A stretch of DNA of 64,000 nt from assembly GCA_049608025.1 (NCBI GenBank), contig JBMYXC010000013.1; one strand, 5' to 3'. The translations under genes were made by a program, and so were the position numbers. How positions within the stretch are numbered: the first letter of the stretch is position 1; the number at the start of each line of letters is the position of its first letter. Source of the stretch: Mycobacterium sp. (GTDB lineage Bacteria > Actinomycetota > Actinomycetes > Mycobacteriales > Mycobacteriaceae). Below are positions 1 through 64,000 of the stretch, piece by piece. The notes beneath the pieces are model-generated. The model searched no databases and was not told where the DNA came from. It saw nothing but the letters and a program-made list of their open reading frames with translations.

Positions 1-670
1 CGACGTCTTTGAGACTCTCCAGCACGCCGAGCTCACGCAGTTCCAGCGTCGTGAACGGAGCCTGCAGGGGGCCCCGCCTGCCGATGACCAATACTTCCTC
101 CACGCCGCGGGCCCGCAGCGAGTCCAGCGCGTGGTCGGCGATATCTGTGGCCGCCAGCTCGTCGGGGTCGCTGACGAGCATCCGCGCGACGTCCAGTGCA
201 ACGTTGCCATTGCCGATGACGACAGCGCGCCGGCCCGACAGGTCGGGCATCAACTCCCCGAAGTTGGGGTGTGCGTTGTACCAGCCGACGAAGTCGACTG
301 CGGGCACGCTGCCCGCGAGATCCTCGCCCGGGATGCCCAATGACCGATCGGACTGGGCACCGATGGCGTAGACGACGGCGTCGTAGCGCTCGGCGAGCTC
401 GGCGGGTTGTACGTGTTCACCGACAACGATGTTGCCGAAGAACCGGAACCGCGGATCCATCGCCGTCTTTTCGAACTGGGCGCTGATCGACTTGATCTTC
501 GGATGGTCGGGAGCGACCCCGGAACGAACCAGGCCCCACGGAGTCGGGAGCATCTCGAGCATGTCGACACGCACGTCGCCGTCACCGGAGGCGGCGAATT
601 TCAGCAGGGACGAGGCGGCAAAGTAACCCGAAGGTCCTGAGCCGACGATGGCCACGTAGTAGGGCCGCAT
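1..670 (-). CDS. fprA: NADPH-ferredoxin reductase FprA (runs off the window start)
   Basis: ATG at 670-668 reads MRPYYVAIVGSGPSGYFAA (FAD-binding GxGxxG), then TPWGLVRSGVAPDH and VIGNGNVALDVAR. No stop before base 1. Divergent from prfB as in other mycobacteria. Confidence 0.9.
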   Translation of the reverse strand, partial: MRPYYVAIVGSGPSGYFAASSLLKFAASGDGDVRVDMLEMLPTPWGLVRSGVAPDHPKIKSISAQFEKTAMDPRFRFFGNIVVGEHVQPAELAERYDAVVYAIGAQSDRSLGIPGEDLAGSVPAVDFVGWYNAHPNFGELMPDLSGRRAVVIGNGNVALDVARMLVSDPDELAATDIADHALDSLRARGVEEVLVIGRRGPLQAPFTTLELRELGVLESLKDV

Positions 671-859
671 AGGGGGCATTTAGCGCTGCCTTCTGTTGCT
701 GCCCGGCCGCGTGCGAGGACTCTCGCGACGTGGCCGGACGGGGTGTGCAACCGATGCTAGATCGCGGCGATCGCAATTGACGACGGTCACGGAGAAATCC
801 GGTGCGTGTTTCGCGGGCGGCATCGAGGCTGCGACGGCCGTGACCGTGTGCGAGGTGAG

Positions 860-865
860 TACCCT
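860..865 (+). promoter_or_regulatory. SigA-type -10 (TACCCT) positioned for leaderless prfB
   Basis: TANNNT hexamer 8 nt before the GTG at 874; no SD sequence. Confidence 0.5.
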
Positions 866-873
866 GAACTCCC

Positions 874-1998
874 GTGGATGCTGACCGTCAAGCCGATATC
901 GCAGCCCTTGACTCCACGCTCACCACTGTGGAGCGTGTGCTCGATGTCGAGGCCCTACGCGATCGCATCGACAAGCTCGAGCAGGAGGCCTCCGACCCGA
1001 ACCTGTGGGACGACCAGTCGCGCGCCCAGAAAGTCACCAGTGAGTTGTCTCACAGCCAGAGCGAGCTACGGCGTGTCGAGGAGCTGCGTGGGCGACTCGA
1101 GGATCTGCCGGTGCTGTACGAACTCGCCGCCGAAGAAGGCGAAGCCGACGGTGCAGAAGCTTCGTCAGCGTTCGCCGAGGCCGACGCCGAGCTCAAGAAA
1201 CTCCGCGAGGACATCCAGGCGATGGAGGTCCGCACCCTGCTCTCGGGTGAATACGACGAGCGAGAGGCGCTGGTCAACATCCGTTCCGGGGCTGGCGGAG
1301 TAGACGCCGCCGACTGGGCCGAGATGCTGCTGCGGATGTACATCCGCTGGGCTGAACAGCACAAATACCGTGTCGAGGTGTTCGACACGTCCTACGCGGA
1401 GGAAGCCGGTATCAAGAGCGCGACTTTCGCGGTGTATGCCCCCTTCGCCTATGGCACCCTCTCTGTCGAGCAGGGCACCCACCGACTTGTGCGGATCAGC
1501 CCGTTCGACAATCAGGGTCGGCGTCAGACGTCGTTCGCCGAAGTCGAGGTGCTCCCCGTCACCGAGACCACCGACCATATCGATATCCCGGACGGCGACG
1601 TCCGGGTCGACGTCTACCGGTCCAGCGGCCCGGGTGGCCAATCGGTGAACACCACAGACTCGGCGGTTCGACTCACCCACATTCCGACCGGTATCGTTGT
1701 GACTTGCCAGAACGAGAAGTCGCAGTTGCAGAACAAGATATCGGCAATGCGCGTGCTTCAGGCAAAACTACTGGAACGCAAGCGCTTAGAAGAGCGCGCC
1801 GAGATGGACGCCCTCAAGGGCGACGGCGGCAGCTCCTGGGGCAACCAGATGCGTTCCTACGTGTTGCACCCCTACCAGATGGTGAAGGATCTGCGCACCG
1901 AGTACGAGGTCGGCAACCCAGCAACGGTGCTGGATGGTGACATCGACGGCTTCCTGGAAGCCGGCATCCGGTGGCGCAACAGAAAAGATGACGACTAA
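874..1998 (+). CDS. prfB: Peptide chain release factor 2
   Basis: SPF anticodon-mimic motif (RISPFD) and GGQ motif ([14 protein letters not shown]); continuous ORF with no internal frameshift. Confidence 0.98.
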
Positions 1999-2968
1999 CA
2001 CTTACCTTGCGTTCGACGCGGCCGTCCGCTGGCACGATTTCTGGCAGGGCGAGATCGGTCTATGGCTTCGCTCCAGCGGGCTGCAGATCGCGATGCTGCT
2101 GCTCTTCGGCGCCTTGGGGGCAAGGTTCATCGGCTGGAGCGCGCGCAAGGTCACCCGCCGCATCGACGCCGAATACCAGGAGAGCGATCAGCTCGTCCGC
2201 ACCGAGAGCGCCAAGTACCGCCAGGCCGTCGCCTCGGTCATCTCGTGGGTGGCGATCGCGATGCTCTTGGTCCTGGTCGCCGTTCAGATCACCGACGTGC
2301 TCGCTATTCCGATCGGCTCGCTGGTGGCGCCCGCCGCGGTGTTGGGCGCCGCACTGGGCTTCGGCGCCCAGAAACTGGTCCAGGATCTGTTGTCCGGATT
2401 CTTCATCATCACCGAGCGGCAGTACGGCTTCGGCGATCTGGTGCAGTTGAACATGCTCGGTGCCCCGGAGGCATCCGAGGGCACCGTCGAGGAGGTGACA
2501 CTGCGAGTGACCAAGCTGCGCACCGCCGAGGGTGAGGTCTTCACGGTCCCCAACGGCAACATCGTCCGTTCGTTGAACATGTCCAAGGACTGGGCGCGCG
2601 CGGTCATCGACATCCCGGTGTCGGTGAACGCCGACCTCAACCGCGTCAACGATCTTCTGCACGAGGTGTGCCGCCAGGCTTGGCAGGACACGAGCCTGCA
2701 GAAGTTGCTGCTCGACGAGCCCGCCCTGATGGGCGTGGAGAGTATCGAGGTCGACAAGGTCAACGTGCGGATCGTGGCGCGAACGCTGCCCGGTAAACAG
2801 TTCGACGTGGGTCGCCGGCTACGGATCAGGATCATCGCCGCGTTGGCATCCTCGGGAATCGAGACCATGACCGGAAACGGCCCCGCCGTCGCGGCCGTCC
2901 TGCCTACTACAAGCGGGCCCGACGGCAGTGTGAAGGCCGCGCCCGGCGGGGACGAGCCAGAACTGTGA
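1988..2968 (+). CDS. Mechanosensitive ion channel, MscS family (Rv3104c-like)
   Basis: ATG at 1988 overlaps the prfB end; [26 protein letters not shown] and [15 protein letters not shown] motifs. Confidence 0.92.
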
Positions 2969-3429
2969 ACTGGCTCAGAAAACTGAGACGACCGGAACAC
3001 CGCTGGCCGAAGTACCTGCCGGGCGGACACCTCCGCACGACGACCGTGGTCATGGTGATCCTGTTCGGCGCGGCGTCGTGGTTGCACCAGGCCTACCAAC
3101 CACCGGCCCCGGCTCCCACCCCCGAGACGGCGATTGTTCCCCCCGGCTTCGTTCCCGACCCGCAGTACACGTGGGTACCGCGGACCAACGTTCAGACCGG
3201 GGAATCCGAGAGCACCACCACCAGCAGCACCACGACGAGTCCGACGGAATCAACCTCGCCGAGTGCGGAGACGACCCCGACCAGCACCTCCGGGCCCAGC
3301 CCGATCACGACCGTGCTCGACCCCGGCGGGTCGGGACCGCAGACCTTCACCCAGGTACCTCCGGTGACGTCCACACCCGCCACCAAGCCAGCGGGGCCGA
3401 CGACGCCGACGACGGTGCCCCCGCGGTAA
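2965..3429 (+). CDS. Single-TM Pro/Thr-rich membrane protein (Rv3103c-like)
   Basis: GTGA overlap with mscS; one hydrophobic helix, then VPPGFVPDPQYTWVPRT and a Thr/Pro/Ser-rich tail; syntenic position before ftsE. Confidence 0.8.
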   Translation: MNWLRKLRRPEHRWPKYLPGGHLRTTTVVMVILFGAASWLHQAYQPPAPAPTPETAIVPPGFVPDPQYTWVPRTNVQTGESESTTTSSTTTSPTESTSPSAETTPTSTSGPSPITTVLDPGGSGPQTFTQVPPVTSTPATKPAGPTTPTTVPPR

Positions 3430-3441
3430 CCGGACGGTGGC

Positions 3442-3475
3442 GACGACCAAGACGACGACCAAGACGACGACCAAG
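3442..3475. repeat. 12-bp tandem repeat GACGACCAAGAC, about 2.8 copies
   Basis: Read directly: copies start at 3442, 3454 and 3466 (partial). Confidence 0.85.
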
Positions 3476-3530
3476 GTGACCACGCAGGCGACTACGAAGG
3501 TAATGCCGAGGTAATTCTGTGTCCTGCCGC

Positions 3531-3536
3531 TACACT
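3531..3536 (+). promoter_or_regulatory. -10 hexamer TACACT for leaderless ftsE
   Basis: TANNNT 8 nt before the GTG at 3545. Confidence 0.55.
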
Positions 3537-3544
3537 GGCGTGCC

Positions 3545-4237
3545 GTGATGATCACTCTCGACCGCGTGTCAAAGCAGTACAAGTCCTCGGCACGTCCAGC
3601 GCTTGACAACGTCTCGGTCAAGATCGACAAGGGGGAGTTCGTCTTCCTGATCGGGCCGTCGGGTTCGGGCAAGTCCACGTTCATGCGACTACTACTGGCC
3701 GAGGACAAGCCGTCCTCGGGCGACATACGAGTGTCGAAGTTTCACGTGAACAAGCTGTCCGGTCGCCACGTCCCCGGCCTGCGTCAGGTGTTGGGTTGCG
3801 TGTTCCAGGACTTTCGCCTGTTGCAGCAGAAAACGGTGTTCGAGAACGTGGCCTTCGCGCTCGAGGTGATCGGCAAACGCGGCGACGTGATCAACCGGGT
3901 AGTGCCCGACGTGCTGGAGATGGTCGGCTTGTCCGGCAAGGCGAACCGCCTGCCCGACGAACTGTCCGGCGGCGAGCAGCAGCGCGTCGCCATCGCCCGC
4001 GCGTTCGTGAACCGGCCGCTGGTGCTGCTGGCCGACGAGCCGACGGGCAACCTTGACCCCGATACCAGTAAAGACATCATGGACCTGCTTGAGCGGATCA
4101 ACCGCACGGGCACAACGGTGCTGATGGCCACCCACGACCATCACATCGTCGACTCGATGCGCCAACGTGTCGTCGAACTCGAACTCGGCCGCCTGGTTCG
4201 CGACGAACAGCGCGGCGTCTACGGAATGGATCGCTAA
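3545..4237 (+). CDS. ftsE: Cell division ATP-binding protein FtsE
   Basis: Walker [10 protein letters not shown], signature LSGGEQQRV, Walker [12 protein letters not shown]; directly adjacent to ftsX. Confidence 0.97.
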
Positions 4238-5131
4238 GTGCGCTTCGGATTTCTCGTCAACGAAGTTCTGACCGGGCTTCGCCGCAACGTGACCATGACG
4301 GTCGCGATGATCCTCACCACCGCGATCTCCATCGGCCTGTTCGGGGGCGGGATGCTGGTCGTGCGTCTGGCCGACCAGTCCCGCGCCATCTACCTCGACA
4401 GGGTGGAGAGCCAGGTCTTCCTGACCGACGACGTGTCGGCCAGCGACCCGACGTGCGATGCCGACCCGTGTATGGCGCTGCGCTCGCAGATCGAGGGGCG
4501 CGATGATGTCCGGTCGGTTCGCTTCCTGAACCGCGACGACGCCTATGACGACGCCATCGAGAAGTTTCCGCAGTACGAGGATGTGGCGGGCCGCGACGCG
4601 TTCCCGGCGTCGTTCGTCGTCAAACTCATCAATCCCGAGCAGCACCAGGAATTCGACGACGCCATGGTCGGGCAGCCCGGTGTGCTCAACGTCCTGAACC
4701 AGAAGGATCTGATCGACCGGCTCTTCGCGGTGCTCGACGGGTTGTCGAACGCGGCCTTCGCCGTGGCATTGGTGCAGGCGATAGGTGCGGTGCTGTTGAT
4801 AGCCAACATGGTCCAAGTCGCGGCTTACACCAGACGGACCGAGATAGGAATCATGAGACTCGTGGGCGCGAGCCGCTGGTATACCCAGTTGCCGTTCCTG
4901 GTCGAGTCGATGCTTGCGGCCTTCGTCGGCGTTCTGATTGCCATCGGCGGACTGATCGCGGTGCGCGCGCTGTTCCTGGAGAACGCCCTCGACCAGTTCT
5001 ACCAAGCCAATCTGATTGCGCGCATCGACTACGCCGACATCCTCTACATCGCACCGATCCTGTTTTTCCTGGGTATGGCGATGGCTGGTGTCACTTCATA
5101 CATCACGCTGCGGTTGTACGTGCGAAGGTAG
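4238..5131 (+). CDS. ftsX: Cell division permease FtsX
   Basis: [21 protein letters not shown] start, four TM segments, [19 protein letters not shown] motif. Confidence 0.97.
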
Positions 5132-5134
5132 CTG

Positions 5135-5638
5135 ATGGCCAAAGCCACTGGAAAAAAGGGCACCAAGGACAGCAATAACCAGATTGTGGCGACCAATCGC
5201 AAAGCGCGGCATAACTATTCAATTCTCGAGACCTACGAGGCCGGGGTCGCGCTGATGGGTACCGAGGTCAAGAGTCTGCGCGAGGGCCAGGCGTCGCTGG
5301 CCGACGCATTCGCCACCATCGACGACGGCGAGATCTGGCTGCGCAACCTGCACATCCCCGAATATCACCACGGCAGCTGGACCAACCACACGCCCCGGCG
5401 CAATCGCAAGCTGCTGCTGCACCGGCGCGAGATCGACGCCCTGGTCGGCAAGATCCGTGACGGCAACCTGACGCTGGTGCCGCTGTCGCTGTACCTCACC
5501 GGAGGCCGGGTCAAGGTGGAGTTGGCGCTGGCCCGCGGTAAGCAGGCACACGACAAACGCCAGGACATCGCGCGCCGCGATGCACAGCGCGAGGTCACCC
5601 GCGAGATGGGCCGGCGCGTCAAAGGCATGCCCTCCTGA
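5135..5638 (+). CDS. smpB: SsrA-binding protein SmpB
   Basis: [47 protein letters not shown]. Confidence 0.98.
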
Positions 5639-5655
5639 CGGGTGTCCTCAGCGCG

Positions 5656-6480
5656 TTGATCGCGGCGCTGGGATACGGCGTCAGCGACTTCGTCGGCGGC
5701 CTTGCGTCGCGTCGGGTCGCCGCCTTGCGAGTGGTCCTGGTCTCCTACCCGGTGGCGCTGCTGCTGCTGATCGTCGTCGCGGCGCCGTTCGGCGGCCAGG
5801 TCGGCAGCCTCGCGGTGGGCTGGGGCCTGCTGTCCGGCGTGGCCCAGGCATTCGGCGTGTGGTGGTTCTATGCGGCACTGGGGTCCGGACCGATTTCGGT
5901 GGTCTCGCCGTTGACGGCGATCCTGGTTGCCGGAATCCCGGTCGGCGTCGGGTTGTCTCTGGGCGAACGGCCCGGCAAGGTTGCCCTCCTCGGAGTGCTG
6001 TTGGCACTCGCTGCCGTGGTGCTGGTGAGCCGCGAGGCCACCGACGAGGACGTCACTCCGCACAAGTTCACGCCGAAGGTGGCCTGGCTGACTCTCGGTT
6101 CTGGTGTGGCCTTCGGGATGAATTTCGTGATCCTGGACCAGGTGCCGGTCGAGGCTGAGCTGTGGCCGCTGGTCTTCGGGCGGCTTGCGGCAACGGCGAT
6201 TGTGCTGCTGGCGGCGGCGGTCACGGCCAATCTGGTGCTCGAACGGGGTGTGCCGTTGCGGCTTGCCTTGTTCGCGGGGGTGCTCGACACCATTGCCAAC
6301 GTTGCGACGTTGCTGGCGTTGCAATCGTCGATGTTGTCGCTGGCAGGCGTGCTGATCGCGCTCTACCCAGCGGCGACAGTCCTGTTGGCGATCGTGGCAC
6401 TTCGCGAACGGGTAACCCGCTGGCAGGCAACTGGCATGGTGCTGGCGCTGGCGGCTGTTGGAATGATCGCCGCCGGATAG
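5656..6480 (+). CDS. EamA/DMT family transporter (start may be the CTG at 5635)
   Basis: About 10 hydrophobic segments in two repeats; GYGVSDFVGGLASRR, GPISVVSPL and LYPAATVLLA..LRERV motifs. Confidence 0.88.
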   Translation: MIAALGYGVSDFVGGLASRRVAALRVVLVSYPVALLLLIVVAAPFGGQVGSLAVGWGLLSGVAQAFGVWWFYAALGSGPISVVSPLTAILVAGIPVGVGLSLGERPGKVALLGVLLALAAVVLVSREATDEDVTPHKFTPKVAWLTLGSGVAFGMNFVILDQVPVEAELWPLVFGRLAATAIVLLAAAVTANLVLERGVPLRLALFAGVLDTIANVATLLALQSSMLSLAGVLIALYPAATVLLAIVALRERVTRWQATGMVLALAAVGMIAAG

Positions 6481-6675
6481 CTACGGTCAACATCGCGCCC
6501 GCGCCGTTGCGGCGCGCCAGGCGGGAGGAGGTGGCAGATCAAGGCATTTCGACTACGCAACTGGCTATTCGCCGTTGTCGCGCTGGTCGCCTGGGTCAAC
6601 GCGCTGGCACTGTGGGGGGACGAAGCCGCTCGTCGCGCCGAGACGGTACTCCAGTTCGGTGCAGGACTGGGGGCG

Positions 6676-8826
6676 GTGGTGTGCGGCGTCGTCGTCGCGC
6701 TGCGGGTCAGCGGACCGGCGCGTTGGTGGCGATTGCTTCTCGTGGTGGCGTTGGCGACTTTCCTGGTCGGCCATCTTCTCTGGTGGTCCAGCGGCGATGA
6801 GGCGGATGGCGGCTTGGTGGCGCCGGCAGTGCTGGTCGCGTATCTGGCATGCCAGGTGTTCATTCTCGCGTCGATGTATTTCCTGGTGCGGTCCACCGGG
6901 GGAGCGCGCAGACAGCGCGATACCGCGACGCAGAATTCCGCAGCCACGACGTTTCTTGACGGGGTGTTGGCGGCTGCGTCGTTCGTGGTCTTCATTTCAT
7001 TGGGTGACTTCAGCGCCCGATCGACGGTCGCACTGCCCCGCTCGGGAAGCTCGACGGTGGAGCTTGTTTACGCACTGGTGGAGCTGACCGCTGTGGTTGT
7101 GGCGGTGGTCATCACGATGAACTACCGCACAGACCGCCCGGGCCGGGGGAACGTGCTTCTGTTGGCCGCCGGCATCGTGACCTTGGCCTCGGCAGATCGG
7201 CTCGTGGCCTACTTCGAATTCATCGGTTCCGAGGGCGGTCAGCGGTGGGCTGCCATCGGTTTCGTTCTGGGCCCCCTGATGTTCGCCTATGCGATGCTCG
7301 ACCCGCCGGCCGCACGGCCGGCCGAGGCGCCGGATCGCCCCCGCCCCGGGGTGGACTGGGCGCAGCTCGCCCTGCCCTACATCGGCTTGCTGGGGATCGC
7401 ACTGCTCTTGGCGTTCCACCTGTTCATGGGTCGGCCGATCACTGGTTTCGTGATCTACATGGCGGTGGTGATGGCGCTGTTGGTCGCCGTCCGCCAGGTG
7501 GTGGCGATGCGTTCCCACCAGCTGTTGACTCAACGGCTCTACGCCGCCCAGCGCGCCCTGGAGCATCAGTTGCACACTGACGCGCTGACCGGGCTACCCA
7601 ATCGCCTGGCGTTCAGCCAACGGCTCGATGAAGCCCTGCGCGACGGCCGCTTCGTGTTGATCTTTGTCGATCTCGATGACTTCAAGGATGTGAACAGCCG
7701 GTTCGGGCATGCCGCCGGTGACGATCTGCTGCGTGCGGTGGGACAGCGCCTTGCGCGGTGCGTGAAAGACGCCGACACGGTGGCACGCGTCGGCGGTGAC
7801 GAGTTCGCGATCCTCATCGACGGCAGCAAGGAGGAACCCGATGTCGTTGCCGACCGGCTGCGGGTGGCGCTTCGGGTTCCTTTCCCCGTCCAGGGCTCCT
7901 CGGTGCGGGTGCGGGCCAGCATGGGCCTGGTCCGTCCAGGGGCGGACGGGCTGTCCCAGACATCCGACGACCTGTTGCGGCAGGCCGACATCTCGATGTA
8001 CGCGGGTAAACGCATCGGCAAGGACGCCGCGGTGATCTATCAACCAACCTCGGATGTCCGGGGGGATTTCCCGAATGCGCTGCGTGCGGCCGGCGACGGC
8101 ATCCCTGCCGGGTTCAGCCTGGTCTACCAGCCGATCGTGCGACTTCCCGACGGCGCACCGATGGCGGTCGAGGTGTTGGCGCGATGGACGGCGCCCAACG
8201 GAATCGACATCTCACCTGAGACCTTCGTGGCCGCTGCCGAAGCGGCTGGGCTCGGGGCCGATCTCGATGCGCTGGTGCTCGATCTGGCGTGCAGTGAGAT
8301 CCAAGCGGCCGGTATGAACATCGACTTCCACGTGAACATCGGCGCGGCGCGGCTGGGCAACCCCTACGTCGAGGAGTTCGTCCGCCAAACCCTGGCCCGG
8401 CATCGAGTCGAGCCGAGCCGGCTTGTCGTGGAGATCACCGAGACGGTGCCGATCGTCGACCTTGCCGCTGCTGCCGACCAGATCACCAGGCTGAATGCCT
8501 TTGGCGTACAGGTGGCATTGGATGACTTCGGTGCGGGGTGCAACTCGTTGATGTATCTTCATTCGCTGCCGGTGCAGGTCGTCAAGCTCGACCGCCGATT
8601 CGCCGCTGGGGTGGACCCCGAACAGGATCTCGCGCTGTATCGATCGATCATCCGACTGTGCGACGAGTTGGGAAAGGCCGTGGTCGTCGAGGGCGTCGAG
8701 TACGCGCCCCAGGCAGAGGCGCTCTTCAGCGCTGGATGCCGACTGGCGCAGGGGCACCTCTTCGGGAGCGCTGTACCCATCTCGGAACTGACTCTTGACC
8801 CAAAGACGCAGGGCGCGCTGATCTGA
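6676..8826 (+). CDS. Membrane-anchored diguanylate cyclase/phosphodiesterase (multi-TM + GGDEF + EAL); true start probably further upstream, near 6538
   Basis: DALTGLPNR, DLDDFKDVNSRFGHAAGD, intact GGDEF; EAL domain with YQPIV, EVL, EITE, DDFGAG, KLD, EGVE, QG. Confidence 0.93.
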   Translation: MVCGVVVALRVSGPARWWRLLLVVALATFLVGHLLWWSSGDEADGGLVAPAVLVAYLACQVFILASMYFLVRSTGGARRQRDTATQNSAATTFLDGVLAAASFVVFISLGDFSARSTVALPRSGSSTVELVYALVELTAVVVAVVITMNYRTDRPGRGNVLLLAAGIVTLASADRLVAYFEFIGSEGGQRWAAIGFVLGPLMFAYAMLDPPAARPAEAPDRPRPGVDWAQLALPYIGLLGIALLLAFHLFMGRPITGFVIYMAVVMALLVAVRQVVAMRSHQLLTQRLYAAQRALEHQLHTDALTGLPNRLAFSQRLDEALRDGRFVLIFVDLDDFKDVNSRFGHAAGDDLLRAVGQRLARCVKDADTVARVGGDEFAILIDGSKEEPDVVADRLRVALRVPFPVQGSSVRVRASMGLVRPGADGLSQTSDDLLRQADISMYAGKRIGKDAAVIYQPTSDVRGDFPNALRAAGDGIPAGFSLVYQPIVRLPDGAPMAVEVLARWTAPNGIDISPETFVAAAEAAGLGADLDALVLDLACSEIQAAGMNIDFHVNIGAARLGNPYVEEFVRQTLARHRVEPSRLVVEITETVPIVDLAAAADQITRLNAFGVQVALDDFGAGCNSLMYLHSLPVQVVKLDRRFAAGVDPEQDLALYRSIIRLCDELGKAVVVEGVEYAPQAEALFSAGCRLAQGHLFGSAVPISELTLDPKTQGALI

Positions 8827-8884
8827 GGGCGCCGCTGCGCCCGTTCGGGCACGCGCGAGCCGGAAACGCACTACGTTCTGCCGA

Positions 8885-9736
8885 GTGAACAGCTCCTCCC
8901 GTCCGGTCACCCACCTTGAGAAGTCCGACGTGCTCGACGCTCTCTTCGCGTCTTGGCGCGACATCGGCGCGATACTGCAGACCTTGGACTCCGCAGACTG
9001 GGCCGCCGAAACGTCGCTGCCCGGATGGACGGTGCACGACGTCGTCGCACACATGGTCGGAACCGAGTCGATGCTGGCGGGCGTTGCGACGCCCGAGGCG
9101 GACGTCGACGTCTCGGCCCTCGAGCATGTGCGCAATGACATCGGGGTGATGAACGAGCATTGGGTCCGCAAGCTGCGCGGACTCAGCCCCTCGGAGCTCC
9201 GGCAAATGTTCCACGCGGTGACCGGGCAGCGCCGAGACGAGCTGTCCGAACTGACTGCCGAGCAGTGGAGCGATATCACCGCGACGCCGGCGGGTCCGGA
9301 CAGCTACGGGCGGTTCATGCGGGTGCGGGTATTCGACTGTTGGATGCACGAACTCGACATCCGCGATGCTGTCGCGCGGCCTCCCGACGCCGAGGACTTG
9401 ATGGGCCCGGACTCGGCGCAGGCGCTTGATGAGATGGCGGCCAGCATGGGTTTCGTGGTCGGCAAGCTCGGCGGCGCACCCGACGGTGCCCGGGTCAGGA
9501 TCGAGTTGACGGGCCCGCTTCGCCGGGACATCAACGTCGCGATTCACGGCCGAGGCCGGGTCGTGCCGGACTTCGGTGCCGAGGGGCCGACGTCGACGAT
9601 CACCATGGACGGTGTGTTGTTCAGCCGCATTGCGGGCGGGCGCACGACGCCGAGCGCCCACGAAACCGCGATCACCTACGGTGGCGACGAGGCCGTGGGC
9701 CGCCGGGTCGTCGAGCACCTGAAGTACGTGATCTGA
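8885..9736 (+). CDS. Mycothiol-dependent maleylpyruvate isomerase family protein (Rv3099c-like)
   Basis: LPGWTVHDVVAH and RVFDCWMHELDIRDA metal-binding motifs; -10 TACGTT (8872-8877) lies 7 nt before the GTG; syntenic position before ssrA. Confidence 0.9.
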   Translation: MNSSSRPVTHLEKSDVLDALFASWRDIGAILQTLDSADWAAETSLPGWTVHDVVAHMVGTESMLAGVATPEADVDVSALEHVRNDIGVMNEHWVRKLRGLSPSELRQMFHAVTGQRRDELSELTAEQWSDITATPAGPDSYGRFMRVRVFDCWMHELDIRDAVARPPDAEDLMGPDSAQALDEMAASMGFVVGKLGGAPDGARVRIELTGPLRRDINVAIHGRGRVVPDFGAEGPTSTITMDGVLFSRIAGGRTTPSAHETAITYGGDEAVGRRVVEHLKYVI

Positions 9737-9791
9737 CCTGTTCGGAGGCACCCGGGACTATTAATTCGTTGGGCGGTGTCGGAACGCCCGG

Positions 9792-9797
9792 TAGTAT
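9792..9797 (+). promoter_or_regulatory. -10 hexamer TAGTAT of the ssrA promoter
   Basis: TANNNT ending 33 nt before the mature tmRNA 5' end, consistent with a short precursor leader. Confidence 0.55.
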
Positions 9798-9830
9798 GGG
9801 GTTTCCTGCCGAAGTTCGGCGGGGGTGCGA

Positions 9831-10197
9831 GGGGCTGAACGGTTTCGACTTCGCGCATCGAATCAAGGGAAGCGTGCCGGTGCAGGCAACTGACCACCGT
9901 AAGCGTCGTTGCAACCAATTAAGCGCCGATTCCAATCAGCGCGACTTCGCTCTCGCTGCCTAAGCGACGGTGAGTCTGTCAGACCGGGAGTGCCCTCGGC
10001 CCGGACCCTGGCATCAGCTAGAGGGACAAACCGATACGTCCGGTCGCGGGATGTATCGGGACATCAAACAGCGACTGGGATCGTCATCCTGACTTGTTCG
10101 CGTGAGCAGGAGATCCGAGTAGAGACCTAGCGGACTGCGCACGGAGAAGCCTCGAGGGAATGCCGTAGGACCCGGGTTCAATTCCCGGCAGCTCCAC
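9831..10197 (+). ncRNA. ssrA: Transfer-messenger RNA (tmRNA)
   Basis: 5' GGGGCTGAACGGTTTCGAC; 3' T-arm CCGGGTTCAATTCCCGG and acceptor strand CAGCTCCA; internal tag ORF; follows smpB-Rv3099c as in other mycobacteria. Confidence 0.98.
9925..9963 (+). other. tmRNA proteolysis tag reading frame ADSNQRDFALAA*
   Basis: GCC GAT TCC AAT CAG CGC GAC TTC GCT CTC GCT GCC TAA; mycobacterial-type tag ending in ALAA. Confidence 0.95.
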
Positions 10198-10209
10198 AAC
10201 AGAATATGC

Positions 10210-10256
10210 AAGGAAACAGCAGGTCAGGGCGAATTTTCACCCTGGCCTGTTTCCTT
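10210..10256 (+). terminator. Hairpin just downstream of ssrA
   Basis: AAGGAAAC pairs with GTTTCCTT and AGGTCAGGG pairs with CCCTGGCCT (one G-U), 3-nt bulge, 10-nt loop. Confidence 0.65.
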
Positions 10257-10312
10257 TGTGGGCACATTTTGTCCGCGATCCGAGGCAGGAATGGTCGCTC
10301 AGGATGCCCGGC

Positions 10313-10342
10313 GGAGGAACACCGTCAGGAGGAACACCGTCA
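10313..10342. repeat. Perfect 15-bp tandem duplication GGAGGAACACCGTCA x2
   Basis: Read directly at 10313-10327 and 10328-10342. Confidence 0.9.
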
Positions 10343-10573
10343 GCGGAGCGTTCGATGTCGGTTACCAGTGCGGGGGTACGCAAAACCCCGGTTTCGAGAG
10401 GTCGTGCTGCGCGCGCGGTGTGCAGGTGCGACGGACACCCCTTGATCGGTAGGTGCGGGCCCATCTGGTGTACTGGTTCGGTTGAGGGGGTTCCTGAACG
10501 GAGATTTCGGTTTCGCTGAAGCCGAAGGCAATTTGTCGAAGAATCCATTCTGAGTTAAAGGAAGGTTCTGCTA

Positions 10574-11113
10574 GTGGTGACCAAAAAGCGGGCGGCATCA
10601 ATTGTCTTATTGTCGATGACGGCTGTTTTTCCCGCAGTAACACTGTCGGCGCCAACCGCTGAAGCCGAATATTGCGAGTATCCCGCTGTCGGCATTGCCG
10701 CGAACGTGATTGCCGGGAGGGGTTCCTTCTGCAATTTTCCCACCGAGATCAATGGCAGCCACTTGCACTGTGAGTTCGGCAGTTTCGGTTTCGGCGGTGG
10801 GGACTCAGGTAGCTTGGACATGAGTGGCGTCGGCGTTGGCGGAGCGAGTTGTTCCTGGAGATGCCCTGATAACACGCCCGCACCGGCACCGAATCCTCCC
10901 GGCGCGTGGAAGGACTACATGGTCCCTCAGCCGAATGCCTGTGCAGACCATATGGAACCGGCTGGGCCTTTTTCTGAGCCGGTGCGTCTCGACGAAGGGG
11001 TTCCGCCCGAGGGCGGTAACCCCGCTCTCCCTGGACCGGCTGAATTGCCGGAAACGCCAGAAATAGCACCGGGCGAACCCGATTCATTAGCACCGGAATC
11101 CCCTAATCCATAA
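10574..11113 (+). CDS. Secreted Cys-containing, Pro-rich hypothetical protein
   Basis: SD AAGGAAGG at 10558-10565; signal-peptide-like KKRAASIVLLSMTAVFPAVTLSAPTAEA (AxA site); six Cys in the mature part; Pro/Glu-rich tail. Confidence 0.75.
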   Translation: MVTKKRAASIVLLSMTAVFPAVTLSAPTAEAEYCEYPAVGIAANVIAGRGSFCNFPTEINGSHLHCEFGSFGFGGGDSGSLDMSGVGVGGASCSWRCPDNTPAPAPNPPGAWKDYMVPQPNACADHMEPAGPFSEPVRLDEGVPPEGGNPALPGPAELPETPEIAPGEPDSLAPESPNP

Positions 11114-11253
11114 AGCTCGTACTAATAGTTGAACGTCTTAATGGTTGAACACGGTGCTCTGGTGGCGAGTGTCGGTTGTTTTGTTGACGTGGCTTCGAAA
11201 GGAACAGCGTGCGGATACTAGTGGCGCCCTTACGCCCAGGTAACGTTTGCGCC

Positions 11254-11718
11254 ATGTCGGAACTCAAAGCACGGCTACGTGCAGATCTCACCGCGGCGAT
11301 GAAATCGCAGGACAAGTTGCGAACTGCGACGCTGCGGATGTTGTTGTCGGCGATCCAGACCGAAGAGGTGTCGGGCAAGTCCGCGCGTGACCTTTCCGAC
11401 AACGAAGTTGTCAAAGTGCTCGCTCGCGAATCGAAGAAGCGCGTCGAGTCGGCCGAGATCTACACCCAGAACGGCCGCGGCGAACTGGCCGCCACCGAAC
11501 ACGCCGAGTTGCGGGTCATCGACGAGTACCTGCCGACACCGCTCACCGACGCCGAAGTGGCAGATGTGGCCGACACCGCGATCGCTCAGGTCGCCGAGGA
11601 CATCGGGGAACGGCCGGGCATGCGACAGATGGGGCAGGTGATGAAGGCGGCCACCGCGATCGCGGCCGGCAAGGCTGACGGCGCCCGCCTGTCCGCGGCG
11701 GTCAAGGAGAGGCTTTAG
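11254..11718 (+). CDS. GatB/YqeY domain protein
   Basis: MSELKARLRADLTAAMKSQDK..LRMLLSAI..EE, K.R.ES.E.Y...GR.ELA..E..E..VI.EYLP, MGQVMK; -10 TAACGT lies 7 nt before the ATG. Confidence 0.93.
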   Translation: MSELKARLRADLTAAMKSQDKLRTATLRMLLSAIQTEEVSGKSARDLSDNEVVKVLARESKKRVESAEIYTQNGRGELAATEHAELRVIDEYLPTPLTDAEVADVADTAIAQVAEDIGERPGMRQMGQVMKAATAIAAGKADGARLSAAVKERL

Positions 11719-11740
11719 CCGGGATCGGTCCGTCACCCAG

Positions 11741-12520
11741 CTATAACCGCCAGAGGGCTTCCTGGGTGGTGCTGGCGATCAGCGAACCTGACGAGGCGTA
11801 GATTGCGCCGGCGACCAGGCCGCGGGAGTCGCTGGAGTTGAGTTGGTGCACCTCGTAGCGGTGCCAGTCGTGCGGAATGAACGGCCGGTGGAACCACACG
11901 GAGTGATCCAGGCTGGCGGCGAAACCGAGGTGGGGCCGAATCGGTGTGCCCGGCGGCCGTGCGACGGGCACCGGACCGAAGTCGGACATGAACGTCAGCG
12001 TGCAGGCCCGGATCAGGGCGTCGTCCTCGATATGTTCGCGGGTCCTGATCCAGAACGGCGGTACTGCGAAGGCCGACGTGTCGGCGGGTCCGGTGCGGAC
12101 TTCGAACAGCGCGGCGAAATCGGTGGCCGGGGGCTTTGGCTTCGCGTCGTCGAACGGCACGCTCGGTGCCACGTCGGGATGCTGGTCGGCACCTGGCTCA
12201 GGTCGGTGAAAGGACGCGATCATTTCGAGGATTACGGCGCCGTGCTGGGTAGCGGTCACCCGCCGGGTGTCGAACGATCGGCCGTCGCGGGTGCGTTCCA
12301 CCTTCAGTTCCACGTCGGCGCCGTACTTCCCGCCGCGAACGAAATAGAGGTGCAGCGACTGCGGCAGCTTGTCGGAGTCGACCGTTGCTCCCGCGGTCGC
12401 AAGTGCCTGTGCGGCGATCAGACCCCCGAACAATCGATCGCCGGGACCGCCGGTGGGTTGGGGCACCACGAACGCATCGCCGTCGCGCCGGAAGTGCAAC
12501 AGCTCCGCTATCCAGGACAT
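11741..12520 (-). CDS. Acyl-CoA thioesterase II (TesB family)
   Basis: RLFGGLIAAQAL, SLHLYF.RGG, RDGRSF.TRRV.A.Q.G, FMSDFG, ASLDHSVWFH, QEAL; -10 TAGGAT lies 8 nt before the ATG. Confidence 0.9.
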   Translation of the reverse strand: MSWIAELLHFRRDGDAFVVPQPTGGPGDRLFGGLIAAQALATAGATVDSDKLPQSLHLYFVRGGKYGADVELKVERTRDGRSFDTRRVTATQHGAVILEMIASFHRPEPGADQHPDVAPSVPFDDAKPKPPATDFAALFEVRTGPADTSAFAVPPFWIRTREHIEDDALIRACTLTFMSDFGPVPVARPPGTPIRPHLGFAASLDHSVWFHRPFIPHDWHRYEVHQLNSSDSRGLVAGAIYASSGSLIASTTQEALWRL

Positions 12521-12643
12521 CGGTCGAGATCCTATCGATCGAGGGGACGGTTCCGGCGCCTCGAGACATCGAGAAGCCCAACAACGCCGCAGCTCCGCCA
12601 AGAACGCCGCGGCTCCGCCGGGAACGCCGTAGCGTCGTCACGC

Positions 12644-13507
12644 ATGTGCCGCCTATTTGGCCTACACGCGGGTCGCAATGTGGTGACGGCGAGCTTCTGG
12701 CTGCTGGATGCCGCCGATAGTCTCGCCGCTCAGAGCAAGCGCAACCCGGACGGCGCCGGGATTGGGGTTTTCGGCGCCACCGGTGAGCCGGTGCTGGACA
12801 AGCAACCGATCGCGGCCTGGAAGGACGCCCAGTTCGCGGCCGAGGCGAAGAGCTTGAGCGGTACGACTTTCCTGGCTCATGTGCGGTATGCGACGACCGG
12901 CAATCTCGACGTACGCAATACCCACCCTTTCCTGCAGGATGGCCGGCTATTCGCGCACAACGGGGTGGTGGAGGGGATAGACACGCTCGATGCGCGGCTT
13001 GCCCAGCAGGGCGTGGCAGGTCTGGTGGCCGGCCAGACCGACAGCGAACGGGTGTTCGCGCTGGTCACCTCGGCAGTCAGGGCGCGTGGGGGCGACGTGG
13101 GGGCGGGGCTTACCGACGCCGTGAAGTGGTTGGCCGCCAATGTTCCCATCTTCGCCCTGAACGTGCTGCTCGCCGATGCCACCGATATGTGGGCCCTGCG
13201 TTACCCGGATACCCATGAGCTCTATATCTTGAATCGGCACCGCGGCCTGACCGAATTCGAGATGCAGACCCCGCGGATCCACGCCAGCTCCGGGCAACTG
13301 AACACGCGGCCGTCGGTGGTGTTCGCCAGTGAGCCCATGGATGACGACCCCGGCTGGCAGCTCCTGGACCCCGGGGTGCTTGTGCACGTGGATGCGTCGC
13401 TGGCGGTGACGACATCGATGATCTTGCCGGATCCGCCCGCGCATCAGCTGACTTTGGCGGACCTCTCGGGGCGGGCGGCCGCGGCGCAGGGCGCCGAAGC
13501 TGGATGA
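12644..13507 (+). CDS. Class II glutamine amidotransferase (Ntn hydrolase, EgtC/YafJ-like)
   Basis: Starts MCRLFG (nucleophilic Cys2); NPDGAG, AHVRYAT.G...RNTHPF, FAHNG, GQTDSE. Confidence 0.92.
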   Translation: MCRLFGLHAGRNVVTASFWLLDAADSLAAQSKRNPDGAGIGVFGATGEPVLDKQPIAAWKDAQFAAEAKSLSGTTFLAHVRYATTGNLDVRNTHPFLQDGRLFAHNGVVEGIDTLDARLAQQGVAGLVAGQTDSERVFALVTSAVRARGGDVGAGLTDAVKWLAANVPIFALNVLLADATDMWALRYPDTHELYILNRHRGLTEFEMQTPRIHASSGQLNTRPSVVFASEPMDDDPGWQLLDPGVLVHVDASLAVTTSMILPDPPAHQLTLADLSGRAAAAQGAEAG

Positions 13508-13593
13508 CCTCCTCCCGGGGCACGCACCCGGCTCCTGGAACACGGCGCAGTTCGGGCGTACCGCACAGCACCGGACAGGCGGGGGTCTCCCAA

Positions 13594-15564
13594 TCAGGCC
13601 GCGGCCGGTGCTGGCACCCCGATCAGATATCCCTGCACCTGATCGACCCCCAGTTCGATGAGCCGAGTTAAAGTCTCGGCATTCTCGACGCCCTCGGCCG
13701 TGGTGACCAGCCCGAATTCCTTGGCGATGCGGACGATGATCTTCACCACCGATTCGTCTCGCTCGTTCGTCAGGAGGCCGCGAACGAAACTGATGTCAAT
13801 CTTCAGACTGTGCAGAGCAATCCTGCGCAGCTCGGTGAATGTGCCAAACCCAGTGCCGAAGTCGTCAAGGGCCACTTGGCATCCCAACAATTTCATCTCG
13901 TCTGAGAAGCGTTCGGCGATGTCCAGCGATGCCAGCGCGGCATGCTCGGTGATCTCGAAGGAAACCCGCCCGGTGAGATCACCCGCCCGCCGGAGTTCGC
14001 GGGTGATCGCGTCCATTGTCGACCGATCGCCGATGGAGTTGGCCGAAAGATTGACTGCGACATGACGGCCGGCCTGTGCCAACTCGATGCCCCGAGCCAC
14101 CATGAACTTGTCGATGAGTGGCATCATGCCGAACAGCTGTGCTTGCGGCAGGAAGCTGTCGGGAGCCATCACTTCGCCGTCGGACCCGACTAACCGGACG
14201 AGCAGTTCTTCTTCGATCAACATTGCCGTGCGCGCATCGACGATCGGCTGAGCGTATGCGACAAGGCGTCCATCGCTCATCGCCCGTGAAAGGAAATCTT
14301 CGAACTCAAGTTGTTCACGCAAGCGGTTTTCCAGGCGCTTACGCTCAGTGATGTCGGTGCTGATCATGCCGATCCCGGTGATCTGGCCCTGCCCGCTGTC
14401 GACCGGGAACACCTGGGCATCGACGGTCAACCGCTTACCGTCCATAGTCGCTTCGTGCTCGAACCTCGTGCTCTGACCGCCCAACGCACGCTCGTCGGCG
14501 TCCCCCAACTCCGCCAGCACATCCGACGGAAGCAACGCGTCTGCGGTTCGGCCCAAGACCTCGCCCGGATCATTGACGTCGACGAGGTCACAAAACGCTT
14601 GGTTGACGAGTTCGTAATGATGTTCACAGTCTCGTATCGAGATAGCACTGGGAACATTTGCCACTATCAATCGGATTCGCTCTTGGGCTTCCAATAGACG
14701 TTTCTGCTCCTGCTGGATCAGGTAGAAGGTGCCCACGCCGACGAGGATGGTGCTTACCGCTATCGCCAGGGCCCACGCCACATCGTCGCTCAGGCCGAGG
14801 TTCAGGAATGCCGCTCGTGACAACCCGATGAGGGTGGGAGGCCCGGCGAGGATGCCGACCATCTGAACCAGTGTCTTCCGATCGGGTCGGGCCAGCAGCC
14901 AGGCGAGCGGATTGCGGTCTGCGCGAGTCGCGAATGCAGCAGTTACCAGCAGCATCATGGCGGTAGCCGTCGAGATTCCCATGCCGGCTGATCGCGTGGC
15001 ACTGACGAGCGACAGAGATTCAAATATGTAGCTCGCGACGATGAAGTCCGGCAGGGCCGTCGCGGCCAGAAGGCTGAGCGTCCATGCCGCCGGGGCCCAC
15101 CGACGATCCAGACGGGTAAGCCCAACTGCCAGTGACAGCAGCAGCACCGAGGATGCCGTCTGGGGGCTGGGACGGCCAAGCAGGTACGGTTGCGCCGCTC
15201 GCACCGTTTCGGAGAACCACAGCTGATCCAGGCCGAACGAACTACCGGTCGCGTGCTCTGCGAGAAACACCAAGGCCAAGGCGCCGGCCGCTGCGGCCAA
15301 ACCGCACCCGACACCCACCCGGGCGCGTGACGGGCGCCCTGACTGCGCCAGGATCGCGATCCCCAACACCGCCACGAGCACGGCAGACCACGGCGCCATC
15401 GGTGGCCAGGACGAAAAGAACCGTGTCAACCGGTCGATGCCGGTCGCCCAGCCCAGCCAATTCGCCACTGCGATGACGAGCACCACACCGACGGCGGCGC
15501 GCGGCCACCACGCCAGCACCGCTTCCAATCGCCCAGGAGGGTGATTGGCGAAAGCCTCGGGCAC
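13594..15564 (-). CDS. Membrane protein with PAS domain and EAL phosphodiesterase domain (no GGDEF)
   Basis: Multiple TM helices; PAS/PAC ending DITERKR; EAL domain with QPIV, ELL.R, VNLS, EITE, DDFGTG, KID, EGVE, QGY; SD GGGGAGG 7 nt before the GTG. Confidence 0.92.
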   Translation of the reverse strand: MPEAFANHPPGRLEAVLAWWPRAAVGVVLVIAVANWLGWATGIDRLTRFFSSWPPMAPWSAVLVAVLGIAILAQSGRPSRARVGVGCGLAAAAGALALVFLAEHATGSSFGLDQLWFSETVRAAQPYLLGRPSPQTASSVLLLSLAVGLTRLDRRWAPAAWTLSLLAATALPDFIVASYIFESLSLVSATRSAGMGISTATAMMLLVTAAFATRADRNPLAWLLARPDRKTLVQMVGILAGPPTLIGLSRAAFLNLGLSDDVAWALAIAVSTILVGVGTFYLIQQEQKRLLEAQERIRLIVANVPSAISIRDCEHHYELVNQAFCDLVDVNDPGEVLGRTADALLPSDVLAELGDADERALGGQSTRFEHEATMDGKRLTVDAQVFPVDSGQGQITGIGMISTDITERKRLENRLREQLEFEDFLSRAMSDGRLVAYAQPIVDARTAMLIEEELLVRLVGSDGEVMAPDSFLPQAQLFGMMPLIDKFMVARGIELAQAGRHVAVNLSANSIGDRSTMDAITRELRRAGDLTGRVSFEITEHAALASLDIAERFSDEMKLLGCQVALDDFGTGFGTFTELRRIALHSLKIDISFVRGLLTNERDESVVKIIVRIAKEFGLVTTAEGVENAETLTRLIELGVDQVQGYLIGVPAPAAA

Positions 15565-15656
15565 GTCATCGCCTCCCCGGTGTCAGGCCGAAAGTATCGG
15601 GATTCCGCCAACCAGGTTGTTCTTGTCCAATCTACGTCGACTGTTCTGCTTCCTCG

Positions 15657-16817
15657 CTAACGCCGCGATTTTTTGGCCTCCTTTTCCGCGGCGTGGTCCT
15701 CGATCGCCTTGCCGATCGCATGAGCGGCACGGTCGATGAACTCGGTCCCGCTTGCGGTCACCCAATCGCTGGACGCGGCCGGAGCCGCGAGTTGGCCGGT
15801 GAAATGTGGCATCACGTATTGCGCGAAGAGTTCGTAGCTGCGCAGTTTCGCGGCGGGCGGCGCCCAGTCATGGTCGAAGAGAAGAAAGGCGCCGAAGCCG
15901 CCGTCGCTGGCGTCGACGAGTTCGGAGATCTTGGCGATCGCGTCTTCTGGGGTGCCGATCACCGCGAAGCCGGATGCCCGGTTGTTCGCGATGATCTCTG
16001 ACGGTGTGTCTCCCTGTACCGGCCCTGCGGGCAGGATGTGGCTGAAATAGCGTGAGAATTCAGCGATTCCGTACTCAACATCGCGTTCGGCCTGCTCGCG
16101 GGTTTCGGCAATGTGCATCGGACCGACGAGCCGCCACTTCGACCGGTCGGCGACGTGGCCGTGCTCACGGGCGACCTCCTCCCACGTCTTCCAATGCTGG
16201 GCAAGCAGATCCATGCCCTGTTTCGCGGTCGCCGCGATCGACAACATGCCCACGCCGTGGGTGCCTGCTCCCCGGGGCCCGGTGGGGGAGAACGACGCGG
16301 CGACGGCCACGTCGAAACACGGTTGGCTGTAGGGCTTCAGCTGCAAGCGTGCGTCCTGGAGGGTGAACCCGTCGGTGTGCATGGTGACCGTCTCGCCACG
16401 CAGCAGTCGCATGATCGCGTCGAGGCACTGCTCCATTCGCGGCCTCTGCTCGTCGGCGGGGATTCCCAGCATGTGCGCATCAGAGGTGAGTTGTCCTGGC
16501 CCGCAGCCGAGCATGGCCCGGCCGCGGGTGAGGTGGTCGAGCAGAACCATGCGATCAGCGAGCATCAAGGGGTTGTGATAGGGCAGGGAGCTCACGCCCG
16601 TACCGAGCTTGATGTGCTTGGTGCGCTCCGCTGCCACGGCTATGACGACCTCCGGCGAAGCGATGATCTCGAACCCGGCGGAGTGGTGCTCGCCGATCCA
16701 CGCTTCGTCGAAGCCCAGGCGGTCCATGGCGACGATCAGCTCCAGATCTCGCTCGATGGCCAGTGTTGGGTTCTGTCCGACCGGATGGAAGGGAGCTATG
16801 AAGTTTCCGAAGCGCAT
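15657..16817 (-). CDS. Luciferase-like (LLM class) flavin-dependent monooxygenase
   Basis: MRFGNFIAPFH, GFDEAWIGEHHS, IKLGTGVSSLPYHNP, LDHLTRGR..LG.GPG.L.SDA. Confidence 0.92.
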   Translation of the reverse strand: MRFGNFIAPFHPVGQNPTLAIERDLELIVAMDRLGFDEAWIGEHHSAGFEIIASPEVVIAVAAERTKHIKLGTGVSSLPYHNPLMLADRMVLLDHLTRGRAMLGCGPGQLTSDAHMLGIPADEQRPRMEQCLDAIMRLLRGETVTMHTDGFTLQDARLQLKPYSQPCFDVAVAASFSPTGPRGAGTHGVGMLSIAATAKQGMDLLAQHWKTWEEVAREHGHVADRSKWRLVGPMHIAETREQAERDVEYGIAEFSRYFSHILPAGPVQGDTPSEIIANNRASGFAVIGTPEDAIAKISELVDASDGGFGAFLLFDHDWAPPAAKLRSYELFAQYVMPHFTGQLAAPAASSDWVTASGTEFIDRAAHAIGKAIEDHAAEKEAKKSRR

Positions 16818-16948
16818 CCGCCACATCCTGCCCCCAGATTGCTGCTACCGGGTCATTTTGCCCGGATGAACTCCGTAGCGGTGAATTGTTATCTGGGAGA
16901 ACGCATCTCGGGATGCACGTGTTTTCTGCGACAGGGATTCCACGCCCC

Positions 16949-17857
16949 TCAGTCGCGGAGCCGCACCAGTCGCGTCGTCGAACTCTCATCCAGTTCCACC
17001 ACATCGGATCGGGAGCGCAGGAAATCGCTGAAGGACTTGAAGCCCAGAGACTTTTCGCTGAACGATGGGTCCATCCGCTTCATTTGCGCCTTCACCGCGG
17101 AGTTGTGCAGCCAGTCGGCGTCGTCTTTCTCCAGGCCGATTCGCAGTGCGCGGGTGAGCAGACCGGTCGCGGCGGCCTGCGGATCCGGCGGCTCGGGCTC
17201 GCCGGTGATTTCGGGCTCCGCGGCCTTGGTCCGGCTGGAACGTCTTTTTGGTGTGGGTTTCTCCTCGGCTGCGTCGCCGGGGCCGGGAATGGGCTCGAAC
17301 ACCGGGACGCCGGGCAGCGCATCGTAGGTGACGAACTCGTCGCAGGCCGCCGCAAGCATGCGACTCGATGATCCGGCCACCCCGATACCCACCACGTAGC
17401 GGCCGAGGCGCTTGCACCGCTGGGCCAGCGCGATGTAGTCGGAGTCGCCGGCGACGATCACCACGTGCGTCAGGTCGGGCAACCGGAACATGTCTTCGAC
17501 CGCATCAACGGCCAGTCGGATGTCGGCCCCGTTCTTGCCATATGCCGCCGCCGGAAACAGCTGCACCAGATCGACCGCACGCCCCACCAGTTGCCCGCGG
17601 TATCCGGCATTGACCTCAGCGGACCAGTCGGCATAGGCGCGAGTCAGCACCAACGTGCCGAACGATGACGCAAAGTCGATGATCGCTCCGACATCGACGG
17701 TGGCAGGAGTGAGTCGGCCGGGGTCGTCGGCCAAGCCCTTCGCCTTGTCTTTCTGGAAGGAGTTGCGGCCGTTCACCTGGTCGTACCGCGAGATCACAAT
17801 GTTGTCGAAGTCGAGGTACACCGCAACGAGGGTCGCGCCGGATTCCGTCATGGCCAT
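16949..17857 (-). CDS. NYN domain protein with C-terminal OST-HTH/LOTUS domain
   Basis: VYLDFDN, RAYADW, KNGADIRLAVDA, VAGDSDY (PIN-like acidic residues); C-terminal VKAQMKRMDPSFSEKSLGFKSFSDFL. Confidence 0.9.
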   Translation of the reverse strand: MAMTESGATLVAVYLDFDNIVISRYDQVNGRNSFQKDKAKGLADDPGRLTPATVDVGAIIDFASSFGTLVLTRAYADWSAEVNAGYRGQLVGRAVDLVQLFPAAAYGKNGADIRLAVDAVEDMFRLPDLTHVVIVAGDSDYIALAQRCKRLGRYVVGIGVAGSSSRMLAAACDEFVTYDALPGVPVFEPIPGPGDAAEEKPTPKRRSSRTKAAEPEITGEPEPPDPQAAATGLLTRALRIGLEKDDADWLHNSAVKAQMKRMDPSFSEKSLGFKSFSDFLRSRSDVVELDESSTTRLVRLRD

Positions 17858-17984
17858 AGTTTGGTCGATCAGCGCCCCGATAGGCCTCGGTCGGCTGCGA
17901 TTCCCTCAAGTCAGCCCGCGGCGCTGCCGGTCGGCGCAACATGGGAACCGACACCGCAAGCACGTGGAGAGGTGCGTTCGCAGG

Positions 17985-19415
17985 GTGAGCAGTGCTCCGA
18001 CAGGTCTCGAGCCGACCAGACATACCGTGCTGGCCGAGGCGGACAGCGGCGCCTATCACTCGCTGCGGCAACGGCCGGTTACCCGCGCCGAGCGCTATGC
18101 GCTCGGCAAGGGCCTGCGACAACGAGTGCCGCGGCGATCGCTGGCGGAATGGGCGCCGCCGCCGAACCGGCCGGATCCCATCCAGCTCATCAACATCAGT
18201 CATCGTGGTCGCCTGGACCGGCTGATCCCGATTCGGGTGGGCCGAATGGTCGCCTCCCCGTACGGCTTTCTGCGAGGCACCGCGGTGGTCATGGCCGACG
18301 ATGTGGCGGGCCTGCCGTCGACCGGGATCACGCCGGTGGTTTGCGGCGATTCACACCTGGGCAACTTCGGCTTTTACGCATCGCCGCAACGTGACCTGGT
18401 GATCGACCTCAACGACTTCGACGAAGCGCACCCGGGTGGTTGGGAGTGGGACCTGCGGCGGTTGGTGGCCAGCATCTGGGTCGCGGGACGCCAGAACGGT
18501 GCAGGCGAGGACGAGTGCGCAGCAGCGGTGCGCTCCTGCGTCTCGGCGTACCGGGTGGAAGTGCGCCGGCTGGCCGAAGAGCCGCTGTTTTCGCGCTCTT
18601 TCACCCGGCTGGACGTCGACCGGTTGGCCGGTGAGACGGCGGGGCCGCTGGCCGACGAAGTGCGGCGGTCGGCCAAGCGTGCGCGCAACCGCACCAGCGA
18701 CCGTGCGCTACCCAGATTCACCCAGGAGGTCGACGGCATCCGCAGGATCGTCGAAGAGCCACCGTTGATCACGCGGGTGCCTTGGCGCGAAGCCGACGCC
18801 CTGGCCGAGGCGCTCGACGACTATCTGCAGACACTTTCCACGCACTGGCGCCGCGTACTGGGCGGCTACACCCTGCTCGATGTCGCGCACAAGGTGGTCG
18901 GGGTGGGCAGCGTCGGTTTGCGCGCGTATGTGGCTCTGCTGGAAGGCTCTTCGGCCGAGGATGTGGTTTTCCTGCAACTCAAGCAAGCTCGCCGCTCGGT
19001 GCTGGCGCGCTATGTGCACGGCGAGTCCGCCTTGCACGCGCATCAGGGCCAGCGGGTTGTTGAGTACCAACAAGCGCTGCAGACGGTCAGCGACCCGCTG
19101 TTGGGTTGGACGACCGTGGATGGGTTGCAGTACTACGTGCGCCAGTTTCGCAACATGAAGGGCACGATCCCGCTGGATGCCATGGACCCCAAGGCGCTGA
19201 TCGACTACGCGGGCGTGGTCGGTCAACTGCTGGCCAAAGGTCATGCGCGGACCAGCGGTGCCTCGATGATCGCCGGTTATCTCGGCCACTCAGAACGGGT
19301 GGACGACGCACTGTGCCTGTTCGCGCGTCGTTACGCCGACCAAACCGAAGCTGACCACGCGGCGTTGGTGGCGGCTGTCGATATCGGGAGGTTGCCGGTC
19401 GAGCGCGGAGTCTAG
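17985..19415 (+). CDS. DUF2252 family protein
   Basis: GTG at 17985 after GGAGAGG; LIPIRVGRMVASPYGFLRG.A.VMA.D, CGDSHLGNFG, DLNDFDEA..G.WEWDLRRL, GVGSVG, YVRQF. Confidence 0.9.
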   Translation: MSSAPTGLEPTRHTVLAEADSGAYHSLRQRPVTRAERYALGKGLRQRVPRRSLAEWAPPPNRPDPIQLINISHRGRLDRLIPIRVGRMVASPYGFLRGTAVVMADDVAGLPSTGITPVVCGDSHLGNFGFYASPQRDLVIDLNDFDEAHPGGWEWDLRRLVASIWVAGRQNGAGEDECAAAVRSCVSAYRVEVRRLAEEPLFSRSFTRLDVDRLAGETAGPLADEVRRSAKRARNRTSDRALPRFTQEVDGIRRIVEEPPLITRVPWREADALAEALDDYLQTLSTHWRRVLGGYTLLDVAHKVVGVGSVGLRAYVALLEGSSAEDVVFLQLKQARRSVLARYVHGESALHAHQGQRVVEYQQALQTVSDPLLGWTTVDGLQYYVRQFRNMKGTIPLDAMDPKALIDYAGVVGQLLAKGHARTSGASMIAGYLGHSERVDDALCLFARRYADQTEADHAALVAAVDIGRLPVERGV

Positions 19416-19486
19416 CTTCGGGCTGCGCCACCGCACGCCGCGGCGCCACGCCGATTCATGGGCGGGGGAGCCGTGCGGCCGTCGGC

Positions 19487-19492
19487 TACATT
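19487..19492 (+). promoter_or_regulatory. -10 hexamer TACATT for leaderless resolvase-GGDEF gene
   Basis: TANNNT 6 nt before the ATG at 19499. Confidence 0.5.
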
Positions 19493-19498
19493 TCACCA

Positions 19499-20386
19499 AT
19501 GGCGACTTCAACAATGGCTGCTGACGGCACCCTCGTTGGATACGCGCGCTGCTCCCTGGATCCGCAGGACCTTGCTGCGCAGCAACAACGACTTCGCGAA
19601 CTGGGTGTCGCTGATGATCAAATCCATTTCGACCAGGGACTCACCGGCACCGACACAGAACGCCCGGGCCTGGATCAGGCGCTGGCCGCAGTGCGGAAAG
19701 GTGACACGCTGGTGTCGCCGAAGCTGGACCGGCTCGCCCGATCGGTACCCGATGCTTGCGCCATCGGCGAGGGACTTGCCAAGCGCGGCATCAGTTTGTC
19801 ACTGGGCGGACAGGTCTACGACCCAACCCAACCGGTGGGCAAGATGTTCTTCGACGTCCTGGATGCCGTCGCCGAATTCGAGGTCGACCTGCTCCGAACG
19901 CGCTCCCTGGAAGGTCTCAGCGGACTGACGACCATGACCGAGACGCGCGCACGCCTTGAGTTCGCGCTCAACAGCCCCCGGCGTCATGGACCTCACCTGG
20001 GCGTCTTGCTCTGCGGCATCGACGATTTCTGGACGATCGTCGAAACCTGGGGTGAGGCCTTCGGAAACGTCGTGCTCGCCACCCTGGCCATGAGGTTCCG
20101 GCAATGTGTGCGCCAAGGCGACACCGTTGGGCGCTTCGGCTGGGACGAAGCATTGGTGCTGCTTCCCGGCGTCCACAGCCTGGACAATGTCGCTCAGGTC
20201 GCGGAGAAGATTCGTGGCCGCGCCGAAGAGCCGATCCATCATGCGGGCGTGACGATTCACGCCACGTTGAGTATCGGTGTCACCCTGGCCGTTCCCGGCG
20301 AGTCGGTGGCGTCGCTGAAGACGCGGGCGGAGTCAGCGATGAATTCTGTCAAACAGGCCGGCGGGAATGCTTCCAGCTGCATCTGA
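19499..20386 (+). CDS. Serine recombinase (resolvase) catalytic domain fused to a degenerate GGDEF domain; no HTH
   Basis: Residues 13-139: VGYARCS, RPGL..AL..VR.GDTL..KLDRLARS, GKMFF.VL..VAEFE. Residues 140-295: LSGL, LLCGIDDF, RQGDTVGRFGWDEA, TLSIGV, AESAM..VKQAGGN. Confidence 0.85.
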   Translation: MATSTMAADGTLVGYARCSLDPQDLAAQQQRLRELGVADDQIHFDQGLTGTDTERPGLDQALAAVRKGDTLVSPKLDRLARSVPDACAIGEGLAKRGISLSLGGQVYDPTQPVGKMFFDVLDAVAEFEVDLLRTRSLEGLSGLTTMTETRARLEFALNSPRRHGPHLGVLLCGIDDFWTIVETWGEAFGNVVLATLAMRFRQCVRQGDTVGRFGWDEALVLLPGVHSLDNVAQVAEKIRGRAEEPIHHAGVTIHATLSIGVTLAVPGESVASLKTRAESAMNSVKQAGGNASSCI

Positions 20387-20422
20387 GCGATAAGCCGGGC
20401 AGCGATCACCGTCCGCCGTTGT

Positions 20423-20782
20423 TCAACTGCAGCAGTTGGGGTTCAACACCGCGTACAGGGCGCCGACTGCATCGGGGGCCGGTCGGTGGTAGACGTGCAT
20501 GCCGCGTCGATCGGAGTCGACGAAGCCGGCCCGACGCAGTTGTGCCACATGGTGACTCACGGTGGATTCGCTGAGTCCGAGCGCGGCCGCGAGGTCGCCG
20601 CTGTTCTCCGCGCCGGCCGAGGAACTGAACAGCAATGACATGATCTTCACCCTCGCCGGGTCGGCGAGTGCCTTGAGCCGCAGCGCCACCTCAAGCGCAT
20701 CGCCGTCGCTCATAGGTCCGGCGGCCAAGGGTGCACAGCACACCGGCGCGGAGATGTCGATGGTCGGCAAGGTCTTGGGCAC
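20423..20782 (-). CDS. ArsR/SmtB family regulator (Rv2640c-like)
   Basis: MPKTLPTIDISAPVCCAP, LKALADPARVKIMS, LSESTVSHH..QLRRAG.V...RRGM.V, C-terminal CC; -10 CAGAAT lies 6 nt before the GTG. Confidence 0.92.
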   Translation of the reverse strand: MPKTLPTIDISAPVCCAPLAAGPMSDGDALEVALRLKALADPARVKIMSLLFSSSAGAENSGDLAAALGLSESTVSHHVAQLRRAGFVDSDRRGMHVYHRPAPDAVGALYAVLNPNCCS

Positions 20783-20802
20783 GGCACCATTCTGCCACGG
20801 TG

Positions 20803-20861
20803 TTGACATATATCAAAAAGGTGGCATGGTGGCGGTAGCACGCCAATTCGATATAAGTCTC
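20803..20861. promoter_or_regulatory. Two putative ArsR operators between arsR and cadI
   Basis: Near-palindrome TTGACATATATCAA (20803-20816); TCGATATAAGTCTC (20848-20861) matches its reverse complement at 10 of 14 positions. Confidence 0.55.
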
Positions 20862-20879
20862 ACAGGTCCGGAGGTTCCC

Positions 20880-21329
20880 ATGTCCAGAGTTCAACTCGCC
20901 CTCAATGTCGACGATCTCGACCAGGCCATCACGTTCTACTCCAAGCTCTTCAACACCGCGCCCGCGAAGGTCAAGGACGGCTACGCCAACTTCGCGGTTG
21001 CCGAACCACCCCTCAAGCTGGTGCTCATCGAGAATCCGGGCAAGGGCGGCACCCTCAACCATCTCGGCGTCGAGGTAGCCAAAACAGAGACCGTGCATGC
21101 CGAGATCGACCGGCTGAGCGCCGCGGGCCTGTTCACCGAGGAGGAGATGAACACCACGTGTTGCTTCGCCACCCAGGACAAGGTGTGGGTCACCGGTCCG
21201 GCCGGTGAGAAGTGGGAGGTCTATACGGTGCTGACCGACTCCGACACCTTCGGTGCCAGCTCCGAACATGCCGAGGCGGGCGTGTGCTGTGGTGACACCG
21301 CCGCCGATACCGCGGACGCCTGCTGTTGA
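20880..21329 (+). CDS. cadI: ArsI/CadI family glyoxalase-fold metalloenzyme (Rv2641-like)
   Basis: MSRVQLALNVDDL..AI.FYSKLF, GYANFA, HLGVEV, TTCCFATQDKVWV..P.GE.WEVY. Confidence 0.92.
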   Translation: MSRVQLALNVDDLDQAITFYSKLFNTAPAKVKDGYANFAVAEPPLKLVLIENPGKGGTLNHLGVEVAKTETVHAEIDRLSAAGLFTEEEMNTTCCFATQDKVWVTGPAGEKWEVYTVLTDSDTFGASSEHAEAGVCCGDTAADTADACC

Positions 21330-21445
21330 GCTGTACCACCTGAGCTTCTCCGCCACCGAAACTGAACGTGGCAGCCGTGTATCGGGGGAGTTCCGAGGAT
21401 CTTCACTGACCGTGTGTCAGCTGCTCCAACAGTGCTCGGGCCGGC

Positions 21446-21580
21446 GTGGCAGACGCGACCGCACACGCCACGGAGCAGCCGCTCATCGCCGACCACGTCG
21501 AATGGACCGGCGACGCCGAGCGCAGCGACGAGGTAGAAACCATCAACTCCATCACCATCATTGAGATCTCACCGCGAAGT
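21446..21580 (+). pseudogene. Possible orphan gene fragment
   Basis: Stretch with strongly G/C-ending codons (ADHVEWTGDAERSDEVETINSITIIEISPR), but the frame drifts into the next gene and has no convincing RBS or promoter. Confidence 0.25.
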
Positions 21581-21646
21581 GGCGACCAGGGCGCCGCCGG
21601 CGGCCAGTCCGGGCAGATGCGCCACCGCCACCACCGGGTATCCCAT
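21569..21646 (-). CDS. Candidate 25-aa leaderless peptide MGYPVVAVAHLPGLAAGGALVATSR
   Basis: TAATAT -10 (minus strand, 21653-21658) lies 6 nt before the ATG; G/C-ending codons; TGA at 21571-21569. Confidence 0.3.
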   Translation of the reverse strand: MGYPVVAVAHLPGLAAGGALVATSR

Positions 21647-21675
21647 AGCGGCATATTATCTGACATACTATCCGC

Positions 21676-21921
21676 ATGTCATTATCGGGCGGAAAGACGA
21701 CAATCAAGGTCGAGAAGCGCCTACGCGACAGAATTTCGGCGGCGGCCTCCGAAGAGCACCAAACCGTCCAGGTTTTCCTTGACGGGCTTCTTGCCGAACG
21801 CGAGCGTCGCCGACGGCTGGCCAGCGTCGCCGACGCATACGGCAGTGCTGGCGCGGTCACGCTAGGGGACTGGCGTGACGAAACCCACGAATGGGAAAGC
21901 GTCGAGGACAACAACGAATGA
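21676..21921 (+). CDS. Putative antitoxin (81 aa), partner of the PemK/MazF toxin
   Basis: N-terminal TTIKV..RLRDRI (RHH-like), acidic C-terminus DWRDETHEWESVED; ATGA overlap with the toxin; -10 CATACT lies 6 nt before the ATG. Confidence 0.8.
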   Translation: MSLSGGKTTIKVEKRLRDRISAAASEEHQTVQVFLDGLLAERERRRRLASVADAYGSAGAVTLGDWRDETHEWESVEDNNE

Positions 21922-22286
21922 CCGTCGGACTCGAACCCGGCACGGTCATCTGGGTCAGCATGGACCCAACGATTGGACGCGAACAAGCTGGCCGGCGGCC
22001 CGCGGTCGTGGTCGCATCCTCGGGCTACCTGGCCGCGGTACCCGAACTGGTCATTGTCGTGCCAGCCACGACAACCGACCGCGGCTGGCCTCACCACGTA
22101 GCGCTGAGCGGCCCATCGCTTGAACTGGCCCACCAGAGCTACGCCATGACCGAACAACCCCGCACCATCAGCAGACGGCGAATCTTCAACACCACCGGCC
22201 AAGTGGATGACACCTGCCTAGCCGCCATTCGCCGCTGGCTCGACGACTTCCTCCAACTACCTGAACCCCCCCGCAGTCTCGACTGA
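21918..22286 (+). CDS. mazF: PemK/MazF family endoribonuclease toxin
   Basis: G.VIWVSMDPTIGREQAGRRPAVVV, VVPATT, AMTEQPRTIS.RRI. Confidence 0.92.
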   Translation: MTVGLEPGTVIWVSMDPTIGREQAGRRPAVVVASSGYLAAVPELVIVVPATTTDRGWPHHVALSGPSLELAHQSYAMTEQPRTISRRRIFNTTGQVDDTCLAAIRRWLDDFLQLPEPPRSLD

Positions 22287-22360
22287 CCAGCTGAGACCGA
22301 CCCTAGACGCACTACGCTAACGTCAGTAGCATGGTGCCAAATAGCGTTAGGGTGACGTGG

Positions 22361-22945
22361 ATGTCTGTAGAGCACGAGCTGGAGCAGCTGCTTCATGACC
22401 GCTTCGAGATCACGCCGGCCGACTTCGCCGCCGCGCTGAGGCATCTGCCCGCGTCGCGGCCCTGGGCTGCAACACTCACCGAAACCGAAGCCCACCTGCT
22501 CGACGGCGTCGACTTCCCCGAGGACCGCGACGCCTTCGTCGCGGCCGGCGCCGAGATCGCCGGGAATACCGCCCACCTCGCCGTCACCGCATTCACCGCC
22601 GAAGAGGTCGCCAACGGACTGGGCATCGGCGCCTCACGCGTGCGCCAGAAGCGCCTCGCCGGCGAACTGTGGGCCATCCCGGACGGGCAGACCTGGATCT
22701 TCCCCATCCTGCAGTTCGAGACCGGCGACAATGGTGTCCCCGCCCGTCAGGTCCGCGGTCTCGACCAGGTGCTCAAGGCCCTTCCCGGCAATCTGCATCC
22801 CATCGCAGTAGCCGGGTTCCTGCGCACCCCCCAACCCGATCTGTTCCACGATCGCCCGATGACCCCGATCGAGTGGCTGCGCGGCGGCGGCGACATCGAT
22901 CGCGCAGTTACCGCAGCTGCCGCCGTCGACTGGTACACCGCGTGA
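22361..22945 (+). CDS. Putative antitoxin with HTH and Xre/MbcA-like C-terminus
   Basis: FTAEEVANGLGIGASRVRQ (HTH); C-terminal FLRTPQPDL....TPIEWL..GG; GTGA overlap with the RES gene. An alternative ATG lies at 22331. Confidence 0.75.
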   Translation: MSVEHELEQLLHDRFEITPADFAAALRHLPASRPWAATLTETEAHLLDGVDFPEDRDAFVAAGAEIAGNTAHLAVTAFTAEEVANGLGIGASRVRQKRLAGELWAIPDGQTWIFPILQFETGDNGVPARQVRGLDQVLKALPGNLHPIAVAGFLRTPQPDLFHDRPMTPIEWLRGGGDIDRAVTAAAAVDWYTA

Positions 22946-23586
22946 CGGTACGGCTGCCAGGCCCGCCCTCGGTTGCCGACCTCACTGCGATCGGAATTCG
23001 CGCCGAGGAGTACCGCACTCTCCCCACCGAGGAACTGTGGTGGCGAGTCCACCGCACGACGGGGCCTCATGTGCTGGCATGGAACGGCTTCCGTGAACAC
23101 GGCCCGCACCTGCGCTTCGACCTACACCCGCCACCAGCGCGCATCCATCCGGGGGTGGGCGTCTGGTACGGAGCCTGTGGGCCGCTTGCGTGCTTGGCCG
23201 AAGCCTTCCAAGCCACGCGCACCATCGACCGGCACCGCGGTGACCCCTACCTCACCGCGGTGGGGTTCGGGCGAGACCTTCAGCTGCTCGACCTCGCCAC
23301 CGACAGTGCCGGCTCCTGGCCCACCCGAGCTGGCGGCACCTTCGCACTCTCGACCGGCCCCCACTCCATCACCCAGCGTTGGGCCCGTCGAATCACCGAG
23401 GCGTTCCCCGCCCTCGATGGTCTGCACTACAACAGCCGCTTCGCCGGCCAACCGTGCGTCGCACTGTTCACCCCGGCTACCACGGCGATGCCGCGCCGCC
23501 CTGCGCTCTCCCTACCGCTGTCCCACCCGGGCCTCGCGATCCGAATTGACACGGCGGCAGGACGTCTCGGCTTCCTCACGCTCTGA
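22942..23586 (+). CDS. RES domain protein (putative NAD+-consuming toxin)
   Basis: R-E-S residues in WWRVHR, LAEAF and GLHYNSR; RFD.HP and VWYGA motifs. Confidence 0.88.
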   Translation: MTVRLPGPPSVADLTAIGIRAEEYRTLPTEELWWRVHRTTGPHVLAWNGFREHGPHLRFDLHPPPARIHPGVGVWYGACGPLACLAEAFQATRTIDRHRGDPYLTAVGFGRDLQLLDLATDSAGSWPTRAGGTFALSTGPHSITQRWARRITEAFPALDGLHYNSRFAGQPCVALFTPATTAMPRRPALSLPLSHPGLAIRIDTAAGRLGFLTL

Positions 23587-23738
23587 CCGGGTCGATAAGC
23601 GGCCATCTCGTGCATCGTTACCGACATCGTGGTGCGCTCGACTCCCGGTACTACCAAGGCCAGTCCGGCGACGCGATACAGATCATCAGTATCGAGGCCT
23701 ACCGGGCCAGGCTCGACGAGTTGGGCGTTCGCCAACGC

Positions 23739-24515
23739 TTACGAGTTCGCCGTTGACCGTTCGCTCTGCCTCACCTGTTTGGTGACCCACTGGGCGGCGA
23801 GCTTGACCAGGCCGGACTGCGGATATCGGCTGTGGGCTTCGAGATCTTTTCCGGTCGAGCAGATTGGGTCATTGGTGTTGCACAAATCGGCGGTGCGCGG
23901 ACCGAAGTCGGGACTCAGGGAGGTCAGTGGCCGGCCCAGTCGGGCCGACGGGTTGCCGAAGACGGCGACCGCCGCGATGTGCGGGACAACCGCCGCGGGC
24001 AGGGGCTCGGTATAGCCGAGTCCCGCGATCGGTGAGGTGGTGACGACGTCGATGACGGCGGCGCCCTGGGAGTAGCCGCCCAGCACGATCTTGCTGTTCG
24101 GGCAGGTGGCAGCGATGGACTGAATGCGCTTGCTCGCGTCGTTGGCTCCGGTCGCCACCTGGGTGAAGTCCCACGAGGCCGGGTATTTCACCGCGTAGGC
24201 GCCAACCGACTGGCCCTTCATCATCGGCCTCAGGGTGTTGATCAGTGCTTTGCCGACAGCGCCGAGGCCAGCGGGCTCGGTGGTGCCCCGGGCGAACACC
24301 ACCTCGACGTCATTGCACTTAGGTATCGCGGCAGCGGTCGGCGCGCCCAGACCGGCGAGAGCCGTGAGGGCCAGCGCCGACAACGCGGCGGCGATCGCAA
24401 CGCGGATGCGTCGAACTGCGGCGGAAGTCGTTGGACTCCCGCGGTGGGTGCTGCTGATGGTCACCGCCTCCTCGATCCGAGCCTCTCGTGGCCTGGAGCC
24501 GCTGTTGAACCCCAT
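23739..24515 (-). CDS. Secreted cutinase-like protein
   Basis: Signal-like helix, C.DVEVVFARGT.EP, catalytic GYSQG, DPIC, H; conserved Cys residues. Confidence 0.93.
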   Translation of the reverse strand: MGFNSGSRPREARIEEAVTISSTHRGSPTTSAAVRRIRVAIAAALSALALTALAGLGAPTAAAIPKCNDVEVVFARGTTEPAGLGAVGKALINTLRPMMKGQSVGAYAVKYPASWDFTQVATGANDASKRIQSIAATCPNSKIVLGGYSQGAAVIDVVTTSPIAGLGYTEPLPAAVVPHIAAVAVFGNPSARLGRPLTSLSPDFGPRTADLCNTNDPICSTGKDLEAHSRYPQSGLVKLAAQWVTKQVRQSERSTANS

Positions 24516-24639
24516 CCGTCATTCTGTACCCATTTGTCACTGTTGTCACTGTGGCAACAGTCTCATCAGGGCGGCTGCGCAGCGGATCTAGCGGCGCGAG
24601 CACGAACGCCACCTGCGCCGACCCGCACCGTGCCGGTCG

Positions 24640-25290
24640 TCACTCCACCGAGTGACAGCGAGTTTGGTCCAGCTTGGAAATGAACACCGCCGCTTGGGTG
24701 CGGCGTTCCATTCCGAGCTTCGCCAGCAGCCTCGAGACATAGTTCTTGACGGTTTTCTCGGCCAGAAACATTCGTTCCGAGATTTGTTTGTTGGTCAGGC
24801 CCTCGCCGAGGAGGTCCAGCAAGACCCGTTCCTGATCGCTGAGTCCCGACAGCGGATCAGAATGGTCGGCGTCGTGGCGCAGCTTGGCCATCAGGGCTGC
24901 CGCCGCCCGGTTGTCGAGCAATGATCGGCCGGCCCCGACATCCTTGATCGCTGCGGCGAGCTCCATGCCTTTGATGTCCTTGATCACGTAGCCGCTGGCG
25001 CCGGCCAGGATGGCGTCGAGCATCGCTTCGTCAGAGGTGAACGAGGTCAGCATGAGGCAACGCAGATCGGGAAGCATGGACAGGAGATCTCTGCACAGTT
25101 CGATTCCGTTGCCGTCGGGCAGGCGAACATCCAGAACTGCGACGTCGGGTTGAAGTGCTGGAATTCGCGCCAGCGCCTGTGACACTGATCCCGCCTCGCC
25201 GACGACTTCGAGCTCGGGGTCGGCGCCCAGGAGGTCGATCAGCCCCCGTCGAACCACCTCATGGTCATCGACGAGAAAAACTTTCACCAC
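24640..25290 (-). CDS. devR: Dormancy response regulator DosR/DevR
   Basis: [35 protein letters not shown] (phospho-Asp), Lux[42 protein letters not shown]. No cognate kinase in the window. Confidence 0.93.
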
Positions 25291-25307
25291 GAGATCGCCT
25301 CCACTAG

Positions 25308-25329
25308 AGGGTGGGTAAGTACCTACCCT
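25308..25329. promoter_or_regulatory. 22-bp inverted repeat upstream of dosR
   Basis: AGGGTGGGTA-AG-TACCTACCCT: 10-bp arms, one mismatch. Confidence 0.5.
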
Positions 25330-25383
25330 ACGTTCCGTGCCGGCGGCACTGTCCCACCGGCTGCTGCCGTCGGGTCCGGGCCA

Positions 25384-25397
25384 GGGCCAATGGTCCT
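25384..25397. promoter_or_regulatory. DosR box
   Basis: GGG CC AATG GT CCT against consensus GGG AC TWWA GT CCC. Confidence 0.65.
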
Positions 25398-25454
25398 CGG
25401 CGTGGGGGCCTAGTGCTCTGGCGGCGCCGGTGCCGGTGGTAGACCTTTGAGGTC

Positions 25455-26957
25455 ATGGACGGCACGTCGTCGCACCCGGGCGGGCAGCAACAACCCAGGT
25501 CCGCCGCGGGTGACATGGCCGCGCAGGTGCGGGAGACGCACACCGGCATCGTCGTGCTGCTCGGGGACCGGGCCTACAAAGCCAAGAAGTCGGTGGTCAC
25601 CGACTTCCTGGATTTCAGCACGACTGCTCAGCGGGAGCGCGCTTGCCAACATGAAATCACCCTGAACAAGCGCCTCGCCCCAGACAGCTATCTCGGGGTG
25701 GCCTACTTTTCAGATCCAGCGGGCGGTCCCGCCGAACCTGTGATTGTGATGCGCCGCTATGCGGATGCCACTCGCCTCGCATCCCTGGTCAAGGGTGGCC
25801 AACCGGTCGAGAAACACCTGCTCTCCATTGCCCGTGTGCTGGCGGGCTTTCATGGCGTCGCAGAGCGGGGAACGGCAATCGACGCCCAGGCCGGCGTCGA
25901 TGCCGTGTGGGCGCGGTGGCGGCAAAACCTTCACGAACTAGAGAAATACGCCGACGACGTGGTGCCACGTGACGTGCTGAGTGAAGTGGGGCGCACAGCC
26001 GCGCAGTTCGTTGCCGGGCGTCAGGCGCTGTTCACCCAACGCATCGCTGAACGTCGCATCGTCGATGGGCACGCCGACCTGTTGGCCGACGACATCTTCT
26101 GCCTCCCGGAGGGGCCCGCGCTGCTCGACTGCCTGGAGTTCGACGATCAGCTTCGGTATGTCGACGGTATCGACGATGCCGCATTCCTGGCGATGGACCT
26201 GGAATTTCTCGGCAGGAGAGACCTCGCCGACTACTTCGTCGATCAATACACGAAGTGCGGCGATGATCCGGCACCGCGATCGCTGGTGGACTTCTACATT
26301 GCCTACCGGGCGGTGGTGCGCGGCAAGGTGGACTGCGTGCGCGTCTCGCAAGGCCACCCCGAAGCTGCTGCCGACGCACGACGACACTTCGATCTTGCTC
26401 TCGGGCACCTCAGGGCCGGCACGGTGCGGCTGATCATCGTGGGGGGTGGGCCCGGCACCGGAAAGACCACTCTGTCAACAGCGTTGGCCCGACCGTTGGG
26501 AGCCCGCGTGATCTCGACCGACGAGGTGCGCCGACACTTACAGGATGCCGGCTCGGTGTCCGGGGTCGCCGGCGAGCTCAACGCTGGGCTGTACTCGCCG
26601 AGAAACGTCGCCATCGTGTATGACGAGGTGTTGCGACAGGCCGGAGACTGGCTGAGTCGCGGACAGTCGGTGATCCTGGATGGCACGTGGAGGGATTCAG
26701 AGCAACGCGCCAAGGCCGAAGAACTCTGTGGTGAGATCTCGGTGCCGATCGTCGAGTTCAACTGCTCTGTGCCGATTGCCGAGGCGTCGGCCAGAATCCA
26801 GCGCAGACAGCGGTCCTATTCGGACGCGACACCGGACATCGCCGCTGCCCTTGCCGCCGACGGCGGCGACGGGCGCGAAGCCCATGATCTCGATACCGGC
26901 AGGCCACTGGTCGAGGTCGTCAAGCAGGCTCAAGAAATTTGTTGGGGGACAGTCTGA
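25455..26957 (+). CDS. Aminoglycoside-phosphotransferase-like plus P-loop kinase protein (Rv2004c-like)
   Basis: ETHTG, AYKAKK, LDFST, GHADL..DDIF, LDCLEFD..LR.VD, then Walker [10 protein letters not shown] and VILDGTW. Confidence 0.9.
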
Positions 26958-27880
26958 TCCGCGCCAGCGTGGACCCGCGTCCCCGCCGTGCCGTCGACGA
27001 TTTCGGTGATGTCGGCGAGGGCTCCGATGACGGCTTCGTTTCCGGTGTTGCGGGTGAAGTCGCAGGCGGCTTGACCTTTCGGGCCCATCGACCCCGCGGG
27101 GAGGTCCAGACCGGCCAACTCGTCGGGAGTGACTCGGCCCAGGCGGACCTGCTGGGGGGTGCCCCAGTCGACGTAGACACCGTCGACGTCGGTGGCGATG
27201 ACCAGCAGGTCGGCGTCAAGTTGCTCGGCCAGCAGGGCCGATGCGAGGTCCTTGTCGATGACCGCCTCGACGCCGCGCAGGTCGCCGTGTTCGCCCCACA
27301 GCGTGGGGATTCCGCCTCCGCCGGCGCAGATCACGATCACACCCTGTTCGACCAAGCTGCGGATTGGCCGAATTTCGAACACCCGCTTGGGCTTTGGGCT
27401 AGCGACAACCCGCCGAAAATTGTCACCGTCGGGTGCGATGGTCCAGCCGCTCTGTGTCTTGAGGCGTTCTGCGGTTTCCCGGTCATAGACCGGTCCGATG
27501 GGTTTGGTGGGGTGGTCGAACGCAGGGTCGGTGCGGTCGACTTCGATCATCGTCAGCAGGGTGGCCAGCGGCTGGTCGGCCGGCAGCAGATTGCCCAGTT
27601 CCTGCTCGATGACGTAGCCGATCATCGCGTCGGTCTGGGCGCCGAGCACGTCCAGGGGGTAGGGATCTACCCCTTCAGCCAGGTCGTGGTAGGCGGCCGA
27701 CTGCAGCGCCAGCAGACCCACCTGGGGGCCGTTGCCATGCGCGATGACGATCTCGTTGCCGGGGGTGATGGCGGCGATGCACTCGGCCGCGACCCGGATG
27801 TTCGCCCGCTGATTGTCTGCGGTCATGGGCTGACCTCGACGCAACAGCGCGTTTCCCCCGAGTGCGATCACGATTCTCAT
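26930..27880 (-). CDS. arcC: Carbamate kinase
   Basis: [80 protein letters not shown]. Confidence 0.95.
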
Positions 27881-27925
27881 GGCGGTCAGCCGCTCGCAGA
27901 GATCAGTAAGTCCGGCGCGTCATGA

Positions 27926-28276
27926 CTACGAACCGTTCTGTCTTGTGGCGGTTTTCGCGACGGTGAGCAGGATCGCCGAGGTTTCCAGGGCTTCGAGCGA
28001 GTGGCGCGCATCCGGCACGCTGATGAGATCGCCGGCCGAGCCTTCCCAGCTGTCGCTGCCTGCGATCAGCCGAACGCGTCCGCGCAGAACGTGCACCGTC
28101 GCTTCGCCGGGGTTCTCGTGTTCGTCGAGCCTCTGGCCGGCCACCAACGCGATCACGGTTTGACGCAGTACGTGTTCGTGACCTCCGTACACCGTGTGCG
28201 CGCCACGTCCGCTGGATGCACGTTCAGCGCCTGCCACCTGCTCGCGAGCCAGTGCCGTCAGCGAGATCTTGTTCAT
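27926..28276 (-). CDS. Small cupin-domain protein
   Basis: L.EHENPGEATVHVL.GRV.L and GDLI.VPDARHSL.A cupin motifs. Confidence 0.85.
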   Translation of the reverse strand: MNKISLTALAREQVAGAERASSGRGAHTVYGGHEHVLRQTVIALVAGQRLDEHENPGEATVHVLRGRVRLIAGSDSWEGSAGDLISVPDARHSLEALETSAILLTVAKTATRQNGS

Positions 28277-28391
28277 CGAAACTCCTTCGTCATACTCGGT
28301 GCATGTCCAGCGTCAGCAACGTTACGCCGCTCCGCCGGCCCCGCCCCAGCAGTGACCCGGGCTGAAGAAACCGCCCAGGATTTCCCGGTCA

Positions 28392-28459
28392 GCGCCGATA
28401 GGCCCGCAATGGTGACAAACTGCCCTGTTTCGACCGCGCCCGTGGAGGATAATGGTCCA
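28392..28459. promoter_or_regulatory. Cluster of DosR-box-like sites between cupin-arcC and hox
   Basis: GCG CC GATA GG CCC (28392), GTG AC AAAC TG CCC (28412), AGG AT AATG GT CCA (28446). Confidence 0.55.
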
Positions 28460-28502
28460 CGAGCGGGGGAGCAGGCGATTGAGGATTGACGGGAGTACCT
28501 GG

Positions 28503-30335
28503 TTGAACGCAGACATCGAGACGGTCCTCCGGCGGCACCGCTACGACGGAACCCGGTTGATCGACATTCTGTGGGACGTCCAGAATCTGTTCGGCCACAT
28601 TCCCGACGAGCACCTCCCGCAGATGGCGAGCGCTCTGGACCGGTCCGTGCCCGACATTGTGGAGACCGCCTCGTTCTATCACTTCTTCCACTCCAAGCCC
28701 TCGGGGCGGCACCGGATTTATCTGAGCAACACGGTGATTGCCAAGATGAACGGGTACCAGGCGGTATACGACGCGCTGGTGCGCGAGACGGGGGTCGGGT
28801 TCGGAGAGACCGACCCTACGGGAATGTTCGGACTGTTCGAGACCCCGTGCATCGGACTCAGTGATCAGGAACCGGCGATGCTGCTCGACGGCGTGGCGTT
28901 CACCCGACTCACTCCCGATACCGTCGCAGAGGTCATCGCGCAGCTGAAGGCCGGGAAAGTCGGCGCCGACATCGCGAATCCGGCGGGGCTCCCGCGGGAC
29001 GGCATCGCCTACGTCGACAACCTGGTGGAACCCAGTGTCCGTACCCGGGGACCGGTGTTCTTCTGTGACGACGTGGATCACCGGGGCTTGCTCGAGCGCT
29101 GCCTCGCCGGTACGCCGGCGCAGACGATCGCCACGATCACCGAGGCCGGTCTGCGCGGATTCGGTGGCGCCGGGTTTCCCACCGGGCTGAAGTGGCGGCT
29201 GGGCAGGGAAGCATCCGGCGATGACAAGTACGTCATCTGCAACGCCGATGAGGGGGAGCCCGGCACGTTCAAGGATCGCGCTCTGCTGACGCACTCGCCC
29301 AAGGACGTTCTCCTGGGAATGGTCATCGCGGCATACGCGATCGGCAGCAGGCACGGGATCGTCTATCTCCGAGCAGAATACGCCTACCTCGAGAGCTATC
29401 TGGAGAGTCAACTCCAGGAACTCCGGCGCGACGGGCTGCTGGGATCCGATATCGGTGGCCTACCCGGATTCGCTTTCGACATCCGTATCCAGATGGGAGC
29501 CGGGTCATATGTCTGCGGCGAAGAGTCCGCGCTGATCGAGTCGTGCGAAGGTAACCGAGGCACGCCCCGGCTGAAGCCGCCCTACCCGATCCAGCAGGGC
29601 TACCTCGGCAATCCCACCTGCGTCAACAACGTCGAAACCTTCGCCGCGGCAACTCGGGTCACGGCCGAAGGCGCTGAATGGTTCAGGCGGATGGGTACAT
29701 CCGACTCGGCAGGGACCCGCCTGGTGAGTGTCGCTGGGGATTGCCGCCGACCGGGCGTCTACGAGGTGCAGTGGGGCATCACCGTCGACGAAGTGCTGGA
29801 GATGGTCGACGCACACAATGCCCAGGCCGTCCAGATCAGCGGCCCATCGGGGGAGTGTCTGTCGGTGCAGCAGGACGGCCGGCGCCGGATCGCCTATGAG
29901 GACATCCCGTGCAACGGCTCGGTCACCATCTTCGATAACACTCGTGACCTGCTGGACTGCGTGAAGGATTACACGAAGTTCTTCGTCGACGAATCCTGCG
30001 GCATATGTGTTCCCTGCCGGGCCGGCACCATCGACCTCCACGACAAGGTGGAACGCGTCCGGGCAGGCAACGGGGTCCAGCAGGATCTCGACGACGCGTC
30101 CGGTTGGGGCGCTCTGGTGCGCGACACCAGCAGGTGCGGTCTCGGGGCCACGGCAGCCAATCCCCTACTGACGACGTGGGAGAAGTTTCCCGAGTTGTAT
30201 CGGGACAGGTTGCGCACTCAAGAGCACGCCCTGCTGCCCTCGTTCGATGCGGAGGCGGCCCTGGCTGAATACGGCACGGCCCTGGCTGAATCAGGCACGG
30301 TGGAAACCAAGTTCGAGACGGACGGGACGAAATGA
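28503..30335 (+). CDS. hoxF: NAD-reducing hydrogenase diaphorase subunit HoxF (NuoE-like plus NuoF-like)
   Basis: TTG at 28503 after GGGAG (alternative ATG 28452); RLIDILWDVQ...GHIP, GLRGFGGAGFPTGLKW, CNADEGEPGTFKDR, YVCGEESAL, SCGICVPCR..RCGLG. Confidence 0.93.
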   Translation: MNADIETVLRRHRYDGTRLIDILWDVQNLFGHIPDEHLPQMASALDRSVPDIVETASFYHFFHSKPSGRHRIYLSNTVIAKMNGYQAVYDALVRETGVGFGETDPTGMFGLFETPCIGLSDQEPAMLLDGVAFTRLTPDTVAEVIAQLKAGKVGADIANPAGLPRDGIAYVDNLVEPSVRTRGPVFFCDDVDHRGLLERCLAGTPAQTIATITEAGLRGFGGAGFPTGLKWRLGREASGDDKYVICNADEGEPGTFKDRALLTHSPKDVLLGMVIAAYAIGSRHGIVYLRAEYAYLESYLESQLQELRRDGLLGSDIGGLPGFAFDIRIQMGAGSYVCGEESALIESCEGNRGTPRLKPPYPIQQGYLGNPTCVNNVETFAAATRVTAEGAEWFRRMGTSDSAGTRLVSVAGDCRRPGVYEVQWGITVDEVLEMVDAHNAQAVQISGPSGECLSVQQDGRRRIAYEDIPCNGSVTIFDNTRDLLDCVKDYTKFFVDESCGICVPCRAGTIDLHDKVERVRAGNGVQQDLDDASGWGALVRDTSRCGLGATAANPLLTTWEKFPELYRDRLRTQEHALLPSFDAEAALAEYGTALAESGTVETKFETDGTK

Positions 30336-31048
30336 GCATCCAGATCGAGATCGATGGGATTTCGGTGTCGACTCAGGAGAACCGAATCCTTGTCGACGTC
30401 GCCGCGGAGGCGGGTGTATACATCCCGACGCTGTGCTACCTGAAAGGTAAGCCGTGTCTCGGGACCTGCCGGGTGTGCACGGTGAAGGTCGACGGTGCGG
30501 TGGTCGCGGCCTGCACGGTCCGCGTCGCCGATGGAATGACTGTCGAGGTCGACGAACCCGAGACGGCTGATTTACGGAAAGCGTTGGTAGAACTGCTGTT
30601 CGCCGAAGGCAATCACAACTGTCCCAGTTGTGAGAAGAGTGGTCGCTGCACCTTGCAGGCGGTCGGCTACGAGGTGGACATGCTCGTCTCGCGCTTCCCG
30701 TACCGGTTCCCGACCCGAGAACGGGACCACGCCTCCGAACGGATCTGGCTGGAGCGGGATCGCTGTATTTTCTGTCAACGCTGTGTGGAGTTCGTCCGCG
30801 ACGAAACGACCGGACAGAAGATCTTCAGCATCAGTGCGCGCGGGACCGAGTCACAGATCGACATCGATGCCGAACGCGCGAACGCCATGCCGCCCGAGCA
30901 GGTCCGCTATGCCGTGGAGATCTGCCCCGTCGGCGCCATCCTCGAGAAAGGGGTCGGCTTCGACGTTCCGATCGGTCAGCGCAAGTACGAAATCGAGTCC
31001 GTCCGGGACCGGACTCTCGGCACCACAGATGAGGCGGGCACACCGTGA
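30332..31048 (+). CDS. hoxU: NAD-reducing hydrogenase Fe-S subunit HoxU
   Basis: IPTLCY, GTCRVCTV, AAC, EGNHNCPSCEKSGRC.LQ, DRCIFCQRCV, ICPVGAI; ATGA overlap with hoxF. Confidence 0.93.
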   Translation: MSIQIEIDGISVSTQENRILVDVAAEAGVYIPTLCYLKGKPCLGTCRVCTVKVDGAVVAACTVRVADGMTVEVDEPETADLRKALVELLFAEGNHNCPSCEKSGRCTLQAVGYEVDMLVSRFPYRFPTRERDHASERIWLERDRCIFCQRCVEFVRDETTGQKIFSISARGTESQIDIDAERANAMPPEQVRYAVEICPVGAILEKGVGFDVPIGQRKYEIESVRDRTLGTTDEAGTP

Positions 31049-31662
31049 CGGACGAAATCGCTTCGCACGAACTACCGGCAACGGCTACCGACCCGGCTTT
31101 CTCGGCGAGCCAGGACGGCAAGATCAACGTGGCGATGATCAGTCTGTGCGGCTGCTGGGGATGCACATTGTCGTTTCTCGACATCGACGAGCGAATCCTG
31201 CCGCTCCTGGACAAGATCACCATTCGCCGCTCCTCGCTCACCGATATCAAGCGGATCACGCAGCGATGCGCCATCGGCTTCATCGAGGGCGGCGTTGCCA
31301 ATGAGGACAACATCGAGACGCTCCGTCACTTTCGGGAAAACTGCGACATCCTCATCTCCGTCGGAGCGTGCGCCGTCTGGGGCGGCATTCCTGCGATGCG
31401 CAACGTCTACGACGTGGATGACTGTCTGAAAGAGGCCTACCTCGACTCGCCCACCGCGGTTCCGGGTGCCACACCGGTCATTCCGTTGCATCCGGACATC
31501 CCGGTACTCACCACCAAGGTCCACCCCTGCCATGAAGTGGTTCACATGGACTACTTCCTGCCCGGTTGTCCACCCGAGGCGGACGCGATCCTTACCGTGC
31601 TCGATGATCTGATAAACGGCCGCCCGGTCGCGCTGCCCCGCCCGCTGACCCACTATGACTGA
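31045..31662 (+). CDS. hoxY: [NiFe]-hydrogenase small subunit HoxY
   Basis: SLCGCWGCTLSFLDIDE, IEGGV, SVGACA.WGGIPAMRN, DYFLPGCPP; short, single-cluster form. Confidence 0.93.
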   Translation: MTDEIASHELPATATDPAFSASQDGKINVAMISLCGCWGCTLSFLDIDERILPLLDKITIRRSSLTDIKRITQRCAIGFIEGGVANEDNIETLRHFRENCDILISVGACAVWGGIPAMRNVYDVDDCLKEAYLDSPTAVPGATPVIPLHPDIPVLTTKVHPCHEVVHMDYFLPGCPPEADAILTVLDDLINGRPVALPRPLTHYD

Positions 31663-31677
31663 ACCCGGAGGTTTCGC

Positions 31678-33144
31678 GTGAGCAGAAAGCTCGTCATCGA
31701 TCCCGTGACCCGCATCGAGGGCCACGGGAAGGTGACCGTGCATCTCGATGACGACGGCAACGTCCTCGATGCCAGGCTGCATGTCGTCGAGTTTCGCGGC
31801 TACGAGAAGTTCGTTCAGGGCCACCCGTTCTGGGAGGCGCCGATGTTGATGCAACGCATCTGCGGTATCTGCTTCGTCAGTCACCATCTGGGCGGCGCGA
31901 AAGCGCTCGACGACATCATCGGCGTCGGTGCCGGCTCAGGAAGCGGGGTGACGGTCACCGCGGAGAAGATCCGCCGTCTCGGCCACTACGCGCAGATGTT
32001 GCAGTCCCATGTGACGGCGTATTTCTACTTGGTTGTCCCCGAGATGATGTTGGGGATGGATACCGCACCCGAGCAGCGCAATCTGCTGGGTCTGATCCAG
32101 GCGGACCCCGAATTGATGCGCAGAGTGATCATGCTGCGCAAATGGGGTCAAGAGGTGATCAAGACGGTCTTCGGGAAGAGGATGCACGGCATCAGTTCGG
32201 TGCCGGGAGGCGTCGACAAGAACGTGAGCGTCGCCGAACGCGATCGGCTGCTCAATGGCGAAGAGGGGCTCCCGTCGATCAGCGAGGTCATCGACTACGC
32301 ACAAGACGGGCTGCGCCTGTTCCACGACTTCCACGCCAAGAACCGAAGTCAGGTGGACGGCTTTGCCAACGTTCCCGTCCTGAGCATGTCGCTGGCCGAC
32401 GCCGACGGCAACGTGGACTACTACCACGGCGCGTTGCGGATCGTGGGCGAGGACAAGAAGGTGGTCCGCGAGATCGACTATCACGACTACCTCGACCACT
32501 TTTCCGAAGCCGTCGAACCGTGGAGCTACATGAAGTTCCCCTTTCTCAAAGATCTGGGACGGGAGAGGGGCTCGGTTCGGGTGGGCCCGCTCGCGCGGAT
32601 GAACGTCACGAATTCGCTGTCGACACCGCTCGCTCAAGAGGCGTTGGAGAAGTTCCACGCCTACACCGACGGTGCATCGAACAACATGACGCTGCATACC
32701 AACTGGGCGCGGGCCATCGAGGTTCTCCATGCTGCGGAACTGATCGAAGAGTTGCTGCGAGATCCGGACTTGCAGAAGCAGGATCTTGTCGTCACTGCTG
32801 CGCCGGGAGCGTGGGTGGGTGAAGGTGTCGGTGTCGTCGAAGCCCCGCGCGGCACGCTGCTTCACCACTACCGCGCCGGCGCCGAAGGCGACATCACCTT
32901 CGCTAATCTGATTGTGGCCACGACCCAGAACAATCAAATCCTCAACCGCACAGTGCGTTCGGTGGCCGAAGACTATCTGGTGGGTCACGGTGAGATCACC
33001 GAGGCGATGATGAACGCCATCGAGGTGGGGATTCGCGCCTTTGATCCATGCCTGAGCTGCGCGACCCACGCCTTTGGGCAGATGCCGCTGATCGTGACGG
33101 TGCTTGATTCGGCGGGAAATGTGCTCAACGAACGCGTGCGTTGA
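31678..33144 (+). CDS. hoxH: [NiFe]-hydrogenase large subunit HoxH (group 3d)
   Basis: IDPVTRIEGHGK, FRGYEKF..G, L1 motif RICGIC..SH, EAPRGTL.HHY, L2 motif DPCLSCATH, followed by a cleavable tail AFGQMPL... Confidence 0.95.
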   Translation: MSRKLVIDPVTRIEGHGKVTVHLDDDGNVLDARLHVVEFRGYEKFVQGHPFWEAPMLMQRICGICFVSHHLGGAKALDDIIGVGAGSGSGVTVTAEKIRRLGHYAQMLQSHVTAYFYLVVPEMMLGMDTAPEQRNLLGLIQADPELMRRVIMLRKWGQEVIKTVFGKRMHGISSVPGGVDKNVSVAERDRLLNGEEGLPSISEVIDYAQDGLRLFHDFHAKNRSQVDGFANVPVLSMSLADADGNVDYYHGALRIVGEDKKVVREIDYHDYLDHFSEAVEPWSYMKFPFLKDLGRERGSVRVGPLARMNVTNSLSTPLAQEALEKFHAYTDGASNNMTLHTNWARAIEVLHAAELIEELLRDPDLQKQDLVVTAAPGAWVGEGVGVVEAPRGTLLHHYRAGAEGDITFANLIVATTQNNQILNRTVRSVAEDYLVGHGEITEAMMNAIEVGIRAFDPCLSCATHAFGQMPLIVTVLDSAGNVLNERVR

Positions 33145-33145
33145 C

Positions 33146-33652
33146 ATGCCACCGGTGAGGCTCGCGGAGTTCGACGATGACTCCTGCCTGATCTATGGGA
33201 TCGGCAACGTGGGTCGTCAAGACGACGGCTTGGGCTGGGCCTTCATCGATTGGCTGGAGGCGCAGGGCCGCTGCCCGAACGCCCAGCTGCAGCGTAACTA
33301 TCAGCTGCTGCTCGAGGACGCCGAACTGATCAGCACAAAGGAACGCGTGTTGTTCATCGATGCCACCAAAGACGAGACGGTCACGTCGTTCACCTGGGCG
33401 CGCGCGGTGCCGAAGATGGACTTCACGTTCACCTCACACGCCATCTCGATACCCGCCATCATGGCGACCTGTCAGCAGTGCTTCGATCGGGTGCCGGAGG
33501 TGCACGTCCTAGCGATCAGGGGATTCGAGTTCGAACTCGAAATGGGTTTGACGCCAGGGGCGCAACGCAATTTGAACGACGCGACGGCCGATCTTCTTTC
33601 TGGGGAGCATCGGCTGTGTCCGGTCGGACATGAATCAAAGGAGTGCAGATGA
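33146..33652 (+). CDS. hoxW: Hydrogenase maturation protease HoxW
   Basis: LIYGIGN.GRQDDGLG, YQLLLEDA, VLFIDA, FTSH; directly after hoxH. Confidence 0.9.
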   Translation: MPPVRLAEFDDDSCLIYGIGNVGRQDDGLGWAFIDWLEAQGRCPNAQLQRNYQLLLEDAELISTKERVLFIDATKDETVTSFTWARAVPKMDFTFTSHAISIPAIMATCQQCFDRVPEVHVLAIRGFEFELEMGLTPGAQRNLNDATADLLSGEHRLCPVGHESKECR

Positions 33653-34914
33653 CCATGACCATTTCGTCGATGTCGGCGATTGAGATTCTCGACTCGCGTG
33701 GTCGGCCCACCCTGCGGGTGCAGGCGACCCTGCCGGACGGGCGGACCGTGCGATCGGGGGTGCCCTCGGGGGCCTCGACGGGTAGCCGGGAGGCGGTGGA
33801 GTTGCGCGACCACGACGCGCGCCGATACTCGGGCCAGGGCGTCCAGCAGTCGGTCGGGCACGTCAATGGACCGATTGCGGACGCCTTGACCGGTCGTACC
33901 TTCGCGTCCCTCGGCCAGGTGGATGACACCCTGCGGGCGTTGGACGGTACCGCCGACAAGTCGCGGTTGGGCGCAAACGCGATTGTGGGTGCGTCGATAG
34001 TTGCTGCCCGGGCGTTTGCGCTCGAGTCGGGAAAGCCGCTCTGGCGGTGGCTGACTCCGGACGGAGTGCCTCCGCGCCTGCCGGTACCCCACTTCAACGT
34101 CGTCAACGGGGGGGTGCACGCGGCCAATGAGCTCGACTTTCAGGAGTTCATGATCGCGCCGATCGGGGCGCCGTCGCTACCTGAAGCGGTGCGGGCCGGA
34201 GCTGAGGTGTATCAGAAGCTGCGGGTGCTCTTGGCCGACGGCGGCTTCGAGACAGGGCTGGGGGATGAGGGTGGGTTCGCGCCCGAGATCGCCTTACCGG
34301 AGGAAGTTTTGGCACTACTGGTGCAGGCGATCAGTGATGCCGGCTATACCCCCGGAAAGGACGGCATCGCGATCGCCCTCGATCCGGCCGCCAGCGAGTT
34401 CCACCGCAGCGGCCGGTACTCGGTGGGCGGCGAATCGTTGTCCAGTGAGGACCTGATCGAGCGGTACGCGCAGATCATCGACAGGTTCCCTGTCTGGAGC
34501 ATCGAGGACGGCCTCGGCGAAGCCGACACCGCAGGCTGGCGGAAACTCACCGACGCGCTCGGTGAACGCGTGCAACTGGTCGGTGATGACAATTTCGTCA
34601 CCAACCCGGACTTGATCGCCGCGGCGGTCAACGCCGGCATCGGCAATGCCGCGCTGATCAAGGTCAATCAAGTCGGGACGGTATCGGAAACTCAAGAGGC
34701 GCTGAGCGTTTGCCGTGAATCAGGATATGCGGCGATGATCTCGCATCGTTCGGGGGAGACCGACGACACGTTCATCGCTGATCTTGCCGTCGGTTCGGGA
34801 TGCGGCCAGATCAAGTCCGGTGCGCCGGCACGGGGAGAGCGCGTCGCAAAGTACAACCGTCTTATCGAAATCGCGGCTTCGGAACCGAAGTATCCGTTCG
34901 GTTTGACGTTCTGA
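33649..34914 (+). CDS. eno: Enolase (likely an accessory paralogue)
   Basis: EILDSRG.PT, VPSGASTG..EA.ELRD, QEFMI, DEGGF, IEDG, VGDD, KVNQ.GT, SHRSGET.D, QIKSGAP..GER.AKYN; ATGA overlap with hoxW. Confidence 0.96.
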   Translation: MTMTISSMSAIEILDSRGRPTLRVQATLPDGRTVRSGVPSGASTGSREAVELRDHDARRYSGQGVQQSVGHVNGPIADALTGRTFASLGQVDDTLRALDGTADKSRLGANAIVGASIVAARAFALESGKPLWRWLTPDGVPPRLPVPHFNVVNGGVHAANELDFQEFMIAPIGAPSLPEAVRAGAEVYQKLRVLLADGGFETGLGDEGGFAPEIALPEEVLALLVQAISDAGYTPGKDGIAIALDPAASEFHRSGRYSVGGESLSSEDLIERYAQIIDRFPVWSIEDGLGEADTAGWRKLTDALGERVQLVGDDNFVTNPDLIAAAVNAGIGNAALIKVNQVGTVSETQEALSVCRESGYAAMISHRSGETDDTFIADLAVGSGCGQIKSGAPARGERVAKYNRLIEIAASEPKYPFGLTF

Positions 34915-34922
34915 CGAGTGAT

Positions 34923-35932
34923 TTACCAGGGGCCGTAGACGGCGCTGTTGGCCCGCCGCATCGTGCTGACGTAGTCCGCGCGTTCGTGTGCGGCCTCATC
35001 GGTGCCGATCGGGACCGCGAGCAGGCCACGAAACTCGTTGATGGCGGAGTAGCCCTTGCGGTCCATCCAGTCCCGCAATCCGGTCAGCAACACCGCGGTA
35101 TACGCCGGGCCATGGCGCAGCAGTGCAGACGCCGTCATCACCACATCCGCACCGGCCAGCAGATACTTGACCACTTCCGTCGAGCCCTCGACACCGGTGG
35201 TCGCGGCGAGCGAAGCGTTGATCCGCCCGTGCAGCAGGGTAATCCAGGTCAAAGGCAGCCGGGCCTCCGCAGCGCGCGACAGCGACGTTCCGCGCGCTAC
35301 AGCCAGTGTCTCGGGGTCGATGTCGGGCTGTAGGAATCGGTTGAACAGCACCAGCGCGTCGGCCCCGGTCAGGTCCAGGCGTCGCGCCATCTCAGCGGTC
35401 GCGCTGAAATAGGGGCTGAGTTTCACCGCTACCGGCACGCTGACCGCATCCTTGACCTGCGCCAGAATCTCGATGTGACGTTCTTCGAGGTCGCGACCGG
35501 AAATGTGGGAATCGCCAGGCAGCGAGTAGATGTTCAATTCGACTGCGGCCGCGCCGCAATCCTGCATCGACCGGGCGTATCGGGCCCAACTGCCGGGCGT
35601 ACTTGCGTTGATGCTGCCGATCACCGGAATCGAGACGGCCTCGACCGCGCGTTCCAGCAGGCTCAGGTACCGGCGCGGGCCGTGGTCGGTGCGTGCGGCC
35701 GCAGGGAAGTACGTCAGCGACTCGGCGAAGCTCTCCGACCCTGCCTCTGCCCGTTGCGCATCCTGCTCGGCCTCGCGCCGAAGCTGCTCCTCGAACAGTG
35801 AATAGAGCACCACAGCGCCGATCCCGGCGTCGGCGAGCTGTCGGACGCCGTCGACGGTCTGCGACATCGGGGACGCTGACGCGACCAGCGGATTGGCCAG
35901 TTGCAGGCCGAGATAGCGGGTGGACAGGTCCA

Positions 35933-35933
<1 letters not shown>
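34923..35933 (-). CDS. Dihydroorotate dehydrogenase-like flavoprotein (DHOD-like; no catalytic Cys)
   Basis: YLGLQL.NPLVASASP, SLFEEQ, PVIGSIN, ELNIYS (in place of ELNxSCP), VAVKLSP, LFNRF.QPDID, ATTGV. Confidence 0.88.
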
Positions 35934-39510
<3,577 letters not shown>

Positions 39511-39514
<4 letters not shown>

Positions 39515-41142
39515 GTCGGCTCCCCGAACATGTCGATGGCGTGCACCGGACACTGATCGGCGCAGATTGCGCAACCCGTGCACTTGTCGTAATCGAACCG
39601 ATAGCGTTGCCCTTCGCCGAGTTTGATCACCGCCTCCTCGGGGCAGGCACCCAGACAGCCATCGCACTCGAAGCAGTTCCCACACGACAGGCACCGCTGG
39701 GCCTCGAAAGTCGCCGCGTCTGCCGACAGACCGCCGACGACCTCCTGGAAGCCCTGCACCCGCGTCGTGCTTCCCAGTTCAGGCTGCCGACGTTGCGCGG
39801 CGTCACCGAAGTACCAGAGGTGCAAAGACTCGAACGTCGCGGTCGGATGTTTGGCCGGCCGCTCCGCCGACGACCCGCGCAGCCAGGCGTCGATGTGATG
39901 AGCGGCCTTCTTCCCGTGGCCCACGCCGACGGTCACGGTGCGTTCGCTGGGCACCATGTCGCCGCCGGCGAACACACCCGGACAGCCGGTCATCAGTGTT
40001 GACGAGACCCGCACGCTGCCGTCGGCTTCGAACTCCACTCCCGGCAGGGTTTGCATGAATGCCGACTCCGTTTCCTGCCCGACCGCCATGATCAGCGTGT
40101 CGGTAGCCAGGGTCTCCATCCGGCCGGTCGGCCGAGGGTGCCCGGACTCGTCGAGTTCCATGACCTCGACCTGGATTTCGGGACCGTCGAAGGCGGTGAT
40201 GGTGCGCAGCCAGTGGATTTGGACTCCCTCTCGCTCGGCGTCCTCGGCTTCCTCGGTGTGGGCGGGCATCTGATCGCGGGTGCGGCGGTAGACGATGACC
40301 GCGTCCTCGGCGCCCAGGCGGCGGGCTACCCGCGCGGCGTCCATCGCGGTGTTGCCGCCCCCGTAAACCGTGACGTGACGGCCGACGGCCGGTTCCTCGC
40401 CGGAGGCGACGTCGTGCAGGAACGACACCGCATCGACCATCGTGCCGGCGTCGCGCGCCGGGATATCGACGCGTTTCGCCAGATGTGCGCCGACCGCGAC
40501 GAACACCGCGTCGAAGTCGCCCTCGTCGCGCTCGGCCGCCAGATCCTCGACTCGATGATCGCAGGTCAACCGCACGCCCATCGCCGCGATCCGGTGCAGT
40601 TCGGCATCCAACACGTCGCGGGGCAGGCGATAGCTCGGAATGCCGTACCGCATCATCCCGCCGGGGGCCGCCTCCGCATCCCGGACCTCGACGTCGTGGC
40701 CGAGGCGCCTGAGATGGTAGGCGGCGGACAGGCCACTGGGGCCTGCCCCGATGACCAAGACGCGCTTGCCCGTGGGGTGCGGCGCTGCTTCGAACACCCA
40801 GCCACGCTCCCGGGCCAGGTCGCCGAGGAAGCGCTCCACCGAATGGATCGCCACGGCGGAATCGAGATGGGCTCGGTTGCAGGCAGTTTCACACGGGTGA
40901 TAGCAGACCCGACCGTGGATGGCGGCGAAGGGGTTGTCCGCGACGAGCTGACGCCATGCGGCTTCGTGCCGCCCGGCAGTAGCATGTGCCAGCCAGGCCT
41001 GGATGTTCTCTCCGGCCGGGCAACCGGCATTGCAGGGCGGCAGCAGATCCACGTACACCGGTCGGCGCGCGCGCACCGGGCCGGCTCGAGAGCGCCCATG
41101 GGCAAGATCGGCGAGTGGTGCGACGTCATCGGATCCGGTCAT
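39511..41142 (-). CDS. GltD/PreT-like FAD and Fe-S NAD(P)H oxidoreductase with C-terminal 2x[4Fe-4S] domain
   Basis: PPCNAGCPAG, GRVCYHPCETAC, IGAGPSGLSAA, GIPSYRLP, GGGNTAMD..YRR, RCLSCGNCFECDGC..ACP, CTGCAICADQCP. Confidence 0.9.
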
Positions 41143-41144
41143 CG

Positions 41145-44100
41145 TCAACCCGGGAAACGGACGGTGGTTCCCGGCATCAGTTGAACGACCTGACCGCGGC
41201 ACTCCACCTCGATACCGGCGGCATCACGTGGATCCACGCTGATGATCACGCCCTTCCCGCTGACCCGCAGGTGCAGGTGCAGCCCACGGTAGTGAATCGG
41301 TATCGCCAGCACGCCAAGCGATTCCGGCCAGTGCGGAGAGAGGATGAGGCGATCGGAACGGGTCTCCAGCCCGGTGAAGCACCGTTGCATGAGGTCGACG
41401 GTGCCCGCCATGGCCGCCAGGTGAACCCCTTCGGACGTGGTGCCGCCCTGAATATCGGAGACATCGGATTTCAGTGCATGCCGGAAGAACTCCAGGGCCC
41501 GCTCGCGGTTGGCCCTGGCCAGTACCCAGGTGTGCACGACGCCGCTGAGCGTGGACCCGTGCGAGGTGCGGGCCAGGTAGTAGTCCACCATCTCGGGCAC
41601 CTGCTCGCGCAGGAGGCGGTAACCGAGCCGGTCGAGTATCTCGCGCAGCTCATCTGCCGACAGCAGGTAGAGCAACATGAGCGCGTCGGCCTGCTTGGAG
41701 GCTTTGTATCGGTTCACGTCGTCGTTCTCGGCCTCCAGGATGCGGTCCAGCCGCTGGATGTTGCCGTACTGCCGGCGAAGGCGGTCCCAATCCAGTTCCG
41801 CCAGATCGCCGTAGCCCTCGAACTGGCTGATGACGCCATCGTGGAACGGGACGTACATCCGCCTGCTGACCTCTTCCCAGTGCGCGAGTTCCTTGTTGGG
41901 CAACCCGAGTGACTCCAGCAGGTCGAGGCGGTTGGGCAGCGGTAGCAGGTTGAGCGCTTCGATGGCGCGCATGATCACCCAGACCGCCATCACGTTGGTG
42001 TACGCATTGTTGTCGATGCCGTCGTAGGGGGCGTCGGGGTAGCCGGAGTGAAATTCGTCGGGCCCGATGACGCCGTTGATGACGAAGCGTGCCCGCTCTT
42101 CGTCGTAGCTGGACAGGCTGACGAAGAAGCGTGCCACCTCGGCGATCAACTCGGCGCCGTAGTCGATCAGGTAGGCGAGGTCGCCGGTGACCTGGTAGAA
42201 CTTCCAGGCGCTGTAGGCAACGGCGATACCGATGTGGTGTGCGCGTGCGCTGGCGTCGGGGTTCCACCGGCCGCTGCGCGGATTGAGGTGCAGCCGTTGG
42301 CTTTCCTCACGTCCGTCGCTGCCGGATTGCCAGGGGAACATCGCGCCCGAATGGCCGGCTGCGAGGGCGGCCTGCCGGGCCTCGGGCAGGCGCCGGTAAC
42401 GGTAGCCCAGCAGGGACCGGGTGACCATCGGCAACCTCAGGTTGAGCACCGGGAAGATGAACAATTCGTCCCAGAAGATGTGGCCGCGATAGGCCTCACC
42501 GTGCAACCCGCGGGCCGGCACCCCGGCGTCGAGGTCGGCGGTATTCGGCGACACCGTCTGCAGCAGGTGCAGCAGATGCAGGCGCAGGATCCTTACCTCG
42601 TCGGTGAAGTCGTCGAATTCGATGGACAATCGCTCCCACAGATGCGTCCAGTCGGTCACATGTCCGGCGAGCAGCTCGGCGAAACGGGGCAGCCGAGTGA
42701 CCAGGCGCTGAGCGTCGACACCGGGTTCGGAGATCGCCACGTCACGTCCGGTGTACACGGTGACGACCTTCTCGACCGTCACCTCCTCGCCGATCGACTG
42801 CCGCACCGCGATGTCGTGGCCGACCTCGGCATCCCGCTCGAATAGTTGAAAGGTCGCCGGGACAGGCACGCCGTCACGCCACACGGTGTTTCGCGCGGCC
42901 ATGGCGATGGGGATGCGCGACTGGTTGGTCTGCGCGGTCAGCAGGACCGCATCATCGGCGATCCTCCGCGTGTCTATTGATCCGAGGTGCTCGTTGGCCA
43001 GATCCCGGTAGCGCTCGACCAGCGAGTTCGTCACATTTCCGTCCAGGGTCGAACGAAACTCGATCGTCCCGGACCAGTCCTCGGCCAGCACCGTCGTCTC
43101 GAGCGCACCGACGTGGGGGAGGTGCATCGCCACGAACCGGCGTTGCGTCAGCGAGCTCGTCCGGCCGGCGTCATCGCGGAAGCGAACCTTGCGAGTCAGC
43201 ACCGCGCCGCGAAGATCGAGGGTCTGCCGGTAGGAAAGCACGGTGACTTCGTCGATGTCGAACCAGTCGCCGTCGTCGATACGGAAGGTCAACGCAAGCC
43301 AGTTGGGCAGATTCACCAAACTCTCGTTGTCGATCTCGGTGCCCGACACGTTGTCGACCAGCCGATTGAATACCCCGGCTGCGTAGGTGCCCGGATAGTG
43401 CACCTGCGAGGCCTTCGACTCGGGGGCGGCCCCACGGGTGGCGAAGTACCCGTTTCCCACCGTGCACAACGCCTCCCGGAGCTTCTCGTTCTGCGGTTCG
43501 TAGCCGTCGAAGACGTAGTCCCACGCCTCGCCTGAGGCCTGCTGCTTGTAAGCCAGCCACTGGGAACCGCGCTGGATGAACTCGCGCACCTGATCGGGGC
43601 TTTGCAGGGTGAAGTGGGCAGCCGTCCTGCGGTTGCCGTCCTCGTCGCTTCTGACCACGATCCCGATACCGTCGAATTGCACTGCGTCAAAGGCATCTTC
43701 GTCGGTGAGGTCATCGCCGATGTAGATCGGGAGCAGGGAACCCGACGGGTCGATGCGGTCACGGATCCAGGCCAGTGTGGTGCCCTTGTCCCAGTCGAGG
43801 TCGGGCCGCAGCTCGACGAGCTTTCGGCCGCTGGTGACGCGTAGACCCGCCCGTGCCCCCAGCTGGTGTGCCGCAGAAACGATTTCAGCGACGCGTTCGG
43901 GTGCGACCTCGCGATAGTGCACCGCGACGGCGAAGCGCTTGTGCTCGACGCGCAGTCCCGGAACCTGGGCCAGGCTCTGGCGCAGATCGGCGGCGGCCTG
44001 CTCGAGAATGGGGACGAATACCGCTGCCTCCTCGTTGCAGTGATAGGTGCCGTCCGGCTCGGTCAACTCGAAGCCGTGGCTGCCCGCGTACCACAGGCCT

Positions 44101-44822
44101 TCGATGGCGACCCGGTCGCTGATGTCAGCGAGGTCGCGGCCGCTGAGGATGGCCACCGGGCACACGGTGGAGACGAGTTCCAGGGCCTCGGCCGCGCCGT
44201 CGGCGAGCCTGGCCGCCCCGGGGTCCGAGACGATGGGGGACAGCGTTCCGTCGTAGTCCAGGAACAGCATCGACTCGCGAGCGCTGGTGATGCCGATGAG
44301 CTGACCGTAGGACTCCAGCGCGTTCGGGAGCTTCGAAATTCGCGTGTCCCCCGTTCGGACAGCAACGTCGGCCAGATCGTCGAGGACGACGTCGGCACCG
44401 TGGCGGACCAACTCGTCGGCGCTGCCGGTCCCGTCGATACCGACGACGAGGGCGAATCCGCCGTCGCGGCCTGCGGCCACACCGGCGGCGGAGTTCTCGA
44501 CGACGACACACCGCTGCGGTCGTACCCCGAGTTGGCCGGCAGCGTCCAGAAGCACTGCGGGATCGGGATTTTCGGCAGTTCCACGGCCGCCGGCGGTTCC
44601 GTCGATACAGACGCCGAACAGGTCATCGATCCCGGCGTCTTGCAGGGCCTGCCGGCACTGCGGGCTCGACGAGTAGGCGGCCGCGGCGACCCCGATGCTG
44701 CGCAACTTTCGGGCCAGGTCGACCGTCGCCCCGAAGAGCGGCACCTCGCTGGTCAGCGCACCGTCGAGGTCGAGCAGCACCGCGTCGTGGTAGCGCGGGT
44801 CAATGGTGACCGGGAGCCTCAT
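41145..44822 (-). CDS. otsB1: OtsB1-like three-domain protein: HAD (beta-PGM-like) + trehalose-6-phosphate phosphatase + GH65 phosphorylase
   Basis: LLDLDG, VVVENS.AGV.AG, FLDYDGTL.PIV, IGDD.TDEDAF, GNGY..TRG, Y.GHIFWDE, GPDEFH, KQAD, HGST.SG. Confidence 0.88.
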   Translation of the reverse strand: MRLPVTIDPRYHDAVLLDLDGALTSEVPLFGATVDLARKLRSIGVAAAAYSSSPQCRQALQDAGIDDLFGVCIDGTAGGRGTAENPDPAVLLDAAGQLGVRPQRCVVVENSAAGVAAGRDGGFALVVGIDGTGSADELVRHGADVVLDDLADVAVRTGDTRISKLPNALESYGQLIGITSARESMLFLDYDGTLSPIVSDPGAARLADGAAEALELVSTVCPVAILSGRDLADISDRVAIEGLWYAGSHGFELTEPDGTYHCNEEAAVFVPILEQAAADLRQSLAQVPGLRVEHKRFAVAVHYREVAPERVAEIVSAAHQLGARAGLRVTSGRKLVELRPDLDWDKGTTLAWIRDRIDPSGSLLPIYIGDDLTDEDAFDAVQFDGIGIVVRSDEDGNRRTAAHFTLQSPDQVREFIQRGSQWLAYKQQASGEAWDYVFDGYEPQNEKLREALCTVGNGYFATRGAAPESKASQVHYPGTYAAGVFNRLVDNVSGTEIDNESLVNLPNWLALTFRIDDGDWFDIDEVTVLSYRQTLDLRGAVLTRKVRFRDDAGRTSSLTQRRFVAMHLPHVGALETTVLAEDWSGTIEFRSTLDGNVTNSLVERYRDLANEHLGSIDTRRIADDAVLLTAQTNQSRIPIAMAARNTVWRDGVPVPATFQLFERDAEVGHDIAVRQSIGEEVTVEKVVTVYTGRDVAISEPGVDAQRLVTRLPRFAELLAGHVTDWTHLWERLSIEFDDFTDEVRILRLHLLHLLQTVSPNTADLDAGVPARGLHGEAYRGHIFWDELFIFPVLNLRLPMVTRSLLGYRYRRLPEARQAALAAGHSGAMFPWQSGSDGREESQRLHLNPRSGRWNPDASARAHHIGIAVAYSAWKFYQVTGDLAYLIDYGAELIAEVARFFVSLSSYDEERARFVINGVIGPDEFHSGYPDAPYDGIDNNAYTNVMAVWVIMRAIEALNLLPLPNRLDLLESLGLPNKELAHWEEVSRRMYVPFHDGVISQFEGYGDLAELDWDRLRRQYGNIQRLDRILEAENDDVNRYKASKQADALMLLYLLSADELREILDRLGYRLLREQVPEMVDYYLARTSHGSTLSGVVHTWVLARANRERALEFFRHALKSDVSDIQGGTTSEGVHLAAMAGTVDLMQRCFTGLETRSDRLILSPHWPESLGVLAIPIHYRGLHLHLRVSGKGVIISVDPRDAAGIEVECRGQVVQLMPGTTVRFPG

Positions 44823-47215
44823 CGGACCGATGGGGAGTGTTGTTCCAGCTCCAACACCTGGCGGGTGGTCTTCACCACGGTGTCGGGATTCAGGCTCATC
44901 GAGTCGATGCCGAGTTCGACCAGGAACTCGGCCATGTCCGGATAGTCAGACGGGGCTTGACCGCACAGCCCCGAGTGAATGCCGTTGCGGCGGCAGCCCT
45001 CAACGGCCAGCCGGATCATCTCCTTGACGCCCTCGTCGCGTTCGTCGTAGTCGAAGGCGACGACCTCACTGTCCCGATCGACCCCGAGGGTGAGCTGGGT
45101 GAGATCGTTGGAGCCGATGGAGAAGCCGTCGAAACGCTTCGCGAACTCATCGATGAGGACCACGTTGTTCGGGATCTCGCACATCGCGTACACCTTGAGG
45201 TCGTTCTCGCCGCGGCGCAGACCATGTTTGGCCATCTCCTCGAGGACCAGGTCCGCCTCGGCCACGCGGCGCACGAACGGGATCATCAGCACGACGTTCG
45301 TCAGGCCCATCTCATCGCGCACGCGCCTCATCGCCTGGCACTCCAACGCGAATCCCTCGGCATAGTCGGGATGTGCGTAGCGCGATGCACCTCGGAAGCC
45401 GATCATCGGGTTGCTCTCTTCTGGCTCGAAAGCTGTTCCGCCGACCAGGCTGGCGTATTCGTTCGTCTTGAAGTCCGACATCCGTACCACCACGGGCTTC
45501 GGCCAGAAGGCCGCCGCGATCGTGCCGACTCCCTCGGACAGGCGTTCCACGAAGAAGGCGCCGCCATCCGAGTAGGCATACGTCAGCTTGTCGATCATCC
45601 TTCGAGCCTCAGGGTCCTCGACCTTGTCGGGGTGTAGCAGGGCGAGCGGGTGGACCTTGATGTACTCGTTGATGATGAACTCCATCCGAGCCAGGCCCAC
45701 ACCGTCGTTGGGAAGAAACGATGTCTTGAAGGCGAGATCGGGGTTGCCGAGGTTGACCATGATCTCGGTTCGGGGCCGATCCATGTCGCCCACCTCGGTC
45801 CGATCGACGCGGAAGGGCACTTCGCCCTGGTAAACACGCCCGGTGTCGCCTTCGGCGCACGACACCGTCACCACCTGGCCATTGGGCACTTCCATCGTGG
45901 CGTCGCCTGTTCCCACCACCGCGGGGATGCCGAGTTCACGGGAGATGATCGCCGCGTGGCAGGTTCGGCCACCGCGGTTGGTGACGATCGCCGCCGCGGC
46001 CTTCATCACCGGCTCCCAGTCGGGTGTGGTGATGTCGGAGATGAGCACCTCACCAGGCTGGAAATCCGACAGATGCGCGAGGTTTTCGATGCGTCTCGCC
46101 GCGCCGGTGGCGATCTTCTGGCCGACAGATCGGCCCTCGGTGAGTACCTCGCCTCGTCCCTCGAGCACGTAACTCTCCAGCACGGTGCCGCCGCGCTGGG
46201 AGGCCACCGTCTCCGGGCGGGCCTGGACGATGTACAGCTTCCCGTCCATACCGTCTTTGGCCCATTCCATGTCCATCGGCCGCTGGTAGTGCGCCTCGAT
46301 GGTGCACGCGTAGCCGGCCAGTTCCACCACGTCCTCGTCGGTGATGCAGAATCGGGCGCGGTCGGCCTTCGGCGTGGGGATGTTGCGTACCGGGTCCTTC
46401 GTCCCACCTTCGACGAAGATCATCTTCACCGCCTTGTCGCCGATGAGACGGCGCAGCACGGCGCGATGGCCGGCCAGGTAGGTCGGCTTGTGGACGTAGA
46501 ACTCGTCGGGGTCGACGGCGCCCTGAACGACGTTCTCACCGAGGCCGTAGGCGCCGGTGATGAACACGACGTCGGGAAAGCCCGACTCGGTGTCGAGGGA
46601 GAACATCACGCCCGACGCGGCGAGGTCGGAGCGCACCATCTTCATCACGCCGATCGACAGCGCCACCTTGAAGTGGTCGAAGCCCTGGTCAATTCGGTAA
46701 TGGATGGCGCGATCGGTGAACAGGCTGGCGAAGCAACGACGGCAGGCATCGAGAAGACTCTCGGCCCCCTTGACGTTGAGATAGGTGTCCTGCTGACCGG
46801 CGAAGCTCGCCGTCGGCAGGTCTTCGGCGGTGGCCGAGCTTCGTACCGCGAGACTGACGTCCTCGCCGTACTCGTCCTGGAGCCTGCGGTAGCCGTCCAG
46901 GATCTGGGTGGCCAGGTCGTCGGGGAGCCCGGCGCCGTAGACGATCTCTCGGGCATGTTTGGCCTTGCGCGCCAGCGCGGTAACGTCGTCGGGGTCGAGG
47001 TCGTCGAGTTCGGCATGCAGCCGATCCCAGGCGCCCGCCCGGTCCAACATGTGGCGGTAGGCCTCGGCTGTGGTGGCGAACCCGTTGGGGATGCGGACCC
47101 CCTGGTCGGTCAGCTTCTGGTACATCTCGCCCAGCGAGGCGTTCTTGCCGCCGACCAGCGGCACGTCGTCTATGCCGACTTCCTCGAAGAAGCGAACATA
47201 CTCAGACGTAGCCAT
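44819..47215 (-). CDS. ppsA: Phosphoenolpyruvate synthase (pyruvate, water dikinase)
   Basis: VGGKNASLGEM, AVRSSATAEDL..ASFAGQQDT, QARPETV, GGRTCHAAII.RE (phospho-His), GFRGASRY, FSIGSNDLTQ, GLCGQ. Confidence 0.97.
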   Translation of the reverse strand: MATSEYVRFFEEVGIDDVPLVGGKNASLGEMYQKLTDQGVRIPNGFATTAEAYRHMLDRAGAWDRLHAELDDLDPDDVTALARKAKHAREIVYGAGLPDDLATQILDGYRRLQDEYGEDVSLAVRSSATAEDLPTASFAGQQDTYLNVKGAESLLDACRRCFASLFTDRAIHYRIDQGFDHFKVALSIGVMKMVRSDLAASGVMFSLDTESGFPDVVFITGAYGLGENVVQGAVDPDEFYVHKPTYLAGHRAVLRRLIGDKAVKMIFVEGGTKDPVRNIPTPKADRARFCITDEDVVELAGYACTIEAHYQRPMDMEWAKDGMDGKLYIVQARPETVASQRGGTVLESYVLEGRGEVLTEGRSVGQKIATGAARRIENLAHLSDFQPGEVLISDITTPDWEPVMKAAAAIVTNRGGRTCHAAIISRELGIPAVVGTGDATMEVPNGQVVTVSCAEGDTGRVYQGEVPFRVDRTEVGDMDRPRTEIMVNLGNPDLAFKTSFLPNDGVGLARMEFIINEYIKVHPLALLHPDKVEDPEARRMIDKLTYAYSDGGAFFVERLSEGVGTIAAAFWPKPVVVRMSDFKTNEYASLVGGTAFEPEESNPMIGFRGASRYAHPDYAEGFALECQAMRRVRDEMGLTNVVLMIPFVRRVAEADLVLEEMAKHGLRRGENDLKVYAMCEIPNNVVLIDEFAKRFDGFSIGSNDLTQLTLGVDRDSEVVAFDYDERDEGVKEMIRLAVEGCRRNGIHSGLCGQAPSDYPDMAEFLVELGIDSMSLNPDTVVKTTRQVLELEQHSPSVR

Positions 47216-47288
47216 ATCGTGTCCTTTCGTGGCGCAGCGCCGGTGCCGCGCACCACTTCAAACTCCCATGACGGCAGGTAGCGAGCCA

Positions 47289-47353
47289 GGGTCGAAGGTC
47301 ACTGGAATGGGACCCGCACGACGTTGTCCCCGTGGGTTGAGGACTTGCGACCC
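47289..47353. promoter_or_regulatory. DosR-box-like sites between the ppsA operon and the tgs genes
   Basis: GGG TC GAAG GT CAC (47289) and AGG AC TTGC GA CCC (47340). Confidence 0.6.
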
Positions 47354-47389
47354 TGCCGCGACTACCGGCCCATGGTGCAGAGTCGTTGC

Positions 47390-48805
47390 ATGGAGCAACT
47401 CAGCATGCTCGATGCGAGCTTCTTGCAGGCCGAAGATTCCGATCCGCACGTGAGCCTTGCGGTGGGTGCCGTTTCGATCATCGAGGGGCCGCCGCCGGAC
47501 TACGAGGATCTCGTCGCGGCGTTCACTGAACGCGCACAAAGCATTCCACGCTGCACGCAGGTGCTGCACACCCGGCCGCTCGACCTGGGCGCACCGGAAT
47601 GGGTGGACGATCGACACTTCGACATCGCGCACCATCTGCATCACGCGGCGGTGCCGCACCCAGGAGACGACGCCGAGCTTTACGCGATCATTGCCAGCAT
47701 CATGGAGCGGCGACTCGACCGCGACCGGCCGCTGTGGGAATGCTGGATCATCGAAGGGCTCGAGGGTGATCGTTGGGCGACGCTGATGAAGGTCCACCAC
47801 TGCGTCGCCGATGGCATCGCCACGGCTCAAATGCTGGCGAAGCTCAGCGACGACGGCGCCGGTGCGACATTTGCCGGTGACATTCGTGCTGCGAAGGAAT
47901 CGCCACCGTCGATCGTCGGCCTGTTGACGCCCAGGCTCAACCCGGTCAACTGGATCAACGATGTCTGGCGTGCGACGCGTGCGGCCACCAGTGCTGCGGA
48001 ACACGCCGTGGTGGGGGCCGCCGAGCTGACGGCCAGGGTGTTCAGCGCCGGCGAGGAGTCCTCGCTGAACGGACCCGTGACCCGGATGCGTCGCTACAGT
48101 GCCGCGATGGTCGACCTCTCTGCCATGAAGAAGGTCAGCGGGGACTTCGGGGTCACGCTCAACGACGTGGCGCTGGCCGCCATCACCAGCAGCTATCGGA
48201 CGATGTTGCTCAAGCGCGGCGAATCGCCCGGGCCGCACGCATTGCGTACGCTCATTCCGGTGTCGATGCGTTCGGCGGACAGTTTCGACGTCACCGACAA
48301 TCGGGTGTCGGCGATGCTGCCGTTGCTGCCGGTCGACGAACCCGACCCGGTCAAGCAGCTGGAGATTGTGCACCGCCGACTGAGGCGGGCCAAGGGCAGT
48401 GGTCAACGGGAGGGCGCAAGCGCAATGTTCGCCGCGGCCGGCAATATTCCCTTCGCTCTCTCGGCATGGACTATCCGTTTCCTGACCCGATTGCCGCAGA
48501 GGTCGGTGACGGCGCTGGCCACGAATGTGCCCGGTCCCCGCAGCGAGCAACGAATACTGGGCCGAAAGGTGTTGGAGGTCCTGCCGGTACCCCCGATCGC
48601 GCTTCATCTGCGCACCGGTATCGCGATGCTCAGCTATGCCGGCCGGTTCTCCTTCGGTATCACCGCGGACTACGACAGCGCGCCCGATGTCGATGCGCTC
48701 GCCCGCGGGATCGAAGATGGAGTGCGGTGTCTGGTGGATCTCGGTGCTTCCCGGGGTGCTACCTCCGGCGATGGATCCACCCGGGTGAATGCTGAGACCC
48801 GATGA
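47390..48805 (+). CDS. Wax ester/triacylglycerol synthase (WS/DGAT)
   Basis: LS.LDASFL.AE, LD..RPLWE.W.IEGL, catalytic HHCVADG, TLNDV.LAA, TNVPGP. Confidence 0.95.
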   Translation: MEQLSMLDASFLQAEDSDPHVSLAVGAVSIIEGPPPDYEDLVAAFTERAQSIPRCTQVLHTRPLDLGAPEWVDDRHFDIAHHLHHAAVPHPGDDAELYAIIASIMERRLDRDRPLWECWIIEGLEGDRWATLMKVHHCVADGIATAQMLAKLSDDGAGATFAGDIRAAKESPPSIVGLLTPRLNPVNWINDVWRATRAATSAAEHAVVGAAELTARVFSAGEESSLNGPVTRMRRYSAAMVDLSAMKKVSGDFGVTLNDVALAAITSSYRTMLLKRGESPGPHALRTLIPVSMRSADSFDVTDNRVSAMLPLLPVDEPDPVKQLEIVHRRLRRAKGSGQREGASAMFAAAGNIPFALSAWTIRFLTRLPQRSVTALATNVPGPRSEQRILGRKVLEVLPVPPIALHLRTGIAMLSYAGRFSFGITADYDSAPDVDALARGIEDGVRCLVDLGASRGATSGDGSTRVNAETR

Positions 48806-50175
48806 CGGAGTTCATGCGCAACAGCGATGCGTTCACCTGGGCCATGGAAAGCGATCCCGCGCTGCGTTCGACGGTGGTGACGGTGATCCTGCTGGACCGG
48901 TCGCCGGACTGGGGCGAGGTGCGTGATCGCTTCAATGTCATCTCGCGTGCGGTTCCGATGCTGCGGCAGCGGGTAGTGCCTTCTCCACCTCCCGCGCCGC
49001 CGCGGTGGGAAGACGCCCCGGACTTCGACCTCAACTTCCACATTCGCAGAGTGACCGCGCCCGCATCCGGCACCACCGATACCGTGCTGGAGATGGCGCG
49101 GGTCGCCGCCATGGAGGACTTCGACCGGGCCCGCCCACTCTGGGAGGCCACCCTGATCGACGGTCTGGAAAACCAGGGAGCAGCACTGCTGCTCAAGTTT
49201 CATCATGCTCTGACCGACGGCGTTGGTGGCATCCAGATCGCGATGATCCTCTTCGACCTCTCCGAGGTCCATGACCAGCACGGGCCGGTGGCGGCGCTTC
49301 CGGAAGTACCCCCGCCGCCCTGGCTTCGCGGTGTCCGTGAGACAGCGCAGTACGACGCCCGCTTGCTGAGCAACGCGCTGATGGGGAGCTTGAAGATGGC
49401 TCCAAAGCTGTTGTCCCAGAGCATCCTACGACCGGTCGACACCGCGTCCTCGGCTGTCGAGCTGGCAGCATCGGTCTACCGCACCATGCGCCCGGTGAAC
49501 CGGCCCGGTTCACCGCTGATGAACAAGCGCAGCTTGATCCGCCGACTCGGCGTGCTCGAGGTCCCGTTTGCTCAGCTCAAGGCCGCCGCCCACCATGGCG
49601 GCGGAGCGCTGAACGACGCCTTTGTGGCGGGGGTGGCCGGAGGGTTGCGCCGCTACCACGAAGAGCACGGCGTCACCGTCGGGGACCTCCACCTGACGAT
49701 GCCGATGAGCCTGCGCGAAGAAGGCGACGAATTGGGCGGGAACCGAATCACCATCATGCGGTTCGACGTGCCGGCCGGCATTGCCGATCCGCAGGAGCGG
49801 ATTCGCCAGATCCACGACATCACCGGCAAAGTACGTCACGAAAAGTCGTTGCCCTATACCCAGTGGATCGCCGGTGCCCTGAACATGATGCCGCGCTGGT
49901 ACATCGGCTCGATCCTGCGCAACGTCGACTTCCTGTGCAGTGACGTGCCGGGGATTCCGGTGCCGGTATTCCTCGGTGGCGCCAAGGTCCTGACGCAGTA
50001 CGCATTCGGCCCGACCATCGGCTCAGCCGTCAACGTCACGCTGTTGACCTATGTCGATTCGTGCACGCTGGGCATCGACGTGGACACTGCCGCGATACCG
50101 GACTGCGACGTGTTCTTTGACTGCCTCGCAGCCGGTTTCGACGAGGTGTTGGCGCTGGCCCCAACCGATGCCTGA
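48802..50175 (+). CDS. Second WS/DGAT-family acyltransferase
   Basis: D.F.W.ME.DP.LRST, D..RPLWEA.LIDGL, HHALTDGVGG, LNDAFVA; ATGA overlap with the first copy. Confidence 0.92.
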   Translation: MTEFMRNSDAFTWAMESDPALRSTVVTVILLDRSPDWGEVRDRFNVISRAVPMLRQRVVPSPPPAPPRWEDAPDFDLNFHIRRVTAPASGTTDTVLEMARVAAMEDFDRARPLWEATLIDGLENQGAALLLKFHHALTDGVGGIQIAMILFDLSEVHDQHGPVAALPEVPPPPWLRGVRETAQYDARLLSNALMGSLKMAPKLLSQSILRPVDTASSAVELAASVYRTMRPVNRPGSPLMNKRSLIRRLGVLEVPFAQLKAAAHHGGGALNDAFVAGVAGGLRRYHEEHGVTVGDLHLTMPMSLREEGDELGGNRITIMRFDVPAGIADPQERIRQIHDITGKVRHEKSLPYTQWIAGALNMMPRWYIGSILRNVDFLCSDVPGIPVPVFLGGAKVLTQYAFGPTIGSAVNVTLLTYVDSCTLGIDVDTAAIPDCDVFFDCLAAGFDEVLALAPTDA

Positions 50176-50192
50176 CCGGGTGGTGTGGGCCT

Positions 50193-50211
50193 GGCCGGAA
50201 CCCGTCCGGCC
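50193..50211. terminator. Short GC hairpin between convergent genes
   Basis: GGCCGGA-ACCCG-TCCGGCC, 7-bp stem; no U-tract. Confidence 0.35.
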
Positions 50212-50226
50212 CCGCCGACGATGAGC

Positions 50227-50958
50227 TTATTGCCCGCCCGAGCCGCGGCCGGCCGAGGATTCCGGGGGCCCCGATAGGTCGGTCAATGGTCCTCCGAGAA
50301 CCGCGTTGGCCGGATCCCGCAACGCGACGTCGGCGACCCGGCGCTTGATTCCCAGCAGTAGCCCGCGGGTCACCAGTGCGATGACCGGACCAGCAAGCTC
50401 GACACCGAGCACCTCCCCGGGGTGTCTGAGCCGGGTGCGGGTGCGGACCAGGAATCGGCAGCGGTCCTGCCAGCGAGGAAGGAGATGCAAGGACCACACG
50501 GTTTCCCAGGGAAATCCCGGTCGTGATCCGCGGAGCACGAGGGTGCTTCCTTCGACGACCTCCTCGACCTCCAGCGTCACCCCATGGCGCAGTCCCATCC
50601 AGCCCGTCGGCGCGAGTCGGACGGTATCGCCGGGCGCGAGGCGCTGCCACTCGGGATGAATCCGGTCGGAGTTGTCGGTGTCCCCACCGCCGTCCAGACC
50701 GACCAGCTTCGCCACGTTGGCGAAGCCGTACAGACCGGCGCGGTCCTGGCCGAGCTGTGCGATCCACGGCCACACTGCTGCCGGCGGGGCGTCAATCCAG
50801 ATGCCTTCGGTGGATTGGATTGTGGGGCGGCGCACCAGTTCGTCACCTGGAAGTTTCATGGCGCACTCTTCTTTGGTGGTGCCCCAATTGCGGTAGTACC
50901 GTCGCGCCGCATAAAGAAAGGCGCTCGCTCCCGCGGCCCGCGCCAAGTACTTTGTCAT
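50227..50958 (-). CDS. Conserved actinobacterial protein, SRPBCC-like
   Basis: WGTT.EE..M.LPGDELV, I.APPAAVWPWIAQLGQDRAGLY, IHPEWQ.LA.GD.VRL. Confidence 0.8.
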   Translation of the reverse strand: MTKYLARAAGASAFLYAARRYYRNWGTTKEECAMKLPGDELVRRPTIQSTEGIWIDAPPAAVWPWIAQLGQDRAGLYGFANVAKLVGLDGGGDTDNSDRIHPEWQRLAPGDTVRLAPTGWMGLRHGVTLEVEEVVEGSTLVLRGSRPGFPWETVWSLHLLPRWQDRCRFLVRTRTRLRHPGEVLGVELAGPVIALVTRGLLLGIKRRVADVALRDPANAVLGGPLTDLSGPPESSAGRGSGGQ

Positions 50959-50993
50959 GACCAGACTCTGCACCTGGACCGGCTGGCGGGCTA

Positions 50994-51041
50994 GGGCCGG
51001 TAGTCCCTACCAACTGCCCCTCAAGGTGTGACTTCTGTCCC
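50994..51041. promoter_or_regulatory. Two DosR boxes
   Basis: GGG CC GGTA GT CCC (50994) and GTG AC TTCT GT CCC (51028). Confidence 0.7.
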
Positions 51042-51109
51042 TGTCATCCTTGCGTCGGGCAAGTCCACGCTGGACTCGGGCGTGGCTGATTGAGGGGTGT
51101 CGGGTTGCA

Positions 51110-52795
51110 GTGAGAAGCCGAGGGTTCCCGGGTCTGACTCAGTTTCAGGGGTACGAGAGGCGCTGGCTGCGAGCGGATCTGACAGCGGGCGTGACGGTGG
51201 CCGCATACCTGATTCCCCAGACGATGGCCTACGCCACCCTCGCCGGGCTGCCGCCGGTCACAGGTCTGTGGGCTGCGCTCGTCCCGCTTGCGGCCTACGC
51301 AGTGCTCGGATCGTCCCGGCAGCTGTCGGTGGGGCCCGAGGCCAGCACCACGGCCATGACCGCTGCCACCCTCGGGGTGATCGCCGACGGTGATGTCGCG
51401 CGTTACGCCGCGGCGGCGGCCGCGCTCGCACTGCTCGTCGGTGCCACCTGCCTGGCAGGCGGATTGCTGCGACTGGGTTTCCTCGCCGACCTGCTGTCGC
51501 GGCCGATACTTGTCGGCTATATGGCTGGCATTGCGCTGGTGATGATCGCCGGCCAGCTTTCAAAGATCACCGGGACTGAGGTAACGGGTCACGAATTCAT
51601 CTGGCAGACAAGCTCTTTTCTCAAGAACCTGGACGACGTACATTGGCTTACCCTGAGCTTGGCGTCTTTGGTGGTTGCAGTGCAACTCGTATTTGCCTGG
51701 CGGGCACCCCGCCTGCCTGGACCGCTGATCGCGGTTGTCCTTGCTGCGGTCGTGGTGATGGTGGGGTCATTGCAGACGCGAGGGATCGCGGTGGTCGGAT
51801 CCGTTCCCCCGGGCCTCCCGGGTGTCGCTCTTCCGGCTCTGCGCCTCGCCGATCTGGGGATGTTGCTGCTGCCCGCCATGGGCATCGCGATTGTGGCGTT
51901 CTCCGACAACGTGGTGACCGCGCGGGTTTTCGCTGCGCGCAGCGGTCTGGAGATCGACGCCAACGCCGAGATGCGGGCGCTGGGGATGTGCAATCTGGGT
52001 GCTGGGCTGACTCACGGTTTCCCGGTCAGTTCCAGTGGGAGCCGCACCGCCATCAGCTACTCCCTGGGCAGCCGCACGCAGCTCAATTCGTTGGTCACCC
52101 TCGGTGTGGTTCTGCTGGTGCTGACGTTCGGGGGCGGTTTGTTGTCGGCGGTGCCGCTGGCCGCCCTCGGGGCGCTGGTCCTCGTCGCGGCGTTGCAGCT
52201 GATCGATGTGTCGGAATTTCGCCGGTTGGCGCGTTTTCGCCGCAGCGAACTGATTCTTGCGGTCGCGACCACCGTTGCAGTGGTGAGCCTTGGGGTGCTC
52301 AACGGTGTGCTGGTCGCTGTGGGGCTGTCCATCCTGGACTTGTTGCGCCGGCTGGCTCGGGCGCACGACAGCGTTCTCGGTTTCGTCCCCGGGTTGCCGG
52401 GCATGCACGACATCGACGACTATCCGCGCGCGGAATTGGTGCCAGGCCTGGTGATTTACCGCTACGACGCCCCCTTGTGCTTCGCCAACGCCGAGGACTT
52501 CCGCAGGCGAGCATTGGCGGCCGTGGACGACTACCCGCAACCAGTGCAATGGTTCGTGCTCAACGCCGAAGCCAACTCCGAGGTCGATCTCACCGCGCTG
52601 GATGCGCTGCAGAGCCTGCGTATCGATCTGGGCAGGCGGGGCGTCACCTTTGCGATGGCCCGGGTCAAGCAGGATCTACGACACGCGTTGCAGACGGCCG
52701 GGATGCTCGATGCCATCGGGACCGATCGCATCTACCCGACGCTGCCCACCGCCGTGGCCGCGTTTCGGCGGCGGGATGGTGTCACCGAGGACTGA
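51110..52795 (+). CDS. SulP/SLC26 anion permease with STAS domain (Rv1739c-like)
   Basis: ADLTAGVTV....IPQ.MAYA.LAGLPP..GL, GSSRQLSVGP, SSSGSRT, YRYDAPLCFANA, D.TALDAL. Start uncertain (51050-51110). Confidence 0.93.
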   Translation: MRSRGFPGLTQFQGYERRWLRADLTAGVTVAAYLIPQTMAYATLAGLPPVTGLWAALVPLAAYAVLGSSRQLSVGPEASTTAMTAATLGVIADGDVARYAAAAAALALLVGATCLAGGLLRLGFLADLLSRPILVGYMAGIALVMIAGQLSKITGTEVTGHEFIWQTSSFLKNLDDVHWLTLSLASLVVAVQLVFAWRAPRLPGPLIAVVLAAVVVMVGSLQTRGIAVVGSVPPGLPGVALPALRLADLGMLLLPAMGIAIVAFSDNVVTARVFAARSGLEIDANAEMRALGMCNLGAGLTHGFPVSSSGSRTAISYSLGSRTQLNSLVTLGVVLLVLTFGGGLLSAVPLAALGALVLVAALQLIDVSEFRRLARFRRSELILAVATTVAVVSLGVLNGVLVAVGLSILDLLRRLARAHDSVLGFVPGLPGMHDIDDYPRAELVPGLVIYRYDAPLCFANAEDFRRRALAAVDDYPQPVQWFVLNAEANSEVDLTALDALQSLRIDLGRRGVTFAMARVKQDLRHALQTAGMLDAIGTDRIYPTLPTAVAAFRRRDGVTED

Positions 52796-52817
52796 CCGCA
52801 GAGTCGATCGAGCCGAC

Positions 52818-53258
52818 TCAATCGGTAGTTGCCTCGCGGTCGGGTTCGCGACTGAAACGGAACCGGCGACCGCTGATCCGTGTCGGTCGTATTCGGACGT
52901 AGTGCTCCTTGACCGTTCCGGTCCACGGAAGGAGTTGGGCGCTCTCAGCATCGGCGATCTCTTCTTCGGTGTGCAGGCTGCGGGCCATACCCTTGACGAT
53001 CACGCTCCATCCTTCGGATTCGCCGTAGTCGTCGGCCTCGAAGAGCACTTGCGTGTTGATGGCGCTGCTGACGAGCTTGGTTCCCTCCGCGGTGCGGAAC
53101 AGCACAGTGCGGCGTTGGACGGCGAAGTTGACGGGAAAGATCTCGGGCATACCATCGGCGCTGGTCACCAGCCGGCCCAGCGGAGCACCCGAGAGCAGTT
53201 GCCAGCACTCACTTTCGGGCAGAATCGTCACCGGACGGTCGGTGGCGTCCTTGCTCAT
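52818..53258 (-). CDS. Pyridoxamine 5'-phosphate oxidase family protein (Rv3129-like)
   Basis: ECWQLL....LGRLV, PEIFPVNF, FRTAEGTKL, V.FEADD, GWSVIVKG, ISGRRF. Confidence 0.9.
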   Translation of the reverse strand: MSKDATDRPVTILPESECWQLLSGAPLGRLVTSADGMPEIFPVNFAVQRRTVLFRTAEGTKLVSSAINTQVLFEADDYGESEGWSVIVKGMARSLHTEEEIADAESAQLLPWTGTVKEHYVRIRPTRISGRRFRFSREPDREATTD

Positions 53259-53342
53259 GGCGTACCCCAATCCTCCTGCGTTGTCCCGTTGATGTCGCAG
53301 GGCGTCGACAATCATGCTAACCACACGCCGCCCGCGTTTCGT

Positions 53343-53378
53343 GAGGCGTTGGTCCCCGCCGTACGGGACTTCGGTCCC
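53343..53378. promoter_or_regulatory. Primary and secondary DosR boxes
   Basis: GGG AC TTCG GT CCC (53365, near-consensus) and GAG GC GTTG GT CCC (53343), 22 bp apart. Confidence 0.8.
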
Positions 53379-53422
53379 TGGTGGATGCTCGGTGGCCGGG
53401 GGCAAACTCGAAGGCGTTCCTT

Positions 53423-53487
53423 GTCAACGAGAACGGTCAACGAGAACGGTCAACGAGAACGGTCAACGAGAACGGTCAACGAGAACG
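53423..53487. repeat. VNTR: five perfect copies of the 13-mer GTCAACGAGAACG
   Basis: Copies start at 53423, 53436, 53449, 53462 and 53475. Confidence 0.97.
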
Positions 53488-53503
53488 AGCCGAAGGTAGA
53501 TAC

Positions 53504-54520
53504 ATGGCTGCAGAGTTCCCCGATGACAACACCGTTCGTGCGGCGTTGATGTTGGCGACCCGTGCACCATCGGTACACAATTCACAGCCATGGCTTTGGC
53601 GGGTGGGACCGCACAGCCTGCATCTGTATGCAGACCCCGCGCAGCATCTGAAACACACCGATCCCGATCGGCGCGATTTCATCCTCAGCTGTGGGGCGGC
53701 CCTCGGTCATTGCGCTGTCGCCCTGGCCGCGATGGGCTGGCAGCCGATCATTCATCGGTTGCCGAATCCCGCTGAGCCCGATCACCTCGCCTCGATCACG
53801 GTGCGTCGCCACGCGGCGGGCGAGACCGATATCGCGTTGGCGGCCGCCATCGCCCAACGACGCACCGATCGACGCACCTTCAGTTCGCAACCGGTGCTCC
53901 TGGGCGACATCGCGTGGATGGGTGCCCGCGTCGCGCGGATGGGCGTGTCACTGCGCCGGGTAGAAACGACTACCGATTTCAAGGCGATTCTGACCCAGGC
54001 GGTGTGGCAGCATGCGCTCGACTCGGATTATGCGCAGGAGCTGACAGACTGGAGCGGCCGACATGCCGCGGACAGCGGGGTGCCGGCGCGGAATATTCCG
54101 GAGTCCGACCCGGTGTCGGCGGTGCCCTCGCGCGTCTTTGCCGCCAGCGCACTGAATCAGCCGACCGACGCGCCGCCCGCGTATGACAACGGTGTCCTGT
54201 TGGCGCTGGGAACCTCTGCCGACGACCGCCTGAGCAGATTGCGTGCCGGTGAGGCGACCAGTTCGGCGCTGCTCACCGCGACTTCGCGAGGACTGGCGAC
54301 CTGTCTGGTGTCGGAAGTGTTGGAGGTCCTGGAAACCCGGAGGATGCTGCGGTCGGAGATCTTCGATGATCGGTACTACCCGCAGATGCTGGTGCGGGTC
54401 GGATGGGCTCCCGCCGACGCCGATCGGGTGCCGGCAACCCCCCGGCGGCCGATCGCCGACCGGGTGAGGCGTCTCGACGGTGCGCCATTCGACGGGTTCG
54501 AGGGCGAGGATTCGGTCTAG
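53504..54520 (+). CDS. Acg-family FMN-binding nitroreductase-like protein (Rv3131-like)
   Basis: SD GAAGG at 53492; A.RAPSVHNSQPW.W, SCGAAL, I.QRRTDRR.F, L.AGEA.S..LL.AT..GLA, PQML.RVGW, TPRRP. Confidence 0.92.
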   Translation: MAAEFPDDNTVRAALMLATRAPSVHNSQPWLWRVGPHSLHLYADPAQHLKHTDPDRRDFILSCGAALGHCAVALAAMGWQPIIHRLPNPAEPDHLASITVRRHAAGETDIALAAAIAQRRTDRRTFSSQPVLLGDIAWMGARVARMGVSLRRVETTTDFKAILTQAVWQHALDSDYAQELTDWSGRHAADSGVPARNIPESDPVSAVPSRVFAASALNQPTDAPPAYDNGVLLALGTSADDRLSRLRAGEATSSALLTATSRGLATCLVSEVLEVLETRRMLRSEIFDDRYYPQMLVRVGWAPADADRVPATPRRPIADRVRRLDGAPFDGFEGEDSV

Positions 54521-54543
54521 AGGTTTCAGATGATCCAGGGGAT

Positions 54544-55257
54544 TTAAATGATCAGGCCCCAGGCCGCGGCGTAATGGCACAGCGCCGCAGCCACGGTGAA
54601 CGCGTGAAAGAGCTCGTGATGGCCGAAGGTCTGCGGCCACGGATTCGGCCAGCGAAAGCCGTAGAAAACGGCGCCGATGTTGTACAGCGCACCACCGAGG
54701 ACCAGCAGCGCGACCACGGCCAGACCCGCACCGGCCACCAGGGTTCCGGCGAACCAGATCGCTGAATAGCCGAGCATCAGATAGAGGGGCAACCCGACCC
54801 AACGGGGGGCCGACGGCCACGCCATCTTCAGTATGACGCCGGCGGCCGCGCCGATCCACACCAATGTGAGAACTTGGGCACCAATGGGCGCCGGCATCGC
54901 CAACAGCGCGAACGGAGTGTAGGTGGCCGCGATGAATACGAAGATCACCGAATGGTCGAGCCGCTTCATCCACTTCCGGGCGGCCGTGGAGCGCCAATGC
55001 ACCCGGTGATAGGCGGCGCTGATTCCGAACATGGCCACGATGCCCAGGGCATAGATCAGGGTGGCCCAGCCGGCCTTGGGGGACACGGTGACCCACGCGA
55101 TGGGCACCAGTGCCGCGCCGGCCACAACCGCGGTGGCGGCCGCATAGACGTGAATCCAGCCCCGGGCGCGCGGCGTGTGGAGCAGCTCGGCGATGGTGTC
55201 GGCTGCTTGCTTGGCAGCAAGCGCCGGAGCCGGCACAGCAGCTGGCCGGTGGGTCAC
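54544..55257 (-). CDS. Hemolysin III / PAQR family membrane protein
   Basis: PRARGWIH, MFGISAAYH, RLDHS.IF.FIA.TYTPF, GG.LY..GA.FY, FGHHE.FH. Confidence 0.93.
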   Translation of the reverse strand: MTHRPAAVPAPALAAKQAADTIAELLHTPRARGWIHVYAAATAVVAGAALVPIAWVTVSPKAGWATLIYALGIVAMFGISAAYHRVHWRSTAARKWMKRLDHSVIFVFIAATYTPFALLAMPAPIGAQVLTLVWIGAAAGVILKMAWPSAPRWVGLPLYLMLGYSAIWFAGTLVAGAGLAVVALLVLGGALYNIGAVFYGFRWPNPWPQTFGHHELFHAFTVAAALCHYAAAWGLII

Positions 55258-55448
55258 CTGGTGCTCGTCGGCGATAGACGTTTCGTCACGACGCCTCCAT
55301 AGTTGATGCCGGTCGCCAGCATAGGGTCCGTGCTGCGGTTTTTGCGCGAGCGCCGCGTCGAGTCAGGTTCGAGCCGGGTTCGCCGATCCAGGGTTCGAAG
55401 TCCGCAATCCCCCCACAAGGCGGCGTCGGCGGCCTACGGTTCGATTCG

Positions 55449-57497
55449 ATGGATCCCAGCTCGTCGAAGGCGCCCGCCAATGCGTCGACCGTGGTCGACA
55501 GCGCCCCGGCTTCTGGACCCTCGACAGGGCAGCCCTTCGAGCCGCGGGTCGATGACCAGGAAAAACCTAGCCGCCAATTGCATGGATGGACCAACCGACT
55601 GGTTGCCGTCGTCGCGTTCGCGGTCGCGGTGCTCACCATCTGGCAGGTGTTCCGCCCGTTGTCCGAGGGCAGCCAGTACTACCTGATCGTGTTCCTGGCC
55701 GGCACACTTCCGCTGGTGTACCTGGTCTACAGGTCCGGATTGCCCCGATTCGATCCGCAGGACCGTCCCGGTGCACTCGATTGGCTCCTTGCCGCGATAA
55801 CTCTGCTGGTGTGCCTATACCCGCTGCTCCCTGTCCCGATCGGCGCCGGCGGTGGCGGTTACAACGCCTTCCTGGACCGGCAGGGGCTGCTCGCCCCGAC
55901 CGACGTGGTGATGGGCGCGCTGCTGCTCGTGCTGGTACTCGAGGCCTGCCGGCGCACCACGGGCTGGGCGCTGCCCATCGTGTGCGGGGTGTTCCTGGGC
56001 TACGGCTACTACGGCGGCCTGCTCCCGCAGGGGTGGGCCATCGCCCATGCCGGGCTGGACTTCGACCAGATCATCGACGCGCTCTACAACTCCGGCAGTG
56101 GCTTCTTCGGGACCCCGCTGGACGTGGCCGCCACCTACATCGTGCTCTTCACCATCTATGGCGCGGTACTCGAGCGCTCCGGTGGTGCGCGATTCTTCGT
56201 GAACCTGTCGGTGGCCGCCTTCCGGCGCTCGCGCAGCGCCGCGGGGCGTACCACCGTGGCGTCCGGATTCCTGCTCGGCACCGTCTCGGGTTCGGGCACC
56301 GCCACCGCCGTCAGCGTCGGCGCGGTCACCTGGCCGATCATGCGGCAGGCCGGCTACACCCCCGAACGTGCCGGCGGAGTGCTGGCGGCTGCCGGAGTCG
56401 GCGCCCTGCTGTCACCGCCGACCCTGGGGGCCGCCGCATTCATCGTCGCCGAATACCTCCAAGTCTCCTACCTGACGGTGCTGGGCTGGGCCACGATCCC
56501 GACCCTTCTGTACTACCTCGGTATTCTGCTGGCCGTCGAGATCGACGCCCGCCGATTGGGTATGCGCGCAGCCCACCTCGACGCTGATTCGCCGTGGAAG
56601 TTGCTCGCCCGCTTCGGATATCACTTCTCATCGCTGATCGCGATCATCGTCCTGCTCGCCGTCGGAATGTCGGCGACGCGAGCCGTCGTCTACGCCACGG
56701 CACTGGCCTTCCTGCTTTCCTTCTTGGATCGACGTAACTCGATGAGGCCGCGCCGACTCTTCGACGCGCTGAGCGCCGGCGTCAGGGGAGTGCTCCCGGT
56801 CGTCGCGGTGTGCGCCGCGGCGGGCGTGATCACGGCGATGACCACAAAAACTGGTCTCGGAGCCCAGTTTTCCTCCGTGCTGGTCGGTGGTGTCGACGCG
56901 ATCACCGACAACCGCACGGTCACGCTGGCGCTGACGGCGGTGTTCGCCGCGGTCGCGCTGGCGGTGCTGGGACTGGCAATTCCGGTGACCGCGTCGTTCG
57001 TCATCGGGTGGGTCATTATCGGCCCGGCCCTGCTGGCGCTCGACGTCCCCGCCCCCGCGGCCGCCATGTTCGTCTTCTACTATTCGGTGCTTTCCGAGGT
57101 CACGCCACCGACCGCGCTCGCGGCAGTCGGTGCGTCTGCGGTCACCGGCGGCCGGGCGATCCCGACCATGTGGCAGACACTGCGCTATGCCGCACCGGCG
57201 TTTCTGGTTCCCATCGTGTTCGTCCTCACCGGTCCCGGCGAGTACCTGTTGGGGCGTGGACCGGCGATCGGCGTGCTGTGGGCCTCCGCGGCAGCGTGCG
57301 CGGGGATCGTGGCGCTGTCCTTTGCCGTCGGCGGGTGGGCGCTCGGTGTCGGCGCGATGCGACCGATTGCCCGGATTCTCACCGCGATAGCAGCCATGCT
57401 GTTGCTATTCCTCGATCCCGTCACCATCGCGGCGGGATCGGCGTGTCTGCTCGCTGCAGTTGCGTTCACCATCATCGACGGAAGGAGAAGGGCATGA
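55449..57497 (+). CDS. TRAP transporter fused permease (TAXI-associated)
   Basis: EACRR.TGW.LP, G.FGTPL.VAA.YI.LF..YGA, G.VSGS..A, G..LSPP.LGAAAFI.AE, SEVTPP.ALAA. Confidence 0.92.
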   Translation: MDPSSSKAPANASTVVDSAPASGPSTGQPFEPRVDDQEKPSRQLHGWTNRLVAVVAFAVAVLTIWQVFRPLSEGSQYYLIVFLAGTLPLVYLVYRSGLPRFDPQDRPGALDWLLAAITLLVCLYPLLPVPIGAGGGGYNAFLDRQGLLAPTDVVMGALLLVLVLEACRRTTGWALPIVCGVFLGYGYYGGLLPQGWAIAHAGLDFDQIIDALYNSGSGFFGTPLDVAATYIVLFTIYGAVLERSGGARFFVNLSVAAFRRSRSAAGRTTVASGFLLGTVSGSGTATAVSVGAVTWPIMRQAGYTPERAGGVLAAAGVGALLSPPTLGAAAFIVAEYLQVSYLTVLGWATIPTLLYYLGILLAVEIDARRLGMRAAHLDADSPWKLLARFGYHFSSLIAIIVLLAVGMSATRAVVYATALAFLLSFLDRRNSMRPRRLFDALSAGVRGVLPVVAVCAAAGVITAMTTKTGLGAQFSSVLVGGVDAITDNRTVTLALTAVFAAVALAVLGLAIPVTASFVIGWVIIGPALLALDVPAPAAAMFVFYYSVLSEVTPPTALAAVGASAVTGGRAIPTMWQTLRYAAPAFLVPIVFVLTGPGEYLLGRGPAIGVLWASAAACAGIVALSFAVGGWALGVGAMRPIARILTAIAAMLLLFLDPVTIAAGSACLLAAVAFTIIDGRRRA

Positions 57498-58516
57498 GAA
57501 GTGCGATTGGGGGGGCTTGCGCGGCATTCGCGGCGCTGCTGCTGACCGGGATCACGGCCACGGGTTGCGGGGGCAGGCAGGATGCACCGAGTGCCGACTC
57601 GGGAGGTGAGATCATCTGCGAGGTCGGCGCCGAAACGCGGGTGAGTATCGCGACCGGTAACGCCACGGGTGTGTACTTCTCGCTCGGGAACGCCTATGCG
57701 GAGCAGATCTCGGCCGCCACGGTCGGCAGGGTGAAGGCCACCGCCGCCGAGACCGGGGCCTCGGTGCAGAACATCCGGCAACTCGTCGACGGCAGCTACC
57801 AATTGGCGTTCTCACTCGCCGATACCGCCGCCGACGCCGTCGAGGGCAAGGCGAGCTTCGACGGGGAGAAGCAACCCGTGGAGGCCCTTTCGCGCATCTA
57901 TCCCAACTACACCCAGGTGATCGCCAGGACCGACGCCGGCATCACCTCTATCGCAGACATGCGCGGCAAGCGGATCTCCACCGGCTCACCGGGCTCGGGA
58001 ACCGAGGTCATCGCCAGACGACTGCTCGAATCGGCGGGCCTGGACCCGGAGTCCGACGTCGCCGCTCAGCGATTGAACCTCACCAAGACCGTCGACGGGA
58101 TGAAGGACGGCTCGATAGATGCGTTGTTCTGGTCCGGTGGGCTGCCGACTCCAGGAATCACCGACCTGGTCACCTCGGCACGCAATGACGTTGTCTTCCT
58201 GGACATCACCCCCCAATTGGCCACGATGCAAGAGGTCAGCCCGGCCTACGAAGAGGGTGTGATTCCGGCCGCCGCCTACGGTCTGCCCGGCGACGTCAAG
58301 ACCATCGTCGTGGCGAACATGCTGCTGGTTCGCGACGACCTCGACGCCAACCTGGCCTGCGTGCTCACCAAGATTCTGTTCGAGCGGCAGCCGAAATTGG
58401 CGCAGGTGGTCAGCGCGGCCAAAGGCATCAGCTTGGACACCGCACGCGACACCGACCCGGTGCCGCTCAACCGTGGCGCCGAACGGGCGCTGGATGACTT
58501 CAACGCCGCGAAGTAG
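57494..58516 (+). CDS. TAXI family TRAP solute-binding lipoprotein
   Basis: ATGA overlap; lipobox ITATGC; IATG...GVYF.LG, T.ASV.N, GKRISTGSPGSGTE, G.IDA.FW.GG.P, P...GA..A. Confidence 0.92.
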   Translation: MRSAIGGACAAFAALLLTGITATGCGGRQDAPSADSGGEIICEVGAETRVSIATGNATGVYFSLGNAYAEQISAATVGRVKATAAETGASVQNIRQLVDGSYQLAFSLADTAADAVEGKASFDGEKQPVEALSRIYPNYTQVIARTDAGITSIADMRGKRISTGSPGSGTEVIARRLLESAGLDPESDVAAQRLNLTKTVDGMKDGSIDALFWSGGLPTPGITDLVTSARNDVVFLDITPQLATMQEVSPAYEEGVIPAAAYGLPGDVKTIVVANMLLVRDDLDANLACVLTKILFERQPKLAQVVSAAKGISLDTARDTDPVPLNRGAERALDDFNAAK

Positions 58517-58565
58517 CCTCTGAGTCAACGGATCTGCCAGTGAACCCCCGGTAGGTGTCGGAGAC

Positions 58566-58619
58566 GGCCCCGCGGGGCCTCCCGGCGGGTAACCTTCAGT
58601 GCCATGATCAGTGCCATGA
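58566..58619. repeat. Perfect 14-bp palindrome GGCCCCGCGGGGCC plus 12-bp tandem TCAGTGCCATGA x2
   Basis: Palindrome at 58566-58579; tandem copies at 58596 and 58608. Confidence 0.75.
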
Positions 58620-58644
58620 CCGCAGATGCGTTCACGGTGGCGCC

Positions 58645-59601
58645 ATGAGCGCAGGTCTGTTCGCGCTCCTCGACGATGTCGCAGTACTGGCGCGATTGGC
58701 GGCCGCCTCGGTCGATGACATTGGCGCAGCCGCGGGTCGTGCCACTGCAAAGGCCGCCGGTGTCGTCATCGACGACACCGCGGTGACACCGCAGTACGTC
58801 CATGGCGTCGCCGCCGAGCGCGAACTCCCGATGATCAAGCGCATCGCCATCGGATCACTGCGCAACAAGATCGTCTTCATCCTGCCGGCCGCGCTGCTGC
58901 TCAGTCAGTTCGCGCCGTGGCTGCTGACGCCGATTCTGATGCTCGGAGCCACCTACCTGTGCTACGAGGGTGCTGAGAAGGTACTCACCAAGTTGCTGCG
59001 ACACGACACCGACAAGGCGCAGCGCGCGCCGGTGGTCACCGTCGGTCCGGACGCCGAGCGCTACATGGTCACCGGTGCGATCCGCACGGACTTCATCTTG
59101 TCCGCCGAGATCATGGTGATCGCTCTCAACGAGGTGGCCGACCAATCGTTCCTGCCGCGCCTGATCATCATGCTCGTGGTCGCTGTGCTGATCACCCTGG
59201 CGGTATACGGCGTCGTTGCCGGCATCGTGAAAATGGACGATATCGGTCTGAGCCTCGCCCAGCGGTCTTCGAAGTTCGTCAAGAAGGTCGGTCGCGGCCT
59301 GGTCGCCGGTATGCCCAAGTTGCTGTCGGCGCTGTCGGTCGTGGGCACGGTGGCGATGCTCTGGGTTGGCGGGCACATCCTGCTGGTCGGAACCGGAGAA
59401 CTGGGTTGGCAGGGGCTCTACGCGCTGGTCCATCACGCCGAGGGGTTGGTGGATCACCTCGCCGGAGTCGGCGGTGTGCTGGCCTGGGTGGTCAACACGA
59501 CGGCCTCGGCGGTCATCGGGCTGATCGTTGGCACGGTTGTGGTCGCGGTCATGCACCTGCTGCCGTTCGGCTCCAAGAACAAGCACGCCGCGACCGACTG
59601 A
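58645..59601 (+). CDS. DUF808 (YedI-like) membrane protein
   Basis: MSAGLFALLDD, KAAGVVIDD.AVTP.YV, RELP....IA.GSL.NK, EGAEK, GAIRTDFILSAEIM, VK.DD.G. Confidence 0.92.
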   Translation: MSAGLFALLDDVAVLARLAAASVDDIGAAAGRATAKAAGVVIDDTAVTPQYVHGVAAERELPMIKRIAIGSLRNKIVFILPAALLLSQFAPWLLTPILMLGATYLCYEGAEKVLTKLLRHDTDKAQRAPVVTVGPDAERYMVTGAIRTDFILSAEIMVIALNEVADQSFLPRLIIMLVVAVLITLAVYGVVAGIVKMDDIGLSLAQRSSKFVKKVGRGLVAGMPKLLSALSVVGTVAMLWVGGHILLVGTGELGWQGLYALVHHAEGLVDHLAGVGGVLAWVVNTTASAVIGLIVGTVVVAVMHLLPFGSKNKHAATD

Positions 59602-59608
59602 ACCGACC

Positions 59609-60643
59609 TCAGTCCGGCCGCAGGCTCCCGACGCTCTGCCCGTCGTGCAGGGCGAGCATCGCCGAAACTGCCTCGCAGGTGACCAAACCGTCGTTCTCCG
59701 TCAGTTCGTCCACGATTGCGTAACTTGCCGCAATGTTCGCTGAGGTATCGACGATCAGCGTGCTCACCGGCACGTGCCGGGCCAATTGAAGGAAGCGATC
59801 GCCGTGGGGCCGCCTGGTGCCTAGGTATCCCCACATACCGCGCAACACGGTGGCACCGCTTGCGTGGTCGGAGTCCTTGAGTCGCTCGATCAATGCCCGG
59901 TGGATTGGCTGACCATCGATCCGGGTGTCTTCGGAGGTACGCACCGTTAGTTTCTGGAACGGACTGACCTGAGCTAGTTCTCCGGGGTCGGCGAGCTGCT
60001 GGCCGCGGTTCTTACACACCAGCACCTGGTCGACCGTGAACAACGGATCGGGCAGAATCCCGCGCAACTCTTCGACCGCCTCGGCCGCCTGCGTAAGGGT
60101 GCCTACCCCGGAGATCAGCAACGGTACTTCGGAATTGCTGCCGAAGAACTGCGCCCGACGACGCTGACCGGCCACGGTGCCGTCGACCCCGAGGAGCACT
60201 TCGGCCGCGGCGAATCCGTGACGGTGCAGCACATCACATACCGCCATGTAGCCGGGCCTTCCGGCGATGCGATGTTTGCGGCCAAGGTACACCCACAGGC
60301 GCACATCCATGGGTTGCCCGGGCAGTGTGCTCGGCAGGCCGAGGTCCCGCCGCAGGGTGATCACCCCGCGGTTGGTCATTGCCGACACCGAATCGGTCAG
60401 CGGGAGAATCCGCTCTGGGCGATCGATAGCGTAGACCGTCACCGGAGCGTTCTCGGCCATGCTCAGCGTGCGGTCGCTGAGCGCGACGTTGGAGACACCG
60501 AAACCGGCGATGCCGCGCAACAACACGCTGGCGGCGATTCCCCGGTCATGGAACAGCTCCAGCATCTCCTCGGCCAGGAACCGGTCCTTGGTGCGTTCCA
60601 GTTCAGCGAAATAGGCTGTCAAGGTGAGAGTTTCGTTGCTCAC
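59609..60643 (-). CDS. DUF190 domain protein (Rv3071-like, repeated P-II-like domains)
   Basis: GTGA overlap with crcB; ASVLLRGI.GFG, ATVLRGMWG..G, PV.T.IVD. Confidence 0.85.
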   Translation of the reverse strand: MSNETLTLTAYFAELERTKDRFLAEEMLELFHDRGIAASVLLRGIAGFGVSNVALSDRTLSMAENAPVTVYAIDRPERILPLTDSVSAMTNRGVITLRRDLGLPSTLPGQPMDVRLWVYLGRKHRIAGRPGYMAVCDVLHRHGFAAAEVLLGVDGTVAGQRRRAQFFGSNSEVPLLISGVGTLTQAAEAVEELRGILPDPLFTVDQVLVCKNRGQQLADPGELAQVSPFQKLTVRTSEDTRIDGQPIHRALIERLKDSDHASGATVLRGMWGYLGTRRPHGDRFLQLARHVPVSTLIVDTSANIAASYAIVDELTENDGLVTCEAVSAMLALHDGQSVGSLRPD

Positions 60644-61005
60644 AGGCTCGCCCCCAGGGTCTGGCCCAGCCAGGCGGCGGGCAGTCCCAGCGCGATGCTC
60701 ACCACGATGTTGGCCACCGCAGACCAGTTCTGGCGCTCCTCGGTAAGGCGCTGCGTCTCGAACATCCACGTGGAGAAGGTGGTGTACGACCCGCAGAAGG
60801 CGGTCCCGGCCAGTATCGCCACGTGCGGGCTGAACGCCAACCCTGCGACGAAGCCCAGCAATGCTGCACCGCTGATGTTGACGACAAGCGTGCCGACCGG
60901 AAACGGCCCTGACGCCCGTCGGGAGATCTCGCGGTCGACGAAGAACCGCAGCATCGCGCCGAATCCGCCGATGACGAACACGCCTACCCAGACCAGTGCC
61001 GTCAT
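60640..61005 (-). CDS. crcB: Fluoride channel Fluc/CrcB, second subunit
   Basis: [31 protein letters not shown]. Confidence 0.93.
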
Positions 61006-61397
61006 CGGCGCACCCGAACTCGGCGCACCATGGCGGTCCCCAGATAGACGGCGAACAATCCCGCGACGATGCTGGTTGAGATGTAGGCGCTGGCCAGGCC
61101 GAAGTGGCCGTATTCGAGCATCTTGAGGGTCTCGACCTGCATGGTGGAAAACGTCGTGAGGCCGCCGCAGAAACCGGTTCCCAACAGCGGACGCCGGTAG
61201 CTCGACACCGGTAGGCGTTCCAGCAGTCGGGTGACGAACATGCCGAGCAGGAATGCGCCGATAATGTTGGCGACGAAGGTCGGCCACGGCCACTGGCCCG
61301 GATCCGGCGCGGCGAGCTCTTCAAGGCCGGCCCGCGCCAGCGTGCCCAGCGCGCCTCCGACGAACACTGCGGCAAGTTCCCGCCGGTCGTAGGCCAT
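61002..61397 (-). CDS. crcB: Fluoride channel Fluc/CrcB, first subunit
   Basis: [32 protein letters not shown]; -10 CATAAT lies 6 nt before the ATG. Confidence 0.93.
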
Positions 61398-61470
61398 CCC
61401 GGAATTATGCACGTCCGGTGCAGACGATCCAGGGTTCTTCGGCATAGGTAGACGTAGCAGAATCAACACC

Positions 61471-63102
61471 ATGGCCAATCCCCGCGCCGGTCAGCCGGCG
61501 CAACCCGAAGACCTCATCGACGTGGCTCAGGTAGTAACTGCCTATTACAGCGTCGCTCCCGATCCGGACAATATCGACCAACAGGTGGCATTTGGCACCT
61601 CGGGGCACCGGGGATCGAGTCTGGACGCGGCGTTCAACGAGCCGCACATTCTGGCTACCACGCAGGCCATCGTCGAGTACCGGGCCGCGCAGGGCACCAC
61701 GGGCCCGCTGTTCATCGGGCGCGACACCCACGCGTTGTCGGAGCCGGCATGGGTTTCGGCGCTGGAGGTGCTGGCCGCCAACGATGTCGTGGCGATGATC
61801 GATTCCGCGGATCGCTACACACCCACGCCCGCGGTCAGCCACGCGATTCTGACGTTCAACCGGGGCCGCGACACCGCGCTCGCCGACGGGATCGTCGTCA
61901 CTCCCTCGCACAACCCGCCCCGTGACGGCGGTTTCAAGTACAACCCGCCCACCGGCGGTCCGGCCGATACCGACGCCACCGGCGCCATCGCCACACGAGC
62001 CAACGAGATACTGCGTGACGGCCTGAAGGCGGTCAAGCGGGTGCCGCTGGCCAGGGCGCTGGGGACCGCGCAGCGCCACGACTACCTCGATGCGTACGTC
62101 GCGGACTTACCCAACGTCGTCGACATGCACGCCATCAGCGCGCAGGGAATCCGGATCGGGGCCGACCCGCTGGGCGGGGCCAGCGTCGACTATTGGGCCG
62201 CCATCGCCGAACGGCACAACCTGGAGCTGACCGTCGTCAACCCGCTGGTGGATGCGACGTGGCGGTTCATGACCCTGGACACCGACGGCAAGATCCGGAT
62301 GGATTGCAGCTCGCCCAACGCCATGGCGGGGCTGATCGCCAACCGGGACTCGTTTCAGATCGCGACAGGCAACGACGCCGACTCCGACCGGCACGGCATC
62401 GTCACCCCCGACGGTGGTCTGCTCAACCCAAACCACTACCTCGCGGTGGCGATCGACTATCTGTTCGCCCATCGGCCACAGTGGGCGGCGGGGACCGCGG
62501 TCGGCAAGACGGCGGTGAGCTCGTCGATCATCGACCGGGTGGTGGCAGGCTTGGGCCGCAGGCTGGTGGAGGTGCCGGTCGGTTTCAAGTGGTTCGTCGA
62601 CGGTTTGATAGGCGGCACAATCGGTTTCGGTGGCGAGGAGAGCGCCGGCGCGTCCTTCCTCCGGCGCGACGGATCAGTGTGGACGACCGACAAGGACGGC
62701 ATCATCTTGGCGCTGCTGGCGTCGGAAATCCTCGCGGTGACCGGTTCAACGCCGTCGCAAAGGTACGCGGAGATATCCGAAAAGTATGGTGCCCCAACGT
62801 ATGCACGGATCGACGCGCCGGCCGATCGCGAGCAGAAGGCGCGGTTGGGCAAGCTGTCGCCGGAACAAGTCACCGCCACCGAGTTGGCCGGCGAGGCGAT
62901 CACAGCCAAGCTGACGAGCGCGCCGGGCAATGGTGCTCGGCTGGGCGGGCTGAAGGTGACGACGGAGAACGCATGGTTCGCCGCGCGCCCATCGGGAACA
63001 GAGGACGTGTACAAGATTTACGCCGAATCCTTCCGTGGCCCTGAGCATCTCGCTGAAGTGCAGAACGCTGCGCGCGATGTCGTGACGAAAGTCATTTCGT
63101 GA
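61471..63102 (+). CDS. pgm: Phosphoglucomutase (alpha-D-glucose phosphate specific)
   Basis: [23 protein letters not shown] (phospho-Ser), [33 protein letters not shown]; -10 CAGAAT lies 7 nt before the ATG. Confidence 0.97.
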
Positions 63103-63132
63103 TGCTGGGTATCTCGTGAGGCTGGTCATTTC

Positions 63133-64000
63133 GTGAGTTCGGGCACGGAGGACGACTGTCCGTCTGCGCGGGAAGCGGCCAAAGAGCGATTGCCGCGTGA
63201 GGTCTGGCTGTTGGCCGGAGCCAACGTGGTGGTGGCACTGGGGTACGGCGTGGTCGCTCCGGTACTGCCGCAGTACGCCCGGTACTTCGGGGTCAGCATC
63301 AGCGCAGCGACTTTCGTCATCACAGCGTTCGCGGTGATGCGGCTGTGCGGGGCGCCGCCGGCGGGCTGGTTGGTTCAGCGGGTAGGGGAGCGGCGGGTCT
63401 ACATCAGTGGGCTGTTGATCGTGGCGCTGTCGACTGCAGCGTGCGCATTCGCGCAGACATTCGGTCAACTCCTGCTGTTCCGGTCGGTGGGTGGCTTGGG
63501 GTCGGCGATGTTCACGGTGTCGGCGCTGGGGCTGATGATCCGGATCTCGCCGCCAGACGCCCGGGGCCGGGTCGCCGGGTTGTTCTCGTCGGGGTTCCTC
63601 GTCGGATCGGTGGGCGGCCCGGTGCTTGGCAGTATGACCGTGGGTTTCGGGTTGGCGGTGCCGTTCCTGATCTATGGAGCCGCGCTGCTGGTGGCCGCGG
63701 CTGTGGTGTTCCTGGGCCTGCGCAACTCCGCGCTGGCGGCTCCCGCCGACGACGGCGAAGCCGCGGTATCGATCCGCGTTGTGCTGCGCCATCGGGCCTA
63801 TCGGGCCGCGTTGCTCTCCAACTTCGCCACCGGCTGGGCGGCCTTCGGACTGCGGTTCGCCCTGGTGCCACTGTTCGTGGTGGAGGTACTGGACCGCGGG
63901 CCGGGCATCGCCGGGTTGGCGCTGGCCGCGTTCGCCGTCGGCAACATCTCGGTGGTCATCCCGAGCGGTTACCTGTCGGACCGCATCGGTCGGCGAAAAC
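63133..64000 (+). CDS. MFS transporter (DHA1-like), runs off the window end
   Basis: GTG 63133 frame reads LPREVWLL...VVALGYGVVAPVLP, G.L..RVGER, RS.GG.GS.MF.V and ends GYLSDRIGRR. Confidence 0.88.
   Translation, partial: MSSGTEDDCPSAREAAKERLPREVWLLAGANVVVALGYGVVAPVLPQYARYFGVSISAATFVITAFAVMRLCGAPPAGWLVQRVGERRVYISGLLIVALSTAACAFAQTFGQLLLFRSVGGLGSAMFTVSALGLMIRISPPDARGRVAGLFSSGFLVGSVGGPVLGSMTVGFGLAVPFLIYGAALLVAAAVVFLGLRNSALAAPADDGEAAVSIRVVLRHRAYRAALLSNFATGWAAFGLRFALVPLFVVEVLDRGPGIAGLALAAFAVGNISVVIPSGYLSDRIGRRK

What the first reader, a model, noticed from the sequence alone, without database searches (positions are those of the whole stretch)
19487..20386. Serine resolvase fused to a catalytically dead, I-site-retaining GGDEF domain: candidate c-di-GMP-controlled recombinase or recombinase regulator
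Seen in the sequence: a continuous 295-aa ORF. Residues 1-139 form a complete small serine-recombinase catalytic domain with the nucleophile and catalytic set intact (Y15-A-R17-C-S19; D77-R78-x-x-R81; helix E AEFE128). Where the HTH DNA-binding domain should be, the ORF switches (near nt 19916, EG/LSGL) into a full GGDEF fold. Its cyclase site is destroyed: GGDEF reads GWDEA, the first metal Asp is Gly, and NDxxGH/GD reads VETWGE/GN. The allosteric RxxD I-site (R205-Q-G-D208) is kept at the canonical spacing. A TANNNT -10 lies 6 nt before the ATG, which suggests leaderless expression rather than debris. Established: dead GGDEF domains with RxxD act as c-di-GMP receptors (PelD, PopA), and serine recombinases need a DNA-binding domain or partner. 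Inference: second-messenger-gated DNA cleavage or recombination using a partner for targeting, or a ligand-controlled subunit that poisons or activates other resolvases. I know of no described protein with this architecture.
Basis: partly seen in the sequence, partly recalled or inferred. Interest (0 to 1): 0.88.

Follow-up and report, generated by a model that had tools for sequence, protein, structure and literature searches.

The report
Resolvase fused to dead GGDEF domain
A small, conserved and unstudied family of mycobacterial proteins joins the DNA-cutting domain of a resolvase to an inactivated c-di-GMP cyclase domain that keeps its c-di-GMP-binding site, and it is more likely a second-messenger sensor than a free-standing recombinase.

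Summary
Window 19499..20386 (+) encodes a 295-aa protein with a serine-recombinase catalytic domain (aa 13-139) joined in frame to a GGDEF domain (aa 140-291).

The fusion is not an assembly accident. About 25 protein clusters (64-96% identity) share the same junction. They include intact copies in cultured Mycolicibacterium sp. ELW1 and Mycobacterium sp. SA01. They form a single 50%-identity cluster among 1.84 billion representatives.

Both halves are under purifying selection (median dN/dS 0.24 and 0.27). A TANNNT -10 hexamer 6-7 nt before the start codon is kept in all 13 loci examined.

The resolvase half comes from plasmid-type actinobacterial resolvases, cut at the position of gamma-delta G129. 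The GGDEF half comes from mycobacterial membrane-PAS-GGDEF cyclases. Resolvase helix E replaces the cyclase's stalk helix.

The cyclase active site is destroyed, while the I-site block VRQGDTVGR is unchanged.

The six key recombinase catalytic residues are kept. However, there is no DNA-binding domain, the protein has become strongly acidic, two Arg residues invariant in canonical relatives are replaced, and no recombination sites or conserved partner genes were found.

Best reading: a c-di-GMP receptor built on a resolvase-derived oligomerisation domain. Function is untested.

The parts
19487..19492 (+). -10 hexamer TACATT (TANNNT), 6 nt upstream of the ATG; inferred leaderless promoter
   Evidence: Sequence. 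All 13 homologous loci have a TANNNT hexamer 6-7 nt before the ATG/GTG. Positions 1, 2 and 6 are invariant and positions 3-5 vary, while sequence further upstream is unrelated. In mycobacteria TANNNT is centred 7-12 bp upstream of the TSS (PMC3898074).
19499..20386 (+). Complete ORF, 295 aa including stop: resolvase-GGDEF fusion
   Evidence: The exact protein is present in the public collection on 3 contigs.
19492..19521 (+). 15-nt tandem duplication (TTCACCAATGGCGAC / TTCAACAATGGCTGC). It creates the ATG at 19499 at the ancestral distance from the -10 hexamer; the ancestral ATG is at 19514.
   Evidence: Most homologues start at the position of Met6.
19535..19915 (+). Serine-recombinase catalytic domain, aa 13-139, with Y15, R17, S19, D45, R55, D77, R78, R81, E128 and R135
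   Evidence: Pfam PF00239. About 73% mean identity (maximum 87%) to 88 canonical HTH_7 resolvases over this domain, and 76% to P0026 by tblastn. The crucial residues are those defined in PMC2794168.
19553..19555 (+). Codon of Ser19, equivalent to the Ser10 nucleophile of Tn3/gamma-delta resolvase
   Evidence: Ser is present in 22 of 22 homologues that cover the position.
19832..19915 (+). Helix E (aa 112-139), truncated at the equivalent of gamma-delta G129. This is the most constrained stretch of the N-terminal half.
   Evidence: AF2 predicts a helix at 112-137. The junction was mapped against canonical resolvases. The lowest pN/pS windows cover residues 103-142.
19916..20371 (+). Degenerate GGDEF domain, aa 140-291
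   Evidence: Pfam PF00990. It was compared with six parental cyclases and with PleD. Foldseek matches GGDEF structures at RMSD of about 2 Å.
20111..20122 (+). I-site R205-Q-G-D208
   Evidence: R, G and D are invariant in 23 of 23 sequences, and VRQGDTVGR is identical to the parental cyclases.
20138..20152 (+). Degenerate signature G214-W-D-E-A218 in place of GG(D/E)EF
   Evidence: W appears in 20 of 23 sequences and D in 3 of 23 at the second Gly position. A218 is invariant.
13594..15564 (-). Context: PAS-EAL protein (putative c-di-GMP phosphodiesterase), four genes upstream. The arrangement is syntenic in the 76%-identical orthologue loci.
6676..8826 (+). Context: GGDEF-EAL protein, 716 aa

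Best explanation
SHOWN. This is one member of a single-origin, chromosomal protein family restricted to Mycobacteriaceae-like Actinomycetota. An in-frame event replaced everything after helix-E residue G139 (gamma-delta G129) of a plasmid-type small serine recombinase. That removed the end of helix E, the minor-groove arm and the HTH. In their place is the GGDEF domain of a mycobacterial membrane-PAS-GGDEF cyclase, joined at its 'LTGL' turn. Resolvase helix E therefore sits where the cyclase's coiled-coil stalk (S-helix) sat. Afterwards the cyclase active site decayed, while the RxxD inhibitory site and helix E stayed the most constrained parts.

INFERRED. [quoted passage not shown] Through helix E, this changes the dimer/tetramer state or the exposed surface of the resolvase-derived domain. 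That domain acts as a receiver-like oligomerisation and output module. It signals by protein-protein contact, possibly with DNA-bound serine recombinases or another partner. It does not act as an autonomous site-specific recombinase.

The gene is transcribed from its own -10 element as a leaderless mRNA.
For: Single origin and narrow range:
- The junction is identical in all 23 aligned members.
- Only one 50%-identity representative (P0014) matches both halves among 1.84 billion proteins.
- Members occur in Mycobacterium/Mycolicibacterium MAGs and in cultured ELW1 and SA01.
- The setting is chromosomal, for example between ino1/PhoX and a luciferase-like gene in a 6.24-Mb chromosome.

Parentage:
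- The N-terminal half averages 73% identity (maximum 87%) to canonical HTH_7 resolvases, and diverges exactly after G139.
- Those relatives are plasmid-borne.
- The C-terminal half is 48-54% identical to roughly 600-aa TM-PAS-GGDEF proteins with intact GGDEI. Their S-helix aligns with helix E.

Selection:
- Median omega is 0.24 for the N-terminal half and 0.27 for the C-terminal half over 78 pairs.
- The lowest pN/pS lies over helix E/junction (103-142) and the I-site hairpin (193-232). The highest lies over the former A-site (173-202) and the C-terminus.

A-site lost: the positions of PleD D327, K332, N335, H340, G369, F372, Y439, R446 and N299/R300 are all changed.

I-site kept: R205, G207 and D208 are invariant, and VRQGDTVGR is identical to the active parents. 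The receptor class is defined in the literature (PMC3509222).

Not a stand-alone recombinase:
- There is no HTH or arm.
- Catalytic-domain charge is -7 versus -1, and full-length charge -8 versus +8.
- 40 of 103 positions that are at least 95% conserved in canonical resolvases are relaxed, including the fixed changes R53T and R87C.
- D111Q lies at the gamma-delta G101 position, where dimer-interface activating mutations cluster (PMC2602789).
- The clade that lost Arg17 (the crucial R8 equivalent) still has omega_N 0.14.
- There are no repeats, no resolvase paralogue in the window, no conserved neighbour and no defence-system match.

Receiver-like analogy: the best full-length Foldseek matches are the REC-stalk-GGDEF regulators PleD, WspR and DgcR, aligned over about 320-350 columns that span both domains.

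c-di-GMP link: EAL or GGDEF-EAL genes lie within about 13 kb in the window and in several other contexts.

Promoter.
Against: - The six residues crucial for Tn3 resolvase catalysis (Y6, R8, S10, D36, R68, R71) are each kept in at least 90% of members, while 40 of 103 canonical-invariant positions are not (Fisher p = 0.048; p = 0.005 for ten active-site residues). This suggests the active-site pocket is still used, which a pure scaffold role does not explain.
- The position of PleD R390 is Lys, although the active parents also have Lys there.
- No binding, oligomerisation or expression data exist. The only runs found look like DNA.
- The AF2 inter-domain geometry is uncertain: pTM is 0.55, and the end of helix E has pLDDT below 50.
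- The copy in the M. aichiense genome carries a frameshift, so the gene may be dispensable in some lineages.
- The association with EAL/GGDEF genes was not tested against a genomic background.
Confidence: 0.45

Rival explanations
1. c-di-GMP-gated active enzyme. The resolvase domain still cleaves or rejoins DNA through Ser19. A separate protein supplies targeting, or there is little sequence specificity. c-di-GMP at the I-site switches the dimer-to-tetramer activation step.
For: - All six crucial catalytic residues are retained above background (PMC2794168).
- Purifying selection acts on the N-terminal half.
- Fusion-specific substitutions at the start of helix E (D111Q at the G101 position) fall where activating mutations map.
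- Engineered recombinases show that the catalytic domain works with a foreign DNA-binding module (PMC2602789; zinc-finger recombinase abstracts).
Against: - No DNA-binding module is present, and helix E is cut before its DNA-contacting end.
- The protein is acidic, with full-length charge -8 versus +8 in canonical relatives.
- The canonical-invariant residues R53 and R87 are lost.
- Arg17 is replaced by Ser or Cys in P0018/P0019, yet omega is 0.14 there.
- No partner gene is conserved across at least seven contexts, and no repeats flank the gene.
Confidence: 0.2
2. Ligand-controlled decoy subunit. The DBD-less protein forms mixed dimers or tetramers through helix E with canonical plasmid or transposon resolvases. 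Their catalytic domains are 73-87% identical to the fusion's. This would poison or modulate multimer or cointegrate resolution, for example as a host control on mobile elements.
For: - Helix E is the most constrained segment.
- The closest relatives are plasmid-borne resolvases that are widespread in Actinomycetota and beyond.
- The gene is chromosomal and solitary.
Against: - No canonical resolvase is present in the 64-kb window, and co-occurrence in the same genomes was not shown.
- Fixed changes on helix E (D111Q, N119D, F124V/I, T136S) suggest the interface has diverged from the canonical one.
- There is no match to known defence systems.
Confidence: 0.15
3. The protein has no c-di-GMP role. 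The GGDEF half would be a structural or protein-interaction domain, like degenerate GGDEF domains that do not bind c-di-GMP, or the gene would be a slowly decaying chimera.
For: - Omega of about 0.25 is only moderate.
- One cultured genome carries a frameshifted copy.
- Many formerly invariant positions are relaxed in both halves.
- There are no functional data.
Against: - Intact ORFs persist across dS of 0.4-1.1 in at least 13 loci.
- The I-site block is the longest fully conserved stretch of the C-terminal half, while the surrounding A-site decays.
- The promoter is conserved.
Confidence: 0.15
4. It is still a diguanylate cyclase with an unusual active-site motif.
For: - Some databases name members 'diguanylate cyclase'.
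- Non-canonical motifs such as AGDEF can be active (PMC3974145 abstract).
- D216 and R212 are retained.
Against: At least eight substrate-, metal- or transition-state-binding positions are lost. These include the second Gly (replaced by W or D), F372A, D327, K332, N335, H340 and R446. That region also shows the highest pN/pS.
Confidence: 0.03

Closest known systems
Small serine recombinases (gamma-delta/Tn3 resolvase, Hin/Gin invertases), and specifically the actinobacterial plasmid 'recombinase family' resolvases with an HTH_7 domain (e.g. WP_041452392.1 of Hoyosella pAS9A-1)
   Same: Same catalytic-domain fold and sequence: PF00239, mean 73% (up to 87%) identity to the actinobacterial group. 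Same YxRxS nucleophile motif, D-R-x-x-R, and E/R residues of helix E.
   Different: - The last turns of helix E, the arm and the HTH are absent.
- The protein is acidic instead of basic.
- The canonical-invariant changes R53T and R87C, and changes at the helix-E N-terminus, are fixed.
- The gene is chromosomal and solitary, with no adjacent res-like sites.
Degenerate-GGDEF c-di-GMP receptors with an intact I-site (PopA of Caulobacter, SgmT and ActA of Myxococcus; PelD-type I-site receptors)
   Same: The A-site is degenerate. RxxD sits five residues before the former GGDEF motif and is conserved across the family. The class definition is in PMC3509222.
   Different: The partner domain is a serine-recombinase catalytic domain rather than REC, a kinase, GAF or TM domains. 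Ligand binding has not been shown here.
REC-stalk-GGDEF response regulators (WspR, PleD, DgcR)
   Same: Overall layout: a five-stranded alpha/beta domain, a long dimerising helix, then a GGDEF domain carrying an I-site. These are the best full-length structural matches. Sequence matches to WspR and PleD begin inside helix E.
   Different: The N-terminal domain is not a receiver: there is no Response_reg match and no phospho-acceptor Asp. The cyclase is dead.
Mycobacterial membrane-PAS-GGDEF diguanylate cyclases (e.g. in Mycolicibacterium sp. P1-5, locus L017; P0124)
   Same: This is the probable donor lineage of the C-terminal half. Identity is 48-54%, and the VRQGDTVGR, LLPG, AEKIR and SIG blocks are identical.
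   Different: These proteins keep GGDE(I/M), DxDxFKxIND and GH/GD, and they carry TM and PAS sensor modules. The fusion has none of these.

Membership tests
Small serine recombinase (resolvase/invertase) | Catalytic domain of the PF00239 family | tested here: met
   E 1e-30 and 107 bits against a cut-off of 23.3. PDB matches are Gin/Hin and gamma-delta resolvase.
Small serine recombinase (resolvase/invertase) | Crucial catalytic residues Y6, R8, S10, D36, R68, R71 (Tn3 numbering; PMC2794168) | tested here: met
   Y15, R17, S19, D45, R78 and R81 are present in the window protein. Each is kept in at least 90% of the family. R17 is S or C in P0018/P0019.
Small serine recombinase (resolvase/invertase) | C-terminal helix-turn-helix DNA-binding domain, with the arm and a full helix E | tested here: not met
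   There is no HTH_7 or other HTH hit. Similarity to canonical relatives ends after G139, the equivalent of gamma-delta G129.
Small serine recombinase (resolvase/invertase) | Cognate recombination sites (res, or inverted or direct crossover sites) near the gene | tested here: not met
   Only low-identity chance repeats were found in 16.5-23.5 kb. Homology between loci stops at the -10 hexamer and at the stop codon.
Small serine recombinase (resolvase/invertase) | DNA cleavage and strand exchange via a phosphoseryl intermediate | not testable with these tools
   This needs biochemistry.
Diguanylate cyclase (active GGDEF) | GGDEF-domain fold (PF00990) | tested here: met
   E 2e-27. Foldseek matches GGDEF structures at RMSD of about 2 Å.
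Diguanylate cyclase (active GGDEF) | GG(D/E)EF signature plus the metal- and GTP-binding residues (PleD D327, K332, N335, D344, R366, E370, K442, R446) | tested here: not met
   The signature is GWDEA. D327 is G, K332 is W, N335 is V, H340 is E, D344 is N and R446 is G in the window protein. The same positions are lost or variable across the family.
Degenerate-GGDEF I-site c-di-GMP receptor (PopA/SgmT class) | Degenerate A-site | tested here: met
Degenerate-GGDEF I-site c-di-GMP receptor (PopA/SgmT class) | Intact RxxD five residues upstream of the signature, conserved among homologues | tested here: met
   R205-Q-G-D208. R, G and D are invariant in 23 of 23 sequences. K237 occupies the PleD R390 position, as it does in the active parents.
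Degenerate-GGDEF I-site c-di-GMP receptor (PopA/SgmT class) | Specific c-di-GMP binding that depends on the I-site | not testable with these tools
   This needs DRaCALA, ITC or similar, with R205A/D208A controls.
REC-GGDEF response regulator (WspR/PleD) | Receiver domain with a phospho-acceptor Asp | tested here: not met
   The N-terminal domain is PF00239, with no Response_reg hit. The resemblance is only at the level of fold and layout.

The most novel reading that the evidence does not exclude
Second-messenger-gated serine-recombinase chemistry. In this reading, c-di-GMP binding to the dead GGDEF domain switches on or off a still-active Ser19 site. The active site would then cut or rearrange DNA with a partner, cut it non-specifically, or act on another phosphodiester substrate. 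This would directly couple c-di-GMP signalling to genome rearrangement or DNA cleavage in mycobacteria.
Probability: 0.15. Interest if true: 0.9.

Novelty: new variant of a known kind. Interest (0 to 1): 0.6.

Why it matters
Few c-di-GMP effectors are known in mycobacteria, and no c-di-GMP receptor built on a recombinase domain has been described in the papers searched.

The family is a natural experiment in domain exaptation. A mobile-element resolvase domain replaced the signalling helix of a cyclase, and it has been kept under selection for a long time without any DNA-binding module.

If the best explanation is right, it adds a new input/output combination to the degenerate-GGDEF receptor class. 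It would also show that helix E of serine recombinases can serve as a signalling stalk. That is relevant to engineered, ligand-switchable recombinases.

If the active-enzyme reading is right, it would link a second messenger directly to DNA cleavage or rearrangement.

Intact copies in cultured strains (Mycolicibacterium sp. ELW1, WP_149383225.1; Mycobacterium sp. SA01, WP_370507239.1) make it directly testable.

Tried and rejected
- **Assembly or pseudogene artefact: rejected.** The exact protein occurs on several contigs, and about 25 clusters share the junction. Omega is well below 1.
- **Mobile-element cargo with its own sites: rejected.** No transposase is adjacent in most loci, repeats are at chance level, and homology ends at the -10 hexamer and at the stop codon.
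- **Plasmid origin of the window region: not supported.** Only the ArsR-CadI cassette matches plasmids, at 73-80% identity.
- **Independent resolvase-GGDEF fusions elsewhere: none among the top 150 representatives.** P0129, P0216 and P0255, which seemed to run past the junction, are ordinary resolvases with out-of-frame tails.
- **Expression evidence: none obtained.** The two runs returned under 'rna' are of unknown kind. X5 shows flat, genome-like depth. Sequences of cultured relatives could not be submitted.
- **Defence-system membership: no PADLOC hit**.
- **Literature on the architecture:** 25 papers mention both words, and none of the 15 listed titles concerns such a fusion.
- **Conserved partner gene: none** across at least seven different neighbourhoods.
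- **Frameshifted copies.** L053 is a generally frameshift-ridden assembly, so it was dismissed. The single frameshift in M. aichiense is either recent or a sequencing error.
- **AF2 domain orientation: not used**, because pTM is 0.55.
Full report
**1. The observation**

Window 19499..20386 (+) is a 295-aa ORF. Pfam assigns residues 13-141 to the resolvase catalytic domain (PF00239, E 1e-30). It assigns residues 142-290 to GGDEF (PF00990, E 2e-27). The best solved-structure relatives by sequence are the Gin/Hin invertases and gamma-delta resolvase for the first half. GGDEF domains of diguanylate cyclases match the second half.

These are YARCS with S19, D77-R78-x-x-R81, AEFE128, the switch after E138-G139 at nt 19916, GWDEA at 214-218 and RQGD at 205-208. 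The same holds for its alignment to cyclase active-site positions. The reported start, 19487, is the first base of the TACATT hexamer, which lies 6 nt before the ATG.

**2. It is a family, not an accident**

A search of 5.8 billion proteins returned 22 clusters carrying both Pfam domains. They are 64-96% identical to the query and about 290 aa long. They come from Mycobacterium, Mycolicibacterium and unclassified Actinomycetia assemblies. All share the same junction.

A scan of GTDB species genomes with the junction-plus-GGDEF half found four further loci. Cluster look-ups showed intact 291-aa copies in cultured Mycolicibacterium sp. ELW1 (WP_149383225.1) and Mycobacterium sp. SA01 (WP_370507239.1). 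They are annotated only as 'recombinase family protein' or 'diguanylate cyclase domain-containing protein'.

A profile of the family was searched against 1.84 billion 50%-identity representatives. Only one representative (P0014) matched both halves. All the other best hits matched one half only. The family therefore has a single origin and a narrow range. No paper describing the architecture was found.

**3. Where the two halves came from**

The N-terminal half averages 73% identity (maximum 87%) to a tight group of canonical actinobacterial resolvases that carry an HTH_7 domain. These are plasmid genes. The unusual-looking 'YARCS' and 'FEVDLLR' motifs are shared with that group. Similarity to it ends exactly after R-x-R-E-G139, equivalent to gamma-delta G129. 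The last turns of helix E, the minor-groove arm and the HTH are therefore all missing.

The C-terminal half is 48-54% identical to roughly 600-aa mycobacterial membrane-PAS-GGDEF proteins. Those have an intact GGDE(I/M) motif and the same VRQGDTVGR I-site block. In those proteins a coiled-coil stalk ('QLERLARFDxLTGLxNR') precedes the domain. In the fusion, resolvase helix E ('FEVDLLRTRSREGLTGLTT') occupies that place.

AF2 predicts both domains with confidence (mean pLDDT 80). It predicts a helix at 112-137 whose end and linker are uncertain, as expected for a monomer model. The best full-length structural matches are REC-stalk-GGDEF regulators (PleD, WspR, DgcR), aligned across both domains.

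**4. Selection**

Thirteen coding sequences were compared. Nei-Gojobori dN/dS has a median of 0.24 for the resolvase half and 0.27 for the GGDEF half, over 78 pairs with dS of about 0.25-1.1.

A sliding window puts the strongest constraint on helix E and the junction (residues 103-142). The I-site/β-hairpin region (193-232) is equally constrained. The weakest constraint is over the former cyclase active site (173-202) and the C-terminus.

**5. The cyclase is dead and the I-site is kept**

The comparison used six parental cyclases and PleD numbering. The fusion family has lost or randomised D327, K332, N335, H340, the second Gly of GGDEF (W in 20 of 23, D in 3 of 23), F372 (Ala in all), Y439, R446 and the N299/R300 pair.

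In contrast, R205, G207 and D208 are invariant. The nine-residue block around them is identical to that of the active parents. K237 occupies the PleD R390 position, as it does in the parents.

A degenerate A-site combined with an intact I-site is the published signature of GGDEF-type c-di-GMP receptors such as PopA and SgmT (PMC3509222). Binding itself remains an inference.

**6. Is the recombinase half still a recombinase?**

Evidence for:
- The six residues found crucial for Tn3 resolvase catalysis (Y6, R8, S10, D36, R68, R71; PMC2794168) are each kept in at least 90% of members.
- By contrast, 40 of the 103 positions that are at least 95% conserved in canonical relatives are no longer kept (Fisher p = 0.048; p = 0.005 with ten active-site residues).

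Evidence against:
- There is no DNA-binding domain.
- The catalytic domain's net charge has moved from a median of -1 to -7. The whole protein has moved from +8 to -8.
- Two Arg residues invariant in canonical relatives are replaced: R53T in all members, and R87C in all but two.
- D111Q sits at the gamma-delta G101 position at the N-terminus of helix E. Dimer-interface 'activating' mutations cluster there (PMC2602789).
- The P0018/P0019 clade has replaced Arg17 by Ser or Cys. It nevertheless shows omega of 0.14 in this half.
- No repeats that could be crossover sites flank the gene.
- No paralogous resolvase lies in the window.

Seven or more different neighbourhoods share no partner gene:
- DUF2252/ArsR-CadI in the window and its orthologues
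- an ESX-1-flanking site
- DUF5078/amidohydrolase
- AurF/EAL-fragment/Usp
- a DUF445 giant gene
- an EAL/CHASE3 site
- ino1/PhoX/luciferase-like in complete chromosomes

There is no match to known defence systems.

**7. Expression signal**

In all 13 loci a TANNNT hexamer lies 6-7 nt before the ATG/GTG. T, A and T at positions 1, 2 and 6 are invariant, and positions 3-5 vary. Sequence further upstream is unrelated, and homology stops again at the stop codon.

This matches the mycobacterial -10 element, which is centred 7-12 bp upstream of transcription starts. It also fits the abundance of leaderless mRNAs in mycobacteria (PMC3898074).

In the window, a 15-nt tandem duplication has created a new ATG (19499) at the ancestral spacing.

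No RNA data could be obtained. The window sequence occurs in seawater metagenomes and in one small run with flat, genome-like depth.

**8. Interpretation**

The anatomy and history are well supported. For function, the best-supported reading is a c-di-GMP receptor in which the resolvase-derived domain and helix E form a receiver-like oligomerisation and output module. I put this at about 0.45.

The rivals are:
- an active, partner-targeted, ligand-gated recombinase or nuclease (0.2)
- a decoy subunit for canonical resolvases (0.15)
- no c-di-GMP role, or slow decay (0.15)
- a residual cyclase (0.03)

The retained catalytic hexad is the main observation that the favoured model does not explain.

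EAL and GGDEF-EAL genes lie near the fusion in the window (13594..15564 and 6676..8826) and in several other contexts. This is suggestive, but it was not tested against a genomic background.

**9. Novelty**

Both domains and the receptor principle are known. Their combination is not described in the papers searched, and it is confined to one young family. I rate it a new variant of a known kind. It would be of clear interest to c-di-GMP and recombinase specialists, and it can be tested directly in cultured strains.

Noticed in passing
P0121 / MCH9728905.1 (not in the window): A 708-aa Wzz-GNVR-AAA_31 polysaccharide tyrosine autokinase has a last ~176 residues derived from this fusion family. 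They comprise the helix-E tail 'FATLAGFEVDQLRKRSQEGLTGLTT' plus the dead GGDEF, with RQGD intact and the signature further degraded to GPHET. It is seen on one 3.7-kb MAG contig only. It could be a real secondary fusion that reuses the module, or a chimeric assembly.
   Followed up: partly
window 6676..8826 (+) and 13594..15564 (-): A GGDEF-EAL protein (716 aa) and a PAS-EAL protein (656 aa) lie within 13 kb upstream of the fusion. EAL or GGDEF-EAL genes also lie near the fusion in L044 (an EAL fragment directly upstream), L053 and L043. The enrichment was not tested statistically.
   Followed up: partly
window 19492..19521: A 15-nt tandem duplication (12 of 15 bases identical) adds five N-terminal residues (MATST). 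It places a new ATG at the conserved 6-nt distance from the -10 hexamer. A related run (X5) carries two substitutions in the spacer.
   Followed up: yes
L051 8001..8875 (Mycolicibacterium aichiense CP192571.1): The orthologue is split into resolvase (169 aa) and GGDEF (126 aa) ORFs by one frameshift near residue 160. The downstream frame is otherwise intact and conserved. This is either a recent inactivation or a sequencing error. The locus is syntenic with the intact ELW1-type copy.
   Followed up: partly
window 20423..21329: An ArsR-CadI (Rv2640c/ArsI-CadI type) cassette lies immediately downstream. It is 73-80% identical to cassettes on Mycolicibacterium and Rhodococcus plasmids. On a Rhodococcus ruber plasmid a donor-type canonical resolvase sits next to an ArsR/cadmium cassette, with a cutinase gene nearby. 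This resembles the window/L004 neighbourhood.
   Followed up: no
window 21676..23586: Two probable toxin-antitoxin pairs lie downstream. One is a small ORF plus a PemK/MazF-like toxin (21676..22286). The other is an unassigned 204-aa ORF plus a RES-domain protein (22331..23586).
   Followed up: no
window 16949..19415: A NYN/OST-HTH (LabA-like) protein and a DUF2252 protein lie upstream. The listed DUF2252 ORF (586 aa from a GTG) is about 115 aa longer than the 471-aa orthologues called elsewhere, and it overlaps the NYN gene. Its true start is therefore probably further downstream.
   Followed up: no
L008 (CAXMSM010000018.1): A 3.9-kb contig carries an 87%-identical copy of the fusion and is binned in an 'uncultured Gammaproteobacteria' MAG. 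Given the sequence and the DUF2252 context, this is most likely a mis-binned mycobacterial contig.
   Followed up: no
window 35933..47215: Several very large ORFs on the minus strand (1253, 1225 and 798 aa) were seen in the ORF list and not examined. Homologue loci L001 and L045 place the fusion near ESX-1 genes.
   Followed up: no

Follow-up and report, generated by a model that had tools for sequence, protein, structure and literature searches.

The hypoxia response of M. smegmatis includes induction of three kinds of enzyme from its DosR island, namely the hydrogenase, Tgs, and PEP synthase (the last 23-fold as mRNA and 70-fold as protein), and the cells release H2 and accumulate glycerides (PMC2799521; bioRxiv 10.1101/2023.09.11.557286). 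These sources bear out the premise of the initial annotation that this organism makes hypoxic H2 with a DosR-activated group 3b hydrogenase. Other elements are known from more distant bacteria. PFOR next to hox has already been reported in cyanobacteria (PMC2974642, PMC3858816), and in Propionibacterium a co-transcribed trio of genes for an NfnB/GltD-like flavoprotein, NifJ, and a DHOD-like protein has been described, and its PFOR provides most of the acetyl-CoA that catabolism yields during growth on sugars (PMC7650540). In group 3d hydrogenases, the redox state decides which way H2 and NAD are interconverted (PMC5037454), and in living cells the Cupriavidus necator soluble hydrogenase (SH) releases H2 at the expense of fermentative NADH, rescuing an adhE mutant (PMC3765991).

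The DNA analyzed here, a 64-kb window comprising the whole stretch of 64,000 nucleotides, comes from a marine Mycobacterium and contains a chromosomal island of 30 kb that, judged from its sequence, is a DosR (hypoxia/NO/CO) island in which an SH-type hydrogenase lies beside a PFOR module, PEP synthase, a second enolase, and TAG genes (Table 1). Pfam and NCBIfam uphold all of the gene calls, and the domains found fit the classic DosR-regulon homologues placed around the operons (Rv2004c-like, OtsB1, SulP, Rv3129-like, Acg, and tgs). The layout of two convergent operons, hoxF-U-Y-H-W-eno and ppsA-otsB1-GltD-like-nifJ-DHOD-like, was verified from the sequence at every junction, the eno and DHOD-like stop codons being 8 nt apart. 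In the first operon, hoxF/U and hoxW/eno overlap by ATGA and hoxU/Y by GTGA, hoxY and hoxH are separated by 15 nt containing GGAGG, and hoxH and hoxW by 1 nt; in the second, ppsA/otsB1 and gltD-like/nifJ overlap by ATGA, otsB1/gltD-like reads TGA-CG-ATG (2-nt gap), and nifJ/DHOD-like reads TGATG (1-nt overlap). Both operons are translationally coupled, as is the hoxW/eno pair in particular. The cupin gene is the first of a cupin-arcC unit divergent from hoxF, and in relatives OTCase plus arcC occupy the arcC position. No hyp maturation genes, acetate-forming genes (pta/ack), or DosS/T sensor kinase are encoded within the 64-kb window, and no CBB genes lie near the hox operon. The single candidate "RNA" run for the organism proved to be a flat 10x DNA library rather than a transcriptome. 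On balance, we consider it somewhat probable that the island specifies a DosR-induced fermentative package, with pyruvate oxidation by the trio, an H2 valve via Hox, and carbon directed to TAG.

Table 1. Features of the island, with positions in the 64-kb window
Feature	Position	Strand	Evidence and remarks
dosR (devR) response regulator	24640..25290	-	Response_reg + GerE domains; no sensor kinase adjoining
DosR-like box GGGCCAATGGTCCT, dosR/Rv2004c-like intergenic	25384..25397	.	Relaxed pattern, 1 mismatch
AAA_33 P-loop protein, 500 aa	25455..26957	+	Pfam AAA_33 residues 326-458; Rv2004c-like by architecture alone
Carbamate kinase arcC	26930..27880	-	NCBIfam PRK12354 485 bits, TIGR00746 389 bits, both over cut-off
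Small cupin protein	27926..28276	-	Cupin_2; present in L085 too
Degenerate DosR-like box GTGACAAACTGCCC	28410..28423	+	80-93 nt upstream of hoxF; block conserved with L085 (alignment A2)
hoxF, NAD(H)/FMN diaphorase subunit	28503..30335	+	2Fe-2S_thioredx + Complex1_51K + NADH_4Fe-4S; TTG start (28503) set by match to orthologues
hoxU	30332..31048	+	Fer2_4, NADH-G_4Fe-4S_3, Fer4_Nqo3
hoxY, hydrogenase small subunit	31045..31662	+	Oxidored_q6
hoxH, [NiFe] large subunit, group 3d SH type	31678..33144	+	Intact
hoxW, maturation endopeptidase	33146..33652	+	TIGR00072 63.9 bits, above 47.45 cut-off; ATG 33146
eno, divergent second-type enolase	33649..34914	+	TIGR01060 504 bits; ATG 33649
DHOD-like FMN TIM-barrel protein (PRK07565 family)	34923..35933	-	NCBIfam PRK07565 451 bits
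nifJ, homodimeric-type pyruvate:ferredoxin/flavodoxin oxidoreductase	35933..39514	-	TIGR02176 1647 bits; start 39514
GltD/NfnB-like FAD/NAD(P)H iron-sulfur flavoprotein	39511..41142	-	PRK12771 779 bits; Fer4_20 + Pyr_redox_2 + Fer4_21; start 41142
OtsB1-like protein	41145..44822	-	Pfam: beta-PGM-like HAD + TPP + GH65
ppsA, PEP synthase (pyruvate, water dikinase)	44819..47215	-	TIGR01418 1128 bits, PRK06464 1179 bits
DosR-like box GTGACCTTCGACCC (ppsA orientation)	47289..47302	-	74-87 nt upstream of ppsA
DosR-like box AGGACTTGCGACCC, tgs-proximal	47340..47353	+	20-mer TTGAGGACTTGCGACCCTGC identical in M. gadium
tgs (WS/DGAT) 1	47390..48805	+	WS_DGAT_cat + WS_DGAT_C; TIGR02946 402 bits; ORF opens 47324, in-frame ATGs 47372, 47390, 47405
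tgs (WS/DGAT) 2	48802..50175	+	Pfam; overlaps tgs 1 by 4 nt
248-aa protein, no assigned family	50227..50973	-	Weak SRPBCC signal: Polyketide_cyc2 E = 0.006, under cut-off
Two DosR-like boxes, GGGCCGGTAGTCCC + GTGACTTCTGTCCC, upstream of sulP	50994..51041	.	
SulP-family anion transporter with STAS domain	51050..52795	+	Pfam; TIGR00815 430 bits
Pyridox_ox_2 protein (Rv3129-like)	52818..53258	-	PF12900 103 bits
Two DosR boxes, Rv3129-like/acg intergenic	53343..53378	.	One is the canonical core GGGACTTCGGTCCC (53365-53378)
Acg-family FMN nitroreductase	53504..54520	+	NF047509 307 bits, over cut-off; M. smegmatis Acg 2ymv 141 bits; probable start ATG 53504

The dosR product aligns over its full length with M. 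tuberculosis DevR (3c3w, 378 bits) with an identical recognition helix, and we assign it, on this sequence evidence, as a true DosR orthologue. A strict search of the whole window with the M. tuberculosis 20-mer gave at best 14/20 matches and, window-wide, nothing above chance. A relaxed pattern (GGGNCN4GNCCC, at most one mismatch) matched nine times in the 885 bp of the five divergent intergenic regions, where its frequency across the window would predict 0.62 matches (P = 2e-8), with at least one match in each region; among composition-matched shuffles, 1 of 5000 reached nine matches and 5 of 5000 matched all five regions. The earlier claim of DosR boxes at all five divergent promoters therefore stands as an enrichment of the relaxed pattern, but only one box has the canonical GGGACN4GTCCC core. 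Of the five promoters, that of hox has the weakest box, with two mismatches even against the relaxed pattern; this box is followed by a GATAAT -10-like hexamer (28446-28451), box and hexamer both being conserved with L085, and a further relaxed match lies at 28392-28405. The ppsA/tgs intergenic region has a third relaxed match at 47358-47371.

HoxH retains the motifs RIEGH, CGIC (Cys62/65), and DPCLSCATH (Cys458/461), and the hydrogenase is an intact group 3d enzyme that belongs to the O2-tolerant SH type. The first 175 aa of HoxF, its NuoE-like N-terminal domain, contain a single Cys, and HoxF therefore lacks the ferredoxin-reactive 2Fe-2S cluster of HoxE type. The enolase encoded at the end of the operon scores higher against that of Coxiella (441 bits) than against that of M. 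tuberculosis (400 bits). Formation of H2 from NADH is thermodynamically uphill unless H2 stays low. The closest characterized homologues of the hydrogenase serve H2 uptake for autotrophy, an observation that counts against H2 evolution. It is conceivable, if unlikely, that the enzyme, like its counterparts in knallgas bacteria, mainly oxidizes H2, environmental or from another enzyme, to provide NADH in microoxic or re-aeration phases, and that its adjacency to PFOR reflects only a shared regulon address. HoxH is 78% identical to that of the C. necator uptake enzyme and 81% to that of Rhodococcus opacus, in which the operon adjoins RuBisCO and hyp genes, and DosR also induces the uptake hydrogenase Huc in M. 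smegmatis (bioRxiv 10.1101/2023.09.11.557286). However, neither CBB nor hyp genes are found nearby in the window, extra NADH would be counterproductive under hypoxic reductive stress, mycobacterial hox copies consistently lie among fermentative or glycolytic DosR genes, and the C. necator SH itself forms H2 at the expense of NADH in vivo (PMC3765991). In the fermentative package, the O2-tolerant, NAD-linked hydrogenase would, on the M. smegmatis model, re-oxidize NADH that comes from glycolysis and perhaps also from the trio, with H2 as a redox valve, and would allow re-uptake of H2 upon re-aeration.

The package recurs, rearranged, in M. vanbaalenii, M. arenosum, M. hodleri, and M. gadium, in all of which hox lies amid DosR-regulon genes (Usp, Acg, PfkB, Gap, PpsA-OtsB1, and Tgs). 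Gene order varies by species and modules have been gained or lost, as M. gadium has no trio, M. vanbaalenii has no eno, and the trio of M. malmoense has no hox nearby; the split hoxF of M. gadium shows that the system decays in some lineages. This variability, together with the weak hox box and the lower GC content of the hox operon (62.3% vs 65.1% for the window), would suit modules that accreted at an ancestral dosR locus, with only acg, tgs, sulP, and the Rv3129-like gene under DosR, hox and the PFOR trio following other signals (H2, carbon source), and no coordinated pathway. We regard this as quite improbable, given that Hox has been relinked repeatedly with PpsA-OtsB1(-trio)-Tgs, in varied arrangements and in two HoxH clades (85-93% and 75% identity). 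Moreover, the ppsA-proximal box, GTGACCTTCG[GA]CCCTG, is the sole invariant block among four species (the window, M. gadium, M. hodleri, and M. malmoense; alignment A3), and DosR-like boxes occur upstream of hoxF in M. vanbaalenii, M. gadium, and M. hodleri (GTGACAAAGGGCCC in the last) but not in R. opacus. With DevR orthology, coupled operons, and boxes kept in relatives, the designation of the locus as a DosR island holds.

NifJ matches the M. thermoacetica PFOR (6cin) with 1260 bits, and its alignment to the D. africanus PFOR stops at about residue 1170 of 1231. The GltD-like protein, which matches NfnI (5jca_L, 240 bits) and Stn (8oh5_C), ends in a PorD-like 2x[4Fe-4S] domain (PorD_KorD, residues 508-561). 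No free ferredoxin is encoded within the 64-kb window, and ferredoxin-type motifs there are confined to NifJ and the GltD-like C-terminus. As HoxF also lacks the 2Fe-2S site, the direct PFOR-to-Hox electron link first proposed is not sustained, and the electrons most likely reach NAD(P)+ via the NfnB-like protein, to which the initial annotation had given no role, probably through its fused PorD-like ferredoxin domain. The trio is found across Mycobacteriales and keeps its three genes together without variation in Mycolicibacterium, M. malmoense, Nocardia, Rhodococcus, Propionibacterium, Thermoleophilia, and others, and of 80 loci from several phyla, about 50 have the DHOD-like gene after nifJ; no gene fusions backing a physical PFOR/GltD-like/DHOD-like complex were found. 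The trios of Nocardia and Rhodococcus have neither a DosR context nor a clear box, and the trio is therefore not intrinsically a hypoxia module. In the island, the three proteins together would amount to a pyruvate:NAD(P)+ oxidoreductase in which the DHOD-like FMN protein adds a second redox arm.

PEP synthase canonically converts pyruvate to PEP, the gluconeogenic direction, and anaerobic autotrophs classically assimilate acetyl-CoA with a couple of enzymes, pyruvate synthase and PEP synthase. That couple, the canonical PpsA direction (NCBIfam equivalog), the flavin-based bifurcation known of NfnB-like modules, and the TPP domain of OtsB1 would fit a sink for excess reductant that stores sugar, in which the NfnB-like protein bifurcates NAD(P)H electrons, NifJ forms pyruvate from acetyl-CoA and CO2, and PpsA, enolase, and gluconeogenesis lead via trehalose-6-P to trehalose by the OtsB-like phosphatase domain, but this is very doubtful, being very costly in ATP for a non-respiring cell and at odds with the 3-18-fold fall of PEP in M. 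smegmatis while PEP synthase rises 70-fold (bioRxiv 10.1101/2023.09.11.557286), the catabolic role of the orthologous Propionibacterium trio (PMC7650540), the acetyl-CoA needed by two divergently transcribed tgs genes, the degradative nature of the GH65 family, and an M. tuberculosis OtsB1 without phosphatase activity (PMC11046441). The earlier statement that stored trehalose is phosphorolysed is a guess, as OtsB1 has no assigned function (PMC11046441) and, among solved structures with a GH65 domain, the best match bears the name trehalose-6-phosphate hydrolase (9lb6, 428 bits; OtsB2 5gvx, 405 bits). PpsA in reverse, from PEP to pyruvate, is thermodynamically possible.

For the fermentative package, we propose that DosR~P, from sensor kinases encoded elsewhere, would bind the degenerate boxes at the five divergent promoters and co-induce hoxFUYHW-eno, cupin-arcC, ppsA-otsB1-gltD-like-nifJ-DHOD-like, tgs-tgs, sulP, the Rv3129-like gene, acg, the Rv2004c-like gene, and dosR, as the boxes and their conservation suggest. 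Glycolytic carbon would reach pyruvate, with the extra enolase as one of several hypoxic glycolytic isozymes, consistent with PfkB and Gap in the islands of relatives, and NifJ, whose identity is well supported, would oxidize pyruvate to acetyl-CoA and CO2. Substrate-level phosphorylation could supply ATP through carbamate kinase and perhaps also through PpsA, which would then work from PEP to pyruvate and turn AMP into ATP, and acetyl-CoA and NADPH would, if M. smegmatis is a guide, flow to triacylglycerol via the two Tgs enzymes. The initial annotation knew of no description of such a package in mycobacteria, and the exact combination was indeed not found in the literature; its design, however, is established in M. 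smegmatis, its PFOR-hox pairing in cyanobacteria, and its trio in Propionibacterium. The M. smegmatis island shares the combination of DosR, hydrogenase, PEP synthase, and TAG synthases but employs a group 3b hydrogenase where a group 3d enzyme is found here, and by this analogy we view the locus as a lineage-specific version of the hypoxia island for "hydrogen + lipid storage" in M. smegmatis.

Three features of this DosR island are new: an SH-type group 3d enzyme, that is, a soluble NAD+-reducing hydrogenase, replaces the group 3b Hyh hydrogenase; a module of NfnB-like (GltD-like), NifJ and DHOD-like proteins, here called the trio, has been recruited into the pps-otsB1 operon; and an enolase gene is coupled to hoxW. 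The anatomy of the island was confirmed as the initial annotation had described it, in that every gene it named was recovered by Pfam and NCBIfam and the operon junctions, read from the sequence, are exactly those it had given. A carbamate kinase gene and a cupin gene, divergent from hoxF, are added to its list. The hox-eno and pps-nifJ-DHOD operons converge with their stop codons 8 nt apart, and a search of the interval between them for a bidirectional terminator or terminator-like hairpin found none (fold z = +1.2); read-through at this point would give rise to mutual antisense RNA. The G+C content of the window is ~65%, and the island shows no compositional break. A PpsA annotated 'MAG: Mycobacterium sp.' is 100% identical to that of the window, and the window sequence was found in seawater and sponge metagenomes; given this occurrence, the system may matter for H2 cycling in oxic-anoxic microniches of the sea.

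Coordinates of the features discussed, in the window and in loci of relatives
Feature	Sequence	Coordinates	Strand	Start	Remark
tmRNA gene	window	9831-10199			
Resolvase/GGDEF ORF	window	19499-20386			295 aa
RES-domain gene with preceding small ORF	window	22331-23586			
RES-domain gene	window	22669-23586			
DosR island	window	24640-54520			
Carbamate kinase gene	window	26930-27880			
hox operon (hoxF-U-Y-H-W-eno)	window	28503-34914	+		
hoxF	window		+	TTG 28503	fixed by orthologue comparison
Stretch of hox operon used for G+C	window	28503-33652	+		
hoxW	window		+	ATG 33146	fixed by orthologue comparison
eno	window		+	ATG 33649	fixed by orthologue comparison
Interval between convergent operons	window	34914-34923			
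pps operon (ppsA-otsB1-gltD-like-nifJ-DHOD-like)	window	47215-34923	-		
nifJ	window		-	ATG 39514	fixed by orthologue comparison
gltD-like	window		-	ATG 41142	fixed by orthologue comparison
tgs (WS/DGAT) genes	window	47390-50175	+		
Canonical DosR core	window	53365-53378			only occurrence
13-bp x 5 tandem repeat	window	53423-53487			
acg	window	53504-54520	+	ATG 53504	probable start
OTCase-arcC	M. gadium (L004)	3876-5581			
Split hoxF	M. gadium (L004)	6848-8658			
OTCase-arcC	closest relative (L085)	4119-6142			
Duplicated DosR-like half-palindrome	closest relative (L085)	6213-6256			
PpsA remnant	M. malmoense (L088)	4184-4525			113 aa

Several observations concern the surroundings of the island. 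The window also encodes prfB and ftsE/X, and downstream of prfB-ftsE-ftsX lies a tmRNA gene with a mycobacterial-type tag, ADSNQRDFALAA. The stretch from the tmRNA gene to dosR carries GGDEF/EAL, NYN and DUF2252 genes and an ORF with an unusual fusion of serine-recombinase (Resolvase N-terminal) and GGDEF diguanylate cyclase domains. About 1 kb from the dosR edge of the island, with a cutinase gene between, a RES-domain protein is encoded behind a small overlapping ORF with weak HTH signals, and the two are probably a RES-Xre toxin-antitoxin pair. Within the island, the carbamate kinase gene is without a catabolic ornithine carbamoyltransferase (OTCase) gene, which precedes arcC in M. gadium and in the locus of the closest relative (L085), and it looks like a partial arginine-deiminase-type ATP module; the convergent Rv2004c-like gene overlaps it by 28 nt.

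HoxF, HoxU, HoxY and HoxH are all present by Pfam. HoxH is intact, with the L1/L2 cysteine motifs CGIC and DPCLSCATH conserved, clusters with the group 3d SH and is 78% identical to its counterpart in Cupriavidus necator and 81% to that in Rhodococcus opacus, and the enzyme is assigned to the O2-tolerant SH subtype of group 3d. The group 3b Hyh type, with a group 3b large subunit and an NADP-linked HyhBG diaphorase, does not describe it, as the subunits are HoxFU-type (NuoEFG-like), nor does the cyanobacterial HoxEFUYH type, as neither HoxE nor a HoxE-like domain bearing a 2Fe-2S cluster was found in the window enzyme. The NuoE-like N-terminal domain of HoxF has one Cys in its first 175 residues, as in R. 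opacus, and therefore lacks the 2Fe-2S cluster of cyanobacterial HoxE, a cluster implicated in reactivity toward ferredoxin (PMC11647496). For maturation, the HoxW endopeptidase is present, and no hyp genes were found within the 64-kb window. The hox operon, at 62.3% G+C, lies below both the window (65.1%) and the PFOR trio (66.8%), and HoxH is ~80% identical between Actinobacteria and Proteobacteria; together, these two observations suggest horizontal spread of the SH operon.

The C. necator SH converts NADH to H2 even with O2 present (PMC3189943); when expressed in E. coli, it disposes of NADH from fermentation by releasing H2, and an adhE mutant is rescued by it (PMC3765991). With moderate confidence, we favor a fermentative valve in which NifJ would oxidize pyruvate, Hox would vent NADH as H2, and acetyl-CoA would pass to TAG. 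According to HydDB, group 3d enzymes interconvert H2 and NAD in the direction set by the redox state (PMC5037454). A role of the hydrogenase in H2 uptake, the strongest of the competing explanations, is unlikely.

The fermentative valve assigns pyruvate oxidation to NifJ, which scores 1647 bits against TIGR02176 (cut-off 911) and 1260 bits over its full length against the M. thermoacetica PFOR 6cin. It is a canonical homodimeric-type PFOR, with POR_N, PFOR_II, POR, EKR, 2x[4Fe-4S] and TPP domains in a single polypeptide. Its alignment to the D. africanus PFOR ends at about residue 1170 of 1231, and the C-terminal part that it lacks is the O2-protective extension of the D. africanus enzyme. The nifJ gene shares overlapping codons with its neighbors on both sides. 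One of these encodes the GltD-like protein (PRK12771), which is NfnB-like (Fer4_20 plus FAD/NAD(P)H) with an extra C-terminal PorD-like 2x[4Fe-4S] domain. The other encodes the DHOD-like protein, an FMN barrel of the PRK07565 family that occupies the place of a partner gene where no NfnA subunit (2Fe-2S plus FAD, FNR-like) was found; its FMN-binding C-terminal region aligns with L. lactis DHOD A, with the catalytic Cys loop shortened and the Cys unaligned. A DHOD-like gene follows nifJ in ~50 of 80 NifJ loci from many phyla, and the full trio marks the closest NifJ clade among them. The three genes stay together without variation in M. malmoense, Nocardia nova, Rhodococcus aetherivorans and many species of Mycolicibacterium; the mycobacterial context was obtained from protein searches and contig look-ups. 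A search for fusion proteins that would support a complex (Rosetta-stone test) found none, the best 150 of 953 strong DHOD-like relatives all being stand-alone proteins of ~335 aa. Since no free ferredoxin is encoded in the window and the hydrogenase works with NAD only, we infer that the simplest wiring would run from PFOR through the fused ferredoxin domain and FAD to NAD(P)+.

The island regulator aligns end to end with M. tuberculosis DevR (Rv3133c; structure 3c3w) over residues 1-211 (378 bits), with an identical recognition helix, and is classed on this alignment as a true DosR orthologue, a response regulator of the NarL type. No histidine kinase that could be the cognate DosS/DosT was found among the window ORFs scanned, and the sensor kinase is presumably encoded elsewhere in the genome. 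A scan with the strict M. tuberculosis DosR consensus gave no enrichment across the window and was replaced by a relaxed core, GGGNCN4GNCCC with at most one mismatch, and phylogenetic footprinting. Within the five divergent promoters, which together span 885 bp, the relaxed core matches nine times where 0.62 matches would be expected (P = 2e-8); among composition-matched shuffles, 1 of 5000 reaches nine matches and 5 of 5000 have a match in all five regions. The earlier claim of DosR boxes at all five divergent promoters thus holds for the relaxed pattern, whereas the stringent consensus GGGACTTNNGNCCCT (PMC6448022) fits one site only and the canonical core occurs once.

Footprinting strengthens the case at the two most important promoters. 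Upstream of ppsA, GTGACCTTCG[GA]CCCTG is the only block invariant among the window, M. gadium, M. hodleri and M. malmoense, and the tgs-proximal 20-mer is identical in M. gadium. Upstream of hoxF, GTGAC[A/C]AACTGCCCTG followed by GATAAT is kept between the window and its 93% relative (L085). This hox box is degenerate but conserved; DosR-like boxes also lie upstream of hoxF in M. hodleri, M. vanbaalenii and M. gadium, and none was found upstream of the R. opacus SH operon. Given the box enrichment and the footprinting, DosR control of both convergent operons is plausible but unproven. A run listed under 'rna' (X5) was rejected as expression evidence, being a flat ~10x genome library; only DNA runs carry the window sequence. 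A perfect tandem repeat of five 13-bp units (GTCAACGAGAACG) separates the canonical DosR box from the probable start of acg and therefore falls within the acg promoter or 5' leader; its period is not a multiple of 3, and contigs from other runs break at it. In L085, a DosR-like half-palindrome, CCGGGTGCTGTAGTCCCCTG, occurs as two identical tandem copies upstream of the OTCase-arcC unit.

In mycobacteria, hox operons are set among DosR-regulon genes. The M. hodleri operon neighbors five Usp genes, an Rv2632c-like gene, Acg, PfkB and Gap, followed by ppsA-otsB1-orf-gltD-nifJ-DHOD and tgs, while in M. vanbaalenii and M. arenosum hox-MlaE is convergent with DHOD-nifJ-gltD-otsB1. L085 has the layout of the window plus OTCase-arcC. 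In M. gadium, hox is directly convergent with otsB1-ppsA, then tgs-tgs, with no trio, and hoxF is split into ORFs of 524 and 101 aa; in M. malmoense, otsB1 and the trio are preceded only by a PpsA remnant. In some lineages, components of the package are decaying. The possibility that the island is a mosaic without coordinated function is improbable and ranks below the uptake role.

For the carbon steps, PpsA scores 1128 bits against TIGR01418 (cut-off 740), has PPDK_N, mobile His and PEP-utilizers_C domains and is a bona fide PEP synthase, encoded by the first gene of the operon that ends in the PFOR module. The island enolase is a divergent paralogue, closer in score to Coxiella Eno (441 bits) than to M. 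tuberculosis Eno (400 bits). The OtsB1-like protein (1225 aa) has the Hydrolase, Trehalose_PPase and GH65 N/m/C domains of an Rv2006-type OtsB1 fusion: a beta-PGM-like remnant is joined to a phosphatase domain resembling OtsB2 and to a GH65 domain. The nearest relative of this GH65 domain with a solved structure carries the name trehalose-6-phosphate hydrolase; M. tuberculosis OtsB1 has no known function (PMC11046441). On the evidence for OtsB1, enolase and PpsA, the chain from trehalose phosphorolysis through enolase and PpsA to pyruvate put forward in the initial annotation stays hypothetical; the interpretation offered there is supported in part, and its DosR orthologue, boxes and operons were borne out. 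The PpsA reaction lies near equilibrium, and Thermococcus uses it in glycolysis. In M. smegmatis, a 70-fold rise in PEP synthase accompanies a 3-18-fold fall in PEP, a combination that its authors had difficulty squaring with gluconeogenesis (bioRxiv 10.1101/2023.09.11.557286); these changes would be compatible with PEP-consuming, ATP-yielding operation.

A more far-reaching scheme, which we regard as rather a long shot, is that the trio forms one complex that confurcates low-potential electrons from pyruvate oxidation with those of a second, higher-potential donor at the DHOD-like FMN, making NADPH without free ferredoxin. In these mycobacteria, DosR would induce the complex along with the NAD-linked hydrogenase, which tolerates O2, and a PEP synthase run in reverse to yield ATP, giving a redox-balanced, ATP-positive conversion of sugar to TAG and H2 for surviving anoxia. 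If true, it would explain the 70-fold induction of PEP synthase in M. smegmatis. A reductive electron-sink pathway is improbable, the least probable of the rivals of the fermentative valve.

What is known of fermentative H2 production by obligate aerobes comes from a single model organism, M. smegmatis, and a single enzyme class, group 3b. The data presented here suggest that the same regulatory slot is occupied in other mycobacteria, of which some, such as M. vanbaalenii PYR-1 and M. hodleri, can be cultured, by a different, NAD-linked hydrogenase that tolerates O2 and is encoded beside an anaerobe-type PFOR. They also provide a testable role for a widespread, uncharacterized module, the NifJ/DHOD-like pair being spread across many phyla and the full unit found in the closest NifJ clade, and bear on the cause of the strong hypoxic induction of PEP synthase. 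The package had been thought undescribed in mycobacteria, and no paper describing the arrangement was found in the literature, although it is present in published genomes (e.g., M. vanbaalenii PYR-1); the design of DosR-linked hydrogenase, PEP synthase and Tgs, however, is already established in M. smegmatis.

The M. smegmatis DosR island (msmeg_3926-3955) encodes the Hyd3/Hyh hydrogenase, PEP synthase MSMEG_3934 and Tgs and serves a hybrid hypoxic metabolism of H2 and TAG, with its bidirectional hydrogenase, H2 release and glyceride storage established. Both it and the window combine, in a mycobacterium that is an obligate aerobe, a DosR-linked cytosolic bidirectional [NiFe]-hydrogenase with a PEP synthase, TAG synthases and DosR genes of the classical set (PMC2799521; bioRxiv 10.1101/2023.09.11.557286). 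The window hydrogenase is of group 3d (NAD-linked, SH type) rather than group 3b (NADP-linked). The window further encodes the NifJ trio, a spare enolase and a carbamate kinase and joins ppsA with otsB1 and the trio in one operon. With the SH of C. necator H16 and R. opacus, the window shares HoxFUYH, HoxW and the same active-site motifs and, with R. opacus, the cluster-less NuoE-like domain of HoxF. The R. opacus operon lies beside RuBisCO, a LysR regulator, a HoxI-like gene and hyp genes, whereas that of the window lies in a DosR island without a HoxI-like cNMP-binding gene or adjacent hyp genes, and its main direction, unlike that of both SH enzymes, is predicted to be from NADH to H2.

In the cyanobacterial NifJ-Hox dark-fermentative route, PFOR is found together with a bidirectional group 3d Hox, in some cases side by side, as in the window, an arrangement that has been read as disposal of fermentation electrons (PMC2974642, PMC3858816). 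The same adjacency is found in five further NifJ loci (L019, L027, L041, L045 and L063). The cyanobacterial Hox has HoxE with a 2Fe-2S cluster, whereas the window enzyme does not and the window interposes an NfnB-like protein. The GltD-like/NifJ/DHOD-like operon of Propionibacterium is the same three-gene unit, the window proteins being 51-64% identical to those of P. ruminifibrarum; there, the genes are co-transcribed and co-regulated, PFOR is the main source of acetyl-CoA on sugars, and an Nfn-like confurcating complex has been postulated (PMC7650540). In contrast to the window, that unit belongs to a facultative anaerobe, responds to the carbon source and is without a hydrogenase or DosR link. 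NfnAB and Stn have the NfnB architecture of 2x[4Fe-4S], FAD and NAD(P)H in common with the window GltD-like protein (5jca_L, 240 bits; 8oh5_C), but the window has a DHOD-like FMN barrel in place of an NfnA-type partner and a PorD-like di-cluster domain fused C-terminally. In the pyruvate:NADP+ oxidoreductase (PNO) of Euglena and Cryptosporidium, PFOR is wired directly to an NADP-reducing flavoprotein with no free ferredoxin. Although PNO is a single fusion with a cytochrome-P450-reductase-type module and the trio consists of separate proteins with a flavoprotein of another family, PNO provides a working analogy for the trio.
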